Source of the DNA: a virus
Taxonomy: Duplodnaviria > Heunggongvirae > Uroviricota > Caudoviricetes
Length of the DNA: 64,000 nt
IMG/VR virus record: IMGVR_UViG_3300025326_000020
Direction: 5' to 3' (one strand)
Shown here: positions 1 to 64,000 of the stretch, piece after piece
Numbering within the stretch: the stretch's first letter is position 1
How the letters are laid out: every line of letters starts with the position of its first letter
Position numbers and translations under genes: made by a program
The notes under the pieces: generated by a model
Told to the model about the DNA's origin: nothing
What the model saw: the letters and a program-made list of their open reading frames with translations, nothing else
Database searches by the model: none

Positions 1-31
1 TCTACGTACCTGGTCGTTTGCTTTCCGCAAC

Positions 32-325
32 TTGGTTGGTACTCAAGCTATTATACCTGATGACCCGCTAGAGGACTTCCTAAGAACTGAACTTGATCTA
101 CCACCAGCAGATCCTAGCACAGCACGAGTTATTGCAATGCCACAAGCACCGGGAGATTCTAGCTCTGGTGAAGGTGATGGTAATCCCAGTTCTAGGAATA
201 GCAAAGTAGATGAGCTTGCTAGTAATGTAGGACCACCCAGAGTTGGGCTTCCCCGCCAGAAAGCCAGCCCACCTGTGGGTACTCCTCAGCGTAATTCCGG
301 AACTGATCGTTCTGGTGGTAAGTGA
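32..325 (+). CDS. C-terminal part of an upstream virion/head-associated protein; the frame is open to the window edge and a TTG is the first in-window start
   Basis: ORF track; the reading frame has no stop back to position 2; Pro/Ser/Gly-rich tail. Confidence 0.4.
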   Translation: MVGTQAIIPDDPLEDFLRTELDLPPADPSTARVIAMPQAPGDSSSGEGDGNPSSRNSKVDELASNVGPPRVGLPRQKASPPVGTPQRNSGTDRSGGK

Positions 326-340
326 AGAAAGGAGTAGTAG

Positions 341-598
341 ATGCGGCAGAACGGCATTGTGTCAGCACGCCAACAGCGGCTGGAACAGCTAAAACCATCG
401 ATTGAATCAGTGCGTCAGAAAGCTGTCATAAGTCTGTCGGAGCGCACCAAAATGATGATAAAAAAGACTGCTAAGAGGATTGCCAAGCGTGGGCGGATGA
501 CCTACGATGAAGCCGTAGTCAGTCTCGTCGACACTCATCGTAGATCATCTGAGGTGGCGCGACGTAGAAATCCTCGACCTGATGATGAAAGAGGATAA
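341..598 (+). CDS. hypothetical small basic protein
   Basis: ORF with AGGAG-like RBS; Lys/Arg-rich. Confidence 0.45.
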   Translation: MRQNGIVSARQQRLEQLKPSIESVRQKAVISLSERTKMMIKKTAKRIAKRGRMTYDEAVVSLVDTHRRSSEVARRRNPRPDDERG

Positions 599-609
599 GG
601 AGATAACAG

Positions 610-1737
610 ATGACGAGAGCTAGTTATCTCGTTGACGTCGCAGGCTTAGCCTTCGATGAGCAAAATGGCGTAAAGTCATCTTGGGTACATGCACTTCCTA
701 TTGGTAGCTTTAAGCATCAAGTCTACGGTACTATTGATGTTAACGCAGAGCGAGCCAAGCGGTTTGCTGACAATGTTAATAACAATGTTCGTGGAATTGA
801 CCCAAGTATCAACTTCGTACACAACAACGCGGATGTTGCTGCTGGTTGGGTTAAGAAGGGTGAAGCTCGATCAGACGGTGTATGGCTGTTTGTCGAGTGG
901 ACCAATGATGCTGCTACTGCTATTGCAGAAAAGAAGTGGCGCTACTTCTCATCTGAATTTGAGGATGAGTGGGAAGACAACCAGGGTGTCAAGCACAAGG
1001 ATGTAATGTTCGGTGGAGCACTGACTAACCGACCATTCATGAAGAACATGGTACCAGTCAACCTAAGTGAAACTACGGTTGATATTGCCTTTGATCTCGT
1101 CTCTGCCATTACTGGCAAAGAAGTTGACGCCTTGAAGGGAGGGAATGGTATGCCACTAAGCGAAGATGATCTTAAGAAGATTGTGGAAGGTGTTGCTACT
1201 AAGTTGGCAGAAGGAAAACCGACTCCAACTCCAACACCAGAGCCTACTCCTAGCCTTCGAGAGATTCCTGAGCTAAAGCAGCTTGCAGAAGAGAACCCAA
1301 TGGTTGAACTTTTGATCAAGCACGTTGAAGCTCAGAAGGTTGAAGCTGCCCAGAGTGCAGTAGCACTTAAGGAAGCTGATGTACAGCGTAAGCTTTCTGA
1401 TTTCGACCGTTCCAAGATTGTGCTTACGCCGGTTGCGCGTAAGATTGCGGCTGAACTTGCAATGGAAATGCCAACCGCACTTAGTGAGCGGTTCTGGACG
1501 CTAATGACTGAGATGAAGCGCGGTTCTTCGTTCCTAGTGGAACTAGGTGAACGTGCTGGCGCTACGGTTAACTATGGCAACCAGAAGTCTGCGGTTAAGC
1601 TGTTCGAAGAACTATCTACTAGAGTTCGGGAAGAGCGTAAGATTTCTGCTGCGGATGCTTATGAAGCCGTTGCTAATGACAATCCAGAACTATACCGTCG
1701 CTACCGTCACGAGTTAATGGAAGGAGTGGCTAGCTAA
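610..1737 (+). CDS. prohead protease/scaffolding protein (Mu gpI-like fusion)
   Basis: N-terminal WVHALPIGSF...YGTIDV motif typical of phage prohead protease; coiled-coil Ala/Glu/Lys-rich C-terminus; sits immediately upstream of the capsid gene. Confidence 0.65.
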   Translation: MTRASYLVDVAGLAFDEQNGVKSSWVHALPIGSFKHQVYGTIDVNAERAKRFADNVNNNVRGIDPSINFVHNNADVAAGWVKKGEARSDGVWLFVEWTNDAATAIAEKKWRYFSSEFEDEWEDNQGVKHKDVMFGGALTNRPFMKNMVPVNLSETTVDIAFDLVSAITGKEVDALKGGNGMPLSEDDLKKIVEGVATKLAEGKPTPTPTPEPTPSLREIPELKQLAEENPMVELLIKHVEAQKVEAAQSAVALKEADVQRKLSDFDRSKIVLTPVARKIAAELAMEMPTALSERFWTLMTEMKRGSSFLVELGERAGATVNYGNQKSAVKLFEELSTRVREERKISAADAYEAVANDNPELYRRYRHELMEGVAS

Positions 1738-2147
1738 TGGCTAATTACATCGGCCTGGACAAAGGCTATCTAGTTCTTTCCACCTATAACACTTCGGCGG
1801 CTGCTGGTGTTTTAAACTATCGGTTTGTCAAGACTGGTGGTTCTCAGGGCGTCATTGACCTTAATGTGCTGGCAACTACAATTGTGCTAGGTGTGGTTCA
1901 GGAAAACATTGATGCGGCGAAGGTGCTAACTGGTAAGGCTGTTGCCAACGTTCGCATGGGTGGCATTTCTAAGATGGTTGCTGGTGCTGCTGTTACAGTT
2001 TACACCGAAATCATGTCAGACACCACAGGACGCGCAATTACTGCTGTTACTGCTTCTAACCGTGTGCAGGGTCTAGCGCTACAGACTGCTGGTGCTGCTG
2101 GCGACATTATTGATGTCTTCCTTGGTATCAACGGACGTATCATCTAG
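1737..2147 (+). CDS. small head protein (decoration/DUF2190-like) between scaffold and capsid
   Basis: gene order and size; start overlaps the previous stop (ATGA-style overlap). Confidence 0.5.
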   Translation: MANYIGLDKGYLVLSTYNTSAAAGVLNYRFVKTGGSQGVIDLNVLATTIVLGVVQENIDAAKVLTGKAVANVRMGGISKMVAGAAVTVYTEIMSDTTGRAITAVTASNRVQGLALQTAGAAGDIIDVFLGINGRII

Positions 2148-2170
2148 TTTTTGAAGGGAGGGAAAGGTAA

Positions 2171-3151
2171 ATGCCAGCTTACAATCCTACCGGTTCTGGC
2201 AACGTACACATTGATCAGGTTCTTACCCAGATCAGTGTTGGTTGGCCGAATAACGGATTAGTCGGAGAACGTTTGCTACCGAGCGTTAAGGTAGTAAAGC
2301 AATCTGACAAGTATTACATCTTTGGCCGCGAAGGTTGGCTGCCGGAGCAGGATGAGCGTGCGCCAGGTTCAGTGGCAAACGAGATTTCTGGACTTGCGGT
2401 CTCGCTTGACACTTACTATGCACGTGAGCACTCTCTTCAGATTGCAGTTACGGACGAGGAGCGGGAGAATGTAGATTCTCCTCTTGCACCGGACCGCGAT
2501 GCTACTGAGATGGTTACGTCTAAGATCATGCTCGGCCGTGAGGTTGCTATTAAGAACCTAGTTACCACAACTGGTAACTATGCTTCTACTCTTAGCACAA
2601 CTCTTGCCGGTGCCGCACAGTGGAACTCTGCCAACTACGCAACATCTGATCCTATTTCGGATTTGCGTACTGGTAAGGCTGCTGTGCACGCGCGTATCTT
2701 CATGGAGCCTAACACCCTAGTGGTGCCTTACCAGGTTATGACCGCACTAGAAGACCACCCGGACTTCCTAGAGCGTATTAAGTACAGTGAGCGCGCCATC
2801 TTCAGCCCAGAGCTTCTAGCTGCTGTGCTTGGATTTAGCTCGGTTGTTGTTCCTGGTGTTGGTATCAACACAGCAAACCTTGGTGCAACTCCTACCCTTG
2901 GTTACCTATGGGGTAAAGATGTTGTAATGGCATGGGTGCCACCACGAGCAGGACTCAAGATTCCAGCATTTGGATATGAGTATACTTGGGGTACGCAGTA
3001 TGTCGACCGCTGGCGCGAGGAACCACGTAAGTCTGATCTTATTCGGGCTGCGCGTCGTTATGACCTAAAGCTGGTGGCGCAAGGTGATACTGGTTCTGCG
3101 GACGCTGGTAAGGCTATTGCTGGTTACCTAATCAAAGCGGCCATCGCCTAA
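2171..3151 (+). CDS. major capsid protein (lambda gpE-like family)
   Basis: 326 aa with GGAAAGG RBS; N-terminal sequence and size resemble Phage_cap_E family; position follows protease/scaffold. Confidence 0.7.
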   Translation: MPAYNPTGSGNVHIDQVLTQISVGWPNNGLVGERLLPSVKVVKQSDKYYIFGREGWLPEQDERAPGSVANEISGLAVSLDTYYAREHSLQIAVTDEERENVDSPLAPDRDATEMVTSKIMLGREVAIKNLVTTTGNYASTLSTTLAGAAQWNSANYATSDPISDLRTGKAAVHARIFMEPNTLVVPYQVMTALEDHPDFLERIKYSERAIFSPELLAAVLGFSSVVVPGVGINTANLGATPTLGYLWGKDVVMAWVPPRAGLKIPAFGYEYTWGTQYVDRWREEPRKSDLIRAARRYDLKLVAQGDTGSADAGKAIAGYLIKAAIA

Positions 3152-3170
3152 TTGAAAGGGAGAAGCAATT

Positions 3171-3500
3171 ATGCCAAAGAAGCTCTTTGCAGTAACTAAC
3201 ATTAAAGTCGGAAATGATGCTGGAGAATTCTTCGTTGCAGGTACTGAGATTGATGTCGCAAAGTTTTCTCGTGAGACTCTATTAGAGTTGCACGAAGCTG
3301 GAGCAGTAGAAGTTCGTACAGTTGATGCGGAACCAGAAGCAGCACCACATGAGGATTTTGAGGCTGCTGTTGGTACTACTGAGACAGTAACCGCTACTAC
3401 TGGCGTTAATGTTACTACACCAGTAGTTCCTGCGGCAACCGTTGCAGCGCCTGCTACTCCTGCCAAGTCGACAGAAACGTCAAAGCCTGCTGATAAGTAG
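3171..3500 (+). CDS. hypothetical head protein with Ala/Pro/Thr-rich C-terminus
   Basis: ORF with RBS GGGAGAAG; low-complexity tail. Confidence 0.5.
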   Translation: MPKKLFAVTNIKVGNDAGEFFVAGTEIDVAKFSRETLLELHEAGAVEVRTVDAEPEAAPHEDFEAAVGTTETVTATTGVNVTTPVVPAATVAAPATPAKSTETSKPADK

Positions 3501-3516
3501 TAGAAATTGAGGAGTA

Positions 3517-3972
3517 ATGAGTATGCTGATTACTCCCTCTGACGCTCAAGGGTGGGCAGAGTCAACAAAGTTGGCTGTGTCCACTCTTGATGCGTCATTA
3601 GTGGGTCAAATTACAGCCGAGGTACTAGCTCGGCTAGCAACAACATACGATGTAACTACCTGGCTTGATCCTGCAAGTACTCCACTTGTGGTCAAGGTCA
3701 TTATTGCAAAGAGCTACGTTGCTTGGCTTTACGATAGACAATACAGTGAAAACCAGCAGGACGGCAATGATTACGCTGCGTTACTGCGTATTAACGCTGA
3801 AATGTTGATCACAGGTCTAATTGATGGAACCATTGATATTCCAGGTGTCCCGCCATCTGGTGGTTCTGGTGTGCCGTCATTCTATCCTAATGATGCATCT
3901 TCGGCTCAGGAACCAACATTTGATGATCCATCATTAGGCCCAGCCAAGTTCTCTATGGGTAAAGTGTTTTAA
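3517..3972 (+). CDS. head-tail connector/adaptor protein
   Basis: position and size in the head-tail joining block. Confidence 0.5.
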   Translation: MSMLITPSDAQGWAESTKLAVSTLDASLVGQITAEVLARLATTYDVTTWLDPASTPLVVKVIIAKSYVAWLYDRQYSENQQDGNDYAALLRINAEMLITGLIDGTIDIPGVPPSGGSGVPSFYPNDASSAQEPTFDDPSLGPAKFSMGKVF

Positions 3973-4701
3973 ATGCCTAAAACACCTGGATTTCCTAGAC
4001 CTAATGTTAGTACTATAGCTGCGGCAATTTCTGGTACTGGTCCTGGTGGTGCGGGTATTGGTAGAGGTTTTCGGGCTACCGGCATTGGAATGATGCATTT
4101 TCTAATCGATGATCATGGTAAATTTTATGGTGGCGCAGGGTTAAATGCAACCAGAATAGATAAACTCGGAATGAGTTTTAAGAGTTTTCAACCGGCTTTG
4201 AAAGCATCGTTAGATGAAGTCATCATTCCATCAATAAAACAGAACTTCATTGAACAAGGTAGACCAAAATGGCAAAAACTTTCGTCTAGAACAATAAAAA
4301 ATCGTCTATATGAAGGCTACCCAAGAGGACCTATTCTTGACAAAACAGGAGTATTGAAAAAGGCAGCAGGTAGAAAAAACAACTGGGAAATTCAAACACA
4401 TATACTTAAATTTCGATCTATATATTTCTCACAAAAGGTTCCATATGCTGGTTACCATCAAAAGGGATCAGCAACTAGAATGACTGGAGTCGCTGGATTT
4501 CTTAATGCCAGTTCGGCATTCCCAGAAGGAATGTGGAGTCATGCTAGTCAACGACCCAAAGGTGTACAAAGAATGCCAGCGAGGCCATTCCTACGGTTAA
4601 CAGATTCAGAAGTGACAGAAATTCATGGTATCTTCATAGCTTTCATGCTGGTGAAGGTAGAAAAATACTGGGGATCTGGAAGTGATGGTTTAGGCATATG
4701 A
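3973..4701 (+). CDS. virion morphogenesis/head-tail joining protein (gpS/Mu gpG-like)
   Basis: sequence resembles the phage virion morphogenesis family; gene order. Confidence 0.5.
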   Translation: MPKTPGFPRPNVSTIAAAISGTGPGGAGIGRGFRATGIGMMHFLIDDHGKFYGGAGLNATRIDKLGMSFKSFQPALKASLDEVIIPSIKQNFIEQGRPKWQKLSSRTIKNRLYEGYPRGPILDKTGVLKKAAGRKNNWEIQTHILKFRSIYFSQKVPYAGYHQKGSATRMTGVAGFLNASSAFPEGMWSHASQRPKGVQRMPARPFLRLTDSEVTEIHGIFIAFMLVKVEKYWGSGSDGLGI

Positions 4702-5156
4702 CTGGTCCACACACTGATGACGACACTGTGGTAGCAGAAGCTATCTATAACTTAATTGTGTCTAACCAGGCTGATCTCCAACTTGATGATGTATTATACG
4801 GAAATCATAATGTAATTCCTCGTTCTAGTGCAGCGGTGGTAACTGCTGCTGGACATCGACGGGAATTAGCTGGTGTATCTGCTCCAGGTGGTAGAACTGA
4901 AAATGGGTTAATGGTTATAATAGAACTACACTGGAGCAAAGTTGGCGATGAAGCCACAGAACGTCGGGCTTGTGATGCCAGAGGTAAATTACTAGAAAAC
5001 CTAATTCACACTGATACTACCATTGGTGGCCTCATTATTCACGGTTTTGTTACTGATGTTGACCGAGGCGAAACCCAAATTGCGAACAATAGTATGTTCA
5101 GATCAGTGCGAATGTCGTTCTTAGGAAAGACCAAGACATATCTATCTCCTAGTTAA
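4698..5156 (+). CDS. tail completion/neck protein (hypothetical)
   Basis: start overlaps upstream stop by 4 nt; position. Confidence 0.5.
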   Translation: MTGPHTDDDTVVAEAIYNLIVSNQADLQLDDVLYGNHNVIPRSSAAVVTAAGHRRELAGVSAPGGRTENGLMVIIELHWSKVGDEATERRACDARGKLLENLIHTDTTIGGLIIHGFVTDVDRGETQIANNSMFRSVRMSFLGKTKTYLSPS

Positions 5157-5165
5157 GGAAGTAGC

Positions 5166-5369
5166 ATGCATTTCGTGCTTGAGTCCGACCGTGACGTGCT
5201 TGTAGACGGTATAGGACTATTACCGGCTGGGCAGCCAGTAGATGTCACGGCTGAAGCTCAGCACATGTTCAAAACAATACATAATGTGCCTAAACTTGGT
5301 GGGGCAAACTTTCCACCATTTGTGTCAGTAACTGCGGTTATCGACACTGAGTCGGAAGGAGGAAACTAG
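5166..5369 (+). CDS. hypothetical small virion protein
   Basis: ORF with GGAAG RBS. Confidence 0.4.
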   Translation: MHFVLESDRDVLVDGIGLLPAGQPVDVTAEAQHMFKTIHNVPKLGGANFPPFVSVTAVIDTESEGGN

Positions 5370-6643
5370 TGACCATTGGCATTGGTGCGGGTGGTATAGC
5401 TGGACTGGCAATTGAACAATTGCCACCACCAGTACAAGCCACTGCCACAACCTCGACGTCTGGTGGTACTCTACCGACTGCATCACTATATCGGTACTAT
5501 GTAACTGCGATTAATGATAATGGAGAAACCACAGTCAGCAATGAGCAATCAGTTACTACTGGTGCTGGTGCTACTAACTCCAATACTGTTAACTGGGCTG
5601 CTGTAACTGGCGCAACCGGATATCGTATTTACCGCACGGCCGCCGCTGGTGCCTCAGGATCTGAGCTATTCCTGGTGGCTGTGGGTGTTGTGGTAACATA
5701 CATAGATACTGGTTCGTTGTCACCTGCTGGTGCTTATCCACTAACTAATACTGCGGTAACACCTGGTACCTATGTAGCTCCAACTAAATTCTTCCCATTC
5801 CTTAGTGAGTCAGTTAACTCTACCAATGAAACTGTTTGGCGTCGACCTATTCGTCAGTCAGCAGATATAATTGGTGCAGTGGCTGGCAATTATCACCCAG
5901 AGGGTGATCTGAGTATGGAAGCCATGGAGGATGTACTAATTTACTTCCTCTGGGCTAATCGAACAACTATTGTCAAAACTGGATCGGCGCCGGACTTTAC
6001 TTATACTATTACTCCGACCTCGGCCGCGGTAGCCAATAAGACGATGTCGTTAACAATCGTACGTAATGGCATCGTGTTTGGTTACACCGGCATTTGTACT
6101 TCTAACTTCAACTTTACCATTGAAGAAGGATTACTCAACTTCGGTACATCGCTAATGGGTAGGGATGAAGCGGTACAAGCAGTACCAATACCAACTTGGC
6201 CTACTACAGTGCCGTTCGGAGCTGGGCAGTATACTATTGAAATTCCAACGGGTAGCACGGTGCTTGACACTGATACCTTTGAATTCTCAGTTGAAGACAA
6301 CGCAACTCCACAGTTCCGACTAAAGTCTACTGGACGTGGGGCTCAGTTCATTCAGTATGGTGAGCGGTCTTCGACGATGACAATGGATCGAGACTTTGAA
6401 TCACGTGTTGATTATGACAACTTCAAAAATGTAACTGCGCAAAGTGTAACTTTGACCGCTAGCAAGGGCGCGAATAACTCGGTGTCGATCGTGGCTCCGG
6501 TGGCAATTAAAGACACGTTCGAGGTGAACCTGAGCGGTCAGGGCGACCTGGTTCGTGCATCCATTGCCTACCAAAATGTCATTGATGGTACTGGTAAGTC
6601 TTGGCAGCTTGTTATAAAAACGCAAGAGGACATTATTCCATAA
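5369..6643 (+). CDS. major tail protein with inserted FN3/Ig-like domain
   Basis: LYRYYVTAINDNGET...TGYRIYRT is an FN3-like motif; gene precedes the chaperone pair and tape measure. Confidence 0.6.
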   Translation: MTIGIGAGGIAGLAIEQLPPPVQATATTSTSGGTLPTASLYRYYVTAINDNGETTVSNEQSVTTGAGATNSNTVNWAAVTGATGYRIYRTAAAGASGSELFLVAVGVVVTYIDTGSLSPAGAYPLTNTAVTPGTYVAPTKFFPFLSESVNSTNETVWRRPIRQSADIIGAVAGNYHPEGDLSMEAMEDVLIYFLWANRTTIVKTGSAPDFTYTITPTSAAVANKTMSLTIVRNGIVFGYTGICTSNFNFTIEEGLLNFGTSLMGRDEAVQAVPIPTWPTTVPFGAGQYTIEIPTGSTVLDTDTFEFSVEDNATPQFRLKSTGRGAQFIQYGERSSTMTMDRDFESRVDYDNFKNVTAQSVTLTASKGANNSVSIVAPVAIKDTFEVNLSGQGDLVRASIAYQNVIDGTGKSWQLVIKTQEDIIP

Positions 6644-6652
6644 GAAGGCAAT

Positions 6653-7156
6653 ATGTTCGAAAAGGAAAACGTACTGAGTTGGCAGAATATTATTCATGTT
6701 ATAGAAATCTTGATTGCCTATTATTTTGGTAAGTATGTAGGTCGTAAGTACGCAGTAAGAGGAGCAAGAAAAATGCCTATCGGTGTTATAGTTAATAATG
6801 TGTCTGACAAGTTGCCATTGTTGACACTTCCGCCAGATGGATATGTTATTGTACGTAGGATGAACTACGGTGAAACCCTACAACGTTCTGCGATGGCTAC
6901 TAAGTTTATTGTAGGTAGCGACGCTAACAATAGCAAGAACTTCAGCGGTGAGATGGACATTCAAACTGAGGAAGTTGCGTTTTGGGATTTTGCTAACCTA
7001 GTTGTTGAGCACAACGTACAAGATAAGGATGGTAGAGTTCTAAACTTTAAAGATCGTCGAGATGTAGCTAAACTTGATGCCCCTGTGGGTACTGAGATCG
7101 GTAAGGTCATCGATGACTTTAATGCAGCAGAGGAATCAGATGCAGTAAAAAACTAA
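6653..7156 (+). CDS. tail assembly chaperone (G-like)
   Basis: immediately upstream of tape measure; ends in the slippery A_AAA_AAC-TAA sequence. Confidence 0.65.
   Translation: MFEKENVLSWQNIIHVIEILIAYYFGKYVGRKYAVRGARKMPIGVIVNNVSDKLPLLTLPPDGYVIVRRMNYGETLQRSAMATKFIVGSDANNSKNFSGEMDIQTEEVAFWDFANLVVEHNVQDKDGRVLNFKDRRDVAKLDAPVGTEIGKVIDDFNAAEESDAVKN
7147..7153 (+). promoter_or_regulatory. -1 programmed ribosomal frameshift heptamer A_AAA_AAC
   Basis: canonical X_XXY_YYZ heptamer with zero-frame codons AAA AAC followed by TAA; the -1 frame continues into 7156..7395. Confidence 0.6.
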
Positions 7157-7395
7157 TGCAAGAGCTACGCAAAATTATCTTAGTACCTAGTGCTAAGAAG
7201 GTAGCTCAAGAAACTATTGCAATCCTAAACATGGTTCGTATGTGTGAAAAATTTAATACATTTCCTCGTGCTGGTGGATTATTTGATCAGGATGCATTAT
7301 TTGTAACCATACTAAACTATATTATGGTATGCGATTACGAGCATGATCGGATGGAAGAGGCAAAGACAAACGCACGGGCCAGAAGTGGTCGTTAG
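7156..7395 (+). CDS. tail assembly chaperone frameshift extension (T-like); probably expressed as a -1 fusion with 6653..7156
   Basis: in the -1 frame relative to the upstream ORF; starts at the slippery site. Confidence 0.55.
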   Translation: MQELRKIILVPSAKKVAQETIAILNMVRMCEKFNTFPRAGGLFDQDALFVTILNYIMVCDYEHDRMEEAKTNARARSGR

Positions 7396-7407
7396 AGGAG
7401 AATCTTC

Positions 7408-10050
7408 GTGCCATTTAGCGCTACCCGCGATTTATGGTTGGTACTCAAAGCACGGGATGAAGGTACCCGGGCTATGCGAAGCTTTTCCCGAGATGTTCGT
7501 CAAGTTGGAGATACTGTAAGACAAGCACATTTGATGGCTGCCAGATCAGCACTACAACAGCAAATGGCGGTAGATAGATTAGCTGGTGCGTCAAGATCAC
7601 ATTTGCTGGTACAACAGCGTCAGTTGCAAACGATGGATGGTCAGATCTCCAAAGAGAAAATGGCCCGAGCCACGATGGAAGAACATCGTGTTTCGGCACA
7701 AAGACTATCTAGCACGTTTGGTGGTTTAGCAGCCGCAGCAGCAGCTATGGGTACAACAATGACGGTTGCTGGTGTACTTGGCTTAGTTGGTATGCATGGT
7801 CTTATCGAATCTGCAATTGACTATCAAAAACAATCATCGCTAACCAGAACACAGGTTGATAAATTTGCAGTTTCACTACGCGACATTGAAGATATTGGTC
7901 TTAGAGTTGCTGCTGCTATTGGTGTGCCATTTGAACAAATTCAAACAGCGTTGTTCGATATTTTCTCCTCAATGGAAGTCAATGCCAAAGATGCTGAAAA
8001 ACTTCTTATGATTTTTGCTAAGGCTGCTGTTGCTGGTCAAACAGATATTCAATCTGCTTCTAGAGCCACCATTGGTATTCTAAACGCGTTCCATTTGCCA
8101 TTATCTAAAGTTAACCATCTTATGGACTTGCAATTCCAACTAGTGCAGGAGGGTGTTGGAACATACGAGGAATGGACCCAACGTATTGGTCTAGTTACTC
8201 CATCAGCGGCTCGTGCTGGTCAGTCAGTTGAAACAATGCTTGCAGCTTTGGCTGCTACTACTCGTATGGGTATTTCGGCTGCTCGTTCTGGTACTGCTGT
8301 GGCTCGTGCCTTTGATGCCATGTCCAACCCAAAGACGGTAAAACAGTTAAAGCTACTTGGTGTTAACGCGGTTGACGCAAAGGGTAATTTCAGACCATTA
8401 ATTGATGTTCTTGGCGAATTTAGAACTGCAATTATGAAGTTGCCTAAGGCAGATAGAATTGCTAAGATTCTTGAAGTCTTCAAGGGTGCTGGTGGAACTA
8501 TTGAAGCTAGACGGTTCCTACAGAACATGCTATTGACGCCAGGAAACCTTGAATTATTCAAAACTATTTTTGATGAAATGAGCAAAGAGACTGGTTCATT
8601 CGAAAAAGCCTATGCAATTATGGCAGATACCGCTGCAACTAAGTCTGAGTTGCTAAAGAACAAGTGGCAGACTGTAAAAATTGCTGCTGGTGAAGCATTA
8701 ATTCCGACTTTCCTGAAGATCATAGATTTTATTGGTAGAATGCTAGACAAGTTCAACAAGCTTAGTCCAGCTACTAAAGAGTTTATTGTAAAAGGTTTGG
8801 CAATATTCGCTATATTCTCGTTGGTTGTTGGTGTGCTACTACTAGTTGTTGGTGGTATTCTAGCTTTTGCTGCCGCTATTGCGGTGGTTGGTGCACCAAT
8901 ACTGATTGCCATTGCTGCCGTTGGAGCGCTCGGTGCGGGTCTTCTTATCCTGGGTGGTTATTTTGTAACCGCCTATAAAAAGAGTCAAGATTTCCGGGAT
9001 AGGGTTTCTGAGGTATTTAAGCGTCTAAAAGCTGTTTGGGATGAAGTTGTCAAGCCAACTTTTGAGGGCATTAAGAAAGCCTTTGATGAACATCTAAAGC
9101 CCGTACTAGAATCATTGCAAAAAGTTATTAGAGAAAAGGTAATTCCGGTACTAGATGCACTATCAAAAAAGATTTGGGAAGAGTGGCTACCGGCACTTAA
9201 GGAACTAGGTCGTGATATTCAACAATATGCAATGGAAATTTTCCGTGCTTTTGGTATGCTGATCAAGCAATTCCTTATTCCAATCATCGAAAAGTTGATT
9301 GATTGGTACCATGAACATAAAGAAACTGTTGACATGGTTGTTGCTGGTTTGCTTTGGTTTATAAAGTGGATAATGAAGATAATTCTACTATTTATAGCCC
9401 TAACCATATTGATTAGTGGTAGTGCACTAATAGGTGCCCTAGCCGCTCTTATTACAATTTTTGGTCTTATTGCTGCGGCTGTCATTTGGGTCGTCGATCG
9501 AGTTCGAGATGTCATTACCTGGTTTAGGCGTTTAGGTGATCAGTCTCATCTAGTAAAAGCAAAAGTCATTACTGCCTTTGATGCCTTGGTAGCATATATT
9601 AAGAATATTCCTGGTCGCATTGTAGCGGTATTTGGCAGCGCAGCTACTATGCTTTGGAATGCCGGTAAAAACATAATTAATGGTTTGGTTGGTGGAATGA
9701 AGGAGGCAATTGCCGGAGGTGCTATTGCAAAGGCTGCCGCAGCAGCGGCTCAGCAGGTTGCCGACCATTTACCACACTCACCAGCCAAAATGGGACCCCT
9801 ATCAGGTAAGGGTAGTCCATTCAGATCTGGTCAGAATATTAGTAGAATGCTTTCTAATGGTATGATAAGTAAACTTGGTCTAATCAATAGAGCTAACAAT
9901 GCGGTAGCTGGTATGGCCGGCTTTGGTGCTGGTGGCGCAATTGGTGCTGGCGGCAAAAATATTCACCAAGAAATTACAATCAATACTCAGGAAATAAGTC
10001 CACGTCGGCAAGCTGCTGAGCTAGGTTGGCTTTTCGCGGGGAGAATGTAA
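7408..10050 (+). CDS. tail tape measure protein
   Basis: 880 aa; helical Ala/Gln-rich N-terminus; multiple hydrophobic transmembrane-like segments in the middle; Gly-rich C-terminus; classical position. Confidence 0.8.
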   Translation: MPFSATRDLWLVLKARDEGTRAMRSFSRDVRQVGDTVRQAHLMAARSALQQQMAVDRLAGASRSHLLVQQRQLQTMDGQISKEKMARATMEEHRVSAQRLSSTFGGLAAAAAAMGTTMTVAGVLGLVGMHGLIESAIDYQKQSSLTRTQVDKFAVSLRDIEDIGLRVAAAIGVPFEQIQTALFDIFSSMEVNAKDAEKLLMIFAKAAVAGQTDIQSASRATIGILNAFHLPLSKVNHLMDLQFQLVQEGVGTYEEWTQRIGLVTPSAARAGQSVETMLAALAATTRMGISAARSGTAVARAFDAMSNPKTVKQLKLLGVNAVDAKGNFRPLIDVLGEFRTAIMKLPKADRIAKILEVFKGAGGTIEARRFLQNMLLTPGNLELFKTIFDEMSKETGSFEKAYAIMADTAATKSELLKNKWQTVKIAAGEALIPTFLKIIDFIGRMLDKFNKLSPATKEFIVKGLAIFAIFSLVVGVLLLVVGGILAFAAAIAVVGAPILIAIAAVGALGAGLLILGGYFVTAYKKSQDFRDRVSEVFKRLKAVWDEVVKPTFEGIKKAFDEHLKPVLESLQKVIREKVIPVLDALSKKIWEEWLPALKELGRDIQQYAMEIFRAFGMLIKQFLIPIIEKLIDWYHEHKETVDMVVAGLLWFIKWIMKIILLFIALTILISGSALIGALAALITIFGLIAAAVIWVVDRVRDVITWFRRLGDQSHLVKAKVITAFDALVAYIKNIPGRIVAVFGSAATMLWNAGKNIINGLVGGMKEAIAGGAIAKAAAAAAQQVADHLPHSPAKMGPLSGKGSPFRSGQNISRMLSNGMISKLGLINRANNAVAGMAGFGAGGAIGAGGKNIHQEITINTQEISPRRQAAELGWLFAGRM

Positions 10051-10901
10051 TGGTTGTTAACGAACTAGAGTTCATGCTCAGTGCTACCGGAGTTGTGCTC
10101 AATGCTGACTCAGTATTACCGTATGTAGACATTATTCATGTTAGTGGCCTCGATTCACCGGAATTTCGTGAAACTATTAGAGATCATGAGGGTGTCGATG
10201 GTGGATACATGGATGCTGAATTTGAAAAGGGCAGAGATATAATTCTCGAAGGTGTTGTTTACGCTGATTCTGCCACCGCAGAGGTTTATCTAGATGCGTT
10301 AAAAGCGAATTTTGCTCCATCTACTGTACCAATTCCATTTTACATCTACCCACCTGGTGTTGGTGAAAGAGTTATCTTCGTCAAACCAAGGGGTGTAAGA
10401 TATGATTGGGAACAGCTACGTCGACTTGGTATTACTCAAGCTCAGTTCTTGATGTATGCAGAAGATCCGAGGGTATATACCAATTTACTTCAGGCAGTTA
10501 CAATTGCATTTGGTGGTCCAGCCACTACTGGTTTTGGCTTTAATTTAGGTTTTAACCTAAGCTTCGGCGCAACTGTACCAGTTACGGGCGGTACTGTGGT
10601 GGTTGGTGGCAATAGGCCCGTACCAGCTATTATGACTATTTCTGGACCAGTTACTAACCCACGAATAATTAATGTTACCGATAGCAAGTCACTAGATTTT
10701 ATTATAGAACTTGGTGCACTCGATACATTGTCCATTGATTTAGCAAATAGAACTGTAACATTGAATGGAAACATTAATAGACGTAATGCACTTCAAGAAC
10801 CTAACTGGTGGTTGTTTAATTCTGGTAGCACATTTGTTGTTTTTGGTGGCGGTGCTGGTACTGGCACCGTACTGATTGAGTATAGAGATGCTTGGAGATA
10901 G
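10026..10901 (+). CDS. distal tail protein (Dit-like)
   Basis: directly follows tape measure with overlapping start. Confidence 0.5.
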   Translation: MAFRGENVMVVNELEFMLSATGVVLNADSVLPYVDIIHVSGLDSPEFRETIRDHEGVDGGYMDAEFEKGRDIILEGVVYADSATAEVYLDALKANFAPSTVPIPFYIYPPGVGERVIFVKPRGVRYDWEQLRRLGITQAQFLMYAEDPRVYTNLLQAVTIAFGGPATTGFGFNLGFNLSFGATVPVTGGTVVVGGNRPVPAIMTISGPVTNPRIINVTDSKSLDFIIELGALDTLSIDLANRTVTLNGNINRRNALQEPNWWLFNSGSTFVVFGGGAGTGTVLIEYRDAWR

Positions 10902-12091
10902 TGATGGCTGTCGTTAATCCGCCAGGCTGGTTGCAAAATGCGGGCGCCACCCATACTGCTTCTCAGATGAGAAGTTACTTAGGTGGGATGATGGGTCCAG
11001 CTAGGGCTGCTCTATCACTTGTGCCAGCAGGAGGTGTTAATCAGCATCTTGGTAACAAACTTCAAGTTACTCAGACTGGTTCACCAACAATGGCCATTAT
11101 TGTAAAGTCTGGCATTGCCTGGCTACCTGGTACTGAGAATGGTACTCAAGGTCCATACGGAGCAATGAATGATGCCGACTTGACAATATCGGTTACTGCT
11201 GCTCATGCCACCTTGCCTCGAATCGATATTGTAGTCTTTAAGGTAGAAGACTCACAGTATTCTGGCGCGGTCGATACGGCATCCCTAGTGGTAGTAGCTG
11301 GTACTCCTGCTGGTTCTCCAACTGCGCCAGCAGTACCTGCAAATGGGCTAAAACTGGCTGATATTGCGGTGGCGGCTGCTGCTGCTAGCATCACTAATGC
11401 CAATATAACTGATCAGCGAACCTATCTTGGAACCGCTTCTGGGATTATCCTACCAGATGTTCAAGTGTTTACTGCTGGTGGAAGTTGGAACAAGCCCACT
11501 GGAGCACGATTTGTTCATGTACAGGTTCAAGGTAGTGGCGGCGCTGGCGGTGGTGGCGCTGCTGCTAGTGCTGGTCAGCATTCCAAAGGTTGTGGTGGCG
11601 GCGGCGGTGGCTACGCGGAGAGTATTCTAGATGCTAGCGTTTTAGCAGCTACTGTAACGGTCACTGTCGGTGCTGGTGGTGCTGGTGTTTCCGGTGGTGC
11701 TGGTAATGCCGGTAATACCTCATCATTTGGTGCTAGTGTTGTAGCTGCCGGTGGGTCTGGCGGTGCTACTTCCACTGGATCAGCAGCTTCGTATGGTACT
11801 GCTGGTGCTGCTGGTGGTATAGGTACAACTGGTCAAATTTTAACCAGAGGTGGCGCTGGAGGCAATGCCTATGGCGATGTACAATTATCAACTGGAGGCC
11901 CTGGCGGATCATCGCATATGGGTGGTGGCGGTATTGGTACCGCTACCGTTTCTGCTGGTCAATCAATTGCGGGTGGCACTGGTGGAGTATATGGTGGCGG
12001 CGGTGGGGGTGGATCAGTTGCAGGCACTGGTGCTGCCGCTACAGGTGGTACCGGCGGCGGTGGATTAGTAATTGTTACAACTTACTTCTAG
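10892..12091 (+). CDS. glycine-rich minor tail protein
   Basis: C-terminal two-thirds dominated by GGxGG/GGAGG repeats, as in actinophage minor tail proteins. Confidence 0.6.
   Translation: MEIVMAVVNPPGWLQNAGATHTASQMRSYLGGMMGPARAALSLVPAGGVNQHLGNKLQVTQTGSPTMAIIVKSGIAWLPGTENGTQGPYGAMNDADLTISVTAAHATLPRIDIVVFKVEDSQYSGAVDTASLVVVAGTPAGSPTAPAVPANGLKLADIAVAAAAASITNANITDQRTYLGTASGIILPDVQVFTAGGSWNKPTGARFVHVQVQGSGGAGGGGAAASAGQHSKGCGGGGGGYAESILDASVLAATVTVTVGAGGAGVSGGAGNAGNTSSFGASVVAAGGSGGATSTGSAASYGTAGAAGGIGTTGQILTRGGAGGNAYGDVQLSTGGPGGSSHMGGGGIGTATVSAGQSIAGGTGGVYGGGGGGGSVAGTGAAATGGTGGGGLVIVTTYF
11500..12080 (+). repeat. low-complexity GGN-rich coding repeats (Gly-rich tail protein)
   Basis: ggtggcggcggtgg-type periodicity. 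Confidence 0.5.
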
Positions 12092-12099
12092 GAGTAGTT

Positions 12100-12369
12100 A
12101 TGTCTGAGAACGTACAAGCGCTATATACAGGATTGTGCAGATACGGTCCATACCACACTCTAAGAATGACTTCTAAATATGTTGCCGGTTTCTACTTGGT
12201 TAGGCTGTCAGATAGTTGGGTGTGGGTTTATGACTACAATCAGCAACGAAAGTTGTTTACTGCACAATCTAACGAAGGTAGATTAGCAAACGAAGGTGAG
12301 ATAGACGAAGTAACATCTGGGGGCATTTGGGATTATAAGGTGTTCGCAGAACCTCCTGTTGGAGGATAA
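12100..12369 (+). CDS. hypothetical protein
   Basis: ORF with GGAG RBS. Confidence 0.45.
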   Translation: MSENVQALYTGLCRYGPYHTLRMTSKYVAGFYLVRLSDSWVWVYDYNQQRKLFTAQSNEGRLANEGEIDEVTSGGIWDYKVFAEPPVGG

Positions 12370-12371
12370 CA

Positions 12372-13466
12372 ATGGCTCAGTACCGGTATTACTTTGGCTC
12401 ACTACGGACCGAGGAGGTTATCGCAGAAATTGATTTATTTGGCACCTTCCTTGATCTAGAACTTAATATCGGTGGACAGTTCAATGGTTCTTATAAGTTA
12501 GATCAAACTGGCAAACGAAATAGAGATTTGTTAGAAGCTACCATTCCAGGCCGTTCGTTTGTAATATGTGAACGAAACGGTGTAGCTATTTGGGGTGGCT
12601 TTATTTGGAGTCGTACCTATCAAAGTCAAGCTAAAAACATTCAGATGTTTGGGTTGAGTTTTGAGCATTATCCATATTATCGAGTGTTGGAAAACGATTT
12701 CGCTCTATTTGGAGATCAAATTGATGTTTTTCGCCAACTGTGGCTTGACATGCAAGATGATTCATTATATCCTGGTGGTAATCTAAATATAATTGTGCCA
12801 TCGAATACATTCACTTCCACAGACAAATTCATTAATGCTCTTGGCACAGATAAAAGAATATTTGGTGAGTTGATGTCTGAACTTGCCGATGCTGTGGATG
12901 GATTCGATTGGTACATATCATGCAGTCGGAGTGGATCTACTTATAGAAAAGATTTGGTAATAGGATATCCTACTATAGGATCACCACTAGGACCTAATTC
13001 ACTAATCTACCAATACCCAGGTTCAGTACTGAACTACTACCAAGTCGAAAGCATGTCCGAAGCCGGTACTCATGTACAAGTTGTTGGTTCTGGCGAAGGT
13101 AATACGATGGTAGTTGGATATTCTAGAAATGAAGAAATGATTGCTCAGGGTTGGCCAAGATGGGACAAAGTTGTATCACGTAAGGATATCACCTCATTCT
13201 CTACAATTGATAAAATAGCAACTCAAGAGGGTATAACTAGACGACCACCAATGACAATGTTAAAAATTAGTATGAAAGCTGATGAAACACCAGAGTTTGG
13301 TGATTTTGGTATTGGTGATACCGTTAGGGTTGTCATTCAAGACGCTAGAAATGAAGACGAATTAGATTTTCCTGGTCGAATTGTAAAGTGGGAATTGAAT
13401 CCACCAACTACTGAGAATTCGGAAGAATATAATTTAATCTTCCAAGGCGATAACGAAACGGAGTAA
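12372..13466 (+). CDS. minor tail/baseplate protein
   Basis: 364 aa ORF in the tail module. Confidence 0.5.
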   Translation: MAQYRYYFGSLRTEEVIAEIDLFGTFLDLELNIGGQFNGSYKLDQTGKRNRDLLEATIPGRSFVICERNGVAIWGGFIWSRTYQSQAKNIQMFGLSFEHYPYYRVLENDFALFGDQIDVFRQLWLDMQDDSLYPGGNLNIIVPSNTFTSTDKFINALGTDKRIFGELMSELADAVDGFDWYISCSRSGSTYRKDLVIGYPTIGSPLGPNSLIYQYPGSVLNYYQVESMSEAGTHVQVVGSGEGNTMVVGYSRNEEMIAQGWPRWDKVVSRKDITSFSTIDKIATQEGITRRPPMTMLKISMKADETPEFGDFGIGDTVRVVIQDARNEDELDFPGRIVKWELNPPTTENSEEYNLIFQGDNETE

Positions 13467-13468
13467 CC

Positions 13469-14314
13469 ATGCCTGGCAAGTATAGGACAAATGAACCAGA
13501 TCTAATGAAGATAATTGCGGACTTAAGAAGTAGGATCTCTAAATTAGAGAGAACTCCACAAATACCTAATACTGGTATTAGTACCGGTGGTATTGTTGTA
13601 AATGGTGGATCTATTATTTGGTTTCGTCCAGGTGTGTTTGAATCTTTAGCCACTAACACTGAAGGTGTAATCAATATTGGCTCGAATATATCTATTAATG
13701 GTGAAGAAGGAATGGCTATCGTAATTAGTAGATCAGAAACTGTGTCAACTGATTATTTGTATCCAGATGGATCGCCAATACTAGGTGCATCACTAATGCG
13801 CATGGGCACAGTTGATGGAAGTATAATTGATCCGGATTTCGCTTTTCCTAGTTTTGAGATTTATGATAAAAGTGGTGATATATTAATAGCTGATAGTCTA
13901 AACGCCCGTAGAGGCTTTAGCGCTCCAGATTTTTCTATACCATTTACCGACAAAGTATTAGCCACAACCACAAGTGGTACTTACTCGGATATTGCTGGAT
14001 TAGAGTGGTATCAATATCATCCACACCTAAGATTCAGACTTGTTTACTTCAATGATGCTTCAACTACTGGTGAAATTTCCATCATTGAGGAAGACACGAG
14101 TCGAGAAGTTGTGGAAGCTATAATCACACCAGCTGGTGGACCAGCATATGTTGATATAGTTATGCGACGATCTAGATTGACAAATGGTGCAAGTCCAAAT
14201 GGTAATCCAACACTCTTAAATGTTAGGCATCGACGCGCCACCGGTGCTGGTACAGTAAGAACTAGAGTAGCTAGTATAGTTGGGATAGATTTATCTTGGT
14301 TCGAGGGCTTTTAG
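13469..14314 (+). CDS. minor tail protein
   Basis: 281 aa ORF in the tail module. Confidence 0.5.
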   Translation: MPGKYRTNEPDLMKIIADLRSRISKLERTPQIPNTGISTGGIVVNGGSIIWFRPGVFESLATNTEGVINIGSNISINGEEGMAIVISRSETVSTDYLYPDGSPILGASLMRMGTVDGSIIDPDFAFPSFEIYDKSGDILIADSLNARRGFSAPDFSIPFTDKVLATTTSGTYSDIAGLEWYQYHPHLRFRLVYFNDASTTGEISIIEEDTSREVVEAIITPAGGPAYVDIVMRRSRLTNGASPNGNPTLLNVRHRRATGAGTVRTRVASIVGIDLSWFEGF

Positions 14315-14363
14315 TATCTGTAGAGGTGTCTACATCCCTACGTCTCGGAAGTAAGAGGAATGA

Positions 14364-14579
14364 GTGTACAGGTGGGTAAAGAATGCGGTGATGCTTACCG
14401 CACTATGTATTTGGGCAGTATATATGCTCACATATCTCGTCAGAGGTATTCTACCTGACCCTGCACTATGGGGTGTGCCAGGTGCTATTTGGTTGGCCTT
14501 GAATCCGCCATTCATCAGTAACTTGGTGAGGAAGTCGAAGCAGACAACACCGTCGGAACCGCAGGAGTCAGAACAATGA
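14364..14579 (+). CDS. small two-transmembrane protein
   Basis: two hydrophobic helices with a charged C-terminus. Confidence 0.4.
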   Translation: MYRWVKNAVMLTALCIWAVYMLTYLVRGILPDPALWGVPGAIWLALNPPFISNLVRKSKQTTPSEPQESEQ

Positions 14580-14684
14580 CATATTTGTATCAAGCCATAT
14601 TATATACGATCATATTTGGTGTAGTTGGGGCAGGGGTAGGCGTAGGCGTAGCAAGTTGGTTCTTAGGAGGGAGACAAAAGAATA

Positions 14685-15053
14685 ATGGCCCTTGATACCA
14701 GAAAATGGCTTGGTAGTGATTCGGTAGAACTATTCCTCCGAATAATGGTTGCTGTTACAGTAATTATCTCTCTTATCCTTTTCATTCGACAAACTAGCTT
14801 TGCCGATTGTCAAACTAGATATAATCAGGCTCACGTTGAATATACATCCAACAATCAAGATATTGCTATATTAGACAATAAATTAGTTCATGATTTATTC
14901 AGATCTATCTATGATGCTGGTCAGCGACACAATGCACAAACAGCCAATGATATGAATGCAGCTTATATAAAGTACTTTACTACGGTGGATCTCATTGATA
15001 AGCAGCGATCAGCGAATCCACCCCCACCATTTCCAATAGACTATTGTGGGTGA
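14685..15053 (+). CDS. membrane-anchored hypothetical protein
   Basis: GGAGGGAG RBS; N-terminal transmembrane helix. Confidence 0.5.
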   Translation: MALDTRKWLGSDSVELFLRIMVAVTVIISLILFIRQTSFADCQTRYNQAHVEYTSNNQDIAILDNKLVHDLFRSIYDAGQRHNAQTANDMNAAYIKYFTTVDLIDKQRSANPPPPFPIDYCG

Positions 15054-15056
15054 AAT

Positions 15057-15425
15057 ATGACAATAACTACAGGTCTAGTAACAAAGCACGATATTGTTAT
15101 TAGACAGGGTTCTGTTTTCACTCTGAATATATCTGTGAAGAATAGCGACGGTACTATTATGGTGCTCACTGGTTATTCTGCTCAGATGCAGATAAGATCG
15201 ACAGTAGATTCTAGTATAGTTCTGCTGGAAGCATCAACAATTAATGGTATGATAACTATAAATGGACCTGCTGGAATAGTTATGATCAATGTCGATGCTG
15301 TTGTAACAGCAGCCTTGACCTGGAACACTGGTGTGTACGATCTAGAAGTATTTACTACCGCTGCCAATACTTTAAGAGTATTGGAAGGAGATGCGGCCTT
15401 GAGCCCGGAGGTAACAAGACCATGA
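15057..15425 (+). CDS. hypothetical virion protein
   Basis: ORF; beta-rich composition. Confidence 0.45.
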   Translation: MTITTGLVTKHDIVIRQGSVFTLNISVKNSDGTIMVLTGYSAQMQIRSTVDSSIVLLEASTINGMITINGPAGIVMINVDAVVTAALTWNTGVYDLEVFTTAANTLRVLEGDAALSPEVTRP

Positions 15426-16003
15426 TCGATGTAACCAAGATCCATGTTGTTGAACCAGATATGCGACGTTTGACTGATAATGGTGGGGATAGGGCTGAAC
15501 TCATTGATAACGTCCTCATCCAGTTGTTCGATAAGGAAGGCAAAATCAAGTATGAGCAGATGATTCACAATCTGATCACTGACGCTGGTGATCTATACTA
15601 CGCTGGTATGGCAATTGCTTTGGTCACGCCAGCAGCTCCTGCACAGCCGACAAAGATGACAGGTATGAAATTGGGTACGGGTGTCACTGCTGTTGCCAAG
15701 GCTGGCGCTGGCGCTGCTCTGGTTACGTATATTTCTGGATCGAACAATGCATTCGATGCGACATGGCCAGTAGTGCAAAACCTTGGTGCTGGTCTTGGTG
15801 TGAATGGTCAATATAAGACATCATGGCTCGCTGGCGATGTTACTAACGCAGCAATTACCGAAGCTGTCATCGTGAACGACGCTGGTACAGATGCCACCAC
15901 ATCGGCCGCAAACACAGCTCATCGAGTTGTATTCACTGCGATCAACAAGACAGCATCAGACTCGCTCGTGATCACGTGGAATGCTAAATTCCTTGGTGTG
16001 TAA
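15422..16003 (+). CDS. hypothetical structural protein
   Basis: ORF with overlapping start. Confidence 0.45.
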   Translation: MIDVTKIHVVEPDMRRLTDNGGDRAELIDNVLIQLFDKEGKIKYEQMIHNLITDAGDLYYAGMAIALVTPAAPAQPTKMTGMKLGTGVTAVAKAGAGAALVTYISGSNNAFDATWPVVQNLGAGLGVNGQYKTSWLAGDVTNAAITEAVIVNDAGTDATTSAANTAHRVVFTAINKTASDSLVITWNAKFLGV

Positions 16004-16026
16004 CAACTTAATGAGAGGACAGTTCC

Positions 16027-16293
16027 ATGGCATTACTGACGAACGATCAGGCCCAGATGGTCTACATGGATGGTGCATGTGGTCGTACCGCTTTGTACTC
16101 ACTGAAAAATGTCACTGCTGCTGATACAGTTGACGTCGCCGCCCATTTTAAAGTCGTCAAGAGAGCTGGAATTGTCAGTGATACTGGCACTACCATTGCT
16201 GCGATTGCTACAATTGTCGGAACGGTGATAACGATTCCGACTGGGCCTGCTGCTGATGGGGTGTGGCTGATTGTGGTGGGGGTGGCAACCTAG
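16027..16293 (+). CDS. hypothetical protein
   Basis: ORF with GAGAGGA RBS. Confidence 0.4.
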   Translation: MALLTNDQAQMVYMDGACGRTALYSLKNVTAADTVDVAAHFKVVKRAGIVSDTGTTIAAIATIVGTVITIPTGPAADGVWLIVVGVAT

Positions 16294-16724
16294 TGGCCCG
16301 TTTCGCGGTGGCCGGCCGCTCAACAGTGGCAGGGACAAACGTGCGCGCGTTAGCATCTATCTTTGCCACAACCGCTGTAACACCAATCATCTACGAGATT
16401 GGTGTATTCAATACGACCGCGACTGCTGTGGCTGTAGGTGTTGCGCGATTTACGAATGCGACTGGAGTTGGAGCTGGACTGACCGAAATAGCCCTGGGTG
16501 ACCCAGTTCATGTTGCCGTGGCTACTGGATTTGCTGGACATACTGCGGACGGGGCAATATCCGGCCTGGTCCGTGCAGCCGTTCTCGGTGCGGCAATTGG
16601 TTCAGGAGTTATCTGGACATTCGCTAATGGTCTAACAATTCCATCTGGCACTGCTAACGGCGTCGGAATCACCATTCCTACTGGAACCGGGCAGATTTGC
16701 GACTACTATATCGAGTGGGACTAA
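16263..16724 (+). CDS. hypothetical Gly/Ala/Thr-rich structural protein
   Basis: ORF. Confidence 0.4.
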   Translation: MADCGGGGNLVARFAVAGRSTVAGTNVRALASIFATTAVTPIIYEIGVFNTTATAVAVGVARFTNATGVGAGLTEIALGDPVHVAVATGFAGHTADGAISGLVRAAVLGAAIGSGVIWTFANGLTIPSGTANGVGITIPTGTGQICDYYIEWD

Positions 16725-16739
16725 GCCTGGAGGCAAGTC

Positions 16740-17492
16740 GTGTCGATCTCACACAGTGCATCATCTGGAATCGAGGCGGCCACTACTGCTAAAGGGTCAA
16801 CCTCGACAACGGTGGCGCATGTTGGCACGGCTGCTGGTCGACTGGCGATTCTAATGGTGACAGTCAAACCAGACACGGCCACGTGGGGAATTGACCCATC
16901 AGGTTGGCAGCAAGTGGTAAATACTACGGGTGGCACCGGCACTACTGGTGCTGATGTCGGGCTGACTCGTCTTGGCATATGGTGGAAGGTTCTCCTTGGT
17001 AACGAGGGCACCTCTAATGTAACCATCACCAACAGCGGTGGTAGCGCCACCGGCGGCGGGATGTCTGTCTATGCCGGCACTTTAGGTGCATGGGCCAATC
17101 CTATAGCTGTCACTGGAACAGATGCAGCTCATGGCACTGGTCGCACGTGTGTGTGCGGCGCGTGGGGATCTGCGCTCGCCGCTAGTGATTTGGTTGTAAT
17201 TGCTCACTCGTCCGACACCGACGCGGTTGGTGCAGTATCAGCATTCACAATTACCCAGACGTCGGCCACATTCGGAGCTACTGCAATTCGTAATCAACGG
17301 TTGTCTAGCAGTGGCAACGACTGCGGTTTGTACTCTGGTGATGCTGCTGTGACGGCTGGTAACGCTAATGCTCCTACCATCGGGTTTACCTACGCCACCA
17401 GCCAATGTGGGGCGGGGGCAACGGTTAGACTGCGTGAGCTCACACCTGGTGCAACTCCTAGTCTGGTCGCGGCAAGGTATGGCCGGCGGTGA
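16740..17492 (+). CDS. hypothetical structural protein (possible receptor-binding region)
   Basis: ORF. Confidence 0.45.
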   Translation: MSISHSASSGIEAATTAKGSTSTTVAHVGTAAGRLAILMVTVKPDTATWGIDPSGWQQVVNTTGGTGTTGADVGLTRLGIWWKVLLGNEGTSNVTITNSGGSATGGGMSVYAGTLGAWANPIAVTGTDAAHGTGRTCVCGAWGSALAASDLVVIAHSSDTDAVGAVSAFTITQTSATFGATAIRNQRLSSSGNDCGLYSGDAAVTAGNANAPTIGFTYATSQCGAGATVRLRELTPGATPSLVAARYGRR

Positions 17493-19246
17493 GTAATCTT
17501 CTACGAGTGCCCGTTGGTCGGGCTGCCCTACTTGTCAATGGTCCACCTCGGTTGATTGTACCACCGACTGAGTTGCCTGTTTACGATCCACCGACGTTTC
17601 CTGATGCTGTTGATTTAGCAGAAGCGGCAGGGACTAGGGCGTTTGGCTCGGTCACGACTGCTGCTGGTGACTATTTGGTCATAGAGATCATTGCCGAGCA
17701 GAATGGTGCTGGAGAGACATATCCACTCACTGGTGGAGGGCTAACCTATACTCAACAGACTGACAACGGAACTGGCAGCGGACACGTTCGTATTCTGCAA
17801 TCAACCGCTCCTGATGCTACAGGCGGCACCATAGTAGTCACCTGTACTCCATCCGATCCCAGCAGGTTGTGGCATGGTCGAGTTACCGTCGTACGAGGCT
17901 CTGCTGGTCCTAGTGGTGCTGCTGCTTCTTTGACCACGCAGACCGTGTCGATGGCTCGTACTGGTATTAACTCCGCCGTCTTTATGGCTGTTGGTGATTG
18001 GAACGTAGATGCTGTTGGAAGTCCTACGTGGATACCTGGTGGTGCGACCGTAGCTAGCCAGCAAGGTTCTGGAGCTACATACATTCTTGGTCGTTGGGAC
18101 AACGCGGGCGCTCCTGTCACTGAAGCACATGGTATCAGCTCACCGACATATACCACACCTTCATCAGCCGCACTAGAGATGCTAGGCATCTTGAATGAAG
18201 GTGACGGTACTACTTTTCCTGTTACTCAAACTGACTCCACAGGTCTCACTGACAATATACTAATTACACTAAACCTCGAACGTACCGATTCATCTGGCCT
18301 TACTGACAATCTAGCACTTACTCGCTCACTTGTTACCACAGACTCCGCAAACCTTGTTGACAGCGCACTCTTTACTCAAACACTTGAACGCACAGATTCT
18401 ATAGGACTTACAGACACATCAACACTAGAATTAGCCAAAACGGTTACGCAAACAGATTCTACAGGACTTACAGACAACGTACTGATTACTCAGAGTCTCA
18501 TACGAACTGACGATGTAGGGTTGACTGATACACCAATAGTACTACTAACTATTAATAGAACTTTTACAGATGATTCTGGACTGACAGATAATGTATCTGT
18601 TCAACTCGTTAAGCTTGTCACTCAGACTGATGACATTGGACCGACAGATAATATACTTTTCAGTGTTCAAAAGGTTATCACAGACGGTTCTGGATTAACT
18701 GATGTGGTTGTCTTCAATCAACAAAAATTAGTCACTGATAGTTCTGGTCTTACAGATACTGCTGCTATCCAGCTAGCTAAGCTCATTACACAAAGTGACA
18801 GTTCAGGTTTAACTGATAACGTTCTTCTCGGCATCCAAAAAGTTAATACAGATAGTAGTGGTCTCACTGATGTAACTACGACCTCATCAACATTCCCGAG
18901 AACCTTTACGGATTCCTCTGGATTAATTGATGATTTCGCAGCACTATTAACAAAAACTGTGACACAGACAGACAGTTCAGGTCTAACAGATACGTTCATA
19001 ACACAAATGGTAAAGATCATAACACAAACAGATAATGCTGGGCTTACCGATACGACGTTAATCGCACTAGTAAAATTAATCACGATCAATGATTCCGTCG
19101 GTCTGGTTGATACGTTTTCTGCTATAGGTCCACCAGTGGTGATAGACGTAATATCTAGAGTAGATAATAATACAGTTATAGTTACACTATCTTCTGATAT
19201 AAATGCAAGAATTCCAACAATAGATATAATTGCCACAATCAACTAG
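17489..19246 (+). CDS. tail fibre protein with ~17 tandem 19-residue repeats (TDSSGLTDN...)
   Basis: 585 aa; internal periodic repeat visible in both protein and DNA; last + strand gene before the terminator. Confidence 0.6.
   Translation: MSNLLRVPVGRAALLVNGPPRLIVPPTELPVYDPPTFPDAVDLAEAAGTRAFGSVTTAAGDYLVIEIIAEQNGAGETYPLTGGGLTYTQQTDNGTGSGHVRILQSTAPDATGGTIVVTCTPSDPSRLWHGRVTVVRGSAGPSGAAASLTTQTVSMARTGINSAVFMAVGDWNVDAVGSPTWIPGGATVASQQGSGATYILGRWDNAGAPVTEAHGISSPTYTTPSSAALEMLGILNEGDGTTFPVTQTDSTGLTDNILITLNLERTDSSGLTDNLALTRSLVTTDSANLVDSALFTQTLERTDSIGLTDTSTLELAKTVTQTDSTGLTDNVLITQSLIRTDDVGLTDTPIVLLTINRTFTDDSGLTDNVSVQLVKLVTQTDDIGPTDNILFSVQKVITDGSGLTDVVVFNQQKLVTDSSGLTDTAAIQLAKLITQSDSSGLTDNVLLGIQKVNTDSSGLTDVTTTSSTFPRTFTDSSGLIDDFAALLTKTVTQTDSSGLTDTFITQMVKIITQTDNAGLTDTTLIALVKLITINDSVGLVDTFSAIGPPVVIDVISRVDNNTVIVTLSSDINARIPTIDIIATIN
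18200..19140 (+). repeat. tandem ~57-nt coding repeats inside the tail fibre gene
   Basis: recurring gactc(c/t)(a/t)caggtct(c/t)actgacaa units. Confidence 0.6.
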
Positions 19247-19257
19247 TTTATAGATAA

Positions 19258-19300
19258 ATAGTGGGCTGGAACCTTTATGGTTCCAGCCCATTTCTGTGTC
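19258..19300. terminator. bidirectional intrinsic terminator between convergent modules
   Basis: 11-bp perfect stem gggctggaacc/ggttccagccc with loop ttta, flanked by T-rich tracts on both strands. Confidence 0.6.
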
Positions 19301-19753
19301 TCATCCTAGTTGCTCTTTTAGAACATAAAGTATTTCTTTGAACCATTTTTTATCATTCTTCATTCGATAGCTGAGTAATAATCTAGCTGCGTCCATGGCG
19401 TGAGGCTTACCAGGAACCCACAGGTGGAGCGACTTGATTTTTGTGTTGTCCCAAAACCCTTTACCATCACTAGGAGAAATCTCAAAAATTGGAATTTTCT
19501 TCTGTTGGGCATATAGTTTGAGGATGCCTATGTATTCAACGCCTGTAAATACTGCACCTGTTTGGCCTTGTCGGAATTGGAAAGCTTCATAGACAATGGC
19601 TTTAGGTTGTAATGAAACACATGACTCATAAAGCATATCATGCGGGCTTGGGTAATCATCAAATCTCATTTGGAAAGATCTGTATTTATCACCAGTTAGA
19701 GTAGTGATACCTGTGGTGACTCCAGGATCAAAGGCCGCAAGATCAACACTCAT
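19301..19753 (-). CDS. RuvC-like Holliday junction resolvase
   Basis: N-terminal DPGVTTGI motif similar to the RuvC/A22 resolvase start. Confidence 0.5.
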   Translation of the reverse strand: MSVDLAAFDPGVTTGITTLTGDKYRSFQMRFDDYPSPHDMLYESCVSLQPKAIVYEAFQFRQGQTGAVFTGVEYIGILKLYAQQKKIPIFEISPSDGKGFWDNTKIKSLHLWVPGKPHAMDAARLLLSYRMKNDKKWFKEILYVLKEQLG

Positions 19754-20088
19754 TGAATAGCATCCTGAAATAAATAGTTGAATGAGTCATCGTCAATAAT
19801 TGTTGCATCAACACCGTTTATGAGAACAATCCACTGACCTGGTTTGACCTTAGTATTTAAACCATTAACGTTAATAGTGAGCGTGATTTCACCAATGGTA
19901 GTTCCCTTTGGAGCAAAATCAATTTCAATCTTATTGAGCATTGATGAAATAGTTTCCATATAACTGTAACTAATTTCATTAACAGTTAACCATTCTAAAC
20001 ACTCAGTCTTGCGACTTTGATGCCATCTAAATGCTATTACGGAGCTTAATGGGTTGACGTCATAAACACCGGCATAACCATTGATCAT
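19750..20088 (-). CDS. hypothetical protein
   Basis: ORF. Confidence 0.4.
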   Translation of the reverse strand: MINGYAGVYDVNPLSSVIAFRWHQSRKTECLEWLTVNEISYSYMETISSMLNKIEIDFAPKGTTIGEITLTINVNGLNTKVKPGQWIVLINGVDATIIDDDSFNYLFQDAIQ

Positions 20089-20408
20089 TAAACCATATCC
20101 CTAGTCTTGGTGGAATAGAACACTCGACGGTTAACTATCCGCTGTGCATCACGTTCGTTATAGTCATTGACCTGTGCTTCACAGCTCCCACAACCACACA
20201 GTTCTGAAATGGGTTTAGTAACATGATCAGTCCAGCAGTGACCATCATTAGCTAGGCAGCACTTGCAGTTCTTGCACAAAGCCGTGAGAATTTCGCCATT
20301 CACAGTCTTAGTTACTTGCGGCTTCGGCTTTCTTGTCGACATTCTTATCCTCCTTCGTTGTGTCAACCCAACTAGGATCAGCACTGTTACCACCAAGCTG
20401 ACTACCAA
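20088..20408 (-). CDS. Cys-rich zinc-finger protein
   Basis: CKNCKCC...CGCGSC motifs. Confidence 0.4.
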   Translation of the reverse strand: MVVSLVVTVLILVGLTQRRRIRMSTRKPKPQVTKTVNGEILTALCKNCKCCLANDGHCWTDHVTKPISELCGCGSCEAQVNDYNERDAQRIVNRRVFYSTKTRDMV

Positions 20409-20850
20409 CTATGTTCTTAAGTAGAGAAGCTAAGGTAGTTGCTCCAACAGTGATGGCCTGAACCTTCCAATCCACATGGATGAACACACCACCAGTCAGC
20501 ACACCTAATACTGCCTGAGCAAAGGTTGATAGAACACGTTCTGCGGTGCGCTTCCAGAATGTCTTGGTGAATAGACCATTAACTGGTTCCATCTTGGCCT
20601 CCTTAATAATTGGACCGATGGCTTGAATCTTCTGAACATAACGTGCAAATTCTCCGGCCCCAGGATGTTCACGCCATGTTTCATAGAAAGCAAATCGGGC
20701 ATGGTCCTCGGTCAAACCCCACAGTTGGCTTGGTCTACTGACAAAGTGAATGGTATGATCGTTATGTGATACTTCATGTTGTCGACACCAAACACGGAAG
20801 TGATCATAATTCTTCGCAAAAACGTATGTGTGTTTAGTCATAGTACTCAA
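20308..20850 (-). CDS. hypothetical protein with hydrophobic C-terminal region
   Basis: ORF; overlaps 20088..20408 by 100 nt, so one start may be wrong. Confidence 0.4.
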   Translation of the reverse strand: MSTMTKHTYVFAKNYDHFRVWCRQHEVSHNDHTIHFVSRPSQLWGLTEDHARFAFYETWREHPGAGEFARYVQKIQAIGPIIKEAKMEPVNGLFTKTFWKRTAERVLSTFAQAVLGVLTGGVFIHVDWKVQAITVGATTLASLLKNIVGSQLGGNSADPSWVDTTKEDKNVDKKAEAASN

Positions 20851-21235
20851 CTACTCTTTCAATTATCAGATTAGCGTGTGGCAATCTTGGTCCACCGCCA
20901 TTACTCACTTTGTACCAGCCCTTACCATCTTCATCATAAAGATATGAGATGTGGTTATTGTAGTTGACTTCCACTGCTCGTACTAATTGCCCAACAAGAT
21001 ATCTGGCCCAGTATTGTGGAAACGCATTAGTATCCGCTACTTCTACCAGACATCGTTTTGCAATACAACGTTCGCCGTTCCACCTAGTAGTTGGAAACTC
21101 ACGTGGAATTGGTCGGGGCTGTGGGCACGGTGGAGTTGTGGATTCACCTAAGTGTACCCAACCAAACGCCTTTGTGCGATAGGCAGTTAGGTGACAATTG
21201 CGACATTCTGCTTCTTCATCATGTTCTACGCTCAC
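20834..21235 (-). CDS. hypothetical protein
   Basis: ORF. Confidence 0.4.
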   Translation of the reverse strand: MSVEHDEEAECRNCHLTAYRTKAFGWVHLGESTTPPCPQPRPIPREFPTTRWNGERCIAKRCLVEVADTNAFPQYWARYLVGQLVRAVEVNYNNHISYLYDEDGKGWYKVSNGGGPRLPHANLIIERVVEYYD

Positions 21236-21644
21236 GATTTACCACCAACTTCTCACCATTCCACATCATTCTGCATACCACTTTACTCAGTGATCTGGCA
21301 AGCTCAGCAGTCCAGCCAGAACCATTGGTTCTAGATTTGAAATGTTGAATGCATAGTAGATGAGTACAGGCGTTGGCAATAAGTATATTGCGTTGTCGAT
21401 AACCGTTAGGTTCCCACCGCTTGTTTGCAGGTAGTAATTCTTGCCAGCTGAATCCATGTTCCTTAGCAAGTTCAATGGCTAGCGTATCAATACCAATTGC
21501 ACCGCCAGAAATTACACAGTCAATTCTTTTGTCTGCTTTGATATAAAAATCATTAATGAATGTTCGTGCTACGTCAGTTGCAGTTTCGTCACCATCAAAT
21601 TTGGTGGCCCCCACTACAGCTAGAACAACTCTATTCGTCATCAC
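21219..21644 (-). CDS. SLOG/DprA-like Rossmann-fold protein (DUF2493-like)
   Basis: ISGGAIGIDTLA motif typical of the DprA/LOG/SLOG superfamily. Confidence 0.5.
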   Translation of the reverse strand: MMTNRVVLAVVGATKFDGDETATDVARTFINDFYIKADKRIDCVISGGAIGIDTLAIELAKEHGFSWQELLPANKRWEPNGYRQRNILIANACTHLLCIQHFKSRTNGSGWTAELARSLSKVVCRMMWNGEKLVVNRERRT

Positions 21645-21909
21645 CAGTCCTAGTGGTAATTTGATTATTTATTTGAAAATTGGCCATGTCTAGTAATCCT
21701 TGGATACGATACCAAGGAATGTCGCCATTTGGCATAAACATTGGGTAGCCAGTAGATACCGTGTCATTAGGACCGAGGCGTTCTACCGCAGTTACAATTA
21801 GATAATCACCGAGAATTGCGTTATCAATTCCATAAGCCTGCATACATTGTTGAATGGCATTGTAGATTGCATTGTCGGCTGCTACTTGTTTTTCAGTTCT
21901 ATTGTGCAT
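21631..21909 (-). CDS. hypothetical protein
   Basis: ORF. Confidence 0.4.
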   Translation of the reverse strand: MHNRTEKQVAADNAIYNAIQQCMQAYGIDNAILGDYLIVTAVERLGPNDTVSTGYPMFMPNGDIPWYRIQGLLDMANFQINNQITTRTGDDE

Positions 21910-22180
21910 TCTCTTCCTCGGTCCATGGTACTACATTCACCTTGTGATAGGTTACTAGACAATTAACCAACCAAGTATGAATGGTCTCATTTGGGCAAGT
22001 AGCTATTAATTCACGTCTACCCATCCAATCTTCGGTATAGATTTCTAAACCCTCAACTACTAGTTGCCGTATTGGCGTCATGAACATTTCCTCTCCTATA
22101 TTATAATAATCGGGTCTAGACTGAAGCTTAATAAAGTACTCATTACAGCTCCGACCATCTAGAACCAGTAGAAACATCAA
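21899..22180 (-). CDS. hypothetical protein
   Basis: ORF. Confidence 0.4.
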   Translation of the reverse strand: MMFLLVLDGRSCNEYFIKLQSRPDYYNIGEEMFMTPIRQLVVEGLEIYTEDWMGRRELIATCPNETIHTWLVNCLVTYHKVNVVPWTEEENAQ

Positions 22181-24464
22181 CTACGAATGGAACAAAATCT
22201 GTGAATATTAAACCAGCCGCAACCATTTCTTGCCGTGCAATCTCAATAACTTCTTCTTGATTGGCTCTATTGGTTTCGAAGATAAGAGCATCATGAATTG
22301 TTAGCCGGGTGGTAGCAAGGCTGTGTAGTCGCGGTTGCAGTTTAACAAGAGCGGAGACGCAGATATCACTAGCGATTGATTGTGGTAAAAAGCTGAGGGC
22401 TTCGTTGATAACTTCGGTTCGATTTTGGTCTGTAATAAGCCAGAAGGATCTTTTACGACCAAATGGAGTTGTAAGGTCTTGTCCGTCGAGTACTCTATGC
22501 TTGACAGCAGCTTGCCATGAGATGACGCTCGAAATGCGAGCGTTAAATTCCTGCATAAGAGTTCTAGTCTCTTCAAGCGTAATCTTTGAACCCTGCTGCT
22601 GTAGTTCCAAGGCAATTGCGGCCACTCCTCTACCATAAGCGTTACCATAGAAAATGGATTTCATACTAACACGATTCTCTTTAACCCATTGCCCGGCACC
22701 GTAGATGTCGTTACATAGTTCATCAAAGATATCGCGCTCTGGGTCTCGGAAGATGTTAGCTAAATACTCGTCGTGCGCCAGCGTTGTGATAACGCGACCT
22801 TCCGCTTGCTTGTAATCCAGTTGGATAAGTACATTATCTTCATGTTCAACGGTAAACTGATGCTTAATTCTCTTGTCCCGAACGATGTTTTGCATATTAG
22901 GATTCTTCGACGCAAGGCGACCAGAGGTAGTTCCATGTAGAGTATATGTCGTATAGACTTTCCCTTTGTGAAGTCTTTTTTGAAAGCCCTTGACGTAGGT
23001 ACCATTTAATTTAGTACGACGTCTATGAAGTAAAAGCTGATGGATGAATGTTTTGACTGTGCCATCAGGAATCCTAGCACTAAGAGTTTCAATAACATCG
23101 GCCTGGGTTGTTTTGAGATGTATACCCTGTTCGGTAAACCATCGTAAAATCTGCATGGGCGAACGAGGGTTGAGATCTCTACCAGTAGTTAGAGAAATCT
23201 CAGTCTCTAGTTTATCAAGTTCATCTTGAAGTAGTTGTTGTAATTCTAGACTATAATCAAGATCAAAGCTGATGCCTGCCATTTCCAAATTAACGATTGC
23301 GTTAGCTGCATTAACCAGGAATGCGTGCTGTTGGTGTTCACGTGCATTCATTCTCTTGTTGAACAAATCCCACAGGGTCCGAGTTACGTGCACGTCTTCG
23401 GCATTATATAAATACAATGCAGAACGTGGAGCGGTAGCATAGTTCTTGTGATCTTTCAATAATTTCTTAAATGCTTGCTTCCATGGTGGAGTACCAAGTA
23501 CTTCAATGCCCAACTTCTCTAGGGCATGCAAGCCTGGACGCTCATCCTGAGCATAAGATTGCAGCATGGTATCACCGGCTGCTCTTATGGCACCCATCAA
23601 TGGGAACAGTCCAGCGAGATCGGACTTAATATTATGTCCGACAACTTCCTTGGCAGCAAGTACTTGACCTAATGCTTTTATAACCGAGGCAAATTGTAAA
23701 GCATTATATCCAATGACAATGACCTTGCCAACAGCGTAGGATATACCTATACAAAGTAAGTCCTGTTGATCTGAGTGTTCGTACTCTTCGTCCTTATCGA
23801 ATCCAGTTTCGATGTCGATAACCAATGGACCATCGACTAACCACAAACGTCCGATAGCCTGTAGAGCATTGTCTTCACTATCGACTACTACATATTTTGC
23901 CGGCACCCAGGCGGAAACGTCGTACCTATTTCCGCGAAGCTTGCCAACGTCAGAAACGAACGATGGAAATGCATCCGGCGCGCGAAGACAGTAGGCAGGG
24001 TGCCAGGTTCCAACTACACTAACTTCAGAATTCTCAATGTACGGTTTGGGTGGTCCTATACGTAAGGACGAGATTTTCTTTTTCGGGTCGATTAGCACCG
24101 AGGCTGCGGTACCACCCACGGCTAAAATCTTCTCCACGCCGCTCTCAGCCAGCTCTGCGTCAAGCCTGGGCTTGCAGGCCACGATGGCTGCCTTAGGTGG
24201 ATCATCGTTATTTGCTGGTCTACATAAGCAAATGTTAGTTACCATCACATCTGCCCGACTGTAGCCATGGTGTGTAAGAACCTGGTCCAGCAGTCTACCA
24301 GATGGACCAGTGAACGGTATACCTTTAGCAGCTTCGTACGCGCCAGGTGCTTCACCACATACTGCTAGCTTCGCTCTTGGCTGTGGGTTCTGCGTAGGCA
24401 CGAACGGGGCTTTCTCGAATGGACAAGATTCACAGTTTGCCAATGGGGCTTTAGGTAATCCCAT
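22143..24464 (-). CDS. DNA polymerase I (family A) with N-terminal family-4 UDG-like domain and 3'-5' exonuclease
   Basis: N-terminal GEAPG...GIPFTGPSGRLL (UDG family 4 motifs); DIETG exo motif; DYKQAEGRV, FYGNAYG and IHDALIFE polymerase motifs. Confidence 0.8.
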   Translation of the reverse strand: MGLPKAPLANCESCPFEKAPFVPTQNPQPRAKLAVCGEAPGAYEAAKGIPFTGPSGRLLDQVLTHHGYSRADVMVTNICLCRPANNDDPPKAAIVACKPRLDAELAESGVEKILAVGGTAASVLIDPKKKISSLRIGPPKPYIENSEVSVVGTWHPAYCLRAPDAFPSFVSDVGKLRGNRYDVSAWVPAKYVVVDSEDNALQAIGRLWLVDGPLVIDIETGFDKDEEYEHSDQQDLLCIGISYAVGKVIVIGYNALQFASVIKALGQVLAAKEVVGHNIKSDLAGLFPLMGAIRAAGDTMLQSYAQDERPGLHALEKLGIEVLGTPPWKQAFKKLLKDHKNYATAPRSALYLYNAEDVHVTRTLWDLFNKRMNAREHQQHAFLVNAANAIVNLEMAGISFDLDYSLELQQLLQDELDKLETEISLTTGRDLNPRSPMQILRWFTEQGIHLKTTQADVIETLSARIPDGTVKTFIHQLLLHRRRTKLNGTYVKGFQKRLHKGKVYTTYTLHGTTSGRLASKNPNMQNIVRDKRIKHQFTVEHEDNVLIQLDYKQAEGRVITTLAHDEYLANIFRDPERDIFDELCNDIYGAGQWVKENRVSMKSIFYGNAYGRGVAAIALELQQQGSKITLEETRTLMQEFNARISSVISWQAAVKHRVLDGQDLTTPFGRKRSFWLITDQNRTEVINEALSFLPQSIASDICVSALVKLQPRLHSLATTRLTIHDALIFETNRANQEEVIEIARQEMVAAGLIFTDFVPFVVDVSTGSRWSEL

Positions 24465-24546
24465 TACTATCTCCTAGCATACTGTTCACCCACAGTTGGG
24501 AAATTTAGTGTTGCATATACACCAAATATTGTTAACTCAATTTCCT

Positions 24547-25089
24547 TCATCCACTTTCCCCGTGTTCGAATCTGGCGGATCGAGCTTTATTGTAAGCTAA
24601 TTGTATTACTGGTGACGCTTCTATGTCTTCTCTTAAGTTTAAATCATAATTATGTCCACATCCTAGATATGTTTTCCATCCGGCTCTAACAATATCTACT
24701 CTTCCGCATTCGATGCATGCATTCCATGCATCAAGTAAATCTATGTTGTCATGATTTCTTGGTATGTCTCCAGCAAATATAAAAGCCTTACTTCCGATAG
24801 TATGTTCCTTCACATATGCAAGTTTGTTGTACTCTTCCTGTGTTGGGAGTTCGCCCTTTATTTCTACCCAATATTGGTAGACTGAAAGCCAGAAATCTGG
24901 TAAGTAAAGTCCATATGGTGTTGCGAATCCCTGTGGCTCATATTGCCATTCAATGTGGAGAGTATCAAAAAATACTGCCCAACGTGCTTCTAGTCTTGAC
25001 CTAAATCTACAACCACCATAACTGGTTTCAATTGCCTTAATGGCCATTATTTGTCCAAACCAACAACGTGCATCCAATTCAAGAGCCAT
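24547..25089 (-). CDS. hypothetical protein
   Basis: ORF. Confidence 0.4.
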   Translation of the reverse strand: MALELDARCWFGQIMAIKAIETSYGGCRFRSRLEARWAVFFDTLHIEWQYEPQGFATPYGLYLPDFWLSVYQYWVEIKGELPTQEEYNKLAYVKEHTIGSKAFIFAGDIPRNHDNIDLLDAWNACIECGRVDIVRAGWKTYLGCGHNYDLNLREDIEASPVIQLAYNKARSARFEHGESG

Positions 25090-25171
25090 ATGGAGAAATG
25101 TGTACGGGCACTTCTGTTTCTCAGATTGAGACCAAAATTCACATATAGATTAAGCAAATCCATGGCACTCA

Positions 25172-25429
25172 TTATAGGTTCCAATGAAGTTGCCCTTCAT
25201 GTAGAATACAGTCACAACTTCCGTCAGAAAAGAATCTATGTCCAGTGCAATTATAATGAGGAAAATCACAAGTACAAGGCGGCCCAGGTGCAGGCCATGG
25301 TTCATTACATTCACTTGTTGGTTCGTGATGTTTGTATGATTGACGTACCCGTTTGGGTGCTAATCGTTCTCCACAGTTCTTACACAGACCATAGATCCAT
25401 TCTGTTTTGTTTCCCATAACCGTATCCAA
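25172..25429 (-). CDS. Cys-rich zinc-finger protein
   Basis: CKNCGERL...CTCDFPHYNCTGH. Confidence 0.4.
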   Translation of the reverse strand: MDTVMGNKTEWIYGLCKNCGERLAPKRVRQSYKHHEPTSECNEPWPAPGPPCTCDFPHYNCTGHRFFSDGSCDCILHEGQLHWNL

Positions 25430-25664
25430 AGATAGGATAGATCTTACCGAATAAGAATATCTTGATCATATCAACTACTGCACCTGCGTAGGCAATCGCG
25501 ATAGCTACTGGTGCTAGCAACATAATCAAAAGTTCAAAAACCTCGGCTTGGAAGTCTTGTTTAGATTTCGAATGCTTACTGGTGTGTAGATATCTTCTGT
25601 AATACCTGGTATCTAGATAATCTCCACCAGGCTTGTTAGCTATTGCATGAGTCATACTTGACAT
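25380..25664 (-). CDS. small membrane protein
   Basis: hydrophobic helix; overlaps the neighbouring ORF. Confidence 0.35.
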   Translation of the reverse strand: MSSMTHAIANKPGGDYLDTRYYRRYLHTSKHSKSKQDFQAEVFELLIMLLAPVAIAIAYAGAVVDMIKIFLFGKIYPIFGYGYGKQNRMDLWSV

Positions 25665-25975
25665 TCTTCATCTACCTTTGCTGCGCTAGCACTGTATATT
25701 GTTTCATTGTTGGAGTTAATTTCCACCTCCGCCCAGACCAACATGTTACCATCACAATAATGCTCTACGAGGTCATCTGCTAGCTTGTTGGCAGTGTCGA
25801 CCATATCGAAGGTGGAGTTGTATGTCCTCATTCTTTCCAAGACATACTTCTTCAAGAATGCCGGATCAGTGACAAAAGTATCTAATGGTCCGTGTAACTT
25901 GATCGTAATTAAATACTCTGCTTTAATCGTTTTATGCTTTACTCTAACACCTATATATGACATCTCAAGTCCCAA
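25652..25975 (-). CDS. hypothetical protein
   Basis: ORF. Confidence 0.4.
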   Translation of the reverse strand: MGLEMSYIGVRVKHKTIKAEYLITIKLHGPLDTFVTDPAFLKKYVLERMRTYNSTFDMVDTANKLADDLVEHYCDGNMLVWAEVEINSNNETIYSASAAKVDEECQV

Positions 25976-28178
25976 CGTATCTAGGTTGTCCGGCCAGTTG
26001 AATTACCATGACAAGCCTACGTTGTACGATAGTCGTAAGTAGGAGATCAGCACGTTTGGCATCCAACTTAAACTGTCTCATTATTGCTGATCGGTCAACT
26101 CCAATCTTGTCTGACTTAACTACCATATCAATAATAGCATCCATGGTACGCTCATCTGGACTCTTACCAACACCACTGACAATTTCACTAGCATAAGCGT
26201 GCCAGTGACGTCCGTAGTAAATTGCATGAATAACATCTTCTTCAGTTACAGTTATATTACCACCATCGCGAACTTGTGAGGCCGCGATCAGCATAGCTGC
26301 TTTCATAATAGATTTGGCTAGTCGGTCATATACTGGAGTAAGATGTGGGACACCCGTTTCAAGTGCAGCATTAGTTAATGAGCTTTCTAGTTTGTTATAT
26401 CTAGCCCATGCCTGTGGTGTCATTCGCGCATCAAAGTCTGGTTTGATGTGAGCTTGGGTTTTACCATCTGGCATTAGAATCAGACGCTCACGATTAAAGA
26501 AATCATAGATGTCGAATAGCTCATCTTTAATCTTTTGTTTGTCTTCTAGATTCACCACGGCCGGTGGACCTACAGGTCTAACTCTGGTTGGGTCAGCTAC
26601 GGCGGTAAGAAAGACAAACCGTGGAATGAATCCACTATTGATGTGCTCCTCGGTAAGCAGGTTTTGAGTCTTAGTTTTAATTCCACCAGCAAAGATAATA
26701 AAGACAGGATCATTTACTATGATCTCTTCTTTACGAAGAAGTCGCTTGATGGATTTACCATCATAAAGTTTGGTAAAATGCTCAGCCATACCTGCCATGT
26801 ACTCTTTGTGTGCAATGGCTTCTAGAAGTCCAGTAAACTCATCTCGTAAGTAGATAGATGGACGTCTAGCTCTACTCTTTAATGCTGTTAAAATACCTTC
26901 AGCCGAACCATCGTTTGCCATAATCGCATCTGGATTTATCTCGTAGAGCAAATCCATACCAATATCCATAGCGGTGGTCTTACGTGTCAAGGTGGTATCG
27001 GCAAGCAACATGAACCACATGTTAGGTCTTATGTTGCCGAATGAAGTTGGTAGTTGCACTGCACCAGCAACGATTGAACTAAGAATAATAAACGCGCCAG
27101 CTTGGTGATACTGTGGTGCAGCGTCTGTCAGTGAGGTTGCCCAGTTTATATAGCGTTCAACAAATGTTTCACGTCTTTGCACCATACGGATTTCTTCATC
27201 AGTGATAAAATCTGGAATGACTGTTGATGGTGTTGGTACCATATTGTGAGATTGCATGTGGAGCACAAAAGCTTTATTAACTTCAATCCACAGGGAGCTG
27301 TCTGGTCTGGAGTCGCGAGCATACTTGTTGCATTTTGCGTTCTTGACAATTGCAAAGACTTCGGCTGGAGTCATTCCAGCTTCGACGCAAATGTTAACAA
27401 GCTTCCATTGTTGTTTGCTCCAGTCCTCAACCATTTCTGGTTCTAGTGCATACAATCCGAATGCCTGTGGATTTAGCGTGGTGCGATATCTCTGTAGTAT
27501 TTCTGTTGGTTCTTCTTCTGGTGCATCGCCCAGGACGGGCATTGGGTTAGAAGCAAATTTTAAGGCATCATATTCTGGATAATCAACAAAGTCTTCAGGT
27601 CTATACAGCGCAGAGGTAGTAGTTAATACAACGACTATGGGTGCCGTCGTTAGATCGCCATACTTATAGTTAGGTGTGTATGGAACCCGAAGTAGCTGGG
27701 TTAAATCCCAACCACTACGATCGGCACCATGCTCGGCATGGTAATAAGCGATTCTTCTACTTAACGCTTCAGCCTCAATTGGCACCATGGTTTCTTGCAT
27801 GCGCCAAAGGGCTTGCCATCTTCCTGCGCTGGATTGAACCACAATAGAAGCGGGGACCTGCAACATTTGTGGATTACAGGTGTCTAGATCAGACCACAAT
27901 ACAGTGCACTTAGAAACGTTTTCCTTAATGCGTTTCTTGGTACTTAGTAATTGTGGACAGAAATAAACGTGTGTGAGAGTCTTGGAATTTGTGTCAATAT
28001 CCTCGCACATATCATCCAGTTGCTGTGGGTACTCAAAGTACTTCTCACGCATGGATCGGTCGAGGTGACTTTTATATGCTATGCAAACATAGCCCGTTTC
28101 ATTTCCAAAGACCAGTTTGAAAAAATCCTTGCGCCGCTCTGTTGTGTGTTCTACTGCATCCTGGAAGGTGGAGTACAT
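25965..28178 (-). CDS. DNA primase-polymerase (PrimPol) with C-terminal helicase-like domain
   Basis: N-terminal THVYF and LWSDLD (DxD) primpol motifs; long C-terminal DUF3987-like domain; adjacent to the polymerase. Confidence 0.6.
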   Translation of the reverse strand: MYSTFQDAVEHTTERRKDFFKLVFGNETGYVCIAYKSHLDRSMREKYFEYPQQLDDMCEDIDTNSKTLTHVYFCPQLLSTKKRIKENVSKCTVLWSDLDTCNPQMLQVPASIVVQSSAGRWQALWRMQETMVPIEAEALSRRIAYYHAEHGADRSGWDLTQLLRVPYTPNYKYGDLTTAPIVVVLTTTSALYRPEDFVDYPEYDALKFASNPMPVLGDAPEEEPTEILQRYRTTLNPQAFGLYALEPEMVEDWSKQQWKLVNICVEAGMTPAEVFAIVKNAKCNKYARDSRPDSSLWIEVNKAFVLHMQSHNMVPTPSTVIPDFITDEEIRMVQRRETFVERYINWATSLTDAAPQYHQAGAFIILSSIVAGAVQLPTSFGNIRPNMWFMLLADTTLTRKTTAMDIGMDLLYEINPDAIMANDGSAEGILTALKSRARRPSIYLRDEFTGLLEAIAHKEYMAGMAEHFTKLYDGKSIKRLLRKEEIIVNDPVFIIFAGGIKTKTQNLLTEEHINSGFIPRFVFLTAVADPTRVRPVGPPAVVNLEDKQKIKDELFDIYDFFNRERLILMPDGKTQAHIKPDFDARMTPQAWARYNKLESSLTNAALETGVPHLTPVYDRLAKSIMKAAMLIAASQVRDGGNITVTEEDVIHAIYYGRHWHAYASEIVSGVGKSPDERTMDAIIDMVVKSDKIGVDRSAIMRQFKLDAKRADLLLTTIVQRRLVMVIQLAGQPRYVGT

Positions 28179-28254
28179 AGGCTACCTACCTTTAGGATGG
28201 AATAGACAACGGCCCGTCGTTGACGAGCCGTTGTCTATTGTACTACATCACGGA

Positions 28255-28722
28255 CTATGGAAGAATGCTTGAGGTGGCAGCCTTAGCAGCACCTTGCTTA
28301 TTTGATGTCTTGTATCCCTTAATCTCAAAACGCTCAGGTAGATTAGTACCATCATCTAGCGTCGTTGGAGGGCGCTTAAAGCCCTTAACATTTACTGTCT
28401 TCCCAATGATGTCTTCTAGTGATGGAACCTCAAAGTCACCATCGTTTACGTCATAACCGAGGGCTCGCATCAACTGAGCAAAAGAGTAGAGTGCACCATC
28501 AAAGAGCATTACTGATGCATAGAAGCGCGAACCTGAGAACGCACCATCCTGTACGACTAGCTGTAGCTGCCAGAATGGACGGCCGACGTTCTTACGTCCG
28601 GGCTTTACAGACTTGATTTCGCCTTCAACAATGTTGACTACATACTCACCAGATGGTGGGACCTCACGTACAACGGAGGTAGCCTCTTCTGAGGTAAAAT
28701 TAACCTTCAACGGTGTTGTCAT
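28255..28722 (-). CDS. DUF669-family protein (Sak4 partner)
   Basis: size and position directly downstream of the Sak4-like ATPase. Confidence 0.5.
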   Translation of the reverse strand: MTTPLKVNFTSEEATSVVREVPPSGEYVVNIVEGEIKSVKPGRKNVGRPFWQLQLVVQDGAFSGSRFYASVMLFDGALYSFAQLMRALGYDVNDGDFEVPSLEDIIGKTVNVKGFKRPPTTLDDGTNLPERFEIKGYKTSNKQGAAKAATSSILP

Positions 28723-29461
28723 CGCTTGTCAATCCCCTGACTGCATTCCAGATACTTAACATTGTTGGGTCTTGTATAACCTGTGGTAGTTTGTCTGTGC
28801 GATCCTTGGCCACAATTCCTTCGGTAGCTCCACACAGTAGCATCCGCTTATTTTCGCCGTCAACCTCCTTGGTATACAGATAAGTCACGATATCAAGGAA
28901 GCCAGCAACTTCATCCGCTACTTTTCCTGATAGTGATGGTTTGCGTCGGGTGGCCCCTGTTCTTTTATCTTGGTCTGTTCTAGCTAGTGCCGTAAAGATA
29001 GTGTTTACAGGTAGATCACGGAATGCACGAACAAACTTCCTAGTCTGTTCAATGTTAATGTTCCATTCACGGATGCCGGGGACATCTGCATCACGTTCTT
29101 CATGCTGTTCTACAAGCCTTATCATTACTTGGTCCATCGACATTTTTTGTGTCTCAGTCAGACTGTCGATAACAATGGTGTTGTAGCCATGGCCACCAGC
29201 ATACAACTCATTGTATACTTCACTCATCTTGGCCCAAGTTTTTACACGTACAGATTCCACATTTGGGAATCTTGTCTTAAGCGAAAGAGTACCACCCTCA
29301 ACGTCAATGATTAACACACGACGCATCTCGGGGACCGCATCCGCTGATCCGGTTAATGTGGTTTTACCAGCCCCGGATTCACCATACACAAGCATGTTGA
29401 TGCTTATTGGTTGTTCCGCTACTTTGACAACTGGTAATCCTGCGATGGCAGCTAGAGACAT
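28700..29461 (-). CDS. Sak4-like RecA-fold ATPase (AAA_24)
   Basis: Walker A LVYGESGAGKTTL; Walker B VLIIDVEG. Confidence 0.7.
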   Translation of the reverse strand: MSLAAIAGLPVVKVAEQPISINMLVYGESGAGKTTLTGSADAVPEMRRVLIIDVEGGTLSLKTRFPNVESVRVKTWAKMSEVYNELYAGGHGYNTIVIDSLTETQKMSMDQVMIRLVEQHEERDADVPGIREWNINIEQTRKFVRAFRDLPVNTIFTALARTDQDKRTGATRRKPSLSGKVADEVAGFLDIVTYLYTKEVDGENKRMLLCGATEGIVAKDRTDKLPQVIQDPTMLSIWNAVRGLTSDDNTVEG

Positions 29462-29600
29462 CCAAAATCCTTAATAGGCGTTTTGTCCGAATTGCTACTT
29501 TAATCTTTCACTCTTAGTAGGTAGTCCAGTCTACCATCGCAGGATCTTGTGGCGCAAGAGTCAAGCAATTCAATTCTATCGATCGACCCAATGTCCGATT

Positions 29601-29891
29601 TTACTTAATTTCGTCGTCCGCATCTTCGTCATCATCTTCGTCATCATCTTCGTCTTCATCATAATCATCATCGTCTTCATCTTCAAGTTCAGTGGTAGGT
29701 TCTGTTCCCAAAACTACGTTTGGGTTTTCTTCGACCATTTTGTTGAAGATCTCTGGTTCTTCCATCTTGATATCCTCACCGATTTGATTTAATGGACCAC
29801 ACAGAAATGCATCTAAATCTTTTAGATCAATCTCGTTCTCTTTTAACAGGAGATCTTCCTGCACCTTGTCATCACTGAACAGGTTGCTCAT
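29601..29891 (-). CDS. hypothetical protein with poly-acidic C-terminal tail
   Basis: C-terminal EDEDDDDYDEDEDDDEDDDEDADDE. Confidence 0.5.
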   Translation of the reverse strand: MSNLFSDDKVQEDLLLKENEIDLKDLDAFLCGPLNQIGEDIKMEEPEIFNKMVEENPNVVLGTEPTTELEDEDDDDYDEDEDDDEDDDEDADDEIK

Positions 29892-30015
29892 CTATTGGTT
29901 CCTCTCGTTTGGTTACTTCGATTGGTAGTCTGTGAGCGCAATCGCACCACGTGCCACCACGACAGTTTTTTGGTTTACCATCATGAACAACACCAGTACA
30001 AGCCTTACACACCAT
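29872..30015 (-). CDS. small Cys-rich protein (start trimmed to internal Met to remove the overlap)
   Basis: MVCKACTG...CRGGTWCDCAH. Confidence 0.3.
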   Translation of the reverse strand: MVCKACTGVVHDGKPKNCRGGTWCDCAHRLPIEVTKREEPIDEQPVQ

Positions 30016-30034
30016 AACCGTGCTCCTTAGATTT

Positions 30035-30253
30035 TTATGGGGTTCGCATAACTGGTGGCTTTGTCCCAATTTTATCTCGTATGGATGTGACGTAGTAAGA
30101 CGTACCATCACCTTTTTGATTATCTGGAAGTTTACCAACTCCAATTGACAATTGATGGTGGTCGAAACTTGCTATATCTACACCGCTTGGCAGATTAGCC
30201 AATTTATCCAGTGCATCAGCAATGGAGCGTAGGTCATGAGGATATAGTTGCAC
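30035..30253 (-). CDS. hypothetical protein
   Basis: ORF. Confidence 0.35.
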   Translation of the reverse strand: MQLYPHDLRSIADALDKLANLPSGVDIASFDHHQLSIGVGKLPDNQKGDGTSYYVTSIRDKIGTKPPVMRTP

Positions 30254-30527
30254 TGGTGCCTCTTCTCTTTTTTAAATCATCACTCTGTGCTTTGCAACAT
30301 GTATGGCACCGACATGCATAGTTGTTGTATCCATTTAATCCATGCCTTTTATCGCCATCCTCCAATGTTGTTCGCATTCGATGGTAGAGTCTAAGATAGT
30401 ACTTAGCTGTAGCATGAGCCTCCTTACATCGTACACAACGACACTTGTGATTGTTGTAAGCATTATCGGTACCATGCCGCTCGTCACCATCACCGGGTTT
30501 GATCCGATTTACGACTACTCTTGGCAT
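30234..30527 (-). CDS. protein with two tandem HGxxNxYNNxxCRCxxC zinc motifs
   Basis: HGTDNAYNNHKCRCVRCK and HGLNGYNNYACRCHTCCK. Confidence 0.5.
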   Translation of the reverse strand: MPRVVVNRIKPGDGDERHGTDNAYNNHKCRCVRCKEAHATAKYYLRLYHRMRTTLEDGDKRHGLNGYNNYACRCHTCCKAQSDDLKKRRGTSATISS

Positions 30528-30732
30528 CCAATTGCGACCTTAACTTAGTTATCTCCTGACTCATATCAACAACAAGATTTGCCAGAGCATCTATGGGAGT
30601 TAGACCATCAGCAACATTATCTGATGCGCTTCGCGCTATCCAAAATGGTGTTGTATATCTTCCTGATGGCTCAGCATACTGTAGGGTGAAGTGTTCCCAT
30701 GATCTAAGTTCAGTCATTCGATGCTCACCCAT
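30490..30732 (-). CDS. hypothetical protein
   Basis: ORF. Confidence 0.4.
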   Translation of the reverse strand: MGEHRMTELRSWEHFTLQYAEPSGRYTTPFWIARSASDNVADGLTPIDALANLVVDMSQEITKLRSQLDAKSSRKSDQTR

Positions 30733-30859
30733 TGCTCCAACAAAGAAATTATAACTGACGATAGACTAAGCCCTTTAGATCTCGCCTTCACCTTTGCTCT
30801 ATCTATTATTTCGTGATGAACTTCTTTTATGTATAAGTTCAATGTTCTTGTTGGTTTGT

Positions 30860-32179
30860 TCATTCTGTACTCGCCGCTTTGATCTCCCAGTAGTATTGTG
30901 TCTCCTTGACGAACATAGTATCAAGTGTGTACTGATAATCTTCTCCCATATTCATTCCTAGACATGGTTGCTTAAAGAGGCACCAGTTACAGGAAAATCT
31001 ACCAGGTTGTGGGTAGATAGCAGGATCATTAATCATATCCAGAACTTCACGAGCAATAACTTCTCCAGCCATCTTAATCTCGTGTTCATTCTTATGGATC
31101 TGATGGCGCTGAGTAAACTTTGGACCTTCAAACTTGAGCCAGTCTAAGTAATCATCATACAAGCCCATTTGCCAGCCATCATGGTCATGGTGTTGGATTG
31201 ACTTGAGTGCAAGCTCTGGCGTAGTGAGGAATTGCTTATTTGTTGATACTATGCGTCCCTTGTATTTGCGTGACAGTACCTCTGGTGCCTGTGGGAAAGC
31301 CTTTTTAATCTCGACGTAGATGAAGCCCGCGCAGTGAATACCATACTGCTCAAGAGCCCACAGGTAGCCAGCAATTTGGTCATCTAATTGCAAGAAGGAT
31401 GCCTCCGCATCTTCATCTAACATCCTAGCTGTCGTTTTCCAGTCAGCCACCCAGTATCTTGCAAGCTCATCTTGGAACAACGCATCGAGTCTGCCGCCAT
31501 ATGTTACTGGAAGTCCATCCCATACAACCTCACGATATATTTTATCACTTAATCCTATTTCTCGTTCTTCCTCAGGTAGGCTTTCCTGCCACTTGTCGTG
31601 ATGTTCTATGCCATCCTTAGATTTCTTCCATCGCACCCAACATGGATTGCACTTGCACCACAATTGCTGTCCAGTATCAGGATGCTTGATTGGTACCTCA
31701 AAGGATACCTCGACCCGAATTGGAGTCCAGCGACGATCGTAGTGCGGTGACATGTTGTTGCAGTAATACCGAATCATGTTCAGACCCAATTCAAGACGTT
31801 CCTTGTATGAGTCTAGAACAGTTACATCAGGATCAGGGTTTAGCTTCATGTACTCTTTTAGCTGAGCACTACACTTACGTCGGAACGCGACCAAGGCTAG
31901 GTCAGTACGAATTTCTAGCGCTGAGCCCCACGTGCGTGGCTCGTAGAACACTTCCATTGCCTCATGGAAAGCAATACCAAACTCTAGCGGTGCTGCCTGC
32001 GTAACAGGCTGATACATGTCCCGATAAACCCAGGACCAACGACGTCGACAACTACGGAACGCACGCCGAGTAGAGTTGTGGGTCTGATGTGATAGATGTC
32101 TGTCTAGATACCATTGGATTTCTGGTTCAACTACTAATGTCATGTTCCATCCAAATCGTTGTGCCAAAAACCATCCCAT
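30860..32179 (-). CDS. PD-(D/E)XK exonuclease with C-terminal Cys cluster (Cas4/RecB-like)
   Basis: C-terminal CNWCLFKQPC (CxxCx5C) plus upstream CKCNPC; next to Sak4/DUF669. Confidence 0.55.
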   Translation of the reverse strand: MGWFLAQRFGWNMTLVVEPEIQWYLDRHLSHQTHNSTRRAFRSCRRRWSWVYRDMYQPVTQAAPLEFGIAFHEAMEVFYEPRTWGSALEIRTDLALVAFRRKCSAQLKEYMKLNPDPDVTVLDSYKERLELGLNMIRYYCNNMSPHYDRRWTPIRVEVSFEVPIKHPDTGQQLWCKCNPCWVRWKKSKDGIEHHDKWQESLPEEEREIGLSDKIYREVVWDGLPVTYGGRLDALFQDELARYWVADWKTTARMLDEDAEASFLQLDDQIAGYLWALEQYGIHCAGFIYVEIKKAFPQAPEVLSRKYKGRIVSTNKQFLTTPELALKSIQHHDHDGWQMGLYDDYLDWLKFEGPKFTQRHQIHKNEHEIKMAGEVIAREVLDMINDPAIYPQPGRFSCNWCLFKQPCLGMNMGEDYQYTLDTMFVKETQYYWEIKAASTE

Positions 32180-32733
32180 GATCTGCTGGCTGTTGGTCCC
32201 GATTGATCTTGATAGTGTGACCCTAATTCTTTATTTCCATATGAATTCCTAGCCCGTGAAGACAATTTTAGTACACACAATTGTCCAATTCTCATGTTTG
32301 GCCAGAGCATTATTGGAAGTCTAGATACATTTGATAATTCCAACGTAACGTTTCCCTTGAATCCGGGATCAATAAATCCAGCAGTCGAGTGTATCAATAG
32401 TCCAATTCTACCCAGACTGGATACCCCACCGATCATACCAGCAATACTTGTTCCCATCCTTATTGCTTCTAGCGTAGAAGCTAGTACGAATTCGCCCGGA
32501 TGTAGAATAAACGGCTTACCTATTACTATTATCTCAGAAGTCATGCCAGGTTGGGTTACAGATGGATCAATATGAGTATAGAAGTGGTTGTTGAAAACCA
32601 GAAACTTGTTACCAAGGCGCAAATCTATACTTGCAGGTTGCAACAGTCTGGGATTCCAGGGTTCTATTGACAATTCATCAGAATCCATGTGACCTAATAT
32701 CTCATTGTCAGAGAGTAACATCATCATAACCAA
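32140..32733 (-). CDS. dcd: dCTP deaminase/dUTPase-family protein
   Basis: beta-rich dUTPase fold signature GNVTLELSN...RIGQL. Confidence 0.6.
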   Translation of the reverse strand: MVMMMLLSDNEILGHMDSDELSIEPWNPRLLQPASIDLRLGNKFLVFNNHFYTHIDPSVTQPGMTSEIIVIGKPFILHPGEFVLASTLEAIRMGTSIAGMIGGVSSLGRIGLLIHSTAGFIDPGFKGNVTLELSNVSRLPIMLWPNMRIGQLCVLKLSSRARNSYGNKELGSHYQDQSGPTASRSWDGFWHNDLDGT

Positions 32734-33427
32734 ACGGCTTAGTAGGGAAATCTTGCATCATGTTTGGGACAAGTCTATTAAGCTCATTTAGTATGATTTC
32801 ACTAAACGCTAGGATTTCTAGATCGGCCGCTTCGTGCCAACGCTTCTTTAATAGATCGCGCCATGCTCGCACGTTAGCTGTTACTACAAATTTTGTCTCT
32901 GTCATGTTTGGTAACACCGCTCTGGCGGCCTCTCTGGCACGCTTTCTAGAAAGCCCAAGATCGGTGAGGGTTTTCACAATGTGTTTGTATGAAATCAAAA
33001 CTCTTTCGGCCACATCGCTTAGTGATAAGAGAGCTGATTGAGAAATGAGTTTAATACTTGGAGGTATAATTATTGATGCATCAGATTCATCTACGTAACG
33101 CTGTGACAGCACTGAGAGTGAGACATGTCGATGACGCTCTAATTCCGTTAACAACGATCGAGAGACGCCAGTTACATAGAACGTAGCTACTGCATGTTCT
33201 AGTACAGATTCATGTTGCTGCTTAAGAATCCTAGCGAGATAACCTTTGTTGGTTGCTGTAATAGGGTTTGGTTTTGACCACGATTGGTAGCAAGCTCGAC
33301 CAGCAAACTCTGCTAGTGCTTGCCCACCAGCAGCGTCTGTATTCCAACCAGTTAATTCATGCATAAGGTCGGAATCAATCTGTGTCCAGCCTATTAGGCG
33401 AACACTAAGATCAGCTACATTAGACAT
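32708..33427 (-). CDS. thyX: flavin-dependent thymidylate synthase
   Basis: ThyX signature RHRHVSLSVLSQRY (RHRxxSxxxxSxRY). Confidence 0.8.
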   Translation of the reverse strand: MSNVADLSVRLIGWTQIDSDLMHELTGWNTDAAGGQALAEFAGRACYQSWSKPNPITATNKGYLARILKQQHESVLEHAVATFYVTGVSRSLLTELERHRHVSLSVLSQRYVDESDASIIIPPSIKLISQSALLSLSDVAERVLISYKHIVKTLTDLGLSRKRAREAARAVLPNMTETKFVVTANVRAWRDLLKKRWHEAADLEILAFSEIILNELNRLVPNMMQDFPTKPFGYDDVTL

Positions 33428-33621
33428 GTTTCTCCCTAGTTAACAAAATTTTGAGTATGTACGTGCACATCTGTTCCAATGGGAACGTACATGCTCATGA
33501 TCTTGTCAGCAAGTGGCTTGATTGAGAAATGCACCGAATGTTACTAAAATCAGAGACATCGCATAAATGCATATCATGATAGTGATAACTATTGATAGCC
33601 AATCTTTTTCTTTCTTGTTAT

Positions 33622-33822
33622 CTATAAACTTAACCAGCTTTTAACCTTATTGCGTATGAACGATGTACTCCATAACAAGTACCATCCAAGTCCAAACCCA
33701 ATAAATAGTAAATACGCAGGAGCTTCATTATATGTAATTTTGGCCAGGACCCAGTTGGTCACCATTAATACAGTGAGCAGCCAACCAAGAAATCTCAGGA
33801 AGGCTATGTCTGTGTTGTTCAT
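33622..33822 (-). CDS. small membrane protein
   Basis: two hydrophobic helices. Confidence 0.4.
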   Translation of the reverse strand: MNNTDIAFLRFLGWLLTVLMVTNWVLAKITYNEAPAYLLFIGFGLGWYLLWSTSFIRNKVKSWLSL

Positions 33823-33922
33823 CTGCTCACTACTCCAATAATGTTTACTATCGCACTCACTATAAGTACTCCCATTGCCAATGCCAATACCGCTATAGCA
33901 ATCTTGAATATCAAATCATTCA

Positions 33923-34189
33923 TTAGTACAACTCACTATTATGACCCAGTGGTTCATCATCAAATACCGACACATCGTCTGCCTCACTGATTGGTACTTT
34001 GTGCTCAACGTAAGACTTGTATCCCTCACAAACGATTGGATCGGTAGCCCAAAAGTATTGACAATCGCAACCAGATTCGTTTCTCAGTGGGTTCCAGTTG
34101 CGAACTATATGTTCAAACCAATCATCCGACATGTTGTCGATCTTGAAGAATGATCGAATAAAGTCACGCCAAAGTTCCTGTGTTATCAT
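33923..34189 (-). CDS. hypothetical protein
   Basis: ORF. Confidence 0.4.
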   Translation of the reverse strand: MITQELWRDFIRSFFKIDNMSDDWFEHIVRNWNPLRNESGCDCQYFWATDPIVCEGYKSYVEHKVPISEADDVSVFDDEPLGHNSELY

Positions 34190-34508
34190 CTGGAGTTACC
34201 TCCTTCCAAACTATATTAGTTTCAGCCACATACAATCTAACATTCCTTATATATTCACCTGCTCTTACTAGGTCCATTAGTCCTCTGTATTGACTCATAC
34301 TGGCATGTTCACTAATTATTGTTTTCCAGTATTCATCGGGAATTTTATCTGGGTTATATGCTGGACTCTCACCATTATAGAATTGTGGATGGGAAACAGC
34401 GCTAACCATTTCCCACGTCACCTTTACACGTTGCTTTTCCATTGCTCTTGCTATTCCTTCATCGCAGACTTCGCAGGAAGAACGACCACAATGCTTAGGC
34501 AGCGACAT
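34164..34508 (-). CDS. hypothetical protein
   Basis: ORF. Confidence 0.4.
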   Translation of the reverse strand: MSLPKHCGRSSCEVCDEGIARAMEKQRVKVTWEMVSAVSHPQFYNGESPAYNPDKIPDEYWKTIISEHASMSQYRGLMDLVRAGEYIRNVRLYVAETNIVWKEVTPDDNTGTLA

Positions 34509-35910
34509 CTAAATCATCATCCATTTCCATTTGTGGATCAATATTTGTGTCACCAATTAGCCTTTTTATCCAGGCCCATTTGTTTTGAATTACCTTAATA
34601 CGACGAGCATCAATCGTGTCGTTGGCAATTATATCAATGACTTGTACCGCTGACTTTTGACCAATGCGATGTAGTCGATCCTCGGCCTGTAGATTGAGGG
34701 CGTTAGACCATGATCTATCAGTAAATATAATGGTACGCGCCGCCGTGAGCGTGATGCCAACCCCACCGGCGGCAATAGTTCCAGCAAATACTTGAATTCT
34801 ACCATCTTGAAACGACGATAATATTCTTGCGCGCTCATCAGTGGGGGTTGCTCCGATAAATTTTCCACAGGTGATGCCTTTCTTCTCCAGCCGTTTCGCC
34901 AGTAATTCAATTACCTGAGCAAATTGGCTGAACACGACTACCTGTTGCCCTGTGGATTCTATAACCTCCATGACTGCATCGAGCTTACTTGATGGTTCAG
35001 AGAGAATCATTTTTTCTTCTATACTACCATCACGCTTGGAATATTCAATTACCTCAGCGAACGCGGTAGCGAACTGTTGCAGCCTGGTGAGTTGCGCGAT
35101 AACGATTGGTGCCACCACAGGGGTGTGTTCGTTATCACCAATCCATGCGAGCATATTGTTTTTCATTGAGTTGTATGCTCGACGCTGCAATGGGTGAAGA
35201 TCAACGCGAATTTCGGTGTAATATTTTTCTGGCAGATCCAACAAAACATCCTCTTTACGACGGCGAACATAAAAACCCGCCATCTCTCTTTGGAGTTTCT
35301 CTGGATTGTTTACACCAATGACTGTCTTGTAGCCATTGTAGTTGTCAAAAATAATGTGGTCATTGTAGTACTTCCAATAGCTAGACCAATATCTGGGATA
35401 CAGCCAATGCAGAATACTCCACAGATCGTCCGGCTTGTCAAAGGCTGGCGTACCAGTAAGCGCACTCTTGTAACCAGCTTGCATTTCCTTGATAGCTACT
35501 GTTTGTTTTGACTTACGGTTCTGCATTGCATGTGCTTCATCAGCAATAACGTGAAACCATTTTACCTCAGCCAACTCAGGAATTCTACGAAGAATTGGCC
35601 AGTGACAGATGAACACATCATAGTTATCATCAGATAGCTCATCCACGAAGTGACTACGATCCTTGTTATTAATTGGTAGAATACGCAAGTCGGGTGCCCA
35701 CTGGAACCATGCCTTTGTCCAAGTAGATACCATAGACAGTGGGCACACGACTATTGTCTTTAAATGGTGATTCGGAAACTGCACTCTTCTTCTAACATCC
35801 AAGACGATTGCCTCTATAGTCTTCCCGAGGCCCATATCGTCTCCTATAAGTACTGCCTGTACTTTTTCCAGCTTATCAACACACTCAATTTGAAATGGAT
35901 AAAGCTGCAT
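34495..35910 (-). CDS. SNF2-family DEAD/H helicase
   Basis: LIGDDMGLGKT Walker A; DEAH box; helicase C-terminal motifs. Confidence 0.8.
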   Translation of the reverse strand: MQLYPFQIECVDKLEKVQAVLIGDDMGLGKTIEAIVLDVRRRVQFPNHHLKTIVVCPLSMVSTWTKAWFQWAPDLRILPINNKDRSHFVDELSDDNYDVFICHWPILRRIPELAEVKWFHVIADEAHAMQNRKSKQTVAIKEMQAGYKSALTGTPAFDKPDDLWSILHWLYPRYWSSYWKYYNDHIIFDNYNGYKTVIGVNNPEKLQREMAGFYVRRRKEDVLLDLPEKYYTEIRVDLHPLQRRAYNSMKNNMLAWIGDNEHTPVVAPIVIAQLTRLQQFATAFAEVIEYSKRDGSIEEKMILSEPSSKLDAVMEVIESTGQQVVVFSQFAQVIELLAKRLEKKGITCGKFIGATPTDERARILSSFQDGRIQVFAGTIAAGGVGITLTAARTIIFTDRSWSNALNLQAEDRLHRIGQKSAVQVIDIIANDTIDARRIKVIQNKWAWIKRLIGDTNIDPQMEMDDDLDVAA

Positions 35911-35923
35911 GATTCACCTCCCT

Positions 35924-36226
35924 TTAAGGTTCTTTGCAATCACATGGTGATAGTTTGTCCAAGTCGAAATTAACTTCCTTCAGATATATTCCAAAGTTAA
36001 GAATTTTTTCCATTACATCAGTCATTACAACGATTATGCGTTCTGTGTCTGTCCATTCTTCTGGTAGTTCTTTAGTAACCAGAGCCGTGGCTAACGCATC
36101 TTTGATTATTCCCTTAAATGCGTTAGCCACGGCTGGCTTGACGTGCGCTTGAATACGCTGTTGATTAAACCTTTGCCATAATTCAGATAATAGCAACCCT
36201 TCAGCTTCAATCGTAGTTTCATCCAC
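35924..36226 (-). CDS. hypothetical protein
   Basis: ORF. Confidence 0.4.
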   Translation of the reverse strand: MDETTIEAEGLLLSELWQRFNQQRIQAHVKPAVANAFKGIIKDALATALVTKELPEEWTDTERIIVVMTDVMEKILNFGIYLKEVNFDLDKLSPCDCKEP

Positions 36227-36527
36227 GACGTGTTTCGCCGCCTTTTAGTGTTTGCTCCAGTAGCCACTGATTATAGCTGTTAACAGCTTCGTCCGACCGT
36301 TCTGGTAGTGTTGGGAAGTTCTTTGGTCTACTGGTTACAGGTGGAGGAATGCTGCCATCTGCGTTTACTTGTACAACCCAAGTGGTAGCATTCCAACTGC
36401 ATCGATTATTTTCACACATGATGGTTCGAATAGAACTACCACGTGGACCTTTTACTGTACCAACTTCCTTACCAGGAAGTTCACATCTGGGGCAGCGTCT
36501 AGCTTCCTCAAAGGTAGTATCTGCCAC
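36219..36527 (-). CDS. zinc-ribbon protein
   Basis: CPRCE...CENNRCSW. Confidence 0.4.
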   Translation of the reverse strand: MADTTFEEARRCPRCELPGKEVGTVKGPRGSSIRTIMCENNRCSWNATTWVVQVNADGSIPPPVTSRPKNFPTLPERSDEAVNSYNQWLLEQTLKGGETRRG

Positions 36528-36535
36528 AATGTCTC

Positions 36536-37033
36536 CTACATTGATGAAGGTGGAAGATGCAAAGCAACTATAGATTCTAGTTTTGCAACTCTATCCTTTA
36601 GTTCAGCCAGTTCGTTCAATACCAACTGGGTCTTGCTTGGGGCAATTCGCTGACTAAGTTGACCAGATCTTTCTTTGAATTCTAGAAACTGTTCGTCGGT
36701 TGGTCGATATGATAGCAACACTATGCTAGGATGTTCTATCGCATTGTTGCGCCCGCCGCTGGCTTTAAGCATTGTTGCTGCTCGCATCGCATAAAGGATT
36801 GTACTAGCTTGCGTTGCGTTTGCTTTACTCAAACCAACTTCAGTGCCTGCTCTACTAATAAAACCTTTAAAAACTCGGATAGGTGTTTGATCTCCTTGTG
36901 GAAATCCCAAATCTAGTAGTTCCATTGGTGGGATTAATTTTGATTGCTCAAACATTCTATCATATAGAAGTAGAGCGTATCGAAGTGCCGCAGTATTAAG
37001 TCGTGGCACTCCATTTTCGTCATATTTTGGCAT
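36536..37033 (-). CDS. hypothetical protein
   Basis: ORF. Confidence 0.4.
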   Translation of the reverse strand: MPKYDENGVPRLNTAALRYALLLYDRMFEQSKLIPPMELLDLGFPQGDQTPIRVFKGFISRAGTEVGLSKANATQASTILYAMRAATMLKASGGRNNAIEHPSIVLLSYRPTDEQFLEFKERSGQLSQRIAPSKTQLVLNELAELKDRVAKLESIVALHLPPSSM

Positions 37034-37917
37034 TATTCAGAAACTTCCAATTCTGCTGCCTCAAGTGGCTTTGGGAAGATCTCCGTATTCCGCCAAGAAA
37101 TGCTAGAACGCCGTCGACCCAAGCAGAAATCATTCCAAGTCTTGATATATAGTGCCAAGTGCAGGTAAGCATCGCGACGGATGTTCTTAGCATTACGTGA
37201 TCTACCAAGATAGTTTCGTAGAATAAGTACAGGACTATCGGAAGCCAGTCCGGCACCCAATTCTAGAGCCTCAATGAAGTTTTCGTGCTCTCCACCAGGT
37301 AGAGCACGCTCACAAACAAAGTAGCCAGCGGCAGCAGCAGACCCGATAAAACCTATCGGAGTTAATTTGCTTACAGTAGGCATATATTCTTCTAGACGAT
37401 TGGATCGTACTGTATCTAAAACCTGACCGTTGGTGATTCCAGTCTTGCGCCAGTACTTATACTCGTAGTTATCGAATAGGTATACAAGTCGACCAACTGC
37501 TGCAAGCTTAAGTTGGTTCGAGTAACCAGCCATAGCCAATACTGTTGCACTGGTTCGGTTCTTACCTATGTCTAAGACTGGGAAGATGTCATCATCTAGA
37601 CCCCAAGTAACTTGCATCTTGATTGCGATTTTTGGTTGTGGTGGGATGATCTCATCACCATCAAAGGCACCCTCTTCTGATGCTTGTACAATAGCCAAAA
37701 GTCGGTGCTGTCCATCCTTAAGCTTACCATTGACCGAAAAAGCAATACCTTGGTGGGTTAGGCGCCAATTGCCTCTAAGCATTTCTTTGGCGTAGTTGTT
37801 GATCAAAGCCCTACTTAGTGGTCGGTTAAGATCCAATCCACCTTGTTCAAATGGTACATTGAGTTCAAGAAACTCACGTGCTTTCTTTGCGTTGATAACC
37901 GTTGTTTGGGTTTGCAT
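37033..37917 (-). CDS. ParB-like nuclease domain protein
   Basis: DGQHRLLA motif of the ParB/Srx N-terminal domain. Confidence 0.55.
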   Translation of the reverse strand: MQTQTTVINAKKAREFLELNVPFEQGGLDLNRPLSRALINNYAKEMLRGNWRLTHQGIAFSVNGKLKDGQHRLLAIVQASEEGAFDGDEIIPPQPKIAIKMQVTWGLDDDIFPVLDIGKNRTSATVLAMAGYSNQLKLAAVGRLVYLFDNYEYKYWRKTGITNGQVLDTVRSNRLEEYMPTVSKLTPIGFIGSAAAAGYFVCERALPGGEHENFIEALELGAGLASDSPVLILRNYLGRSRNAKNIRRDAYLHLALYIKTWNDFCLGRRRSSISWRNTEIFPKPLEAAELEVSE

Positions 37918-38113
37918 TCTTTGTACTCCAAGTTCTAATTAGCCAATAGATTGTGGTTCTATTAATTTTTGTAAGTTCTGCTAGCCGTGTTACTTGTTGA
38001 GTCTTAGCCGCAATTTCTAATAAGTCGGCAACTTCAGTTCTTGCTTCTTCAAATTCCTTTTCAGCTTTTCGTAATCTGTCAACAGCCTCCACAAGTGCGT
38101 GATTACTATACAT
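37874..38113 (-). CDS. hypothetical protein
   Basis: ORF. Confidence 0.35.
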   Translation of the reverse strand: MYSNHALVEAVDRLRKAEKEFEEARTEVADLLEIAAKTQQVTRLAELTKINRTTIYWLIRTWSTKNANPNNGYQRKEST

Positions 38114-38118
38114 TTCAA

Positions 38119-38886
38119 TCAGCTCCCATAAGCTTGCAGGAGATTTTGTACTGACTTCTTTACATCTTTTTCTGACATCGCCGCCACAGTAGCAAGGTAG
38201 CTAAACCTAAATGCATCTAGGTGATGTGATCCATTCATCCTCTGACGATCTGATAACATTCTTTGCCTGCGACCATGACGCATTTCCATATCAAGAGTTG
38301 TCACTTGATATGGAGCAATACCAAATTCGGTGAGATCAGCCATTGGATAATTATTCACTAGATAGTCATAGTCATTGTAATACTCTGCTGAATATACTGC
38401 TGCTGCATGACGCAGTCTTCTCTGTGTATCATATGAGTCGTATGTGTCCTGGTCACTAAACAAGAATGGAGCAAGGGCAATAATTCTAGCCTTTTCGGCT
38501 TTGAAACCTCTAGTGCCGAGAATTATCTTACCAGATGCTTCCACTACACCGGCCATTATGGTAGCTCCATACCAGCCTGGCACCGCATTGGGTGTATTCC
38601 CTATCAGATCTTCTAGATCTGATGGGTTGTATCTAGCGTGAATCCCACAGGTACAACCATGGACAGGAATCTGATCCTCCGGCCCATGTTCACCAACCGT
38701 ATCCCCGTTCCAGTTTATTCTAAGTGAACCAAGTATGCTGTTTAGACACTTGGCGACCATTTGATCATCTTTAGGCCAAATTGATTTTTGTACTAGGGCC
38801 TTAAGACCAGCACTGCTCAACTGCCACAAACGGAAACCACGCAGAGTGCTAGGCACCAGCGCTGGATCATGTACATTAGACGACAA
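38119..38886 (-). CDS. hypothetical protein
   Basis: ORF. Confidence 0.45.
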   Translation of the reverse strand: MSSNVHDPALVPSTLRGFRLWQLSSAGLKALVQKSIWPKDDQMVAKCLNSILGSLRINWNGDTVGEHGPEDQIPVHGCTCGIHARYNPSDLEDLIGNTPNAVPGWYGATIMAGVVEASGKIILGTRGFKAEKARIIALAPFLFSDQDTYDSYDTQRRLRHAAAVYSAEYYNDYDYLVNNYPMADLTEFGIAPYQVTTLDMEMRHGRRQRMLSDRQRMNGSHHLDAFRFSYLATVAAMSEKDVKKSVQNLLQAYGS

Positions 38887-39018
38887 CTGGTTCCTCCTGT
38901 AGGACTTCTTCCACTTCCTCTTCTACAACAAGAGGTTCAGTCTCGTCAATAGGTGCAAAGATTACTGTAGTAACTGTACTTCCGGTATCCATATTTTCTC
39001 CTTGTTGTAACAATAAAG

Positions 39019-39090
39019 TACCCCTGGTCAGAATCGAACTGACGACATTCTTATTAAGAGTAAGAAGCTCTACCACTGAGCTACAAGGGC
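39019..39090 (-). tRNA. tRNA-Lys (anticodon CTT)
   Basis: hand-folded cloverleaf: D-arm GCTCAGTGGTAGAGC, anticodon arm TCTTA-CTCTTAA-TAAGA, T-arm GTCAG-TTCGATT-CTGAC; 72 nt. Confidence 0.7.
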
Positions 39091-39308
39091 ATTTCGTTAG
39101 GAGCACAATACGATTGTGACAGATCTCCGTCACCGTGTCAAGCCCCCAACAATATTGATGTTTATCGATGGACACTAGCTAAGGACGAGACATAGTAGCA
39201 CAACCAACACAGTTAATACAATAGCTGTGACAGGAATTCGAACTACGTGTTCCTCACCTGTTTCTTTATTACGAAAACCAACTTCAATGTACTGCAATTT
39301 AGAACCAG

Positions 39309-39794
39309 TCACTTTACTTCTGGAAAATTAAGTTTAGCATGTTCCCCAAAAGCAATTATTGCTGCTCTATCATATGCCAATGCGGCCTCTTCTTCCAATA
39401 AATAATAACCTATATGCTGTCTTTTACCATTTACTTGCACTCTTACATACCACATCCTGTTTGTATTCGACCAAGTTACACCTTTGTACTTAGATAATCC
39501 TGGTCTACGTTTGATGCTATTGGCTCTATTCAACATATAGGTTGTTGGTCGAAGATTTATACGTCTGTTGTCAAGACCATCACCATTTTGGTGATCAGTC
39601 ATTTTAAATCCTGTAAGTAATATATGCATTTTTTGCATAGATTTTAAACCAGAAATTTTAGTTATACTTCTTAATGCATAAAAGATATTACCTTGTAGAT
39701 TACAATACCATTTATACTGTGATACCAGATCGTAGTCTTCATCGTCTACAAGAGCTGACTTATCACTCCTAAAGAGTTCAACTTGTTTTACCAT
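39309..39794 (-). CDS. HNH homing endonuclease with AP2 DNA-binding domain
   Basis: DHQNGDGLDNRRINLR HNH motif; C-terminal AP2-like YKGVTW...WYVRVQVNGKRQHIGYYLLEEEAALAYD. Confidence 0.75.
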   Translation of the reverse strand: MVKQVELFRSDKSALVDDEDYDLVSQYKWYCNLQGNIFYALRSITKISGLKSMQKMHILLTGFKMTDHQNGDGLDNRRINLRPTTYMLNRANSIKRRPGLSKYKGVTWSNTNRMWYVRVQVNGKRQHIGYYLLEEEAALAYDRAAIIAFGEHAKLNFPEVK

Positions 39795-39806
39795 AAGGAT
39801 TGCTCC

Positions 39807-40286
39807 TTAAAACCATGAGTAGTACGACCAACGGTCGTCATAGTGGATCAGTGTTGGTTCTATACCATTCTTAATTTCATGGCACCACATAAGCATTCGA
39901 CCAACCCTACCGTTACCGTCACGGAATGGATGAATGCGCTCGAATGATATGTGTGCCACTCTTGGACTAAGCTCTTGGCAATCCTCAATCCAATCCTTCA
40001 TTAGTTGTGGTACATATAGTGGGTTTGGACATGTGCGTCCACCAACTTCTACCCAACAATCGCGCCATTTACCAGGATCTTTCATCAGACTGCGCATAAC
40101 ATTCCAATGTAAATTCTTGATAGAAGTTTCAGTAACATCAAGATTTAACAATTCTTCAAACGCTTCCATTGAAGCTTGGTCTTGCGTTTTGTGATTTACA
40201 CCTTCAATAAGGTTTGATTGTCTAATATGTTCCATTGTAATTTCAGTCATTGTCATCCCAATCGAATCCATCGTCCGGGTCATCAT
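39807..40286 (-). CDS. Fic-domain protein (putative AMPylating/adenylyltransferase toxin-like)
   Basis: canonical Fic motif HPFRDGNGRVGR. Confidence 0.7.
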   Translation of the reverse strand: MMTRTMDSIGMTMTEITMEHIRQSNLIEGVNHKTQDQASMEAFEELLNLDVTETSIKNLHWNVMRSLMKDPGKWRDCWVEVGGRTCPNPLYVPQLMKDWIEDCQELSPRVAHISFERIHPFRDGNGRVGRMLMWCHEIKNGIEPTLIHYDDRWSYYSWF

Positions 40287-40548
40287 CGTCAGCCCAGTCT
40301 AATTCTTTACGTACCTCTTGCTTTGCTGCGTAATGTGCTTCGATCTCCACAATATCCTCTTCCTGCTTTGGCTGTGGGATTTGCGTAAGACCAAGCACGA
40401 GTCGATCATAGTTCATTTTACTAGGCTTGCGGCATCTAGTGCAAACCCACAGACCTGATGGTGGATCAAGTGAGAAACCATCTTGCTTTTGCCATTTACC
40501 AGTTGAGTGGCAGTTACACCACGGCTTAATGTTCATCTGAGTTATCAT
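40243..40548 (-). CDS. hypothetical protein with acidic C-terminus
   Basis: ORF. Confidence 0.4.
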   Translation of the reverse strand: MITQMNIKPWCNCHSTGKWQKQDGFSLDPPSGLWVCTRCRKPSKMNYDRLVLGLTQIPQPKQEEDIVEIEAHYAAKQEVRKELDWADDDDPDDGFDWDDND

Positions 40549-40579
40549 TGTTGTCCATTTCTAGTAATATTTGGAGGAG

Positions 40580-40652
40580 TACCCCTAGAGAGATTCGAAC
40601 TCCCAACCTACGCGGTAGAAACGCGCTGCTCTGTCCGTTGAGCTATAGGGGC
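40580..40652 (-). tRNA. tRNA-Arg (anticodon TCT)
   Basis: acceptor GCCCCTA/TAGGGGT; D-arm GCTCAACGGACAGAGC; anticodon arm GCGCG-TTTCTAC-CGCGT; T-loop TTCGAAT. Confidence 0.7.
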
Positions 40653-40655
40653 ATG

Positions 40656-40729
40656 TCTCATTGGAGAGATTCGAACTCTCAATCACCACACTTTGAATGT
40701 GGTCGCTTTGCCAGTTAGCGCACAATGAG
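40656..40729 (-). tRNA. class-I tRNA with leucine-type anticodon CAA (identity uncertain)
   Basis: perfect acceptor CTCATTG/CAATGAG; anticodon arm CCACA-TTCAAAG-TGTGG; 5-nt variable loop; T-arm GAGAG-TTCGAAT-CTCTC; discriminator A. Confidence 0.6.
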
Positions 40730-40736
40730 GATTCAA

Positions 40737-40991
40737 TTATGGGCATGTCCAACCATGGGGACCAGTTGGCATGCCCGCTTTTATGTAGCAACTATCACAG
40801 AGGAAGTGTCCATTATTTGGATTATAAGTACCTTCTTCTCTGATAACAGCTTTTATTCTCTTAGCTTGACGTTCCTCTTCCGTCGTTGCATTGTATGAAT
40901 CTTCATCTTCTGCCCATGTTCCATCATATGAAGTCATATCTCTTGCGTATCGTTCGCACATCGGATCGTATGGTTCAGGTATTTCATCCAA
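40737..40991 (-). CDS. hypothetical protein
   Basis: ORF. Confidence 0.4.
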   Translation of the reverse strand: MDEIPEPYDPMCERYARDMTSYDGTWAEDEDSYNATTEEERQAKRIKAVIREEGTYNPNNGHFLCDSCYIKAGMPTGPHGWTCP

Positions 40992-41172
40992 GGGTTTTTA
41001 TCAGCTCCTCAGTAGCCTTACAGTGTTCTAGTACAGCATCCATAGCTTCCTCTTGACTAGCAAGATCAAATCCTGATGTCTTATGAATTCGGCATAGCCA
41101 ACACCAACCACGATATTTCCATACTCGTAGCGGTCGGGCGACCTTATAGTTCTTCACACTGGTTTCATCCAT
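40984..41172 (-). CDS. hypothetical protein
   Basis: ORF. Confidence 0.35.
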   Translation of the reverse strand: MDETSVKNYKVARPLRVWKYRGWCWLCRIHKTSGFDLASQEEAMDAVLEHCKATEELIKTLG

Positions 41173-41378
41173 TGACCTGGTGTACTCTTTCCACAGTATA
41201 GACAGTAATCATGGTCTGGTATGCCACATTGGTCACGTTCTGGAAGATGTCCAGCGAATACGCAAAGTAGCTTTGGCAACCACGTTATGTGGTCATAAAT
41301 ATAATTAGTTAACCACTCTGGTTTACCATCCCAGATCCATAGCATTATTCTACGTCTTATTATGATATTCGCTCCCAC
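41154..41378 (-). CDS. hypothetical protein
   Basis: ORF. Confidence 0.35.
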   Translation of the reverse strand: MGANIIIRRRIMLWIWDGKPEWLTNYIYDHITWLPKLLCVFAGHLPERDQCGIPDHDYCLYCGKSTPGQWMKPV

Positions 41379-41541
41379 ATTACGCCGGAATCTTGGCCCA
41401 GATTAATAAATATCTTGTTCCAACGACCAGTGCAACGTCGACATCTATATAATGAGGTGCTACAAATCAATACTGGCTGTCTAGGTTCCATTATTCGTAT
41501 GCGAGCGTGTAGCCCAACCAGACAGAGAAGATTTGTCATAG

Positions 41542-41901
41542 TTATACCCGCTGAGGATCATATTCATCAGCAAACTTTTCCATCACACGGATAACTTCTT
41601 CCTTAGAAGAAGCCTTATGATCATTCCAGCCTGCAATACCGGAATCACTAATACCTGATGTTCTCATCCAGGTTTGAAATATTTGCATGGCTTGGTTTGC
41701 AAGACCAGTTCTAAAAAGATCACCATTGAAACCGTCTATATGTCCAGTAAGAGCAAACGCAATGACACCCATGGCACACATACCATCAGTAGGTGTACCT
41801 CGTGATCCTTTGATCCATTTTCTATCTGTTAGAACCTGAGCAGCCTTGCGGATAGCCCGACCAGCATTTTCCTCAATTGTTGGCTTCTTACGTCTAGTCA
41901 T
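41542..41901 (-). CDS. hypothetical protein
   Basis: ORF with RBS. Confidence 0.45.
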   Translation of the reverse strand: MTRRKKPTIEENAGRAIRKAAQVLTDRKWIKGSRGTPTDGMCAMGVIAFALTGHIDGFNGDLFRTGLANQAMQIFQTWMRTSGISDSGIAGWNDHKASSKEEVIRVMEKFADEYDPQRV

Positions 41902-42083
41902 TTTGTCTCCTAAGTTTTTAGATGGACACGGTGGGCGATGTCACTAAGTTGTGACGCAGACCATGATCGGTGCCCGTGAACTAATCATGCTGCCATTCCA
42001 TCCCATCCGTGCCCGTGATCTCTGGGTAGGGATTAGCCAACCGTTGACGTCATTGGTTTGGCCATCGTAGGGCGCCTCCCAGC

Positions 42084-42158
42084 GTTCTAGCGCAGAGGTT
42101 CGAACTCCAATTTCCAGATTCAGAATCTGGCGTCCTGCCAATTAGACGATGCTAGAAT
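42084..42158 (-). tRNA. tRNA-Gln-like (anticodon CTG); acceptor/D-arm registration is ambiguous
   Basis: anticodon arm CCAGA-TTCTGAA-TCTGG and T-loop TTCGAAC present; acceptor pairing TTCTAGC/GCTAGAA. Confidence 0.45.
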
Positions 42159-42164
42159 ATTTAG

Positions 42165-42389
42165 TTATTGTTCTCTCACATCTGGTAGTATTCCATGGTC
42201 CCTGTGGTTCTTTGCTACTTCAACCACAGCAACCAAATCATCTAGTTGCTCAGCATCTATAGTGATGTGCATGCCATGCGTAATTATCATATATGCGTTG
42301 CTAGCTAAATCATGAAATAGTCCGACTTCTTTCTTCCAAAAGAGACGAGTATAATTACGCATCGTAACACTTCTTTCCATCTTGTTCAA
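42165..42389 (-). CDS. hypothetical protein
   Basis: ORF. Confidence 0.35.
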   Translation of the reverse strand: MNKMERSVTMRNYTRLFWKKEVGLFHDLASNAYMIITHGMHITIDAEQLDDLVAVVEVAKNHRDHGILPDVREQ

Positions 42390-42600
42390 TGACGATAGTG
42401 TCTACCTGGCTTAGTCTATAAAATCCACTATCCTCATTGTATGGCATACCAGATGTTATATAATCTCTAGCTTCTTTTATGGTTTTGAACGATTTTATAG
42501 TTCGTCCACAACTTACTTGAAATGTTCTGAAATGCCACGGTTCTGGCGTTGTATATTTTGCATTGTGAGTCGTCACGAGCCAAGCGAGTGATTCGAACAC
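42355..42600 (-). CDS. hypothetical protein
   Basis: ORF; N-terminus overlaps tRNA-Thr by ~20 nt. Confidence 0.35.
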   Translation of the reverse strand: MFESLAWLVTTHNAKYTTPEPWHFRTFQVSCGRTIKSFKTIKEARDYITSGMPYNEDSGFYRLSQVDTIVIEQDGKKCYDA

Positions 42601-42649
42601 TCTACTCCTGTTTACAAGACAGGTGCTTTTCCCATTAAGCTAGCTTGGC
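42578..42649 (-). tRNA. tRNA-Thr (anticodon TGT)
   Basis: acceptor GCCAAGC/GCTTGGC; anticodon arm CCTGT-CTTGTAA-ACAGG; T-arm GAGTG-TTCGAAT-CACTC. Confidence 0.7.
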
Positions 42650-42657
42650 ATATTCAA

Positions 42658-43161
42658 TTATTCAAGCACCTTTTCGTATTGCTGTGGAAGTGTCCAACCT
42701 AGCAGTGATAGTCTACGCAGTGAGGTAGCAACCATACCACTACCTTGACCCGTAATTGGTGTATTGCCCATGACCTCTTCCATAATTCTTACGTAGTCAC
42801 GATCAATGATTAGGTATGGCAATAGGTTACTGACAATTACAACCATACCAGCACCAGTAACAGTCCATCGAGCTATTGCTGGAAGATAAAGATTTTCTAC
42901 TGGGACTTCACCTACGTGAGTGTGTGCATGTGGACAATGTTCTGAACATCCACGACGCATAAAATCTCTTACAGGTTGTGGTTTCTTTGCGTCAGCCTTT
43001 AAACCAGTTAGTACGCCAAGCTCTTGAATAACTGCAATCTCTTTACTTTCAACAGATAGTATAATTTGTGGAGTCGCTCGTTGCTTGTTGTGTTTACGCA
43101 GAAATCTTCCTTTTAAATCTATGACTCCTGCCATCCATCCTAGTTTAATATCTGGTATCAT
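42658..43161 (-). CDS. hypothetical protein with a degenerate LAGLIDADG-like motif
   Basis: GWMAGVIDLKGRF near the N-terminus; His/Cys cluster CSEHCPHAHTH. Confidence 0.4.
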   Translation of the reverse strand: MIPDIKLGWMAGVIDLKGRFLRKHNKQRATPQIILSVESKEIAVIQELGVLTGLKADAKKPQPVRDFMRRGCSEHCPHAHTHVGEVPVENLYLPAIARWTVTGAGMVVIVSNLLPYLIIDRDYVRIMEEVMGNTPITGQGSGMVATSLRRLSLLGWTLPQQYEKVLE

Positions 43162-43186
43162 CTTTATTCCTTTTTGTTGTCATGTG

Positions 43187-43261
43187 TACCGACGGTCAGA
43201 CTTGAACTGACAACCACTAACTTATAAGGTTAGCCGCACTGACCAATTGGCGTACGTCGGC
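43187..43261 (-). tRNA. tRNA-Ile (anticodon TAT)
   Basis: acceptor GCCGACG/CGTCGGT; anticodon arm CTAAC-CTTATAA-GTTAG; T-arm GTCAG-TTCAAGT-CTGAC. Confidence 0.6.
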
Positions 43262-43289
43262 TCGCCCCGAAGGGCTTTGTGCTTTTCTA

Positions 43290-43676
43290 TCAGGTGACTT
43301 CGACCCAGTACGACTCAACATCATCGTTGTGCCAGAATCCGAAGTTTGCAGACTGGTTTGGTGAAAGCGTCACAGAACCCTGACCAAACTGGTTCGAACA
43401 ACCAAGATTGTCGTGGAAGGTAATGTAGATTCCATTTCCGCCAGTCATCTTGTTAACAGCACTAGAGATAATGTTGCGCCATCCAGATGGAAGATTGGAA
43501 CATCCACCACCGCCAACGGAAATATCGTATCTACTGCCGTTACCACCAGAGTCAACATAAATGCAGGCCCGACCTGATGGGCAGGCAGAATATGATGCAC
43601 TAGCCGGTGACGCAATTACAATTACAAGTCCTAGTGAAACCAGGAGTGTTGCTAGAACTGCACGTACCTTGCGCAT
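43290..43676 (-). CDS. secreted small Cys-containing protein (beta/gamma-crystallin or I36 inhibitor-like)
   Basis: N-terminal signal peptide ...ASPASAS; paired Cys; Gly-rich beta strands. Confidence 0.5.
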   Translation of the reverse strand: MRKVRAVLATLLVSLGLVIVIASPASASYSACPSGRACIYVDSGGNGSRYDISVGGGGCSNLPSGWRNIISSAVNKMTGGNGIYITFHDNLGCSNQFGQGSVTLSPNQSANFGFWHNDDVESYWVEVT

Positions 43677-43740
43677 TTAAGCTCCTATTGTTATTATACG
43701 GATAACGGTGGTGTAATCCCACCCAAAGTTTACAGACTTC

Positions 43741-43953
43741 TCATATTAATTTTTCTAATTCTTCTCGAAAATATTCTGCTATTTCATCAATTGTTATTGT
43801 GCCTGCGTAGATAGCTTCTTCAATAGAACCCACAGGTAGCACAGTATCCTGTTTTCTGTCATCGTGTAACAAACTCCAGACTAACTGTGCTACCGTGCGC
43901 AATATTAATTCATGCTTTGTTCTACTCGCCCAGTTCTTTTTGTTCGAACTCAC
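43741..43953 (-). CDS. hypothetical protein
   Basis: ORF. Confidence 0.35.
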   Translation of the reverse strand: MSSNKKNWASRTKHELILRTVAQLVWSLLHDDRKQDTVLPVGSIEEAIYAGTITIDEIAEYFREELEKLI

Positions 43954-44122
43954 GCGAACCCATCACGAGTGTGTTGATTCTAGCTGCAAAATCTTGTGCC
44001 TCATGATCTCGCATTCTTAGAAATCCAGCATAAGCTCGGTGTTCCTCGTCAGGTCCGATATATACTCTAACCTCACGATGTTCACCTTGCAACTCAGTTA
44101 ACACTGCATGCATACTTGTCAT
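43922..44122 (-). CDS. hypothetical protein
   Basis: ORF. Confidence 0.35.
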   Translation of the reverse strand: MTSMHAVLTELQGEHREVRVYIGPDEEHRAYAGFLRMRDHEAQDFAARINTLVMGSREFEQKELGE

Positions 44123-44125
44123 GTG

Positions 44126-44413
44126 TTACTTCTTGCAGGTCGGATCATTTGGCACTACGGCAATGGCGCCATAGGGACTGTCACTATGGAAGAGTACATA
44201 CAAACGATTGCCATGATCACACTTAGTGGCCGCATTCGAGAATCCATCAGGCATGACAATAATATCGGCTGATTCAGTATTTTCAGTACCTGATCGTGGA
44301 GCATCGTTAAACGGTTCCTTTGCTTTGGCCCCACAACTAGTGGACAAGGCAACCGCAAGAATCCCAACAATTAGGCAAGCAAATAATGGTAGCAAAGACT
44401 TAATTTTAGTCAC
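44126..44413 (-). CDS. lipoprotein
   Basis: signal peptide with lipobox LSTSC. Confidence 0.55.
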   Translation of the reverse strand: MTKIKSLLPLFACLIVGILAVALSTSCGAKAKEPFNDAPRSGTENTESADIIVMPDGFSNAATKCDHGNRLYVLFHSDSPYGAIAVVPNDPTCKK

Positions 44414-45429
44414 TACTTGCCTCCGGCATTAGCACTAACAAGTACACCGCCACCAGCGGCCAAACATAGACCCGGCGGAACTCCCATCTTAACCGATTCC
44501 TCTATGCACTTGTTTTGTACATAAAGAGGTGTCAAAACCTGGGCTAGAAGGTCAGAAACGGCCTTTTCAGCCAGGGCGTTTGTCTTCTTCTGTGCTAGTA
44601 CTCTAGCCTGCGCGATAACATCCTGGAACTGCTGAATGTTCTTTTCAGTTTGTGCATCATGGTGTACTAGTGGAATGGATACAGTCTTGACATCTACCAG
44701 ACCGTCAAATGCCGTTACCAGCTTGTTCTTAACATCTGTTTGTAGCTGGGTACCATCAAACCCAACCTGACCAGTCTGTAGATTTACCTGAGACAGGGGG
44801 TTATAGGTTGCAAAAACGTCGTTAAGCGCGTTCTGAATAACTGTTTCATACAGATTGTTCTTAACATTATTGAAATCACCCTTGTAGTCAAGGAACAACT
44901 TAGGTGCACCAGTCTCAGTAACCTGTAGCTGGATCCTATTCTCTACACATGCAGTAGCAAGTGAGCCAATACGTACGGTAGTACAACCTTCCTTCCAATT
45001 ACCAAGATGGTTGATTGTGACTACAGACGCATCGAAGTCCTCAACACTCTGCCAAGGCCAAACGAAGTGCAAACCGCTACCTGTGGTGTCTCCAGTAGGA
45101 CGGTTGAACGTGCTAACAATACCAACATTCCGTACTGGCACAGTGTATGCACTAGCAAAGAACATTAATATAGCAGCTAACGAAGCTAGTGCAATTGTTA
45201 CTACCTTAGAGGAATTATGTTCAGCAGCAGCAGCAGATTCCATATCCTTCTTTGATGGGCGATCAACATAAGCTCGATAGTCGCTACTTGCGGTATCTGC
45301 TGCCACAGCCTTATCGTATTCACTTTTTGCCTCAATGAAATCTTTCTTTGCTGATTTCTTCCACAAAAAAGCAAGAACAGCAAGAACAGCAACAGTGATG
45401 CCTAGTACAAATTCCCAGCTCAATTTCAT
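44413..45429 (-). CDS. membrane-anchored SPFH/band-7 domain protein
   Basis: N-terminal transmembrane helix; VRNVGIVSTFNRP...GLHFVWPW resembles the SPFH core. Confidence 0.5.
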   Translation of the reverse strand: MKLSWEFVLGITVAVLAVLAFLWKKSAKKDFIEAKSEYDKAVAADTASSDYRAYVDRPSKKDMESAAAAEHNSSKVVTIALASLAAILMFFASAYTVPVRNVGIVSTFNRPTGDTTGSGLHFVWPWQSVEDFDASVVTINHLGNWKEGCTTVRIGSLATACVENRIQLQVTETGAPKLFLDYKGDFNNVKNNLYETVIQNALNDVFATYNPLSQVNLQTGQVGFDGTQLQTDVKNKLVTAFDGLVDVKTVSIPLVHHDAQTEKNIQQFQDVIAQARVLAQKKTNALAEKAVSDLLAQVLTPLYVQNKCIEESVKMGVPPGLCLAAGGGVLVSANAGGK

Positions 45430-45461
45430 TCCTTAAATAGTTGTCATTTTGACGTGTTACG

Positions 45462-45532
45462 TTCAAGCACCTAGATTCGAACTAAGACTACCATATCCAA
45501 AGTATGGTGGGCTACCCTTACCCCATGCTTGA
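45462..45532 (-). tRNA. tRNA-Gln (anticodon TTG)
   Basis: perfect acceptor TCAAGCA/TGCTTGA; anticodon arm CCATA-CTTTGGA-TATGG; T-arm CTTAG-TTCGAAT-CTAGG. Confidence 0.65.
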
Positions 45533-45710
45533 TTATATTGCAGAGTTAAATGCGGATATAACACGTGCTGGTTTACCATCTTCATTTGGGTCAGACACGC
45601 GTCTAATCGCTTCTGACAAAACACTGTCAGGATCTAACTTCCACAACTCATTGAGTGGAAGCTTAGTTATATCAACCAAACCATCAGGTTGATGTTCCAT
45701 ATGACACTCC

Positions 45711-46202
45711 TCACTTTATGTCGATGAGCTGATTTGTTATTGGTGACAGCACCTGTACTTCCAAGACACCATCACAACCAGAAACATATGCACGTAATCT
45801 ACCAAGAGTTATGTACCAAATGTCTTCTTTAATTTCCATTCTAGATATATCAGAAATCTCCGACCGTCGACTAAGAGCACGCTGAGTTAAATTGGCTGCT
45901 TCTCTAAGATTGACTATATGCTTAACTATCTCACCATTAAGATCGAATGCTCTGGCTCTGAATCTGTAGCCGAGTCCAATAGAATAACGTTTGATGTCGA
46001 CCATGAATAAATTATTGGGATCAGTGGTTTCTATTCTACCTATAGTGTACTTAGACACACCAATCTTAACCCCAAGTTCGGGCTGTGTTGGTATTTTTGG
46101 CGTTAGTGCCCGACGAAGTTCGCCGAGTAACATTTCTATCCTTTCACTAGGACCAAGAATTGGGCTGGTGATATGAAATTTCAAATTCCATAGTCTTGCC
46201 AT
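45711..46202 (-). CDS. helix-turn-helix DNA-binding protein
   Basis: HTH segment ELGVKIGVSKYTIGRIE. Confidence 0.45.
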   Translation of the reverse strand: MARLWNLKFHITSPILGPSERIEMLLGELRRALTPKIPTQPELGVKIGVSKYTIGRIETTDPNNLFMVDIKRYSIGLGYRFRARAFDLNGEIVKHIVNLREAANLTQRALSRRSEISDISRMEIKEDIWYITLGRLRAYVSGCDGVLEVQVLSPITNQLIDIK

Positions 46203-46329
46203 GGAACTGCGTGTTATATTCTATATCTTTAATATCAATACCGTCATTGTTTAACATAGCATGAAATATGGCTTCCGAAACAATCAACCATTCAGCAGCA
46301 CCGAATGGTTTTACGCTAAATACTTTCAC
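46147..46329 (-). CDS. hypothetical protein
   Basis: ORF. Confidence 0.3.
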   Translation of the reverse strand: MKVFSVKPFGAAEWLIVSEAIFHAMLNNDGIDIKDIEYNTQFHGKTMEFEISYHQPNSWS

Positions 46330-46330
46330 G

Positions 46331-46403
46331 TCCCCCCGACAGGACTCGAACCTGCGTCTATGCCTTAAAAGGGCACAGCTAATTCCATCTCAGCTACGGA
46401 GGG
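46331..46403 (-). tRNA. tRNA-Lys (anticodon TTT)
   Basis: acceptor CCCTCCG/CGGGGGG; anticodon arm GTGCC-CTTTTAA-GGCAT; T-arm GCAGG-TTCGAGT-CCTGT. Confidence 0.65.
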
Positions 46404-46411
46404 CTATTCAG

Positions 46412-46774
46412 TTATAATACTTCCCATAGTGCGCGGTGACGATGTCGAGGATTAATAGGTACCACGTCCTCGACATCGTCTTTGTCCATCTTGATTATAT
46501 CACGTGCCTGCATGCGCCAGGTATTACGTGCCTTACCGTTGTCTTCCTGAACATATGAATCAAGCCAACCGCCAGGACGACCATATAGTTTGCTGCCCAG
46601 AGTACTGTAGTAACCATATGCTGGTTTGTATCCACAGGTGATGTCACTGTAAAACTTGATGACCTGACCGTCGAAATCACAATCTTTGTTATGGTGATTG
46701 TGATGTTCAATACGGAGATTAGGATTCTTAGCAACCTGAATCTCCCAACGATCCGTCTTGTCTGTCATTGACAA
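46412..46774 (-). CDS. hypothetical protein
   Basis: ORF. Confidence 0.4.
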   Translation of the reverse strand: MSMTDKTDRWEIQVAKNPNLRIEHHNHHNKDCDFDGQVIKFYSDITCGYKPAYGYYSTLGSKLYGRPGGWLDSYVQEDNGKARNTWRMQARDIIKMDKDDVEDVVPINPRHRHRALWEVL

Positions 46775-46804
46775 GATTACCTTTCCACGTTGGACCTTCC
46801 AACG

Positions 46805-47188
46805 TTACCTTACAACATCATCGTCTCCTTTACCATCGAAGGCATCCTCTTGTAGGTGCCAGCAGTGTTCACAACCATCTTTCCAGCATGGTTCGTCTTT
46901 TTTAAAGATTGCCTTGGCAGCAACACATCCTGCTTCTACTGGTAGTACTAGCAATTCCTCTTGTTTTTTGCTCATCCAGTGAAATGTCTCTGTATATGAG
47001 CTATACCACCAAGATTGAAATTTTGTGTTCTCTTCTTTATTTCCAAGATGTTCGAATATCCACCCTGATACTCCACAGCAAGGACATATACGATCTGTTA
47101 GCCACTCATAGATATTAGACCACCATGGTGCTTCAACTATAGCAACGTGGTCGCCATCTTTGTGATACCAAACATGAACTCTTAACAT
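46805..47188 (-). CDS. Cys-rich hypothetical protein
   Basis: ORF. Confidence 0.4.
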   Translation of the reverse strand: MLRVHVWYHKDGDHVAIVEAPWWSNIYEWLTDRICPCCGVSGWIFEHLGNKEENTKFQSWWYSSYTETFHWMSKKQEELLVLPVEAGCVAAKAIFKKDEPCWKDGCEHCWHLQEDAFDGKGDDDVVR

Positions 47189-47225
47189 GTGTCCTCCTCG
47201 GACTTAGATACTGTCATTGTCCATG

Positions 47226-47432
47226 TTATATCACCACCTCACTACTGAAAGGATGACTTTCTCTAAGGTGAGCCTGCACAGCTTCCACAAGTCCTCTTAC
47301 ATAGTAACCACCAAGAACAGCAGGTAAGTCCTGTTCGAAATCTGGACATTCATCACAATATAAGAAGACCATTAATTCATCAAATTTACTTGACCATGGA
47401 ACTATTCGCATTGTATCTAAAATACTTGACAT
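47226..47432 (-). CDS. hypothetical protein
   Basis: ORF. Confidence 0.35.
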   Translation of the reverse strand: MSSILDTMRIVPWSSKFDELMVFLYCDECPDFEQDLPAVLGGYYVRGLVEAVQAHLRESHPFSSEVVI

Positions 47433-47433
47433 G

Positions 47434-47504
47434 CTCCCATACCTGGAATCGAACCAAGATCATGTGATTAACAGTCACAGGTTTTGCCATTAAACTATAC
47501 GGGA
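47434..47504 (-). tRNA. tRNA-Asn (anticodon GTT)
   Basis: acceptor TCCCGTA/TATGGGA; D-arm GTTTAATGGCAAAAC; anticodon arm TGTGA-CTGTTAA-TCACA; T-arm CTTGG-TTCGATT-CCAGG. Confidence 0.7.
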
Positions 47505-47533
47505 TTGACCACCACCGTAGTGATGGCTTGAAA

Positions 47534-48502
47534 TTATTCTGCGTGTAGTGAGGTGCTATTCAATGCAGCCTTACAAGCTGTAGTCACATCGTCAACAGTT
47601 AGACTGGTTGTTGGCAGCTTTGCGACGATAGCTGCCGCCAATGCTTCGATGTCTATTTCTATTGATTTTTCTGTGTTTAAATATGTACCATTCAACACAC
47701 CTAAAGTGGTCATTTCTGCTGGTATACCACGACCAGCATATTGCCACGGAATAGCCCGAAGTTGAGTTCTAATTATGTCATTGATTTCCTCTTTGCCAAT
47801 TAAGGCTCCAGCAAGAAACTTGTTGAACTCATCCTGTGTCATATTATCCTCCGAAGCGGCAATGAATTCCTGTAGTTGCACAAGCGTACCACGATATGCA
47901 TTGGCATCGCAAGTTGTTTGGTTGCCAATAGTTGTCATAGATCCATACTGTAGAATTTCTACCTTTTTACCTACAACAGGGTTCCAGCGCGAGGATGTGT
48001 CACCAGGGTAAGTCTTCTTATAGTGTGCTGTTGGGTTAGTTCCGTAGTTACTAGACCATAAAGGATACTTTAAATCTTTTAATTTATCGCCGTACAGCCA
48101 CGGGGGCGCGTACGCAAATATCGACGACGCAGGGCTGCCTGTACGGGCCTGCAAGGCCACTCCGAACGCGTTGACTTCCGCTATCGTCGGAGCGCGATCC
48201 ATGTACGGAAACTTCTCAGCATCAATTTGCCATATCCACGATACGTCTTTCCACCATGGTGTTTCAGCATTGACGATCTGTAAAAACCAATCTATCTGGT
48301 CAGTTACCGAGCCAGGATGATTAACATAGTAGGCACCAAGAACAGGAATACCAAGTCCTTTAGCTGCATTGAGTGCGGCTTTGTATTCGCTATCCTTGTA
48401 GCTGTGGTGACCCTCTGCACACTTGTGCGTGTAAAAGTCAATGCCATCTCTGACTGTTGGTGGTGCATCATAGTGACTAGTTTCGATCCCAGCCGTAAAC
48501 GG
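47534..48502 (-). CDS. endolysin, GH25 muramidase N-terminal domain + C-terminal domain; the annotated Met (48202) is internal and the catalytic region extends upstream without a canonical start in frame
   Basis: upstream in-frame translation ...GIETSHYDAPPTVRDGIDFYTHKCAEG...GLGIPVLGAYYV matches GH25 motifs; an ATG at 48504-48506 is in the +1 frame (MTVYGWDRN-stop). Confidence 0.55.
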   Translation of the reverse strand, partial: PFTAGIETSHYDAPPTVRDGIDFYTHKCAEGHHSYKDSEYKAALNAAKGLGIPVLGAYYVNHPGSVTDQIDWFLQIVNAETPWWKDVSWIWQIDAEKFPYMDRAPTIAEVNAFGVALQARTGSPASSIFAYAPPWLYGDKLKDLKYPLWSSNYGTNPTAHYKKTYPGDTSSRWNPVVGKKVEILQYGSMTTIGNQTTCDANAYRGTLVQLQEFIAASEDNMTQDEFNKFLAGALIGKEEINDIIRTQLRAIPWQYAGRGIPAEMTTLGVLNGTYLNTEKSIEIDIEALAAAIVAKLPTTSLTVDDVTTACKAALNSTSLHAE

Positions 48503-48522
48503 TCATGGTGGCATCACCTCTC

Positions 48523-48966
48523 TTAAGATAAGCCTCTGTGCTTATCACGTCTGATTTTAGCACACTTCTTACAAGTGCGCTTGTTCTTACTGTTCATCAG
48601 ATTGTCCTCGGTTAGAGGATGTCCACGCAGACAGAATTCTTTTTCAGAATTTATTTTACTGATACCATGTAAACCTTCGCGTGAAGCGTTGGCATTAATT
48701 GTTTTAGGTTCCATATGATATGGATTACAGCATATCGAGTTGTCGCACAGATGATCGATAACCAAACCATTTGGTATATCACCAATTAATAACTCATATG
48801 CAACACGATGAGCGTAGTAATGAAAACCTCTTAATCTAAAGTCGCCATACCCTTTACCTGCTGAGACTACACTCTTAGTCCAAGGCCAACAACCCTCTGG
48901 ACCAGTGAGATCTACCTTAGACCAAAAGGTAGAAATCTCAATGTACTCAATAGGAAAGGTCGTCAT
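48523..48966 (-). CDS. HNH endonuclease
   Basis: GLVIDHLCDNSICCNPYHMEP HNH core. Confidence 0.65.
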   Translation of the reverse strand: MTTFPIEYIEISTFWSKVDLTGPEGCWPWTKSVVSAGKGYGDFRLRGFHYYAHRVAYELLIGDIPNGLVIDHLCDNSICCNPYHMEPKTINANASREGLHGISKINSEKEFCLRGHPLTEDNLMNSKNKRTCKKCAKIRRDKHRGLS

Positions 48967-48967
48967 C

Positions 48968-49153
48968 CTACTCCTCGCTTGGCGCTGGAGTATGTCTGTT
49001 CCCGTCAGTCAGTACTTTGTGACAATTCACGCAGTCAAAGTAAGTTTCATCTGTTTCGTCTAAAGCTTCTTCTAATGTAATTGCTTTGTCGCCTTCAACT
49101 TCTTCGGTGCATAGAGCATGTAGCTTTGGTTCATCTAGTACATGAATTGTCAT
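48968..49153 (-). CDS. small zinc-ribbon protein
   Basis: CVNCHKV...C. Confidence 0.35.
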   Translation of the reverse strand: MTIHVLDEPKLHALCTEEVEGDKAITLEEALDETDETYFDCVNCHKVLTDGNRHTPAPSEE

Positions 49154-49159
49154 GTGTTA

Positions 49160-49235
49160 CCTCCTTGATTCAGTAGCAAGAATCGAACTTGCACATTGAC
49201 GCCGAGTAACCAGCCGCCTCTTCCATTTGGGCTAT
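49160..49235 (-). ncRNA. tRNA-like element or pseudogene with no foldable anticodon arm
   Basis: perfect acceptor TTCAGTA/TACTGAA and T-arm GCAAG-TTCGATT-CTTGC; 74 nt; central region fails to form a 5-bp/7-nt anticodon arm. Confidence 0.4.
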
Positions 49236-49368
49236 ACTGAACTTAGTAAGTTAAGGTTACTGCTAGCGACCTCCACAGCATACGTACGATACTGACGGAA
49301 CCCATTCGCCTGACCCGTATAGTCCTACTGCCATCGTGCCCGTCGACACTCCCTCACCTTAACTTACG

Positions 49369-49441
49369 CGCGATCGACCGGATTCGAACCGGCATACCCC
49401 ACCTTGACAGGGTGGTTCATTAACCATTATGATACAACCGC
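49369..49441 (-). tRNA. tRNA-Asp (anticodon GTC)
   Basis: acceptor GCGGTTG/CGATCGC (two G-U pairs); D-arm TCATAATGGTTAATGA; anticodon arm CCACC-CTGTCAA-GGTGG; T-arm GCCGG-TTCGAAT-CCGGT. Confidence 0.65.
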
Positions 49442-49557
49442 AAGTGAGTACTTCCGAATGATATGCCACAGTCAAACACATTCGGATTAGCATGACAATC
49501 GTACCTAGCTGTGGCCGGTATTCATGCCGTGACGGTACTCGCGCCAACTCTTAGGTG

Positions 49558-49854
49558 TTACTGGAATTTCTTGTGAAGCTTTATCTTAGCTAGTGTGTTA
49601 TTCCTGTTGACCATAGGCCCTGTGGTGCTTACGTGCAGGTCAGACAGAATCTCATCTATTACATCGTTGCGAATTTTATCCTCAACTCTGCTCCGATATG
49701 CTTTCATCACTGGTGTTAGTTTATCCAACATGTGATCACCTATACCAACAAAAAAGTCAGCTAGTGCATCAGCTTCTTCCGTTGTCATATCAGTATCACG
49801 GTGTGCATTTACCAGGAACTTGTTGCGTATCGCATCGGCTGTAACAGTTAACAT
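49558..49854 (-). CDS. hypothetical protein
   Basis: ORF. Confidence 0.4.
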   Translation of the reverse strand: MLTVTADAIRNKFLVNAHRDTDMTTEEADALADFFVGIGDHMLDKLTPVMKAYRSRVEDKIRNDVIDEILSDLHVSTTGPMVNRNNTLAKIKLHKKFQ

Positions 49855-50046
49855 TTATAACTCCACTAGTTCTATTCGTGTACTATAGTTGAATCATCAT
49901 ATTCAGTTGGCCCGTCCTTGTACAACTCACGGTACTGTTTGAGTCCAATTGAAAACTCGAACGCGCGGTCGCTATCACCTTTGATTTCCGCACGCTTTAT
50001 TTCAAGTAAGTATTCACGTTCAATAGTATCAAACTTCTTGCTCATG

Positions 50047-50119
50047 TGGACAGTATCGGATTCGAACCGATCGCCTTCGCATTGCAGGTGCGATGCTCTA
50101 CCTAATGAGCTAACCGCCC
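50047..50119 (-). tRNA. tRNA-Ala (anticodon TGC) with unusual C33
   Basis: D-arm GCTCATTAGGTAGAGC; anticodon arm TCGCA-CCTGCAA-TGCGA; T-arm ATCGG-TTCGAAT-CCGAT. Confidence 0.6.
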
Positions 50120-50216
50120 TAGTGAGTGCTGTTCTATGTAGTTAACACTACAGATCTCAAACTTTATGGAATACCTCGCGAGTACCCAATGGCTAGCACT
50201 CATAGCCAAGATTATA

Positions 50217-51218
50217 TCAGTTGATAAGCAGCAACTTAGTACCAGGAACCAACTTGCGGTTCACCGATGTTGATTGCACAAATACGTCGAACTTGTCATT
50301 ATCTTCTGGTGAAACTCGAACTTCTTCTGGACGCAAACCAAGCATATCACGAACCTGATCACCTGAGAAGACTCTGCCTGTGGATTTTTCTAGTACAGCA
50401 ATGTTCTTTTGTGGTTGAATAGATTCTCTCTTTGTAAGTTGGTAGTAAGCAATACCAAGGTAAAAGTTGTGTCCCTTGCCAATTACCCACTCACGAATAG
50501 GAGCAGCTTCATCAACATCAAGCATAGTGAATTTGGTTTTAGGCAGTGCCTTAAGCTTCGCTGCCTTGATGGTAGCCTTGTTTAGTGCAGTTGCATCCAT
50601 CTGGAATAAAGATCTGGAACCACGCACACCCGATGTTCGACTAACCATGAAATTTTCAGTTGCTTGTCTGATAGTCTTACCAACTTCAACAACACCTTGT
50701 GCACTGGTAGCATCCCAAATTGCGATGTTGTCTGCTGGGAAACCAAACTTCTTAGCTTCAAATTTGCACCGTTGATCAGGTACTAAGACAGCCACAGTCC
50801 AATGATCTGGTTGTGTTGCCAATCGGTTGAGTAGATCTGATGGACGTCGATGACTTGCATTTTCCTGTCCATCAGTAAGAACGTATGTTAGGAACGCGTG
50901 ATCTCCATAAAGTTCAGGAGTATGTCCTAGATCTTCTTGTGACTTTAGAGTTGCATCGATCAGTGCAGTCATTCCCGCCGTACGGTAGTGCTTTGCAATA
51001 GATGGCAGACGAAGAACATCCTTGTCGTATACCACGCACTGTACAGCATCGGAAAAGACATAAACACTAACTCTAGTTTCTTGATCCAATTCCTTAGATC
51101 GTTGTGCTAGGTATGCGGTTTGTGCATCTGCCACCTGAACAACTTCTCTTGACAAATCTCTCATGGAGTCAGATGCATCAAGAACAAGAGCAATGTGATT
51201 AATATAATTTGCTGACAT
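50217..51218 (-). CDS. von Willebrand factor A (vWA) domain protein
   Basis: N-terminal MIDAS-like LVLDASDSM...VYVFSD; 333 aa. Confidence 0.6.
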   Translation of the reverse strand: MSANYINHIALVLDASDSMRDLSREVVQVADAQTAYLAQRSKELDQETRVSVYVFSDAVQCVVYDKDVLRLPSIAKHYRTAGMTALIDATLKSQEDLGHTPELYGDHAFLTYVLTDGQENASHRRPSDLLNRLATQPDHWTVAVLVPDQRCKFEAKKFGFPADNIAIWDATSAQGVVEVGKTIRQATENFMVSRTSGVRGSRSLFQMDATALNKATIKAAKLKALPKTKFTMLDVDEAAPIREWVIGKGHNFYLGIAYYQLTKRESIQPQKNIAVLEKSTGRVFSGDQVRDMLGLRPEEVRVSPEDNDKFDVFVQSTSVNRKLVPGTKLLLIN

Positions 51219-51247
51219 GATATCCCTTTTGTTATAGTTTAATTGAG

Positions 51248-51319
51248 TAGTCCCATAGGGAATCGAACCCTATCCTACGCGGTGAAAGCGCGCAAAGCTA
51301 ACCAATACTCAATGGGACC
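51248..51319 (-). tRNA. tRNA-Glu (anticodon TTC)
   Basis: acceptor GGTCCCA/TGGGACT; anticodon arm GCGCG-CTTTCAC-CGCGT; T-arm TAGGG-TTCGATT-CCCTA. Confidence 0.65.
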
Positions 51320-51520
51320 GAATGCTCAGATGTACTTATTACCTACCATACCTTGTTGAGCTAGCTTACCTAACCGTCGCCAGGTAGAATGTACTTTCTG
51401 CAACTGATCTGGACGGTTAATTGTACTGGTAAACTTGTTCAGGAACTCACGTTCGATGGTACTATATGGCGTTTTAGTGCTGTATACCAGCGTGTTGTCT
51501 ACCATGAGCCCATTTCCTGT

Positions 51521-51709
51521 CTAGTCGAATACCTTGTTACAATTGGTACAAACCCATCGCCTCTTACCATTAATTGGTGGCAATGATTTTATATAGCTAA
51601 CAACCGGTATGGCATTGGGATCATGATGCCAACATCTTTGTTGAATTCTTTTTATAGTTGATATAGCAGTAATTGCGAATTTATACTTGAATACAACAAA
51701 TTCCATCAA
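51521..51709 (-). CDS. small zinc-ribbon protein
   Basis: C-terminal WVCTNCNKVF. Confidence 0.35.
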   Translation of the reverse strand: MMEFVVFKYKFAITAISTIKRIQQRCWHHDPNAIPVVSYIKSLPPINGKRRWVCTNCNKVFD

Positions 51710-52092
51710 GAACCAACCTGTTGACCGTCATTGTCCCAGTGAAACTCAACCACTGGTCGGTGCACACGACAGTTAACACAGTAAGTGGCACCGTAAAATT
51801 TTGGGTCACGAGCATAGGTTTCTGAAATCGATTGTGACATTGTTGTTACAACACCACAGTAATCGTGTACATAGCTGTTGCGGTAAGGTCTAACAAAACC
51901 CTTACCACGTTCCTCTTCGGACAGAACCAAATAAACCTCAGCCTGTGGTACTGGCGGCCCATCTAATGATTCTGCCCCACGTGTTAATCTAGGATCGCTA
52001 GGATCAGATGTTGTTCCTGTCATCGTATCTCCACTGGTGTCAGGTTGGCATGACCTCATCCCATACCAGCTTCTTAGTTCAGTGTTCCGCAC
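51706..52092 (-). CDS. hypothetical protein (YCVNCRVHRP motif)
   Basis: ORF. Confidence 0.4.
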   Translation of the reverse strand: MRNTELRSWYGMRSCQPDTSGDTMTGTTSDPSDPRLTRGAESLDGPPVPQAEVYLVLSEEERGKGFVRPYRNSYVHDYCGVVTTMSQSISETYARDPKFYGATYCVNCRVHRPVVEFHWDNDGQQVGS

Positions 52093-52175
52093 CTGAATAA
52101 TATAAGAAGCCGCTCTTTGAACCTCTAGTACTTATGCGGTCCGTACTGTGTTACGAGTCTAAGCTACACCTGACG

Positions 52176-52247
52176 TCGGGATAGAAGGAATTGAACCTTC
52201 TGCCTCTCGCTCCCAAAGCGAGCGTTCTTCCGATGAACTATATCCCG
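52176..52247 (-). tRNA. tRNA-Pro (anticodon TGG)
   Basis: perfect acceptor CGGGATA/TATCCCG; anticodon arm CTCGC-TTTGGGA-GCGAG; T-arm GAAGG-TTCAATT-CCTTC. Confidence 0.7.
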
Positions 52248-52387
52248 TATGTATTAGGAGGGGAATTAGTTTTGCTGGCGCTAGCAATTCCATGGATACC
52301 ATTGCACTCTTTGAGGAACCAGACAGCGATCAACTTGCTGGCGATGCATAGTCGTCAACTACATCCCCTGTCTAACACGACTACCTG

Positions 52388-52460
52388 TCGACTACTCAGG
52401 AGTTGAACCTGAATCTCCCATGTTATCAGCATGGTGCTTTACCTGTTAAGCTAATAGTCG
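52388..52460 (-). tRNA. tRNA-Ile (anticodon GAT)
   Basis: acceptor CGACTAT/GTAGTCG; D-arm GCTTAACAGGTAAAGC; anticodon arm CCATG-CTGATAA-CATGG; T-arm TCAGG-TTCAACT-CCTGA. Confidence 0.7.
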
Positions 52461-52631
52461 TTGGATGGTGATGAAAATTACCTCACATCCATGTTTCTAT
52501 CTAATCGGCCAGATCGTATAGCATGGATTCTTTTGGCTCTAATCAACGGAGTATGAACAGAACGGCTCACTTGTTAACATACTCTTTTACCATCTAGGTT
52601 TCCTATAGATCGTGCACTATCTACTGGTCCC

Positions 52632-52712
52632 GTGGGTCGGAAGGATTCGAACCTTCATCACCGGCATTGCTGCCCGCTCTACCATTTGAGCTACTAACCC
52701 TCGAACAGCGCA
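52632..52712 (-). ncRNA. tRNA-like element: canonical D-arm and T-arm, GNRA tetraloop hairpin (GGCA-GCAA-TGCC) in place of the anticodon arm, mismatched acceptor; 3' side ends in the CGACCCAC repeat
   Basis: D-arm GCTCAAATGGTAGAGC; T-arm GAAGG-TTCGAAT-CCTTC; no anticodon loop; 5'/3' acceptor strands not complementary. Confidence 0.45.
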
Positions 52713-52853
52713 ATCTTCGTCTTCCAGGACTAGGATACTATTGCTGCCGGTCCCCTGGAAAGGACTTGCACAGAACAGGATTATGAGTCCTGCCCAGTAC
52801 CTTTATCGTGGAGAGTGGTTAGCTCTCCACGCCCGGTTACCAGCCGGGAGCTA

Positions 52854-53087
52854 TTATGGCTTTACTACACCGTGCACAGTAATCTGCATTTGATCACTGT
52901 CTGTCGGTGTGTACTCTTTATGTTCCTGAACAGATACTCTACTTTCTGGAACCATGTTCTTACATTGTTCTACTAACCAACGTAGATCTTCTAGAGTTAT
53001 AGGTTCGTTTATAGATATATCAGTTTGTATTTTTCTACTCACGTGGGGAATCATGGATTTGAACCACTCGTTTGGATTCCGGCCCAA
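52854..53087 (-). CDS. hypothetical protein
   Basis: ORF; partly overlaps a degenerate tRNA-like element. Confidence 0.3.
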   Translation of the reverse strand: MGRNPNEWFKSMIPHVSRKIQTDISINEPITLEDLRWLVEQCKNMVPESRVSVQEHKEYTPTDSDQMQITVHGVVKP

Positions 53088-53122
53088 ACTTTACCGTGCG
53101 TGCACGTCTGCACATCCCCTAT
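53045..53122 (-). ncRNA. degenerate tRNA-like element (T-loop TTCAAAT, GGGG/CCCC ends)
   Basis: T-loop and partial acceptor only; no canonical D or anticodon arms. Confidence 0.3.
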
Positions 53123-53165
53123 GTCGTTGACATTCAGCCTAGCAAGCATGAGCAGCAATGTCAAG

Positions 53166-53381
53166 CTAGATTTCCTCTTGATCACTAGGCTGTCTATGTT
53201 GCTTACGCTTGTTCTTAATTGCGTAGAATGTCCTATTTAACCGTTTTGCTAGTTGCTGGATGCTTAGATCACCAGTGGCTATCAGTGCAATCTCCCAGTC
53301 TTCCCACGGTTGGTGGTTTCTGGTTGCATATGCTAACGATCTGGCTTGACGTGATTGCTCTATTGCTTTTCTTCTAGCCAT
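53166..53381 (-). CDS. small HTH DNA-binding protein (start moved to internal Met to clear the tRNA)
   Basis: LSIQQLAKRLNRTFYAIKNKR helix-turn-helix-like. Confidence 0.4.
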   Translation of the reverse strand: MARRKAIEQSRQARSLAYATRNHQPWEDWEIALIATGDLSIQQLAKRLNRTFYAIKNKRKQHRQPSDQEEI

Positions 53382-53411
53382 AATTTCCAAAGTTTCTACT
53401 ATTTTACGAAG

Positions 53412-53484
53412 TGCTCTCAGAGGGATTCGAACCCTCACTTATCAGGACTTAAATCTGATGCCTCTGCCGTTGGGCTATGAGAGC
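53412..53484 (-). tRNA. class-I tRNA with leucine-type anticodon TAA (identity uncertain)
   Basis: perfect acceptor GCTCTCA/TGAGAGC; anticodon arm TCAGA-TTTAAGT-CCTGA (one A.C mismatch); T-arm GAGGG-TTCGAAT-CCCTC; discriminator A. Confidence 0.55.
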
Positions 53485-53626
53485 TTGTGTTGGAATCATC
53501 GAACTTCTTAAAACATGCTTGACATTGTATAAACCTAGTATTATTTATTGCGACCCCTAAATAATACACCTCATCTTGACCACATTGCGGACAAGAGTAG
53601 GACATCTTCTTCATTTGAGTCTCCAA
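53435..53626 (-). CDS. small zinc-ribbon protein (C-terminal 16 codons run through the tRNA)
   Basis: CPQCG...CQAC. Confidence 0.35.
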   Translation of the reverse strand: METQMKKMSYSCPQCGQDEVYYLGVAINNTRFIQCQACFKKFDDSNTSSHSPTAEASDLSPDK

Positions 53627-53835
53627 TTCTTTTTACGTTGTGCTGCTCGTGCGCTCAGAATACCACCTACCGTAACTAGAACGTCATAGTTAGGTTCCTG
53701 CACTATGGCAACAATTAAGTTAGCTGCTTGTTGCTGATCCATACCATCTTCTATTAGCGCGATGAAACCAGCTATGACTTCATCAGTCATCCCCATCTGT
53801 CTGGCCTTAGCCACTATGTCATCAGTGCCTTGCAT
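53611..53835 (-). CDS. hypothetical protein
   Basis: ORF. Confidence 0.4.
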   Translation of the reverse strand: MQGTDDIVAKARQMGMTDEVIAGFIALIEDGMDQQQAANLIVAIVQEPNYDVLVTVGGILSARAAQRKKNWRLK

Positions 53836-53855
53836 GATTTCTCCTGATCATTGTC

Positions 53856-53936
53856 GGAACGGCGTAGGCCCCGGACTACATGCGGCTCTGGTGACTCGCC
53901 AGCAGCAAAGCTCCTGACACTTTCCTAGCCGTTCCT
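53856..53936 (-). ncRNA. candidate structured RNA: 8-bp terminal stem GGAACGGC/GCCGTTCC with bulged extension and internal hairpin
   Basis: inverted repeats enclosing ~65 nt in an ORF-free interval 3' of rsr. Confidence 0.3.
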
Positions 53937-54221
53937 TAGTTGACCTAACCCCTATCAACATGTTAGCCCTTTAACGTGGTGACCACTGGATCTATAAGCT
54001 AACTTCCCCACGGTGTTAAGGTGCTTGGCTCCATCGGTGAGTCAATATGCCAAGCCGCACGCTCATCGTGCCCGTCGTGATATAGCATCAGCAATCGTAG
54101 CTTTGCTGCCTCAGCCCCCAAGGCTACTATACCAGCCGTGTCAAACGCAGTTTTGAGTCTCCCTTCAAGGACCAACTCTAACTGGCTCACTAACCTATCC
54201 TATGTAACAAATAGGATAGAC

Positions 54222-54363
54222 TGCCTCGATCGCTGGACTTGAACCAACAACCTCCAACTTAGCATCCCAGATCACTGTGGCCACAGCTCCCCTTTGTCTA
54301 AAACATGTGTGTACACACATGTTTTAGTTTTGTCGGTGCTCTATCCAATTGAGCTAGATCGAG
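54222..54363 (-). ncRNA. candidate Y RNA (YrlA-like tRNA mimic): tRNA scaffold with ~75-nt insertion replacing the anticodon arm
   Basis: perfect 7-bp acceptor CTCGATC/GATCGAG; canonical D-arm TAGCTCAATTGGATAGAGC; T-arm GTTGG-TTCAAGT-CCAGC; insertion contains a 14-bp perfect hairpin CTAAAACATGTGTG/CACACATGTTTTAG and the 12-nt palindrome CTGTGGCCACAG; ~290 nt 3' of the Ro60 orthologue on the same strand. Confidence 0.5.
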
Positions 54364-54434
54364 TAGTGGCTCTCCTTTTTCTCACCAGTGGCGAGAGCCG
54401 TTCCACTAACCGGAATCAGTGCAGTCGCTGAACA

Positions 54435-54653
54435 CTAACCCGGGAGACTAGTTGTTATAGTACGTGAATACAATTCATCCAGCCTTGTATCAATAGGACG
54501 CTTGAAATAAAAACGAACACTACCAATGTGGGTTGCGAGTGGATGAGCTGATACCAATTCCCAACCCTGTAGACCTAAAGAATCTAAGATCTCTTGCTGG
54601 TTATCAGGGTGACGAGCAACTTCGGTTTTGTATTCCCACAACACGTGAATCAT
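54435..54653 (-). CDS. small DUF4177-like protein
   Basis: LGLQGWELVS motif; overlaps the rsr stop. Confidence 0.4.
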   Translation of the reverse strand: MIHVLWEYKTEVARHPDNQQEILDSLGLQGWELVSAHPLATHIGSVRFYFKRPIDTRLDELYSRTITTSLPG

Positions 54654-56281
54654 ATGTTACCAGCCGAGAATTGTGATACCAGTGCTGGTAGATTAGCGTC
54701 GCCACCAACTACGTCTAACATTCCACGATCGCTAGGATCTGCAATCGTAAAGTTGGTAGCAGATGCAGCCGCAACAATCAGCTTAGCATCAATACCTGTC
54801 TTCTGTCGGTACTGCTTTATTGCCTGGAATGGATGTACGTCACCAAACCAAGTCTCATTGTCAGTGTATATCATAAAGGTATCGACTGCAATGTTGTGCT
54901 TGGCAGCGTAAAGCATCGGCTGTGCACAATCCGTACGACCAAACGACATACTGTTAGTAATTCGCAGAACATCATCTAGACGCATTCCAGGAGAAATACC
55001 TAGATCCTTCATTACATCTGAGAAACCAAAGGCTAGATAGAATGGCTCAGTCTTAGCAACTGAAAGGACCATTGCCGCACCAAGTTCAGCAGCAGTCAGA
55101 TCTAGTCCTGATGCAGCCTGCTTCATTGAACCAGAAACGTCAAGACCAATGAAGAATCTCTTGTTCGATGGCTCAACATAACTAAAGGACTTGTAGAATG
55201 CATCGTTCAATGCATCCACAATTACTGGTGAAGTTGTCCAGTCCTTAGGCTTATAAGCTGCTGGACCACCGAAGCCCATAGGGTATTTATATCCACCCTG
55301 TGTCTCACGAGCAATTTGACCCTTAGTATGCACCATTAGTGCAAGCAAGAACTGAATAGGGTGTAGTCTGGTCTTCTGAATCATTGTCTCGTTAGTGAGC
55401 GCGGTTGCAATCTCACGAGCGAACACCATATCGTTGAACATACCCAATCTTGCAAAGCGAGTAATGTTACGAACAAGTGCCTGACCAGTGAGCTGTCCAT
55501 TGCGGTAAAGCTGATGCCAGACTCTCGGTTCCTTATGGTACTGAGTTGGCACAACTTCCCATGGTAGACCAGGAACAGCTTCTAGTACATTCAAAAGTTC
55601 TTCAACATTTGGTGCTGCCTGTGCAATCTTAAAACCTGCAACTAGTTGGTGTTCACCACTATCAAAGCCAGTCTTACCAAGGATGAACTCACCAATACCT
55701 GGTACAAAACTGCCCTTAACGTGTGATAGTCTAAACATATCACGATGAGTCCAACCGTCGCGCTGGCGATACTTAACCGCCTGGTAGGCTAGCTGGTCTG
55801 GCGTCTTGTGGGTGTACCAGTCAGCTACCGCACGGCGCTTGGTCTTGCCCCAACCACCACCACCGTAATAAGTTCCTAGGTACTTTGCGAACTCATACAG
55901 CATAGTAGATGTACGGCACACACGCTGCACCAAGCTAGATAGGTCACGCTTCTTACCATATTTACCAAGTGCCGCCACTACAAAGACAGCGTACTTGTTA
56001 CGGAAAGCACGACCAGATTCTGAAACTTCCAGAACTGTGTCAATAACTAGCTGCTCATCACGATCAATTAGATCAATTAGGAAGTTCACGTTTTCACGTG
56101 TAAGAGGCTTCTCATCCTGGTAGTAGGTACCTTTCTCAGTACCAACAATTAGGAATCTTTCAAGTCTAACCTTGTCTGATACAGCGAAGACAAACCCACC
56201 AGCATTGTTCTTAACCTGATCTAGTCGAGCCTGCTCACGCTGTGTTGATGCAGTAAGGCTGCGAGAAAATACGTCACTCAT
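54650..56281 (-). CDS. rsr: Ro60/Rsr orthologue (TROVE domain + C-terminal vWA domain)
   Basis: N-terminal VRLERFLIVGTEKGTYY aligns with the human Ro60 RLHRFLCFGSEGGTYY region; C-terminal vWA with MIDAS FFIGLDVSGSM; 543 aa, typical Ro60 size. Confidence 0.8.
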   Translation of the reverse strand: MSDVFSRSLTASTQREQARLDQVKNNAGGFVFAVSDKVRLERFLIVGTEKGTYYQDEKPLTRENVNFLIDLIDRDEQLVIDTVLEVSESGRAFRNKYAVFVVAALGKYGKKRDLSSLVQRVCRTSTMLYEFAKYLGTYYGGGGWGKTKRRAVADWYTHKTPDQLAYQAVKYRQRDGWTHRDMFRLSHVKGSFVPGIGEFILGKTGFDSGEHQLVAGFKIAQAAPNVEELLNVLEAVPGLPWEVVPTQYHKEPRVWHQLYRNGQLTGQALVRNITRFARLGMFNDMVFAREIATALTNETMIQKTRLHPIQFLLALMVHTKGQIARETQGGYKYPMGFGGPAAYKPKDWTTSPVIVDALNDAFYKSFSYVEPSNKRFFIGLDVSGSMKQAASGLDLTAAELGAAMVLSVAKTEPFYLAFGFSDVMKDLGISPGMRLDDVLRITNSMSFGRTDCAQPMLYAAKHNIAVDTFMIYTDNETWFGDVHPFQAIKQYRQKTGIDAKLIVAAASATNFTIADPSDRGMLDVVGGDANLPALVSQFSAGNI

Positions 56282-56329
56282 TCTCCGACCCCTTCCGGGA
56301 TATTTTAGTGTTAGTTTTGTTTGGTTAAG

Positions 56330-56422
56330 TGGAGGTATAAGGATTCGAACCTTATCTACACAGTTAGCTAAACTGCGCTCATTAGGTGGCTATCCTAATG
56401 GCCCGTGACCCCCAAGGTACGT
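56330..56422 (-). ncRNA. tRNA-like structured element 5' of rsr (T-arm plus two hairpins; acceptor not closable)
   Basis: T-arm TAAGG-TTCGAAT-CCTTA; hairpins CATTAGG-ATAGCCA-CCTAATG and CAGTT-TAGCT-AACTG. Confidence 0.35.
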
Positions 56423-56454
56423 TGGATATAATTTAAATATAGGCGTGCGCAGGA

Positions 56455-56560
56455 TCATGGGTTCCGATTTGAACGGAAGTTTCACATCTACGATGTGTGT
56501 CTTGCCACATTAGACGACCCTTGATAACCTATACTCGTCCGACCCAACGTAATGTTAGTA
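56455..56560 (-). ncRNA. tRNA-like member of the GTGGGTCGGA repeat family
   Basis: 5' GTTGGGTCGGA-CGAG-TATAGGTTATC; 3' T-arm-like TCCG-TTCAAAT-CGGA followed by ACCCA, which pairs with the 5' TGGGT. Confidence 0.35.
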
Positions 56561-56684
56561 TTCCCAACCACACCAACAATCTACTATTTCTTCTTTAGTC
56601 CATGGTGTGGTGTCATGCTTCAAAATCTTTTTTATCAGTTCAGTTTTACCTGAATTTGGATGGCCAATAACACCTATTGTTTGT

Positions 56685-57959
56685 TCAGAAGTTGAACGGA
56701 GTGGTTGTTCCGTTGGCGTTGAGGTAGGCATTTCCTGATTCCTCGTATCCTACGTTGCTTGGATACCATGAGTGCACTGGTCCTGAGTTACCACATCTAG
56801 CATGCCACAGCTTACCAAATCTGTTATCGAAATACCTTACATTCTTAGCGGTTGGACCACCAGTGTATGTGCAGTATTCGCCAGCAGCATTAAGCAAATT
56901 GTACCGGACTAGCACACCATCCATTGCACCTTCATCATACAGTGACAATGCTGACGAGCAGCCCTGTGGGCCTGGATCAGCAAATACCGCACGATAGCAG
57001 TTTAGGTTGTTGTGCCAAATCACAATGTTCTTGCCATAGTTCATCCCAACAGCCGCTTGGTGAGCACCTGTAGTGTAAACCATTCGCGTCACGTATGAGT
57101 CCGTGATACTTACGTTGTTTCCACCACCAATACCTGTTGAGGTATCATGTACGTAGCAACGTAGACAAGAGTAGTTATCACCATCAGCCACCGGCGCCGC
57201 ATTTGTAACGGCACTAGTGATCTCAACATCTATCAGCTTCAAACCACGATAGTTCTTGCTTGCTGACCAATGTGGTGAGATTGCACCAACAATAAGCGAA
57301 TTACGAATGGTGATGTTTCCTGCTACATCGTGCACCCGAAGAAATCCTTGACTACCTTGGAAAATGCAACCATCAAAAATCAGGTTGCCCTTTTCAAAGT
57401 GACCATCAAAGTTATCTGGGTTACTTGCCGGTGTGGCATCCTGCTCACTACAACGCTTAAGATCTGTCTTCGTCAATCCCGTATGCACATATCCAGTGCA
57501 ATTCTCATCCGGGAACGCTGGCCATGGAGCACAGAATAACACAGGACCAGGACCCGGAGGATCTGTTGGCGTAGGAGTTGGGGTCGTCGTTACTGTGGGT
57601 GTTGGTGTTGCTGTCGGGCTTGGTGTAATGGTAGGACCCACAGTAGGACTGGGTGTCGGAGTAGCAGTAACCGTAGGAGTTGGGGATGGTGTAGGTGTTA
57701 CCTCAGGCAGAGTAAATGCACTGACACAACGAACTAACCATTCTCGATCCGCTGCTGATAATGGTGCAGGATTATCAAGACGGTCCTGACAATCCTGACG
57801 GGCACTATCAGCAGTCGCTGCACTACTAGCACTAGCTCCGAACGACAGCGTGTTTGCGGTCGCTCCGACTACTAGAAACGCAGCGGCTACTGTTGTTACT
57901 AATTTTGCTTTTGTCAGCACTTGCTTGCCTCCTAATGTTGGCATCCCGTGACATGGCAA
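56685..57959 (-). CDS. secreted protein: signal peptide, Pro/Thr-rich linker, right-handed beta-helix (pectate-lyase-like) domain
   Basis: N-terminal hydrophobic signal; TPTPSPTPTVTATPTPSPTVGPTITPSPTATPTPTV linker; repetitive NxxIxN beta-helix-like C-terminal domain. Confidence 0.55.
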   Translation of the reverse strand: MPCHGMPTLGGKQVLTKAKLVTTVAAAFLVVGATANTLSFGASASSAATADSARQDCQDRLDNPAPLSAADREWLVRCVSAFTLPEVTPTPSPTPTVTATPTPSPTVGPTITPSPTATPTPTVTTTPTPTPTDPPGPGPVLFCAPWPAFPDENCTGYVHTGLTKTDLKRCSEQDATPASNPDNFDGHFEKGNLIFDGCIFQGSQGFLRVHDVAGNITIRNSLIVGAISPHWSASKNYRGLKLIDVEITSAVTNAAPVADGDNYSCLRCYVHDTSTGIGGGNNVSITDSYVTRMVYTTGAHQAAVGMNYGKNIVIWHNNLNCYRAVFADPGPQGCSSALSLYDEGAMDGVLVRYNLLNAAGEYCTYTGGPTAKNVRYFDNRFGKLWHARCGNSGPVHSWYPSNVGYEESGNAYLNANGTTTPFNF

Positions 57960-57969
57960 AATTGTTTAC

Positions 57970-58054
57970 GCGGTGAAGGTAGGATTTGAACCCACGGTGC
58001 TTTTACACACTTCCGCTTTCAAGGCGGATGCCTTAAGCCTCTCGGCCACTTCAC
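57970..58054 (-). tRNA. tRNA-Ser (anticodon TGA), type II
   Basis: perfect acceptor GGTGAAG/CTTCACC; anticodon arm TCCGC-CTTGAAA-GCGGA; long variable arm GTGTGTAAAAGCAC; T-loop TTCAAAT; 85 nt. Confidence 0.7.
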
Positions 58055-58105
58055 CAAACTTTATATATGTTTCCATGTTCTTCTAGCTATAAGTTCTCTT
58101 ATTAA

Positions 58106-58453
58106 TTACCAATCATGATCATCGGTTATCGGTGATAGATCATCAGGATCAGCACCAATGAGTTTACAAAGCTTAGTCCAAATTTTGAGCAAACAAATTT
58201 CACAATAATCACGACGGAACTGCTGGTGTACACATTGATCAGGATTGAGATAGATTGATAACTCAGACAGTTCAACATCACCGTCAGGTATTACTAAACC
58301 ACAACCATCGCATGTATAGTGTACAATCTGTATTGTCTGACTTACTTCTCTAGTTTCAACCCTTGTACTGTACCGTCTAGACATGATGCTCCTAGAGTGC
58401 TTTGGATATGTTATCGCAATCGTAAATGAGGCCCCACTTATACAACTATCCAC
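58106..58453 (-). CDS. hypothetical protein
   Basis: ORF. Confidence 0.4.
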   Translation of the reverse strand: MDSCISGASFTIAITYPKHSRSIMSRRYSTRVETREVSQTIQIVHYTCDGCGLVIPDGDVELSELSIYLNPDQCVHQQFRRDYCEICLLKIWTKLCKLIGADPDDLSPITDDHDW

Positions 58454-58578
58454 CGTGGTTAACGCTATCTTCCGTAGCTCCCACCAAATGATGCATAATC
58501 TAGTGTTAGAGTATGATCTCAGGGCTCTCTCGCGATGTAAGTTAAACGATTACTGCCGACCCAAAGCGAGTCTAGAAG

Positions 58579-59370
58579 CTAGCAGCTACGAATGGCAATA
58601 CCTCGTGCTCTAAGCCAAGGTGCTGGATTAATCTGATTCCATAGTCCCTTGTGCACTTCAAAGTGCAGATGTGGTCCGGTCGCATGACCAGTTGCACCAA
58701 CATAGCCTATGATTTGACCAGCCTTAACCCTTTGACCGTTGCTGACAATTTCACGGCTCATGTGTGCATAGTGAGTATATACGTTGCCACCATGATTAAC
58801 AAACACCGAGATACCATAGCCGGAATAAATCCAACCCGACTTATATATTGTACCGGCGGATACCGCACGTATCGGCGTACCTGTGGGCTTTGCCAGGTCT
58901 ACTCCCTGGTGCATACTACCCCATCGCATTCCGAAACATGAGGTAACGGCCGCACCCTTTAGTGGGTTGACCCATTTTGCTGAGCTAATCGTTGGTTTTG
59001 GCTTGGTTGCCGGTGCGACTGTCTTAACGGTAACACCTAATTTGGGAATCCACAACCGTTGGCCGTCCAAAATTATATTCGGATCGGCAACTCTACTCTT
59101 GTTTGCCTTGTAAATGGTGGGCCATAAACTAGCCTTACCATAGTAATGCTTAGCCATTCCAGACAAGGTACCATTAATAGACGGATAAGCTGTAACATTA
59201 GCCCAGAAGCCATCGGCTGATTGTGCTGCACTTATCTTTTCTACTGTGAATTCAACATTCGTTGGTTGTGCTGTGATCGATGCTGCGGTTGCGCTAGTTT
59301 CTGTTAGTAGGAGTGTGCCAATGGCGATTAAACCTGCAATAGTAATTGCGGCTAATCTGGTTCTCTTCAT
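58579..59370 (-). CDS. secreted LysM + M23 (LytM-type) peptidoglycan endopeptidase
   Basis: signal peptide; LysM-like HYYGKASLWPTIYKANKSRVADPNIILDGQRLWIP; M23 motifs HQGVDL and GPHLHFEV. Confidence 0.7.
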   Translation of the reverse strand: MKRTRLAAITIAGLIAIGTLLLTETSATAASITAQPTNVEFTVEKISAAQSADGFWANVTAYPSINGTLSGMAKHYYGKASLWPTIYKANKSRVADPNIILDGQRLWIPKLGVTVKTVAPATKPKPTISSAKWVNPLKGAAVTSCFGMRWGSMHQGVDLAKPTGTPIRAVSAGTIYKSGWIYSGYGISVFVNHGGNVYTHYAHMSREIVSNGQRVKAGQIIGYVGATGHATGPHLHFEVHKGLWNQINPAPWLRARGIAIRSC

Positions 59371-59736
59371 TAGATTCCTAACACTGTGCAGAAACAGACA
59401 GTAGTGCTAGGAATCGAATAAGAAGTCTGTTTCCGCTCCTATATGATTATTAAGTTGTAGCGAAACCTCTCAGCCCTTATGGTTTCATGGGAGCCCTCAA
59501 CAATTGTGCCGCTCCTACTACACACCATACCATTTCAGTGGCATCTGGTATGGCAGCCACCAACGTTAATACCTAACAAGTTCGGCGAAATCCTACGGGG
59601 GAGGAGCCGAACGATTCAGGTATTTCTACAGCCACCGTGACTCTAATAATAAGAACACATTAGTTGTTTCACACACTGATCCCTAAGGAGAGAGTTGTGT
59701 ACAGGTCTCCTGTACCACCATGACTAATGTGTTCAG

Positions 59737-59808
59737 TGCTTTCAACAGGACTCGAACCTGTGCACTCCCGGCTTCAACGGGATGCTCTACCAGCTAAGCT
59801 ATGAAAGC
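59737..59808 (-). tRNA. tRNA-Phe (anticodon GAA)
   Basis: perfect acceptor GCTTTCA/TGAAAGC; D-arm GCTTAGCTGGTAGAGC; anticodon arm TCCCG-TTGAAGC-CGGGA; T-arm ACAGG-TTCGAGT-CCTGT. Confidence 0.75.
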
Positions 59809-59950
59809 ATAACATTAGCTTCTCTTTTCAGAACTCTATGGAAGCTCTTGATGTCTCCAACATCTGTGATCGTATGTTTGACCACGTAGACACCAACGTT
59901 TGATACATAATCTTTTGTGTGGAAATTTTCTATTGAACCATGCTTTCACG

Positions 59951-60022
59951 AGACGCCAGTAGGATTCAAACCTACGTAGATTGGATTTGCAATCCAATGC
60001 CTAATCACTCGGCCATGACGTC
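59951..60022 (-). tRNA. tRNA-Cys (anticodon GCA)
   Basis: acceptor GACGTCA/TGGCGTC; anticodon arm TTGGA-TTGCAAA-TCCAA; T-arm GTAGG-TTTGAAT-CCTAC. Confidence 0.6.
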
Positions 60023-60029
60023 ATTCTTA

Positions 60030-60167
60030 CTAATCGTCAGTAAATGCAGTTGTTGCTAGTTCATCAAACTTCTCTACAATTTCTTTGCGCTTCTTAACTA
60101 CGACTAGAACTAGTGCAACTGCTGCTGCTGCTGTTGCCCCTGCTACTAGCCATACTACCTTAGGCAT
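60030..60167 (-). CDS. unannotated 45-aa single-transmembrane peptide (below the ORF-track size cutoff)
   Basis: ATG at 60167; hydrophobic WLVAGATAAAAVALVLVVV followed by KKRKE. Confidence 0.3.
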   Translation of the reverse strand: MPKVVWLVAGATAAAAVALVLVVVKKRKEIVEKFDELATTAFTDD

Positions 60168-60225
60168 AACTCTCCAATTGATTATAGCGTATGGATATGT
60201 TTATTGATATCGGATATCTTATGTC

Positions 60226-60251
60226 GTTAACCGATTTCATCCGACCCATAC
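60226..60251 (+). repeat. GTTAACCGA-N6-TCCGACCCA repeat copy
   Basis: matches 63892..63916. Confidence 0.5.
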
Positions 60252-60280
60252 GTGAGATACCATTCCCGTGGTTGATCTCG

Positions 60281-60352
60281 TGGTCATAGAAGGAGTCGAA
60301 CCTTCAGGGCTATTGCTTTACAGGCAACGCCAGACACCATATCAGTACGACC
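60281..60352 (-). tRNA. tRNA-Tyr-like (anticodon GTA) with short variable loop and atypical D-arm
   Basis: acceptor GGTCGTA/TATGACC; anticodon arm GTTGC-CTGTAAA-GCAAT; T-arm GAAGG-TTCGACT-CCTTC. Confidence 0.4.
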
Positions 60353-60531
60353 AATTTATTACGTAGTGTGAGGCCATATCATGTTCGGACAAGAACAAAG
60401 AATACACCGAAAAGGTGTCCCTGGATCAGTTGGATCAAGATTGAGTGTGTCATCTAGACGGTGATCATCGCTGCTATGTTCACAGCTTGTACAATTTTCA
60501 GGTTCCATAATCAACACTCACTTTCTTATAG

Positions 60532-60604
60532 GGTGTATGACGGGATTCGAACCCGCGAATGAATAGGATCACAACCTATTTCCTGATGCCCCCGGATCAT
60601 ACAC
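60532..60604 (-). tRNA. tRNA-His (anticodon GTG)
   Basis: acceptor GTGTATG/CATACAC; anticodon arm ATAGG-TTGTGAT-CCTAT; T-arm GCGGG-TTCGAAT-CCCGT. Confidence 0.55.
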
Positions 60605-60606
60605 AG

Positions 60607-60679
60607 TACCAACGGTGGGACTTGAACCCACACTTTACGGCACCTAAAGCCGTTCCCTCTGCCATTGGGGTACGTTGGC
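60607..60679 (-). tRNA. class-I tRNA with leucine-type anticodon TAG (identity uncertain)
   Basis: acceptor GCCAACG/CGTTGGT; anticodon arm ACGGC-TTTAGGT-GCCGT; 5-nt variable loop; T-arm GTGGG-TTCAAGT-CCCAC; discriminator A. Confidence 0.6.
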
Positions 60680-60968
60680 ATATGTACTGTCATCTGGCCT
60701 TCATCTTCCGATTAAGACTTCCACTATGTCACCAAGTGACAGTACACATCTAACACTTCGATTACAATGTACTTCCATGCCACGCATGGGACGAATCTCT
60801 GTGTCTACAACAACCTATGTTAGTTCAGTTGCGGTACAGGCCCTCGCCTATTGTAATCGACATTTATTGGTAACGAATACGTTGACAGTCAATACAAGCA
60901 AAACACCAAACACGCTTGTGCTGCCAACAAATACCTAAGTTACTTAGTCTACGGAAGAAGCGCATTTG

Positions 60969-61526
60969 TTAACTCCTCGTTGCAACGATTATAGTTATTA
61001 CTGTTGCAATGAAGCTTATTAAGCCTACGAGGTATCCCCAACCATCTTTCAGACCCGTGCCTCGTCCAGCGCGTGAAATGCTGTCATTCTTTAGTTCATC
61101 AATAGAAACCATTATACCTCTTACGTCTCTATCCATTCTTTCGGATAGAGATGTTGTTTCCCTGCCAATTCTTTCCGTCAATGAAGTAAGTCTTTGCTGA
61201 GCTTCTGATCTAGGCATTTGTTGTGAAATAACATCATTAACTAATTGACGGAACTCATTAACAGAATCAAAGCGCTTCTCAGCAGCAACTTCAGCTTTTG
61301 TTACAGCTTTTTCAGCAGCAGTTAAAGCTGTTTGCACCGCTTTTTCGGCAGCAAGAAGTGCAGCATCAAGAGCCTTAATTTGCGCATCATACCTTTGTTG
61401 ATAGCGCAAATCCATTTCACTCAGTAATGCCGTTATGTGCTTATCACGCTCGTCCAGTAATACTTTTACGTGGCTAAATACAGAAATTACATTACCAACT
61501 GTATCACTGGCGTCGGGAAACACCAT
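60969..61526 (-). CDS. coiled-coil protein with C-terminal transmembrane anchor (ElaB/DUF883-like architecture)
   Basis: start set at the internal Met preceded by GGAGAG; Ala/Glu/Lys-rich helical region; C-terminal GWGYLVGLISFIATVITIIV. Confidence 0.45.
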   Translation of the reverse strand: MVFPDASDTVGNVISVFSHVKVLLDERDKHITALLSEMDLRYQQRYDAQIKALDAALLAAEKAVQTALTAAEKAVTKAEVAAEKRFDSVNEFRQLVNDVISQQMPRSEAQQRLTSLTERIGRETTSLSERMDRDVRGIMVSIDELKNDSISRAGRGTGLKDGWGYLVGLISFIATVITIIVATRS

Positions 61527-61725
61527 TTTTAACTCTCCAATTAAGGGGAGCAAAAAGAAAAATGGTTCCGATTTGTTAACTAGAGTTTGGGAACCAAAAA
61601 CCATTTCTCCATCTACACTGAATTTTTACAGGCGCTTTAACGTCAGCCCAAAAATTATGTAGACTCAAACGTGGCGACGGTTAACCTTTACAAACCCGAA
61701 GGTTACAGTGTTAACAAACTGGACG

Positions 61726-61810
61726 CGAAAGATATAGGATTCGAACCTATGGAGGTTTTACCCTCAACGAGTTAGCAACTCGTCCCATTAAGCCACTCTG
61801 GCAATCTTTC
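61726..61810 (-). tRNA. tRNA-Ser (anticodon GCT), type II
   Basis: perfect acceptor GAAAGAT/ATCTTTC; anticodon arm ACGAG-TTGCTAA-CTCGT; variable arm GAGGGTAAAACCTC; T-arm ATAGG-TTCGAAT-CCTAT. Confidence 0.6.
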
Positions 61811-61896
61811 TCACTGGTATAGAATAATCTATACCAGCTAGTCACAAATGTTTGTCAGAATTTGTGACAACTCTATGCGCGGGTGCGAGCCTATCG

Positions 61897-61967
61897 AACG
61901 GCCTACCAGGATCGAACTGGCATACTCTGGGTGGAGGCCAGATTCCTTACCATTAGGATAAGGCCGC
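61897..61967 (-). tRNA. tRNA-Gly (anticodon TCC) with unusual C33
   Basis: acceptor GCGGCCT/AGGCCGT; D-arm TCCTAATGGTAAGGA; anticodon arm TCTGG-CCTCCAC-CCAGA; T-arm GCCAG-TTCGATC-CTGGT. Confidence 0.6.
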
Positions 61968-62149
61968 AAGTCCAAGGTAACACTGGCTCCAATGTTACCT
62001 TGGAGTAAAGTCCAGAGTAGTACAAGGGACGAGAAGTGTGGATGGGCAACCCGCCCAATACTACTCTGGAGTAAAGCCTAGCTAGTCCCAGAGGACAGCT
62101 AGGAGCTATGGAGTGTGGATATGTTATGAGATCGGGTTTGGACTAGGCG

Positions 62150-62223
62150 CCATGCCTTTTCGTCAGGAATCGAACCTGAATCGTCTGATTAATAGTCAGA
62201 TAACCAATACTCTTCCGACCCAC
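62150..62223 (-). ncRNA. tRNA-like member of the GTGGGTCGGA family (anticodon-like loop CTATTAA; no closable acceptor)
   Basis: 5' GTGGGTCGGA-AGAG-TATTGGTTATC; hairpin TCTGA-CTATTAA-TCAGA; T-arm TCAGG-TTCGATT-CCTGA. Confidence 0.4.
62199..62223 (+). repeat. GATAACCAATA-N4-TCCGACCCAC repeat copy
   Basis: matches 63577..63601 and 56523..56548. Confidence 0.5.
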
Positions 62224-62359
62224 ACTCTGAGTCACTAAATTGATAATGATGCATGACATTGGCTTATTAACGCATACTCCTCACATACTGCAAGGTATCT
62301 GTGTCCTGGGTCATGACTCCAGTTAGGCACCCCGGGCACCTATCATATACCAACATCAT

Positions 62360-62445
62360 CCGCAAAGGTGGAGAGATTCGAACTCTCATAATCGGTTTTG
62401 GAGACCAATCAGCACAACCTACGCTCACCGATAAGGTGGCCATCC
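62360..62445 (-). ncRNA. tRNA-like structured element (T-arm GAGAG-TTCGAAT-CTCTC plus long-range 8-bp helix TAATCGGT/ACCGATTA)
   Basis: no canonical cloverleaf. Confidence 0.3.
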
Positions 62446-62842
62446 ATTTGGTTAGCAAGGCGATGGCCTATTCCTTGTATTATAGCTTATCTACAGATCG
62501 CGTTTAGTTTTTTCAGTAGAGCTGACGTTTCATCATGGCTCAGCTAATTCCATGACTTCTATAGATAAACTGTTTTGAATAGTACAATCGAACGATCTGA
62601 CTAACCTTTAACAGGGCCAACTGTTTGCGTTCAGATAGTATGGTTACTCCGGCTAAGAGCCATAGCGTTTGATTGTACAATAGACTCGCCATTTCTGGCG
62701 TCGCAGTACAATCTTGTTTGCCAAGACTATACTACTAAAAGCTTTTCGTGGCCGGGGACGAGATCCCACGCTTCCACAACCATACACTGCAACTAATCGG
62801 CAAACTAGTGTTGCAAATGTACCAAGCCTCTTACTGGTTCCG

Positions 62843-62915
62843 TACCATTAGTAGGATTCGAACCTACAACCTCATGCTTCGGAAGCATTTGCTCTATCCA
62901 TTGAGCTATAACGGT
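62843..62915 (-). tRNA. tRNA-Arg (anticodon CCG)
   Basis: acceptor ACCGTTA/TAATGGT; D-arm GCTCAATGGATAGAGC; anticodon loop TTCCGAA on ATGC/GCAT stem; T-arm GTAGG-TTCGAAT-CCTAC. Confidence 0.6.
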
Positions 62916-63050
62916 GTACGCCCACCAACATTCTACAGCGTAAAGCTTGACAGGCTTCATATGCTTATGAATGGTAGGTAAAGGCAGGTCTCCATAAACC
63001 CTACGTTGCTCACTGCCTCTTTGCCCGTCACGGCATACCAACAGTGCATG

Positions 63051-63137
63051 TACCATCGGTAGGACTCGAACCTACATACCGTACAGCCGTCGCTGGCCTG
63101 CTAATACGCAGGTGCTCTGCCATTGAGCTACGATGGT
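63051..63137 (-). ncRNA. type-II tRNA-like gene with aberrant 6/8-nt anticodon loop (GTATTA)
   Basis: perfect acceptor ACCATCG/CGATGGT; D-arm GCTCAATGGCAGAGC; stem CCTGC/GCAGG; 21-nt variable region; T-arm GTAGG-TTCGAGT-CCTAC; 87 nt. Confidence 0.4.
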
Positions 63138-63195
63138 ATAAAAGCGGAGGCCAGAGGGAATATAAGCTAGACATCCGACTGGACCTCCGTTTAAG

Positions 63196-63267
63196 CACGC
63201 TTAGTAGGAATCGAACCTACATCCTTAGTTCCGTAGACTAAAGCTCTCTCCGTTGAGCTATAAGCGT
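63196..63267 (-). tRNA. tRNA-Arg (anticodon ACG)
   Basis: perfect acceptor ACGCTTA/TAAGCGT; D-arm GCTCAACGGAGAGAGC; anticodon arm TTAGT-CTACGGA-ACTAA; T-arm GTAGG-TTCGATT-CCTAC. Confidence 0.75.
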
Positions 63268-63394
63268 ATAGGCAGTGCAACATTCACAGTGCGGGATTGT
63301 TGCCCCGACTAGGTTCGTCAACCTCCCCTAGTTTATACGTTGCACTGGCTAGAAATCTTCCCTGCCAGGGAAGTTTGGTAGTTCGGATATATGT

Positions 63395-63530
63395 TTGTAA
63401 TCGAAAATGCCTTTCGGCAATGACAGTCGCTCTTCCACTGAGCTACAAGGAAGGATTCGAACCTCCGACATACTGTTTATCCGTTAATCGATTAGCTCCG
63501 ACCCGAACCAAAGCTAGATCCTGTGGATAT
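63395..63530 (-). ncRNA. composite tRNA-like region: D-arm GCTCAGTGGAAGAGC with GNRA hairpin TGCC-GAAA-GGCA, adjacent T-arm GGAGG-TTCGAAT-CCTTC
   Basis: tRNA modules present but not assembled into one canonical cloverleaf. Confidence 0.3.
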
Positions 63531-63576
63531 GTAACCTTCTATCAGAATTATTGTTGCCGCAAATTTTGTCGCGGTA

Positions 63577-63601
63577 AGATAACCAATAGAAGTCCGACCC
63601 A
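63577..63601 (+). repeat. GATAACCAATA-N4-TCCGACCCAC repeat copy
   Basis: matches 62199..62223. Confidence 0.5.
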
Positions 63602-63891
63602 CAGGGTACTTAACGATGTAATGACAGGCGACATCTACTGTTCGTTTAAGACTACCTTCTAAGGGAGAGGAATCCCTGTCATTACATCTTGTGGGTGGGA
63701 TTGGCTATTTCCCAACGATAATCGTCCAGACATGCCGGTGCTGGCCCACGTGGTTGTACTGTAAAAGCAATGGCGATGACCAATGCTTGTTAAATTTGTT
63801 CATAAGTGTTGTGGATATAAAGTAGACATCGGGTTATTGTGCTGACGTATCCGATAAATCAGATACGTTCAACATCATATCATCCCTATGA

Positions 63892-63916
63892 GTTAACCGA
63901 CGTCAATCCGACCCAC
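63892..63916 (+). repeat. GTTAACCGA-N6-TCCGACCCAC repeat copy
   Basis: matches 60226..60251. Confidence 0.5.
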
Positions 63917-64000
63917 AACTAATAAGTCCAGTGAACATGTTTGAGAATTGGAAATTTTTTACACCGACTACGTCGATGTTGTCACTCCCATGTGACTATT

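Follow-up and report, generated by a model that had tools for sequence, protein, structure and literature searches.

Published criteria for Y RNAs combine three features (PMC4201824): the motif GNCGAAN0-1G close to the 5' end, a domain resembling tRNA, and a position within 4 kb of Ro60 on the same strand. Binding of both phage Y-like RNAs and the host PNPase has been demonstrated for a phage Ro60 (PMC12135203). Phage tRNAs, for their part, evade anticodon nucleases, retron effectors and PARIS (PMC10264068, PMC11555353, PMC11464382). Among the phage genomes that we compared, Mycobacterium phage I3, Gordonia phage BearBQ and Streptomyces phage Coruscant each have two copies of a common design, GNCGRA...GGUUAYC...ACAU, immediately upstream of their Ro60 gene; two is the usual number at this place in phages of these three host genera.

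The DNA analysed here (64,000 nucleotides, the window) comes from a large and divergent tailed phage, probably an actinobacteriophage. We propose, with a probability of about 0.72 for the explanation as a whole, that its tRNA genes, a Ro60 gene with a Y RNA-like family and a set of non-decoding tRNA-likes form one conserved, co-oriented RNA-gene module, and that what could be taken for degenerate tRNA debris is largely an unusually large, unannotated family of putative tRNA-mimicking Y RNA-like genes.

The tRNA array and its decoding capacity

A search of the whole window with ARAGORN called 27 tRNA genes, all on the minus strand and within 39018-63267, and none in the remainder, while the Rfam model RF00005 gave 26 minus-strand matches at or above its gathering score of 29 bits; the two programs agree on 24. 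This bears out a sequence-only reading that had claimed more than 23 minus-strand tRNA genes. All 23 anticodon species it had listed were recovered, 21 of them by both programs, where fewer than half would have counted against it. Called by both (minus strand, Rfam bits in brackets) are tRNA-Lys(CTT) at 39018..39090 (67.2), Arg(TCT) at 40579..40652 (66.4), Gln(CTG) at 42084..42156 (49.7), Thr(TGT) at 42577..42649 (66.6), Ile(TAT) at 43186..43261 (54.3), Gln(TTG) at 45461..45532 (55.9), Lys(TTT) at 46330..46403 (57.5) and Asn(GTT) at 47433..47504 (63.2), followed by Asp(GTC) at 49368..49441 (62.8), Ala(TGC) at 50046..50119 (63.3), Glu(TTC) at 51247..51319 (52.1), Pro(TGG) at 52175..52247 (67) and Ile(GAT) at 52387..52460 (59.4). 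The series continues with Phe(GAA) at 59736..59808 (66.7), Cys(GCA) at 59950..60022 (59.7), Gly(TCC) at 61896..61967 (54.5), Arg(CCG) at 62842..62915 (68.4) and Arg(ACG) at 63195..63267 (65).

Ser(TGA) at 57970..58055 (60 bits) and Ser(GCT) at 61725..61810 (52.6 bits), also called by both programs, retain the long variable arm, which three Leu-anticodon genes and a Tyr-like one have lost. The Leu genes, found by both programs and confirmed by alignment, are Leu(CAA) at 40655..40729 (75 nt, 56 bits), Leu(TAA) at 53411..53484 (74 nt, 57.4 bits) and Leu(TAG) at 60606..60679 (74 nt, 57.6 bits), all with A73 and on the minus strand; at 56-58 bits and 74-75 nt, they qualify the earlier statement of no canonical Leu gene, which is literally true of the window. 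The Tyr(GTA)-like gene at 60280..60352 (minus strand, 73 nt, short variable arm, atypical D arm) was called by ARAGORN and scores 26.8 bits in Rfam, below the threshold of 29, and it can be aligned to a short Tyr gene of a relative, L006. His(GTG) at 60531..60604 (minus strand), with an encoded G-1 and an unusual D arm, was called by ARAGORN only and has an equivalent place after Leu(TAG) in another relative, L004. The closely spaced pairs noted earlier, at 2-3 nt, are real: Arg(TCT) and Leu(CAA) are 2-3 nt apart, and His and Leu(TAG) 1-2 nt.

It was also correct, literally, that the window holds no Val or Met gene. However, judging from a 45-kb contig that encodes a protein identical to one in the window and has its tRNA genes at the same spacing, Val(TAC) and Met(CAT) follow just past the right edge, by 0.8-1.2 kb (window-equivalent positions ~64.8 and ~65.1 kb). 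We count about 25 apparently functional tRNA genes in the window, and 27 with these two. The complement is a near-minimal complete decoding set, in which each four-codon box is served by exactly one U34 tRNA; tRNAs for the two-codon boxes and Ile(UAU) complete it. Assuming that U34 reads all four codons, it covers 98.4% of the phage codons and leaves only UGG. Since the phage is AT3-rich (GC3 0.37), the heavy translational reprogramming suggested earlier is plausible in the form of translational supplementation; any comparison with host codon usage is inferential and the argument for codon compensation indirect.

The order of the tRNA genes is common to five uncultured relatives (L004-L007 and L012), whose Ro60 proteins are just 54-60% identical to that of the window, and Streptomyces BE-cluster phages such as Comrade share the layout, all of which argues that the array is not a recent accretion.

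A Ro60 gene and its Y RNA-like family

Within the array lies a full-length Ro60/Rsr orthologue (54650..56281, minus strand, 543 aa), with TROVE and Ro60 vWA domains (Pfam, 5e-35 and 2e-58) and full-length matches to the structures of Rsr (PDB 2nvo, 2e-91) and Ro60 (1yvp, 1.5e-89). It is ~51% identical to a Streptomyces phage 'Ro-like RNA binding protein'. This gene had escaped the sequence-only reading.

Strictly in the orientation of Ro60 we found six complete Y RNA-like elements and one cut by the window edge, with eight in the genome. From 5' to 3', they run through an outer helix, the motif GUCGGA and an inner helix ending in GGUUAUC, continue into a module that is variable or resembles tRNA, and close with an ACAUA loop and the 3' strand of the outer helix. 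The module ranges from a full cloverleaf, through a permuted tRNA mimic (T-arm/D-arm) and a T-arm alone, to plain hairpins. All elements are on the minus strand, and the complete ones were found by the architecture scans. The copy at 56419..56550 (z = -3.0), 138 nt upstream of Ro60, carries a complete non-permuted cloverleaf, and 24 of the 40 pairs in its five-genome consensus structure show compensatory changes. The one at 63380..63509 has the YrlA topology, with T-arm preceding D-arm and the acceptor hairpin deleted; the Rfam YrlA model aligns to it from end to end (32.2 bits, E = 4.9e-5, local search), and 9 of 21 consensus pairs are compensatory among its orthologues, although it gives no thermodynamic signal (z = -0.8). 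The remaining complete copies, which also have the inner helix, are a short hairpin type of 65 nt (60188..60252, z = -2.4), one whose module contains a T-arm and two hairpins (62112..62226, z = -2.0), the T-arm giving a weak Rfam tRNA match of 24 bits, a long hairpin, YrlB-like type (63520..63605, z = -5.0) and one with two apical hairpins (63808..63919, z = -4.4). The edge-cut element, a GCCGGA variant with a T-arm, is represented in the window by its 3' part (63928..64000) and is complete in L002 (7529-7677).

These elements are far more frequent than expected. GGTCGGA occurs 15 times against 3.4 expected, and a strict scan for the architecture returned six hits on the minus strand and none on the plus strand, with 0.15 expected. 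Relaxing the scan, over multiple genomes, gave 37 hits in the orientation of Ro60 and 2 in the reverse (5.3 expected). The inner helix, though not a selection criterion, is present in 36 of 36 elements and averages 7.9 bp with its own partner versus 5.3 bp with others; none of 2000 permutations reached the former mean. Copies have positional orthologues across genomes, with conserved loop motifs; within one genome they share the loop motifs alone and all stems differ.

That the same design stands upstream of Ro60 in the Mycobacterium, Gordonia and Streptomyces phages suggests that the elements are Y RNA-like genes. Against this reading, the best window copy scores 32 bits where the YrlA gathering score is 69, which none of the copies in relatives reaches either; the window copies have GUCGGA rather than the published GNCGAA, relatives having both forms; the distances of five of the six complete copies to Ro60, 3.9-7.6 kb, are outside the 4 kb of the literature; and the pattern search returned no copies in the Ro60 relative L013 or in Microbacterium phage Cece. 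If the reading is right, the family comprises eight copies per genome instead of the usual two and has been missed by the Rfam threshold.

Non-decoding tRNA-likes and a Trp remnant

In four further minus-strand elements the acceptor, D and T arms are intact, yet none can decode, and two of the four recur in relatives. In the first (49167..49241), which ARAGORN calls Ser(ACT) and for which Rfam gives no match, the anticodon arm folds with a 4-nt loop cap; its orthologue in L004 (16147-16221) shows 93% core identity, compensatory changes in the acceptor and T stems, and an almost invariant aberrant anticodon region. Another (52631..52702, Rfam 35.3 bits) folds with a 4-bp anticodon stem and a GCAA tetraloop. 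A third (54224..54363, Rfam 38.8 bits, z = -4.0), 290 nt downstream of Ro60, has its anticodon loop replaced by a 71-nt insert of two palindromic hairpins. The last (63050..63137; ARAGORN 'tRNA-???', Rfam 50.3 bits) folds with a 6-nt 'anticodon' loop, GUAUUA, and a long variable arm; it is a paralogue of the flanking Arg tRNAs and has a look-alike beside Ro60 in L005 (11765-11852). Finally, a decayed tRNA-Trp(CCA) copy occupies the syntenic Trp position (62362..62432, minus strand, low-threshold ARAGORN, alignment), so that the reported lack of Trp holds for a working gene only. The earlier estimate of at least ten degenerate copies was thus about right in number: six complete and one partial Y RNA-like elements, four non-decoding tRNA-likes, the Trp remnant and the atypical Tyr gene.

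Alternative explanations and proposed function

The sequence-only reading took the non-canonical copies for decaying, functionless pseudogenes, by-products of tRNA genes being duplicated in tandem and lost. Such birth and death does describe the Trp copy, with its two acceptor-stem mismatches and only 29 bits (29.0 in Rfam), and the trio of Arg(ACG), odd tRNA-like and Arg(CCG), which look like local paralogues; the tRNA complement also varies somewhat among relatives. As a general account we consider it unlikely, because most elements are conserved and structured: compensatory changes maintain both helices of the repeats within and between genomes, the loop motifs and positions are conserved, the repeats reappear beside Ro60 in unrelated phages, and the 'Ser(ACT)' orthologue keeps its aberrant anticodon region under compensatory stem changes. 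Quite unlikely, in turn, is that the repeats are transcript-processing or punctuation signals, or sites for another phage protein, that organise how a polycistronic tRNA precursor is matured and are unconnected with Ro60. Their interleaving among the tRNAs, the copy 4-5 nt from tRNA-Arg(ACG) in L004 and L007, and the several kb that separate most copies from Ro60 would agree with this, but BearBQ, a temperate phage of 55 kb, has the same architecture directly upstream of Ro60, in a surrounding region of 11.6 kb that has no annotated tRNAs, the 5' motif agrees with the published Ro60-contact motif (PMC4201824), and the YrlA model aligns to one copy. Multi-copy hairpins in intergenic DNA also recall intrinsic terminators or a REP/MITE-kind mobile family, which we regard as highly improbable: no U-tracts follow the repeats, no copy is called as a terminator-like site on its own strand, such sites show no enrichment (9 versus 8.8 expected), the difference of all stems within a genome argues against recent transposition, and both the strand bias and the positional orthology speak against either.

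A role of the array mainly in counter-defence, replacing host tRNAs lost to anticodon nucleases or host shut-off, with the anticodon-defective tRNA-likes as decoys, seems possible, if doubtful. It would suit a tRNA set built as a complete minimal decoder and not as a choice of rare-codon tRNAs, the conserved non-decoding mimics and the cited evasion of tRNA-targeting defences; however, our analysis identified no defence or anti-defence protein, and GC3 together with the actinophage-like relatives also fits simple codon compensation. The two are not mutually exclusive. Under the module that we favour, the tRNA set would let an AT3-rich phage translate largely without the host tRNA pool, an independence that may compensate for codon usage, help the phage survive the depletion or cleavage of host tRNAs, or do both. 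In the Y-like RNAs, the paired 5' and 3' ends would form the closing helix, the asymmetric internal loop (5' GUCGGA, 3' ACAUA) the putative Ro60-binding site, and the second helix, ending in GGUUAUC, would lead into the variable effector module. These RNAs are presumably expressed, and the Ro60-Y RNA particles of bacteria and phages serve as the analogy for a model in which they dock onto Ro60 and use their modules to recruit or gate other factors, such as the host PNPase or tRNA-handling enzymes. The four non-decoding tRNA-likes may reasonably be guessed to act as mimics or decoys for tRNA-binding proteins.

Protein-coding companions

Among the ~45 plausible small ORFs, four have at least two CxxC motifs, which lends weak support to the tiny zinc-ribbon ORFs reported earlier. 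ORFs do overlap tRNAs, as had been stated, but most engulf an entire tRNA and are probably spurious. A Band_7/SPFH protein gene (44413..45429, minus strand, Pfam), also present in L004, L005, L007, L012, Comrade and Cece, appears to be a conserved companion of the tRNA/Ro60 module.

Conservation of the tRNA array

ARAGORN called 27 tRNA genes in the 64-kb window, all on the - strand and all between 39018 and 63267, with no tRNA called in the remaining 39 kb. The Rfam tRNA model, independent of ARAGORN, gave 26 matches at or above its gathering score, 24 of which are common to both tools. His(GTG), a Tyr(GTA)-like gene (26.8 bits in Rfam, for a threshold of 29) and a 'Ser(ACT)' were called by ARAGORN only, and 52633-52700 (35 bits) and 62363-62421 (29 bits) by Rfam only. 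Every anticodon species listed in a sequence-only reading of this DNA was recovered, both of its tightly abutting tRNA pairs proved genuine, and the share of its genes confirmed by ARAGORN and Rfam was clearly above half. With many above-threshold, co-oriented genes (27 by ARAGORN, 26 by Rfam) clustered in 24 kb, the region is a phage tRNA gene cluster, which by itself is an ordinary feature of a known kind. Classical clusters, such as those of T4, T5 and huge phages with up to ~67 tRNAs, likewise consist of co-oriented tRNAs with small ORFs and homing endonucleases between them, and small stable RNAs resembling tRNAs are encoded in that of T4 as well; none of these clusters is known to contain Ro60 or a Y RNA family.

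The apparent gaps in the tRNA set were of different kinds. Val and Met, previously reported as missing, are absent from the window but present just beyond its right edge, on a 45-kb ENA contig (L002) found by exact-protein look-up, one ORF product of which is identical to the window's. The tRNA spacing of this contig is that of the window, and it runs 7.6 kb past the right edge, with Val(TAC) at ~65.1 kb and Met(CAT) at ~64.8 kb in window-equivalent positions; their absence is thus a window-boundary effect. Trp was rightly said to have no intact gene, but a decayed copy occupies its position: Trp(CCA) comes after Arg(ACG) in relatives, and the equivalent sequence in the window, which has the CCA anticodon, two acceptor-stem mismatches and a borderline score, is a true decayed Trp copy. 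Leu genes, described as lacking in canonical form, do lack the long variable arm, but Leu(CAA), Leu(TAA) and Leu(TAG) are all there, at 56-58 bits.

The window belongs to a tailed phage, with protease, tape-measure and minor tail genes on the + strand at 1-19 kb and, on the - strand, PolA, primase, exonuclease and SNF2 helicase genes followed by the tRNA region. GC content peaks at 16001-18000 (0.55, versus ~0.43 elsewhere), where the structural module closes with ORFs 16740-17492 and 17489-19246, shortly before the strand switch and GC-skew sign change at ~19-20 kb. Megablast of the whole region found no nucleotide match among GenBank phages, and the best matches of the replication proteins (PolA, primase), to assorted actinophages, are below 33% identity. 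A scan of IMG/VR with Ro60 and the neighbouring 424-aa ORF returned no relatives; these were obtained from the protein database and exact-contig look-ups, in which homologues of Ro60 sharing 54-60% identity pointed to L004-L007 and L012, five long contigs of uncultured origin. All five have nearly the tRNA order of the window: Val, Met, a gene-poor stretch, Arg(ACG), Trp, Gly(TCC), Ser(GCT), Leu(TAG), His, Cys, Phe, Ser(TGA), Ro60, Leu(TAA), Glu/Ile(GAT), Pro, Tyr, Ala, Asp, Asn, Lys(TTT), Gln(TTG), Thr, Arg(TCT) and Lys(CTT), with a Band_7 gene downstream in most relatives. The tRNA array is old and conserved.

The genes between the tRNAs encode HNH endonucleases, Fic/DOC, HTH regulators, DUF6197, I36-inhibitor-like, Band_7 and endolysin-like proteins and an M23 peptidase. 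Some small ORFs may be zinc ribbons, as had been proposed, but these are a minority, only four ORFs having at least two CxxC motifs. HNH/AP2-type homing endonuclease ORFs are dispersed in the array (39309-39794, 48523-48966 and 42658-43161), and another, just past the window (L002 7139-7545), is flanked by two Y-like elements, running into the start of the second one. A Fic/DOC-family ORF (39807-40286, - strand; Pfam 1e-14) stands at the array's distal end, and Fic ORFs occupy the same relative position in L006 and L007; since Doc-type enzymes target translation factors, a link between Fic and the tRNA module is conceivable. The Band_7/SPFH membrane protein gene (44413-45429) accompanies Ro60 in the tRNA module across distant phages, co-occurring with it in the window, L004, L005, L007, L012, Streptomyces phage Comrade and Microbacterium phage Cece, where it lies directly upstream of Ro60.

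Decoding capacity of the tRNA set

Exactly one U34 tRNA serves each four-codon box (Thr, Ala, Pro, Ser, Gly, Val and Leu-CUN), the two-codon boxes have their G34/U34 tRNAs, and Ile(GAU), Ile(UAU) and C34 extras for Lys, Gln, Leu and Arg are present as well. GC3 of the phage ORFs is 0.37. Standard wobble lets the set read 72% of the codons of the phage; with U34 reading all four codons, coverage reaches 98.4% and UGG alone is unread. The set is a self-sufficient minimal decoder, not a handful of rare-codon tRNAs, which would be compatible both with codon compensation, the host being presumed high-GC, and with independence from host tRNAs upon their depletion or cleavage. In each of the 25 window tRNA genes checked, C74 is encoded directly after the discriminator base, and none encodes the full CCA; this feature is unusually uniform and implies dependence on a CCA-adding enzyme.

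A Ro60 gene and a family of Y RNA-like elements

The array encloses a gene that does not appear in the sequence-only reading (54650-56281, - strand; 543 aa). Its product has TROVE (PF05731, 5e-35) and Ro60-type vWA (PF25045, 2e-58) domains, and residues 16-542 align with D. radiodurans Rsr (2nvo, 2e-91) and Xenopus Ro60 (1yvp, 1.5e-89). A TROVE domain, which forms a HEAT-repeat ring, and a C-terminal vWA domain, over the full length, place it in the Ro60/Rsr family. The Y RNAs with which Ro60 acts in bacteria and some phages are encoded close by and include one or more tRNA mimics, and GNCGAAN0-1G near the Y RNA 5' end is the likely Ro60 contact (PMC4201824).

A related heptamer, GGTCGGA, occurs 15 times in the window for 3.4 expected; the occurrences at 45865, inside an ORF, and 56290, which is the Ro60 ribosome-binding site and start, were discarded as chance. 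Six - strand copies have a complete architecture in common, in which an 8-9 bp outer helix formed by the ends of the element is followed by the loop strand UCGGA, an inner helix terminating in GGUUA(U/A)C and a variable module; the inner helix then closes with its return strand, and a loop strand ending in ACAUA leads to the 3' strand of the outer helix. A strict scan for this architecture found six elements on the - strand and none on the + strand of the window (0.15 expected), and a relaxed scan of the window and relatives found 37 on the Ro60 strand and two on the opposite one (5.3 expected). The inner helix was left out of the search rule and tested by permutation of own against other partners: it was found in 36 of 36 elements, with a mean of 7.9 bp for an element's own partner versus 5.3 bp for the partners of other elements, and none of 2000 permutations reached 7.9 bp. 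Moreover, five of the six complete copies fold better than shuffles (z from -2.0 to -5.0). The degenerate tRNA copies noted previously are thus present, but they are mostly members of a structured Y RNA-like family with conserved architecture.

Including L002, the genome has eight Y RNA-like copies, one of them cut by the window edge (63928-64000), and genomes of the clade carry 5-9, spread over ~8 kb of the tRNA array. It is this expansion, together with dispersal through the array, that is unusual. No Y-like copies matching the pattern scanned were found in L013, a further Ro60-carrying relative, or in Cece, both of which may carry differing variants. Separately, the 365 nt of non-coding DNA that separate tRNA-Phe from the M23 peptidase gene (59371-59735, - strand) fold strongly (-47.7 kcal/mol for 171 nt) and hold a GCCGAA...UUAAC half-motif without closing helices; either a further RNA gene or a degenerate copy of the Y-like element may lie here. 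Lacking those helices, the 5'-half candidate at 59586 was excluded from the count.

Relationship to YrlA- and YrlB-type Y RNAs

The variable modules differ between copies. The element closest to Ro60 (56419-56550), 138 nt upstream, contains a full, non-permuted cloverleaf, the structure of which is conserved across five genomes, 24 of its 40 pairs being compensatory. The copy at 63380-63509 has the YrlA layout, T-arm then D-arm, with the intervening acceptor hairpin deleted, although this hairpin is retained in some orthologues; its alignment to Rfam YrlA, at 32.2 bits (E = 4.9e-5), is full-length. A lone T-arm is found at 62112-62226, and the three remaining copies are hairpin types, like published YrlB and Yrn2. 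A tRNA-like domain with T-arm and D-arm, as in YrlA, is thus present at 63380-63509 and, as a full cloverleaf, at 56419-56550. Every copy is on the Ro60 strand and, against a published distance limit of ~4 kb, the copies beyond 56419-56550 lie at ~3.9 kb (60188-60252) and 5.8-7.6 kb (the other four complete copies). A 5'/3' helix occurs in every copy, and the window motif, GUCGGA, is one base off the published GNCGAAN0-1G, which family members in L005-L007, L012, Mycobacterium phage I3 and Streptomyces phage Coruscant match exactly as GUCGAA or GCCGAA.

The Rfam YrlA gathering score of 69 bits was reached neither in the window (best 32.2) nor in its relatives, nor in any genome examined, including I3 (36 bits), which belongs to the genus where phage Y RNAs (YrlA) were first reported. 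Directly upstream of Ro60 in each of I3, Coruscant and the 55-kb temperate Gordonia phage BearBQ, side-by-side folds revealed two elements with the same signature, namely, outer helix, GYCGRA, inner helix ..CGG-UUAYC, ACAU loop and 3' strand of the outer helix. The pairs of I3 and BearBQ consist of one tRNA-like and one hairpin element each, and a BearBQ element has a weak Rfam match to ceN72-3/ceN74-2. The window architecture is thus that of Ro60-adjacent elements in the phage group from which Y RNAs were reported. Since the signature recurs at Ro60 in these three phages, the window elements, Y RNA-like by sequence and structure, appear to belong with YrlA/YrlB-type Y RNAs.

Known YrlA/YrlB RNAs of bacteria and Bixzunavirus mycobacteriophages (PMC4201824, RF02553) share with them the closing helix, the 5' GNCGRA motif, the T- and D-arm tRNA-like module, the Ro60 strand and the combination of one tRNA-like and one hairpin RNA per locus, while phage I3 also has the GGUUAYC and ACAU-loop features. 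In contrast, the window copies are sub-threshold in Rfam and have the GUCGGA variant, the YrlA-type copy has its acceptor hairpin deleted, and there are eight copies, spread over ~8 kb of tRNA array, rather than ~2.

The inner cloverleaf of the Ro60-proximal copy is called as Gly(gcc), Arg(gcg) or Asn(att) by ARAGORN and/or Rfam, differing between relatives (L004 8338-8409, L006 9287-9356, L007 9563-9635 and L005 8821-8889). Because tRNA finders call this module as a tRNA, such phages are likely to have contaminated tRNA counts and anticodon tables, and the inventories of deposited genomes of the Streptomyces phage cluster BE may be among them.

tRNA-like elements that cannot decode

In four further elements the acceptor, D and T arms are well preserved, yet no anticodon can be presented: its place is taken by a GCAA tetraloop (52631-52702), a 4-nt loop (49167-49241), a 6-nt loop with a long variable arm (63050-63137) or a 71-nt insert with two palindromes (54224-54363). 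The L004 orthologue of 49167-49241 shows compensatory stem changes, and its aberrant arm is almost invariant; 63050-63137 resembles an element just after Ro60 in L005, and Ro60-adjacent tRNA-likes in relatives have the anticodon arm missing or carrying an insert. These elements look selected rather than decaying. Within the 71-nt insert, a perfect 13-bp palindromic hairpin (54298-54327) resembles an intrinsic terminator on the + strand (stem then TTTTG), which may stop antisense transcription into the array. T-arm-like sequences, e.g. GTAGGTTCAAATCCTAC, also occur in the spacers around Val and Met (L002 6491-6753 and 6830-7040, equivalent to ~64.6-65.1 kb), and further tRNA-like RNAs probably lie just outside the window.

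Possible functions of the Ro60-associated elements

The non-canonical copies had been taken for debris of a tRNA birth-and-death process, and this explanation suits the decayed Trp copy and a trio of Arg paralogues; it fits only these, and not the other supposed debris. Terminators and promoters showed no enrichment, and none of the Y RNA-like elements scores as a terminator on its own strand. Their multiplicity might recall REP or MITE-like repeats, but the elements are strictly oriented, each has stems of its own, and they are orthologous by position, all of which contradicts this reading. They may serve as processing signals, but this would leave unexplained the same Ro60-side architecture in a phage without annotated tRNAs around Ro60.

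It is tempting to speculate, with a probability that we would put at about one in four, that a two-gene Y RNA set was turned into a library of 5-9 Ro60 adaptors inside a self-sufficient tRNA operon, with the anticodon-less mimics acting as decoys or sponges. Each adaptor would display its own module, be it a tRNA mimic, full or permuted, a lone T-arm or hairpins, and the modules could steer a single Ro60 ring during infection to more than one host enzyme or RNA substrate. The anticodon-less mimics, in turn, might sponge tRNA-binding host factors, tRNA-targeting immunity included. Known bacterial and phage loci have ~2 Y RNAs beside Ro60, versus 5-9 in this lineage. A natural series of effector modules with clear covariation therefore offers ready variants for testing module recruitment, and cultured Streptomyces BE phages have the same element type. 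The family escapes Rfam's curated threshold, a practical point for phage genome annotation.

Comparison with known Ro60 systems

A similar design is found in the cluster BE phages (Stanwilliamsviridae; e.g. Comrade, Coruscant), whose genomes of ~130 kb encode a 'Ro-like RNA binding protein' and a tmRNA besides ~44 tRNAs. As in the window, their tRNAs lie on one strand among small ORFs and HNH genes, Ro60 (~51% identical) and a Band-7 gene are inside the module, Leu(CAA) tRNAs are short, and GUCGGA/GUCGAA Y-like elements are found upstream of Ro60; Comrade combines scattered tRNAs, the Ro-like protein and Band-7 in the same way, with a tmRNA in addition. However, megablast detected no nucleotide similarity, the replication modules differ, the window having PolA and a primase (<30% identical) and Comrade a DnaE-type polymerase, and BE phages carry ~2-3 Y-like copies clustered at Ro60 rather than eight dispersed ones. 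Genes for tmRNA, RNA ligase and PNK were not found in the window. With only the tRNA/Ro60/Band-7 module in common, the phage falls outside Stanwilliamsviridae.

Ro60 with local Y RNAs is also the arrangement of Yrn1/Yrn2-Rsr-PNPase (RYPER) in D. radiodurans and of Ro60-Yrl1/Yrl2 in Thermus phage phiLo, and the Ro60-adjacent cloverleaf element has the non-permuted D-to-T order of Yrn1. In phiLo, two phage Y-like RNAs and the PNPase of the host are bound by Ro60 (PMC12135203), which sets a precedent for such binding by a phage Ro60; the window has no PNPase gene. Both systems differ from the window in copy number and in the tRNA-array context. What is new is that Ro60 is embedded with an expanded, dispersed and unannotated Y RNA-like family and with conserved anticodon-less tRNA mimics. 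Full-text searches of the literature returned no description of multi-copy phage Y RNA arrays or of BE-phage Y RNAs. Nematode stem-bulge RNAs, multi-copy homologues of Y RNAs, are another example of expansion of the family; they are eukaryotic and without tRNA-like modules, and resemble the window elements only in the stem-bulge design.

Leu and Tyr tRNAs without the long variable arm

The three Leu tRNAs of the window (40655-40729, 53411-53484 and 60606-60679) and the Tyr-like one (60280-60352) are 73-75 nt long with a variable loop of 4-5 nt, and hence lack the stem-loop arm of ~10 nt or more that defines class II. Alignment of syntenic orthologues showed that the Leu(TAG) arm is kept in L006, L007 and Comrade and lost in the window, L004 and L005; among aligned loci, the Leu(TAA) arm is kept in L005 only. 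The Tyr arm is kept in L004, L005, L007 and Comrade and absent from the window and L006. tRNA-Ser, in the loci aligned, always keeps its arm, and A73 is preserved throughout. Arm loss in Leu (three isoacceptors) and Tyr is thus repeated and lineage-specific.

Among the anticodon-independent synthetases, SerRS needs the long arm and AlaRS needs G3:U70, requirements that leave LeuRS as the only plausible charger. By exclusion on known identity rules, it is therefore plausible that LeuRS charges the armless Leu tRNAs. However, arm recognition has been proposed as critical for M. tuberculosis LeuRS (PMC3561953), so that in an actinobacterial host these tRNAs may or may not be charged. Arm loss in Leu and Tyr, and never in Ser, provides a natural experiment on synthetase identity rules.

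One of these genes, Leu(TAA) at 53411-53484, sits at an ORF junction and overlaps both 53166-53438 (by 28 nt) and 53435-53626 (by 50 nt). The L004 counterparts of both ORFs stay clear of the tRNA, so the overlaps may reflect mis-called ORF ends.

Follow-up and report, generated by a model that had tools for sequence, protein, structure and literature searches.

Fic enzymes act as toxins, as anti-phage defence genes and as reversible regulators, and, to our knowledge, the function of those encoded by phages is essentially unstudied. Among the described systems closest to the gene considered here, FICD/HYPE (human; FIC-1 in C. elegans) is a class II enzyme that both AMPylates and deAMPylates BiP, and it carries a membrane anchor, TPR repeats and a dimer interface that sets the direction of the reaction. 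SoFic of Shewanella oneidensis, a single-gene anti-phage system, is a protein of about 370 aa that has a dimerisation helix at its N-terminus and DNA-binding domains at its C-terminus. Small class II Fic proteins of cellular origin are represented by CdFic (C. difficile CD0569, 235 aa) and BT_2513 of B. thetaiotaomicron, and the class III protein NmFic of N. meningitidis has its inhibitory helix at the C-terminus. The inhibitory glutamate (E_inh) blocks AMPylation-competent binding of ATP and is required for deAMPylation, and the catalytic histidine (H_cat) is required for both; SoFic deAMPylates EF-Tu constitutively, and its AMPylation needs dimerisation via the helix that leads into the inhibitory helix (bioRxiv 10.64898/2026.07.09.737422).

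Here we describe a Fic gene, hereafter mini-Fic, in a 64,000-nucleotide stretch of phage DNA (the window). Its product is about 24-27% identical to FICD, which has about 27 additional residues between inhibitory helix and core and about 60 after the last shared helix, whereas the membrane anchor, the TPR repeats and the direction-setting interface of FICD are all missing from mini-Fic. The dimerisation helix and accessory domains of SoFic are likewise absent, so that none of the dimerisation and target-binding domains that regulate FICD and SoFic is found in this phage-encoded protein. CdFic and BT_2513, at 20-24% identity, exceed it by 70-130 residues, and its inhibitory helix is N-terminal, unlike that of NmFic. 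We propose that mini-Fic is a stand-alone minimal class II Fic enzyme, most likely one that would modify a host protein by reversible AMPylation during infection, as its characterised relatives would lead one to expect; we hold this reading with moderate confidence.

The Fic core, its catalytic motif and its inhibitory helix

The mini-Fic ORF matches the Pfam Fic/DOC model PF02661 with 55.4 bits (E 1.2e-14); because the gathering score of that model is 24, the match is far above chance and the feature is real. The catalytic motif was read directly from the bases (Table 1) and fits HPFx(D/E)GN(G/K)R followed by a second Arg (R130), with H119, P120, F121, D123, N125, G126, R127, G129 and R130 invariant in homologs. 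An earlier sequence-only reading of this DNA had seen a perfect Fic active-site motif in a compact Fic-domain protein, to be checked against an HMM for the Fic/Doc subfamily, and both the profile score and the bases agree with it.

AlphaFold2, given 35 homologs, models mini-Fic with high confidence (pLDDT 94.2, pTM 0.87). Seven helices (residues 18-27, 33-47, 53-64, 89-105, 108-118, 125-139 and 149-156) and a short hairpin at about 80-85 make up the all-helical Fic core with its beta-hairpin flap. When the model was compared with the PDB by Foldseek, only Fic proteins were retrieved, FICD being the top match (E about 3e-7), and the class I, class III and effector folds scored lower (NmFic 13.2, VbhT 12.4, VopS 9.8, Doc 5.8). 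The prediction thus gives a Fic core, the lack of which had been named in advance as evidence against the proposal. In the flap, all 35 homologs share G72, R75 and V79, and nearly all share V81, G82 and P87; the family profile aligns the region with the FICD flap 'GRFRTTQVLVGHHIPP'; by analogy with established Fic structures, the mini-Fic flap is presumed to be the beta-hairpin on which the target docks.

Table 1. Features of the mini-Fic locus and further features of the window, in window coordinates
Feature	Position	Strand	Basis and remarks
99-aa ORF	38876..39175	-	overlaps tRNA-Lys(CTT); almost certainly spurious
tRNA-Lys(CTT)	39018..39090	-	ARAGORN; Rfam 67.2 bits; downstream Fic neighbour kept in L009 and L010
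Promoter-like site	39113..39141	-	TTGACA-17 nt-CACAAT with TG extension; just upstream of tRNA-Lys(CTT)
45-aa ORF with hydrophobic C-terminal segment	39175..39312	-	ORF list; beside the HNH gene, in a segment missing from relatives
HNH-AP2 free-standing endonuclease gene, 161 aa	39309..39794	-	PHROG 99; own AGGAG ribosome-binding site
mini-Fic gene	39807..40286	-	ORF list; 159 aa counted from the first ATG
Fic catalytic motif H119-PFRDGNGRVGR130	39897..39932	-	read directly from the bases
Flap region G72..P87, 'GKWRDCWVEVGGRTCP'	40026..40073	-	short strands at about residues 80-85 of the model
Inhibitory motif S24-N-L-I-E28-G29, first helix (alpha-inh)	40200..40217	-	read from the sequence
g101, 101 aa, Cys-rich, zinc-ribbon-like, poly-Asp tail	40243..40548	-	ORF list; overlaps the Fic ORF
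tRNA-Arg(TCT) and tRNA-Leu(CAA)	40579..40729	-	ARAGORN, Rfam; upstream of the g101-Fic pair
tRNA-Ile(TAT)	43186..43261		recurs in L007, L010, L015 and L037
tRNA-Ser(ACT)	49167..49241		no Rfam confirmation
Weak tRNA-like match	52633..52700		Rfam
Ro60/TROVE and vWA protein, 543 aa	54650..56281	-	Pfam 2.2e-58 and 5.4e-35; inside the tRNA array
Weak tRNA-like match	62363..62421		Rfam
tRNA-???	63050..63137		anticodon uninterpretable; Rfam tRNA 50 bits

The catalytic motif also bears on the chemistry of the enzyme. In Doc a Lys replaces the second Gly of the motif, and in AnkX an Ala replaces the first. The motif of mini-Fic has the fully canonical AMPylation form HPFxDGNGR..R, which argues against phosphorylation (Doc), phosphocholination (AnkX) or UMPylation (AvrAC) as its reaction; such another chemistry is very unlikely in our view, even if similar Fido cores do perform these reactions (bioRxiv 10.64898/2026.07.09.737422) and a PHROG 'Doc-like toxin' family is matched weakly (E 0.0073). 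Doc itself, the death-on-curing kinase of P1, was rejected as a counterpart: its degenerate Lys motif, truncated Fido core and Phd partner were not found here.

Residues 24-29 of mini-Fic, SNLIEG, match the inhibitory motif (S/T)xxxE(G/N) exactly and lie within the first predicted helix (18-27). Such a regular expression is weak by itself, being found in 11% of shuffles of the mini-Fic protein, and since the match alone is not significant we base the claim on conservation and on structural alignment. Across 35 homologs of 34-51% identity, S24, N25, I27 and E28 never vary, and neither do the catalytic residues. The family profile matches FICD with an E-value of 1.9e-26; its segment 'iefirqSNlIEgv' aligns to 'YHHIYHTVAIEGNT' of FICD, its helix with the regulatory Glu234, so that the mini-Fic motif stands opposite HTVAIEGN of the FICD inhibitory helix.

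The same pattern holds across the family. An exhaustive HMM search was reduced to 148 cluster representatives at 50% identity, all of which keep the catalytic His; 146 keep the inhibitory Glu and two have Asp. The strict Fic motif occurs in 140 representatives, and SNx[ILMV]E is found 92-118 aa upstream of it in 138 of these, with Asp for Glu in the other two. The eight representatives without the strict motif differ only at P/F positions and keep the Glu. Full HPFx[DE]GN[GK]RxxR is present in 137 of the 148, and the other 11 retain the His and the D-x-NGR-x-GR core.

Judged by its sequence, mini-Fic is a class II Fic protein in the classification of Engel and co-workers (2012), probably autoinhibited in cis. 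From the alignments and a 147-residue superposition on FICD, we infer that Glu28 would reach Arg127/Arg130 and obstruct the gamma-phosphate of ATP. Class III (NmFic type) was rejected, as no inhibitory motif follows residue 130 and the chain stops at 159, 29 residues past the catalytic loop. The sequence-only reading had seen no obvious antitoxin-like inhibitory helix and had suggested looking for the motif in the protein and in small ORFs nearby. The first statement is overturned by the conserved SNLIEG helix; the search succeeded within the protein, and a regex scan found (S/T)xxxE(G/N) in none of the seven neighbouring ORFs checked.

The start codon probably lies further downstream than annotated. 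ATG 40250 (M13) or ATG 40256 (M11) is more likely than ATG 40286, because homologs begin 5-12 residues ahead of the SNLIEG motif, because residues 1-10 have low confidence in the model (pLDDT about 60) and because ATG 40250 overlaps the stop of the upstream ORF as ATGACTGA. The true length of the protein is then probably 147-149 aa. The several ATG codons at the N-terminal end are spurious and arise where the GAT/GAC codons of the g101 poly-Asp tail are read in the +1 frame. No Shine-Dalgarno sequence was found at any candidate mini-Fic ATG; the HNH gene has AGGAG. Translation of Fic is probably coupled to that of g101.

The phage and the neighbourhood of the Fic gene

An HK97-type capsid protein, a protease, a tape measure protein and a minor tail protein are encoded on the plus strand of the window, and DNA polymerase I, a primase, an exonuclease, a Sak4-like annealing protein and a holin on the minus strand; annotations for contigs of this phage add ThyX, a dCTP deaminase and an SNF2 helicase. 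The phage has turned up in two metagenomes of JGI and in two runs of SRA. The minus strand also bears 27 tRNA genes, single or paired among small ORFs over 25 kb (39018..63267) and not packed closely together, and an Rfam scan of the window returned tRNAs only. The phage, of which mini-Fic is an accessory gene, is tRNA-rich, siphovirus-like and probably virulent, a virulent lifestyle being likely because no integrase was found among the window ORFs scanned. A near-identity DNA search with 38000..42000 against 50,697 phage records gave no match, and in protein searches with the capsid and the DNA polymerase no cultured phage exceeded about 34% identity.

Genes for Inhibitor_I36 (with a signal peptide), DUF6197, FxSxx-COOH and Band_7/SPFH proteins occur among the tRNA genes, and Lsr2 in a related phage (43290..43676, 41542..41901 and 44413..45429, minus strand, in the window; 4584..4751 in L001; 10283..10783 in L005). 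Inhibitor_I36, DUF6197, FxSxx-COOH and Lsr2 are families that we take to be associated with actinobacteria, a hint that the host is actinobacterial despite a GC content of 43%. The tRNA array also contains a Ro60/TROVE gene (Table 1), and no Y RNA was detected in the window at the Rfam gathering thresholds.

The Fic gene belongs to a block of genes in the order g101, Fic, g255, g79, g294, g165, which is common to three related phages (L007, L009 and L010) and partly kept in a fourth (L015). The tRNA-Arg(TCT) gene upstream of the g101-Fic pair has a counterpart at the same place in L007, L010 and L015. Downstream, tRNA-Lys(CTT) follows about 80 nt past the Fic stop in L009 and L010, and tRNA-Leu(CAA) stands there in L007. 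In the window, the interval between Fic and the tRNA is 716 nt, and a single alignment gap is filled by the endonuclease gene and the 45-aa ORF. Of four contigs of this phage, two (L001 and L003) have the latter called as a gene, and no homologs of it were found in related phages.

The endonuclease matches PHROG 99 'HNH endonuclease' (1.2e-30) over residues 65-157; Pfam AP2 scores 24.1 bits, under its cut-off of 33.3, and no Pfam HNH model was matched. The label 'HNH-AP2' seems reasonable on these profile matches, and the sequence-only reading was right that Fic adjoins such a gene in a phage. It had also taken the endonuclease to suggest that the locus is mobile, a suggestion that the comparison with relatives does not support. 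In L007, L009 and L010 the downstream tRNA follows Fic with no HNH gene in between, and a homolog with 45% identity is located elsewhere in L010, at 9311-9748, downstream of g165. The mobile unit is therefore the endonuclease gene, an independent selfish insertion functionally untied to Fic and uninformative on the mobility or function of the Fic gene. Beyond this insertion, a CTTGACA block at the site equivalent to the promoter-like sequence of Table 1 is invariant before the downstream tRNA in L007, L009 and L010, which suggests a conserved promoter that may open a new transcription unit after the Fic gene.

The gene next to Fic on the other side, g101, has a C-x-C ... C-x2-C pattern and a poly-Asp/Trp tail (DWADDDDPDDGFDWDDND), and no Pfam or PHROG match was obtained for its family. 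Homologs with 55-60% identity lie immediately upstream of Fic in L007, L009 and L010, where the rest of the block is also syntenic, and none occurs at more distant mini-Fic loci. All-against-all comparison of 237 flanking ORFs from 41 mini-Fic phage loci gave 210 clusters, and those with several members contained only the syntenic genes of close relatives. Neither this clustering over 41 loci nor the regex scan of neighbours revealed a conserved partner or antitoxin gene: mini-Fic is a single-gene module.

These results weigh on the idea of a class I-type toxin that would receive its inhibitory helix from a separate small antitoxin, as part of a toxin-antitoxin or addiction module. The overlap of g101 with the Fic ORF, and its place beside Fic in three related phages, would fit such a pair. 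The inhibitory motif is nevertheless conserved in cis, g101 and the other neighbours lack (S/T)xxxE(G/N), and distant mini-Fic loci have neither a g101 homolog nor a conserved neighbour family. This reading is already contradicted and almost certainly wrong. The VbhT/VbhA and FicT/FicA systems were rejected as counterparts on the same grounds, with no motif in the seven neighbours and no neighbour family conserved over the 41 loci.

A functional link between Fic and tRNA genes was also rejected. tRNA genes lie within about 6 kb of Fic at 10 of 36 mini-Fic loci, four of which belong to close relatives of this phage, and we judge that this proximity reflects placement in accessory regions. Dense tRNA arrays within 6 kb of Fic are also seen in three unrelated mini-Fic phages of IMG/VR (L037, L043 and L072), the last of which comes from a 488-kb contig and has five tRNA-Leu isoacceptors and a tRNA-SeC call.

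The mini-Fic family and related Fic systems

The mini-Fic subfamily comprises proteins of about 150-170 aa in at least 520 clusters at 50% identity (family profile, E <= 1e-30); nearly all of the best 150 clusters are 150-200 aa long and matched end to end. About 100 aa separate the inhibitory from the catalytic motif, compared with about 130-140 in ordinary class II proteins, and about 33 aa follow the catalytic motif, compared with 60 or more. We compared viral and genome hits ranked by likeness to the query, taking the best 80 of the matches listed for each. The short tail was found in 40 of the best 80 IMG/VR viral hits and in one of the 82 Fic ORFs in the best 80 hits from 185,579 species-representative genomes, and short spacing and short tail were combined in none of those 82. 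This shows that the mini architecture is enriched in viral contigs and not exclusive to viruses. One relative (P0033, 163 aa, 36% identity) is encoded beside mutS on a cellular-looking contig, and the role of the family thus need not be phage-specific.

Among cultured phages (INPHARED) no close relative was found, the best match reaching 36% identity over only a portion of a gene about 300 aa long, and BFVD returned longer viral Fic proteins only. Streptococcus satellite phages and prophage-like records contain homologs at about 30% identity. The family is large, mostly viral in the collections scanned and uncharacterised, and it retains the inhibitory helix and the catalytic core only. Among the complete class II Fic proteins found, its members rank with the smallest, and all solved class II structures matched are larger. 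Two longer proteins were noted, P0150 (250 aa), in which a mini-Fic domain is joined to an N-terminal HNH nuclease (PF01844), and P0235 (365 aa), in which it is joined to an RNase_T exonuclease; they are single cases and may be true fusions or merged gene calls.

Among described families, the best matches were PDC-S04 of PADLOC (1.3e-21) and PHROG 11900 (6.5e-19), each covering nearly the whole of mini-Fic. PDC-S04, a candidate single-gene defence system, consists of Fic proteins about 205-245 aa long; like PHROG 11900, it is functionally uncharacterised. mini-Fic corresponds to positions 38-193 of 227 in PDC-S04 and 38-195 of 230 in PHROG 11900 and is about 35 residues shorter at each end. 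The PADLOC model for SoFic was matched at 1.2e-18, over positions 98-217 of 361 only. Membership of the SoFic family was rejected, the NCBIfam equivalog NF046030 giving 29.3 bits over 33 residues against a cut-off of 550, and so was mobile mystery protein B (TIGR02613), with 17.9 bits against a cut-off of 124.4. The gene sits in a phage, outside any defence island.

That the top PADLOC matches are PDC-S04 and SoFic raises the possibility of phage-carried defence or exclusion, in which a latent toxin would be freed on superinfection, AMPylate a host factor and abort the competing phage, much as in the single-gene systems SoFic and PDC-S04 and with the Fic genes that Streptococcus phage satellites carry. 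The homologs in Streptococcus satellite phages and prophage-like records are in keeping with it, and autoinhibition in cis would suit a latent toxin. Yet the phage looks virulent: it encodes a DNA polymerase and a primase of its own and 27 tRNAs, and no integrase was seen in the ORFs scanned. In the best 80 of the matches listed for the 185,579 species genomes, where defence genes of prophages would be expected, the mini architecture is all but missing. Moreover, the wHTH/C-terminal domain of SoFic is reported to be necessary for toxicity (PMC12249575), and mini-Fic does not have it. We regard defence or exclusion as improbable.

Proposed activity and direction of the reaction

The Fic fold, every catalytic residue and the inhibitory motif in cis are present in mini-Fic and conserved across a virus-enriched family. 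In the arrangement that we propose for reversible AMPylation, an N-terminal inhibitory helix with Glu28 precedes the Fic core, to which the flap, the H119-PFRDGNGR127 loop and Arg130 belong. By analogy with FICD, SoFic, NmFic and VbhT, a segment of the target protein would dock onto the flap as an additional beta-strand, and His119 would serve as the general base. As long as Glu28 occupies its site, ATP would not bind productively, and the resting enzyme would be a poor AMPylator. This Glu-in state may be the form able to hydrolyse AMP off the modified residue, with Glu28 positioning a water molecule; displacement of the terminal helix would switch AMP transfer on.

For the direction in which the enzyme works in the cell, we consider AMPylation of a host target a reasonable prospect, somewhat short of an even chance, and AMP removal as the main activity a rather doubtful one, other activities taking up the rest. 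AMPylation of a host protein could serve host takeover or abortive-infection-like control, both of which the sequence-only reading had suggested. The slight lean to AMPylation comes from the motif, which has the fully canonical form for AMP transfer, and from the fact that most characterised bacterial Fic proteins act in this way.

AMP removal could serve counter-defence, with mini-Fic staying Glu-in and erasing AMP laid down by Fic toxins or abortive-infection systems of the host, such as that of SoFic on EF-Tu or of FicT on GyrB/ParE. The Glu needed for deAMPylation is almost invariant in the family and the catalytic His is invariant. mini-Fic has no regulatory or dimerisation domain, and SoFic removes AMP constitutively while adding it depends on dimerisation. 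SoFic is an established and PDC-S04 a candidate anti-phage gene, mini-Fic matches the models of both, and its architecture is over-represented in viral contigs when these are compared with cellular genomes. The Fic-1-AntF complex is reported to act as a deAMPylase (PMC13327609). This support is purely circumstantial, however: the reading presupposes a Fic-based defence in the host of the phage, and no phage deAMPylase surfaced in the literature searched. Nor does conservation of the Glu discriminate, since about 90% of canonical Fic proteins, a figure reportedly due to Engel and co-workers in 2012, retain the inhibitory motif whatever their role. A counter-defence deAMPylase is in our judgement unlikely, if worth keeping in mind. 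The wider proposal that the whole family consists of bare, permanently Glu-in counter-defence cores of phages, which as constitutive deAMPylases would reverse AMPylation of EF-Tu, gyrase or other proteins, is more doubtful still; no phage anti-defence of the deAMPylase type was found described in the literature searched, and it would be the first.

Reversible AMPylation of a host protein thus remains the reading that we prefer for mini-Fic. The annotation of the locus is corrected to a class II Fic protein, probably inhibited in cis, with a probable later start codon, next to an HNH gene that is an independent insertion. The mini-Fic family offers a tractable model of how the inhibitory glutamate balances AMPylation and deAMPylation without regulatory domains. 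If its members add AMP, they would represent a new modification for host takeover; if they remove AMP laid down by host defence, they would form a new class of anti-defence protein.

Follow-up and report, generated by a model that had tools for sequence, protein, structure and literature searches.

Three short-variable-arm tRNA-Leu genes in the tRNA array of an uncultured siphovirus

Results

The tRNA array and its surroundings

The DNA analysed here (the window, 64,000 nucleotides) belongs to an uncultured siphovirus, probably an actinophage. The plus strand of positions 1-19250 carries a siphovirus structural module (Mu-like prohead protease, tail tube, tape measure), while the replication genes are found on the minus strand (a PolA-UDG fusion, primase, SNF2 helicase, ThyX and a PD-(D/E)XK nuclease) and are followed by a tRNA array. 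In the DNA polymerase (22143-24464, minus strand) UDG, 3'-5' exonuclease and PolA domains are fused. Read with the standard code, the 64 kb window holds 103 non-overlapping ORFs with a total length of 55.4 kb, and their Pfam matches are normal. The features on which this study is centred are as follows.

39018..63267, minus strand (all genes): dispersed tRNA array, 27 tRNA or tRNA-like genes (ARAGORN, Rfam)
40656..40729, minus strand: tRNA-Leu(CAA), class I, 74 nt, subtype B (ARAGORN, Rfam)
53412..53484, minus strand: tRNA-Leu(TAA), class I, 73 nt, subtype A (ARAGORN, Rfam)
54650-56281, minus strand: Ro60/TROVE and vWA protein, 543 aa, embedded in the tRNA array
60607..60679, minus strand: tRNA-Leu(TAG), class I, 73 nt, subtype A (ARAGORN, Rfam)

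Between the array tRNAs there are small ORFs and the genes of HNH endonucleases, of an M23 peptidase, of a Fic protein and of the Ro60-like protein. A further contig (L001), 99.985% identical to positions 50969-64000 of the window, runs 7.6 kb further, and the array comprises 29 genes when the tRNA-Met and the tRNA-Val past the window end are included. The 3' ends of the array genes are uniform: in all 27 of them C74 is encoded directly after the discriminator, and position 75 is G in 12, T in 8 and A in 7 genes and never C, thus CCA is never encoded. A role of the invariant C74 as a signal for 3' processing is possible; for leucylation in S. coelicolor this nucleotide has been reported to be essential.

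The gene of the Fic/DOC-domain protein (39807-40286, minus strand) is found downstream of Leu(CAA), at a distance of a few hundred bases, past a tRNA-Arg(TCT) and a small ORF, and a Fic/DOC gene occupies the same place in two metagenomic relatives of the phage (L006, L008).

Structure of the three tRNA-Leu genes

All three tRNA-Leu genes are on the minus strand, which the initial annotation had left unstated. Rfam (RF00005, gathering score 29) matched them at 40656-40729, 53412-53484 and 60607-60679 with 56.0, 57.4 and 57.6 bits, respectively, and E-values of 1e-9 to 1e-10; the coordinates, and hence the 73-74 nt lengths, are identical to those claimed initially. ARAGORN, which had been named as a means of checking the calls, reported Leu(caa) at 40655-40729, Leu(taa) at 53411-53484 and Leu(tag) at 60606-60679, that is, the Leu isotype with the same structures and the same CAA, TAA and TAG anticodons. 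The ARAGORN bracket structures, the Rfam alignment and the MFE folds all gave cloverleaves with acceptor, anticodon and T stems of 7, 5 and 5 bp. The paired stems, the 5-nt variable loops and the discriminator A, as described initially, could be seen in the ARAGORN brackets as well as in the MFE folds: the variable loops are TGATT (CAA), TAAGT (TAA) and AAAGT (TAG), with no extra arm, and A73 is present in all three. The 7-nt anticodon loops, each with U33, are TTCAAAG, TTTAAGT and TTTAGGT in the same order.

The three genes differ from each other in the D arm and at the acceptor end. Leu(CAA) has a 4-bp D stem (CGCT/AGCG) with the D loop AACTGGCAA, its acceptor ends in a C1-G72 pair, and a tRNA-Arg(TCT) is located 3 nt downstream. 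Leu(TAA) has U8 A9, a 3-bp D stem (GCC/GGC) and the D loop CAACGGCAGA; it carries an A31-C39 mismatch that is kept in the L006 orthologue, the helices of the three genes being otherwise intact. In Leu(TAG) the D arm is CCC-CAATGGCAGA-GGG, the terminal pair is a G1-U72 wobble, and a tRNA-His follows 2 nt downstream. The 3-70 pair is C3-G70, U3-A70 and C3-G70 in Leu(CAA), Leu(TAA) and Leu(TAG), so that G3-U70 occurs in none of them.

Neither a long variable arm (a stem-loop of more than 10 nt) nor a G at position 9, the marks of canonical class II tRNA-Leu, was present in the trio; the reference for the latter (UG at positions 8-9) was provided by the class II Leu tRNAs of L006, L008 and Streptomyces phage Moab. 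UUG, UUA and CUA, the codons of the three anticodons, are sense codons and not stop codons, to which CTA, TTA and TCA anticodons would correspond, and thus a suppressor or recoding tRNA was not recognised among the three. With ARAGORN no class II tRNA-Leu was detected in the whole window or in the 7.6 kb L001 extension, which adds a tRNA-Val and a tRNA-Met only. Among the genes of the window a long arm is found only in two tRNA-Ser (86 nt) and in a tRNA-like gene of 88 nt (63050-63137) with a 6-nt anticodon loop, in agreement with the initial statement that the window holds no long-arm tRNA-Leu. The contrary outcome envisaged there, a canonical class II tRNA-Leu set beside three genes scoring as pseudogenes, is not what was observed: class II is absent and the three genes score 56-57.6 bits in Rfam. 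An origin of the trio as recent, anticodon-shifted copies of other array tRNAs was considered and found to be unsupported, the identities within the window being only 60-73%.

Conservation and covariation

Relatives of the phage were gathered via homologous proteins and the contigs that encode them. The metagenomic relatives L004, L005, L006/L007 and L008/L009 have approximately 68% nucleotide identity to the window, over a few aligned kb, and the order of the tRNA array is kept in L004-L009. Orthologues of Leu(TAA) were found at the syntenic position in L004, L006 and L008, and in the class I orthologues of Leu(TAG) in L004 and L005 compensatory changes are seen in three stems (acceptor, anticodon, T). 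In an alignment (A1) of 44 class I tRNA-Leu of phage and bacterial origin, including all three window tRNAs, 98.5% of the cells pair and changes on both sides occur in 18 of the 20 pairs. The covariation score of A1 was 0.885, against 0.200 for shuffled alignments (0/500 reached the observed score) and at most 0.141 for slid registers, and U8, A14, A15, G18, G19 and A73 are invariant columns. The structure of class I tRNA-Leu is under selection.

The same array positions are not always occupied by the same class. At the Leu(TAG) position the window, L004 and L005 have a class I gene, and L006 and L008 a class II gene (82 nt); at the Leu(TAA) position a class I gene is found in the window, L004, L006 and L008 and one of 82 nt in L005; the tRNA-Tyr is class II in L004, L005 and L008 and short in the window and L006. 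The class II orthologues at these positions (L005, L006, L008, Moab) are 82-84 nt long and have different D stems. Since close relatives carry class II genes at the same positions, the lifestyle of the phage does not demand a short arm, and the alternation of the two classes at syntenic positions means that the variable arm is dispensable and labile in this lineage.

Two body types and their anticodons

Leu(TAA) and Leu(TAG) share a body (subtype A) with U8 A9, a 3-bp D stem, the D loop CAAYGGCAGA and the variable loop NNAGT. This body was searched for with the pattern CCAAYGGYAG-N9-14-TNAR-N9-AGY-N5-TTCRA, in which all stems were left free and Phe anticodons were permitted. One genome per bacterial species was scanned and at least 120 matches were obtained; among those listed, 120 of 120 were called tRNA-Leu by ARAGORN, with lengths of 73-79 nt and the anticodons TAA (48), CAA (34), TAG (32), CAG (4), GAG (1) and AAG (1), and Phe in no case. 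The bacterial matches listed come mostly from Actinomycetota, with Nocardioides, Nocardiopsis, Arthrobacter, Microbacterium, Micromonospora, Thermobifida and Streptosporangium among the genera, and they include complete acI genomes of 1.3-1.5 Mb (Ca. Planktophila, IMCC26103). The gene is the sole tRNA within an 8-kb locus in 107 of the 120 bacterial matches listed, and the few non-actinobacterial ones among them lie in arrays of 10-21 tRNAs. In IMG/VR at least 120 loci were found, and 125 of the 125 tRNAs recovered from the matches listed had Leu anticodons.

Leu(CAA) does not have the subtype A signature (CCAAYGGYAG D loop, NNAGY variable loop) and carries AACYGGMAAAGC ... TGNNT instead. The body defined by it (subtype B, with the D arm AACTGGCAAAGC and the variable loop TGNNT) was searched for in IMG/VR, the scan of bacterial genomes having covered subtype A. 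It was found in 36 contigs, all 36 with Leu anticodons (TAG 21, CAA 8, GAG 4, CAG 2, TAA 1), and the subtype B D arm also occurs in the tRNA-Leu of Gordonia phage Boopy, in L008 and in the Leu(caa) of Mycobacterium phage Bonray. Taken together, the two body types are present in at least 156 IMG/VR contigs, exclusively with Leu anticodons among the matches listed, and all 281 independent occurrences of subtypes A and B among the matches listed have Leu anticodons, even though Phe was permitted.

Comparison with known short-arm tRNA-Leu

The initial annotation started from the premise that bacterial Leu tRNAs are class II. This is contradicted by the type I tRNA-Leu(CAA) of Streptomyces coelicolor (PMC6614811) and by the chromosomal genes of Actinomycetota. 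The S. coelicolor gene is chromosomal and has the 5-nt variable loop ACAGC (Fan et al., NAR 2019, PMC6614811). Its product is leucylated by ScoLeuRS, the single LeuRS of this organism, with a Km of 0.16 uM and a kcat/Km approximately 44% as high as with the type II UAA isoacceptor; for this charging the 5-nt variable loop is the minimum, sufficient and necessary length, and U8-A14 matters (PMC6614811). The type I tRNA was not charged by E. coli LeuRS or by one Streptomyces LeuRS, ScoLeuRS does not charge human mt-tRNA-Leu(UUR), and there are 145 UUA codons in the entire S. coelicolor genome (PMC6614811). As in the window trio, the 5-nt variable loop of the S. coelicolor tRNA is combined with a Leu anticodon, U8-A14, G18G19 and A73. 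The comparison was made via the published variable loop and the genome scan, and ACAGC fits the NNAGY of window Leu(TAA) and Leu(TAG) and of the Moab Leu(caa), whereas window Leu(CAA) differs from its S. coelicolor counterpart in D-arm and variable-loop subtype. In S. coelicolor only the CAA isoacceptor is type I, encoded on the chromosome and charged by the single LeuRS beside type II isoacceptors, while all three Leu isoacceptors of the window phage are type I.

The chromosomal class I tRNA-Leu of Actinomycetota share the 3-bp D stem, the CCAAYGGYAG D loop, the NNAGY variable loop and A73 with Leu(TAA) and Leu(TAG). They have TAA, CAA and TAG anticodons, their identity to Leu(TAA) reaches 81-84%, and a Nocardioides chromosomal Leu(TAG) (L023) has an anticodon arm identical to that of window Leu(TAG). 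The Actinomycetota copies are single chromosomal genes with GC-rich acceptor-stem variants, and some of them encode CCA, whereas the phage copies are AT-richer and encode C74 only.

Class I tRNA-Leu genes were also found with ARAGORN in the following cultured phages.

Lactobacillus phage LP65: Leu taa, tag and caa (73-74 nt), the same trio as in the window
Bacillus phage BCP78: Leu tag (73 nt)
Rhodococcus phage Francesca: Leu tag (76 nt)
Mycobacterium phage Bonray: Leu gag (74 nt) and caa (75 nt)
Streptomyces phage Wakanda: Leu caa (74 nt)
Streptomyces phage Moab: Leu caa (75 nt), in an array similar to that of the window
Gordonia phage Boopy: Leu caa (75 nt)

The end-to-end BLAST matches of the trio in cultured phages are features annotated as tRNA-Leu. 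Window Leu(TAG) is 79.5% identical, end to end, to an annotated tRNA-Leu of BCP78, and Leu(TAA) is 78-85% identical to the Francesca tRNA-Leu and to bacterial class I genes, e.g. those of Nocardioides (L040, L023). Like the window genes, the class I genes of the cultured phages are 73-76 nt long, have the subtype A or B signature and A73, and lie within tRNA clusters, but their sequence identity to the trio is only 74-85%. A class II tRNA-Leu is kept by Moab (tag, 84 nt), BCP78 (taa, 88 nt, ARAGORN) and Bonray (cag, 86 nt), while the window phage has none. The hosts of the cultured phages include Firmicutes, and the class I charging known from the literature is that of S. coelicolor.

Mycobacterial tRNA gene clusters contain a short-variable-loop tRNA-Leu(TAG), as opposed to the normal class II chromosomal isoacceptor (PMC6582537). 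As far as its description allows comparison, this gene resembles the window genes in being class I and part of a multi-tRNA cluster with an HNH endonuclease gene; unlike them, it is in a bacterial chromosome, possibly on a mobile element. The type I tRNA-Leu of animal mitochondria shares the short variable loop and A73, but it is organellar and served by a dedicated mitochondrial LeuRS, and it is an analogy, not a relationship.

Host and codon usage

Megablast of positions 38000-62000 against cultured phages gave no match. The PolA-UDG fusion and the major capsid protein had only distant tblastn matches (below 34% identity) in phages of many hosts, therefore these proteins give no host or family assignment; over 1200 homologues of the capsid protein were found in metagenomes, on contigs of 75-180 kb. 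With proteins of Streptomyces phages (Stanwilliamsviridae: Moab, Gilson, Peebs and others), which likewise hold the gene inside similar tRNA arrays, the Ro60-like protein shares about 52% identity, and with those of Mycobacterium phages about 37%. A locus-pattern search for this protein in IMG/VR gave no match, and no Y RNA was detected in the window by Rfam at the gathering threshold. DUF6197 and Inhibitor_I36 domains are encoded in the window and DUF397 in the relatives L005-L007. From the Ro60-like protein and these three domains we infer that the host is an actinobacterium.

GC3 of the 103 ORFs is 36%. Their 1490 Leu codons are distributed as CTA 25%, CTT 22%, TTA 17%, TTG 15%, CTG 12% and CTC 8%. 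CUA, UUA and UUG thus make up 57% of the phage Leu codons, and the trio would serve 57-69% of them. A phage LeuRS was looked for by Pfam scanning of the four largest ORFs (880, 773, 737 and 585 aa) and no synthetase match was obtained; three of them contain tape-measure, PolA and primase domains, and the 585-aa ORF has no Pfam match.

Discussion

The three genes are, with a probability of about 0.85, functional phage type I tRNA-Leu isoacceptors, of the type used by Actinomycetota chromosomes and many phages. Their structure, conservation and covariation, the coupling of their bodies to Leu anticodons, the single chromosomal genes in Actinomycetota and the codon usage were observed here, and the leucylation of a type I tRNA-Leu(CAA) is known from the literature. 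The best reading of their biology is an ordinary one, namely host-type Leu isoacceptors which supplement decoding. The trio would be transcribed from the phage tRNA array and its 3' ends matured by host enzymes, which would also add CCA, because only C74 is encoded. By analogy with actinobacterial LeuRS, which accepts a 5-nt variable loop, U8-A14 and an intact elbow, the host LeuRS would leucylate the three tRNAs. The E. coli and one Streptomyces LeuRS fail on the type I tRNA, so function would depend on the LeuRS type of the host. The CAA anticodon is predicted to read UUG, UAA to read UUA/UUG and UAG to read CUA/CUG, which are the Leu codons most used by this AT-rich phage. Such codons are rare in high-GC actinobacteria, and if the presumed host is one of them, UUA, UUG and CUA would be expected to be poorly served there; the benefit for the phage assumes a host GC-richer than the phage itself and would be weaker in a low-GC actinobacterium.

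Out of the three options offered initially, unusual Leu isoacceptors accords with the class I structure and the Leu anticodons, while nothing speaks for mischarged or recoding tRNAs or for decoys, the 281 occurrences listed being Leu-only and the genes normal in the standard code. For recoding, a class I body would have to be taken by a non-Leu synthetase and UUA, UUG or CUA read as another amino acid. Class I architecture is indeed atypical for tRNA-Leu in most bacteria, the C1-G72 pair of Leu(CAA) is unusual, and, as LeuRS ignores the anticodon, a foreign body with a Leu anticodon would in principle mistranslate. Both bodies, however, are Leu-only in those 281 occurrences with Phe permitted, the subtype A body is the single-copy chromosomal tRNA-Leu of many Actinomycetota, leucylation of type I tRNA-Leu has been shown in vitro (PMC6614811), all 44 sequences of A1 have A73, and no G3-U70 pair exists in the trio. 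Recoding would moreover hit 57% of the Leu codons, including those of PolA, ThyX and SNF2, which have normal Pfam matches, and we regard it as very improbable. Hardly more credible is the notion of decaying, non-functional tRNAs carried along in a large array. Some array neighbours do look degenerate (the short tRNA-Tyr scores 26.8 bits, and a 'Ser(ACT)' gene and the tRNA-His are missed by Rfam), but the trio scores 56-57.6 bits with helices intact apart from the one conserved A31-C39 mismatch, and it is conserved with compensatory substitutions in relatives at about 68% nucleotide identity.

The tRNAs could also still be Leu acceptors in which the short arm was selected as an escape from tRNA-targeting nucleases or other factors, of the host or of competitors, that single out class II tRNA-Leu (and tRNA-Tyr) by the long arm. 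Evasion of anticodon nucleases by phage tRNAs is a known theme, the class I/II flips at the syntenic positions of Leu(TAG), Leu(TAA) and Tyr suggest repeated turnover, and outside Actinomycetota the class I Leu genes among the matches listed stand in tRNA arrays or mobile-looking contexts. Against this, no nuclease, specific defence or counter-defence gene is linked to the trio, and the simplest source of the short arm is the chromosomal class I tRNA-Leu of the presumed host clade; selection of this kind therefore seems improbable. A wider scheme is also unlikely. It holds that this lineage of soil phages repeatedly loses or regains the Leu (and Tyr) long arm at the same array positions, the window phage being fully 'armless' for Leu, that the turnover is adaptive, e.g. 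through escape from nucleases or host factors, and that the arrays spread type I tRNA-Leu to actinobacterial chromosomes and to the arrays of other phyla.

As ordinary type I tRNA-Leu isoacceptors, the three genes have little weight as a discovery, and they add to a type already known from Actinomycetota and phages. They do call for a correction: the rule that bacterial tRNA-Leu is class II only fails in Actinomycetota and in many phages, therefore the combination of a short tRNA with a Leu anticodon is no reason to flag an anomaly or a pseudogene. The tight coupling of the short-arm bodies to Leu anticodons could hint at the host clade of uncultured phages, namely one with actinobacterial-type LeuRS, and the class I/class II switching among close relatives is a natural experiment on the dispensability of the variable arm.

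Other atypical tRNA genes of the array

The 88-nt gene at 63050-63137 (minus strand) was labelled 'tRNA-???' by ARAGORN and scored 50.3 bits with the Rfam tRNA model. Its acceptor stem and T arm are normal, the D arm is GCTC-AATGGCA-GAGC, A73 is present, and past the anticodon arm a hairpin with a 4-bp stem and a 4-nt loop is followed by an 8-nt single-stranded stretch. The idea of a hidden class II tRNA-Leu was rejected as unsupported, since its 5-bp stem and 6-nt loop GTATTA do not provide the register of a 7-nt anticodon loop. A gene of identical architecture was found in L005 (11765-11852, plus strand); the acceptor stem, the anticodon stem, the loop (TAAGGT) and the hairpin differ between the two, the helices being preserved via changes on both sides. 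The 88-nt gene is located near the site of a tRNA-Trp in the relatives.

The tRNA-Tyr(GTA) of the window (60280-60352, minus strand) and that of L006 (13838-13908) are short (71-73 nt) and have a reduced D arm, and GGC...GCC flanks could lengthen the anticodon stem. The window gene scores 26.8 bits in Rfam, under the gathering score of 29. The syntenic tRNA-Tyr genes of L004, L005, L008 and Streptomyces phage Moab are class II (80-87 nt). Short tRNA-Tyr genes are rare (2 versus 30 among the 155 viral loci fetched) and are more unusual than the Leu tRNAs.

A 75-nt gene at 49167-49241 (minus strand), called tRNA-Ser(ACT) by ARAGORN, resembles class I Leu in the D arm (TAGCCCAAATGGAAGAGGC); its anticodon stem is badly paired, and it was missed by Rfam at the gathering threshold. 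The odd anticodon arm is shared by an orthologue in L004 (16147-16221). The gene is perhaps a degenerate tRNA, or else it encodes a tRNA-like RNA of other function. The tRNA-His(GTG) called by ARAGORN at 60531-60604 (minus strand) has G-1 and an irregular D arm, and it was not reported by Rfam even at E<=1 in a 521-nt search. Two further Rfam tRNA matches on the minus strand, at 52633-52700 (35.3 bits) and 62363-62421 (29.0 bits), have no ARAGORN call and may be tRNA remnants or further atypical tRNAs.
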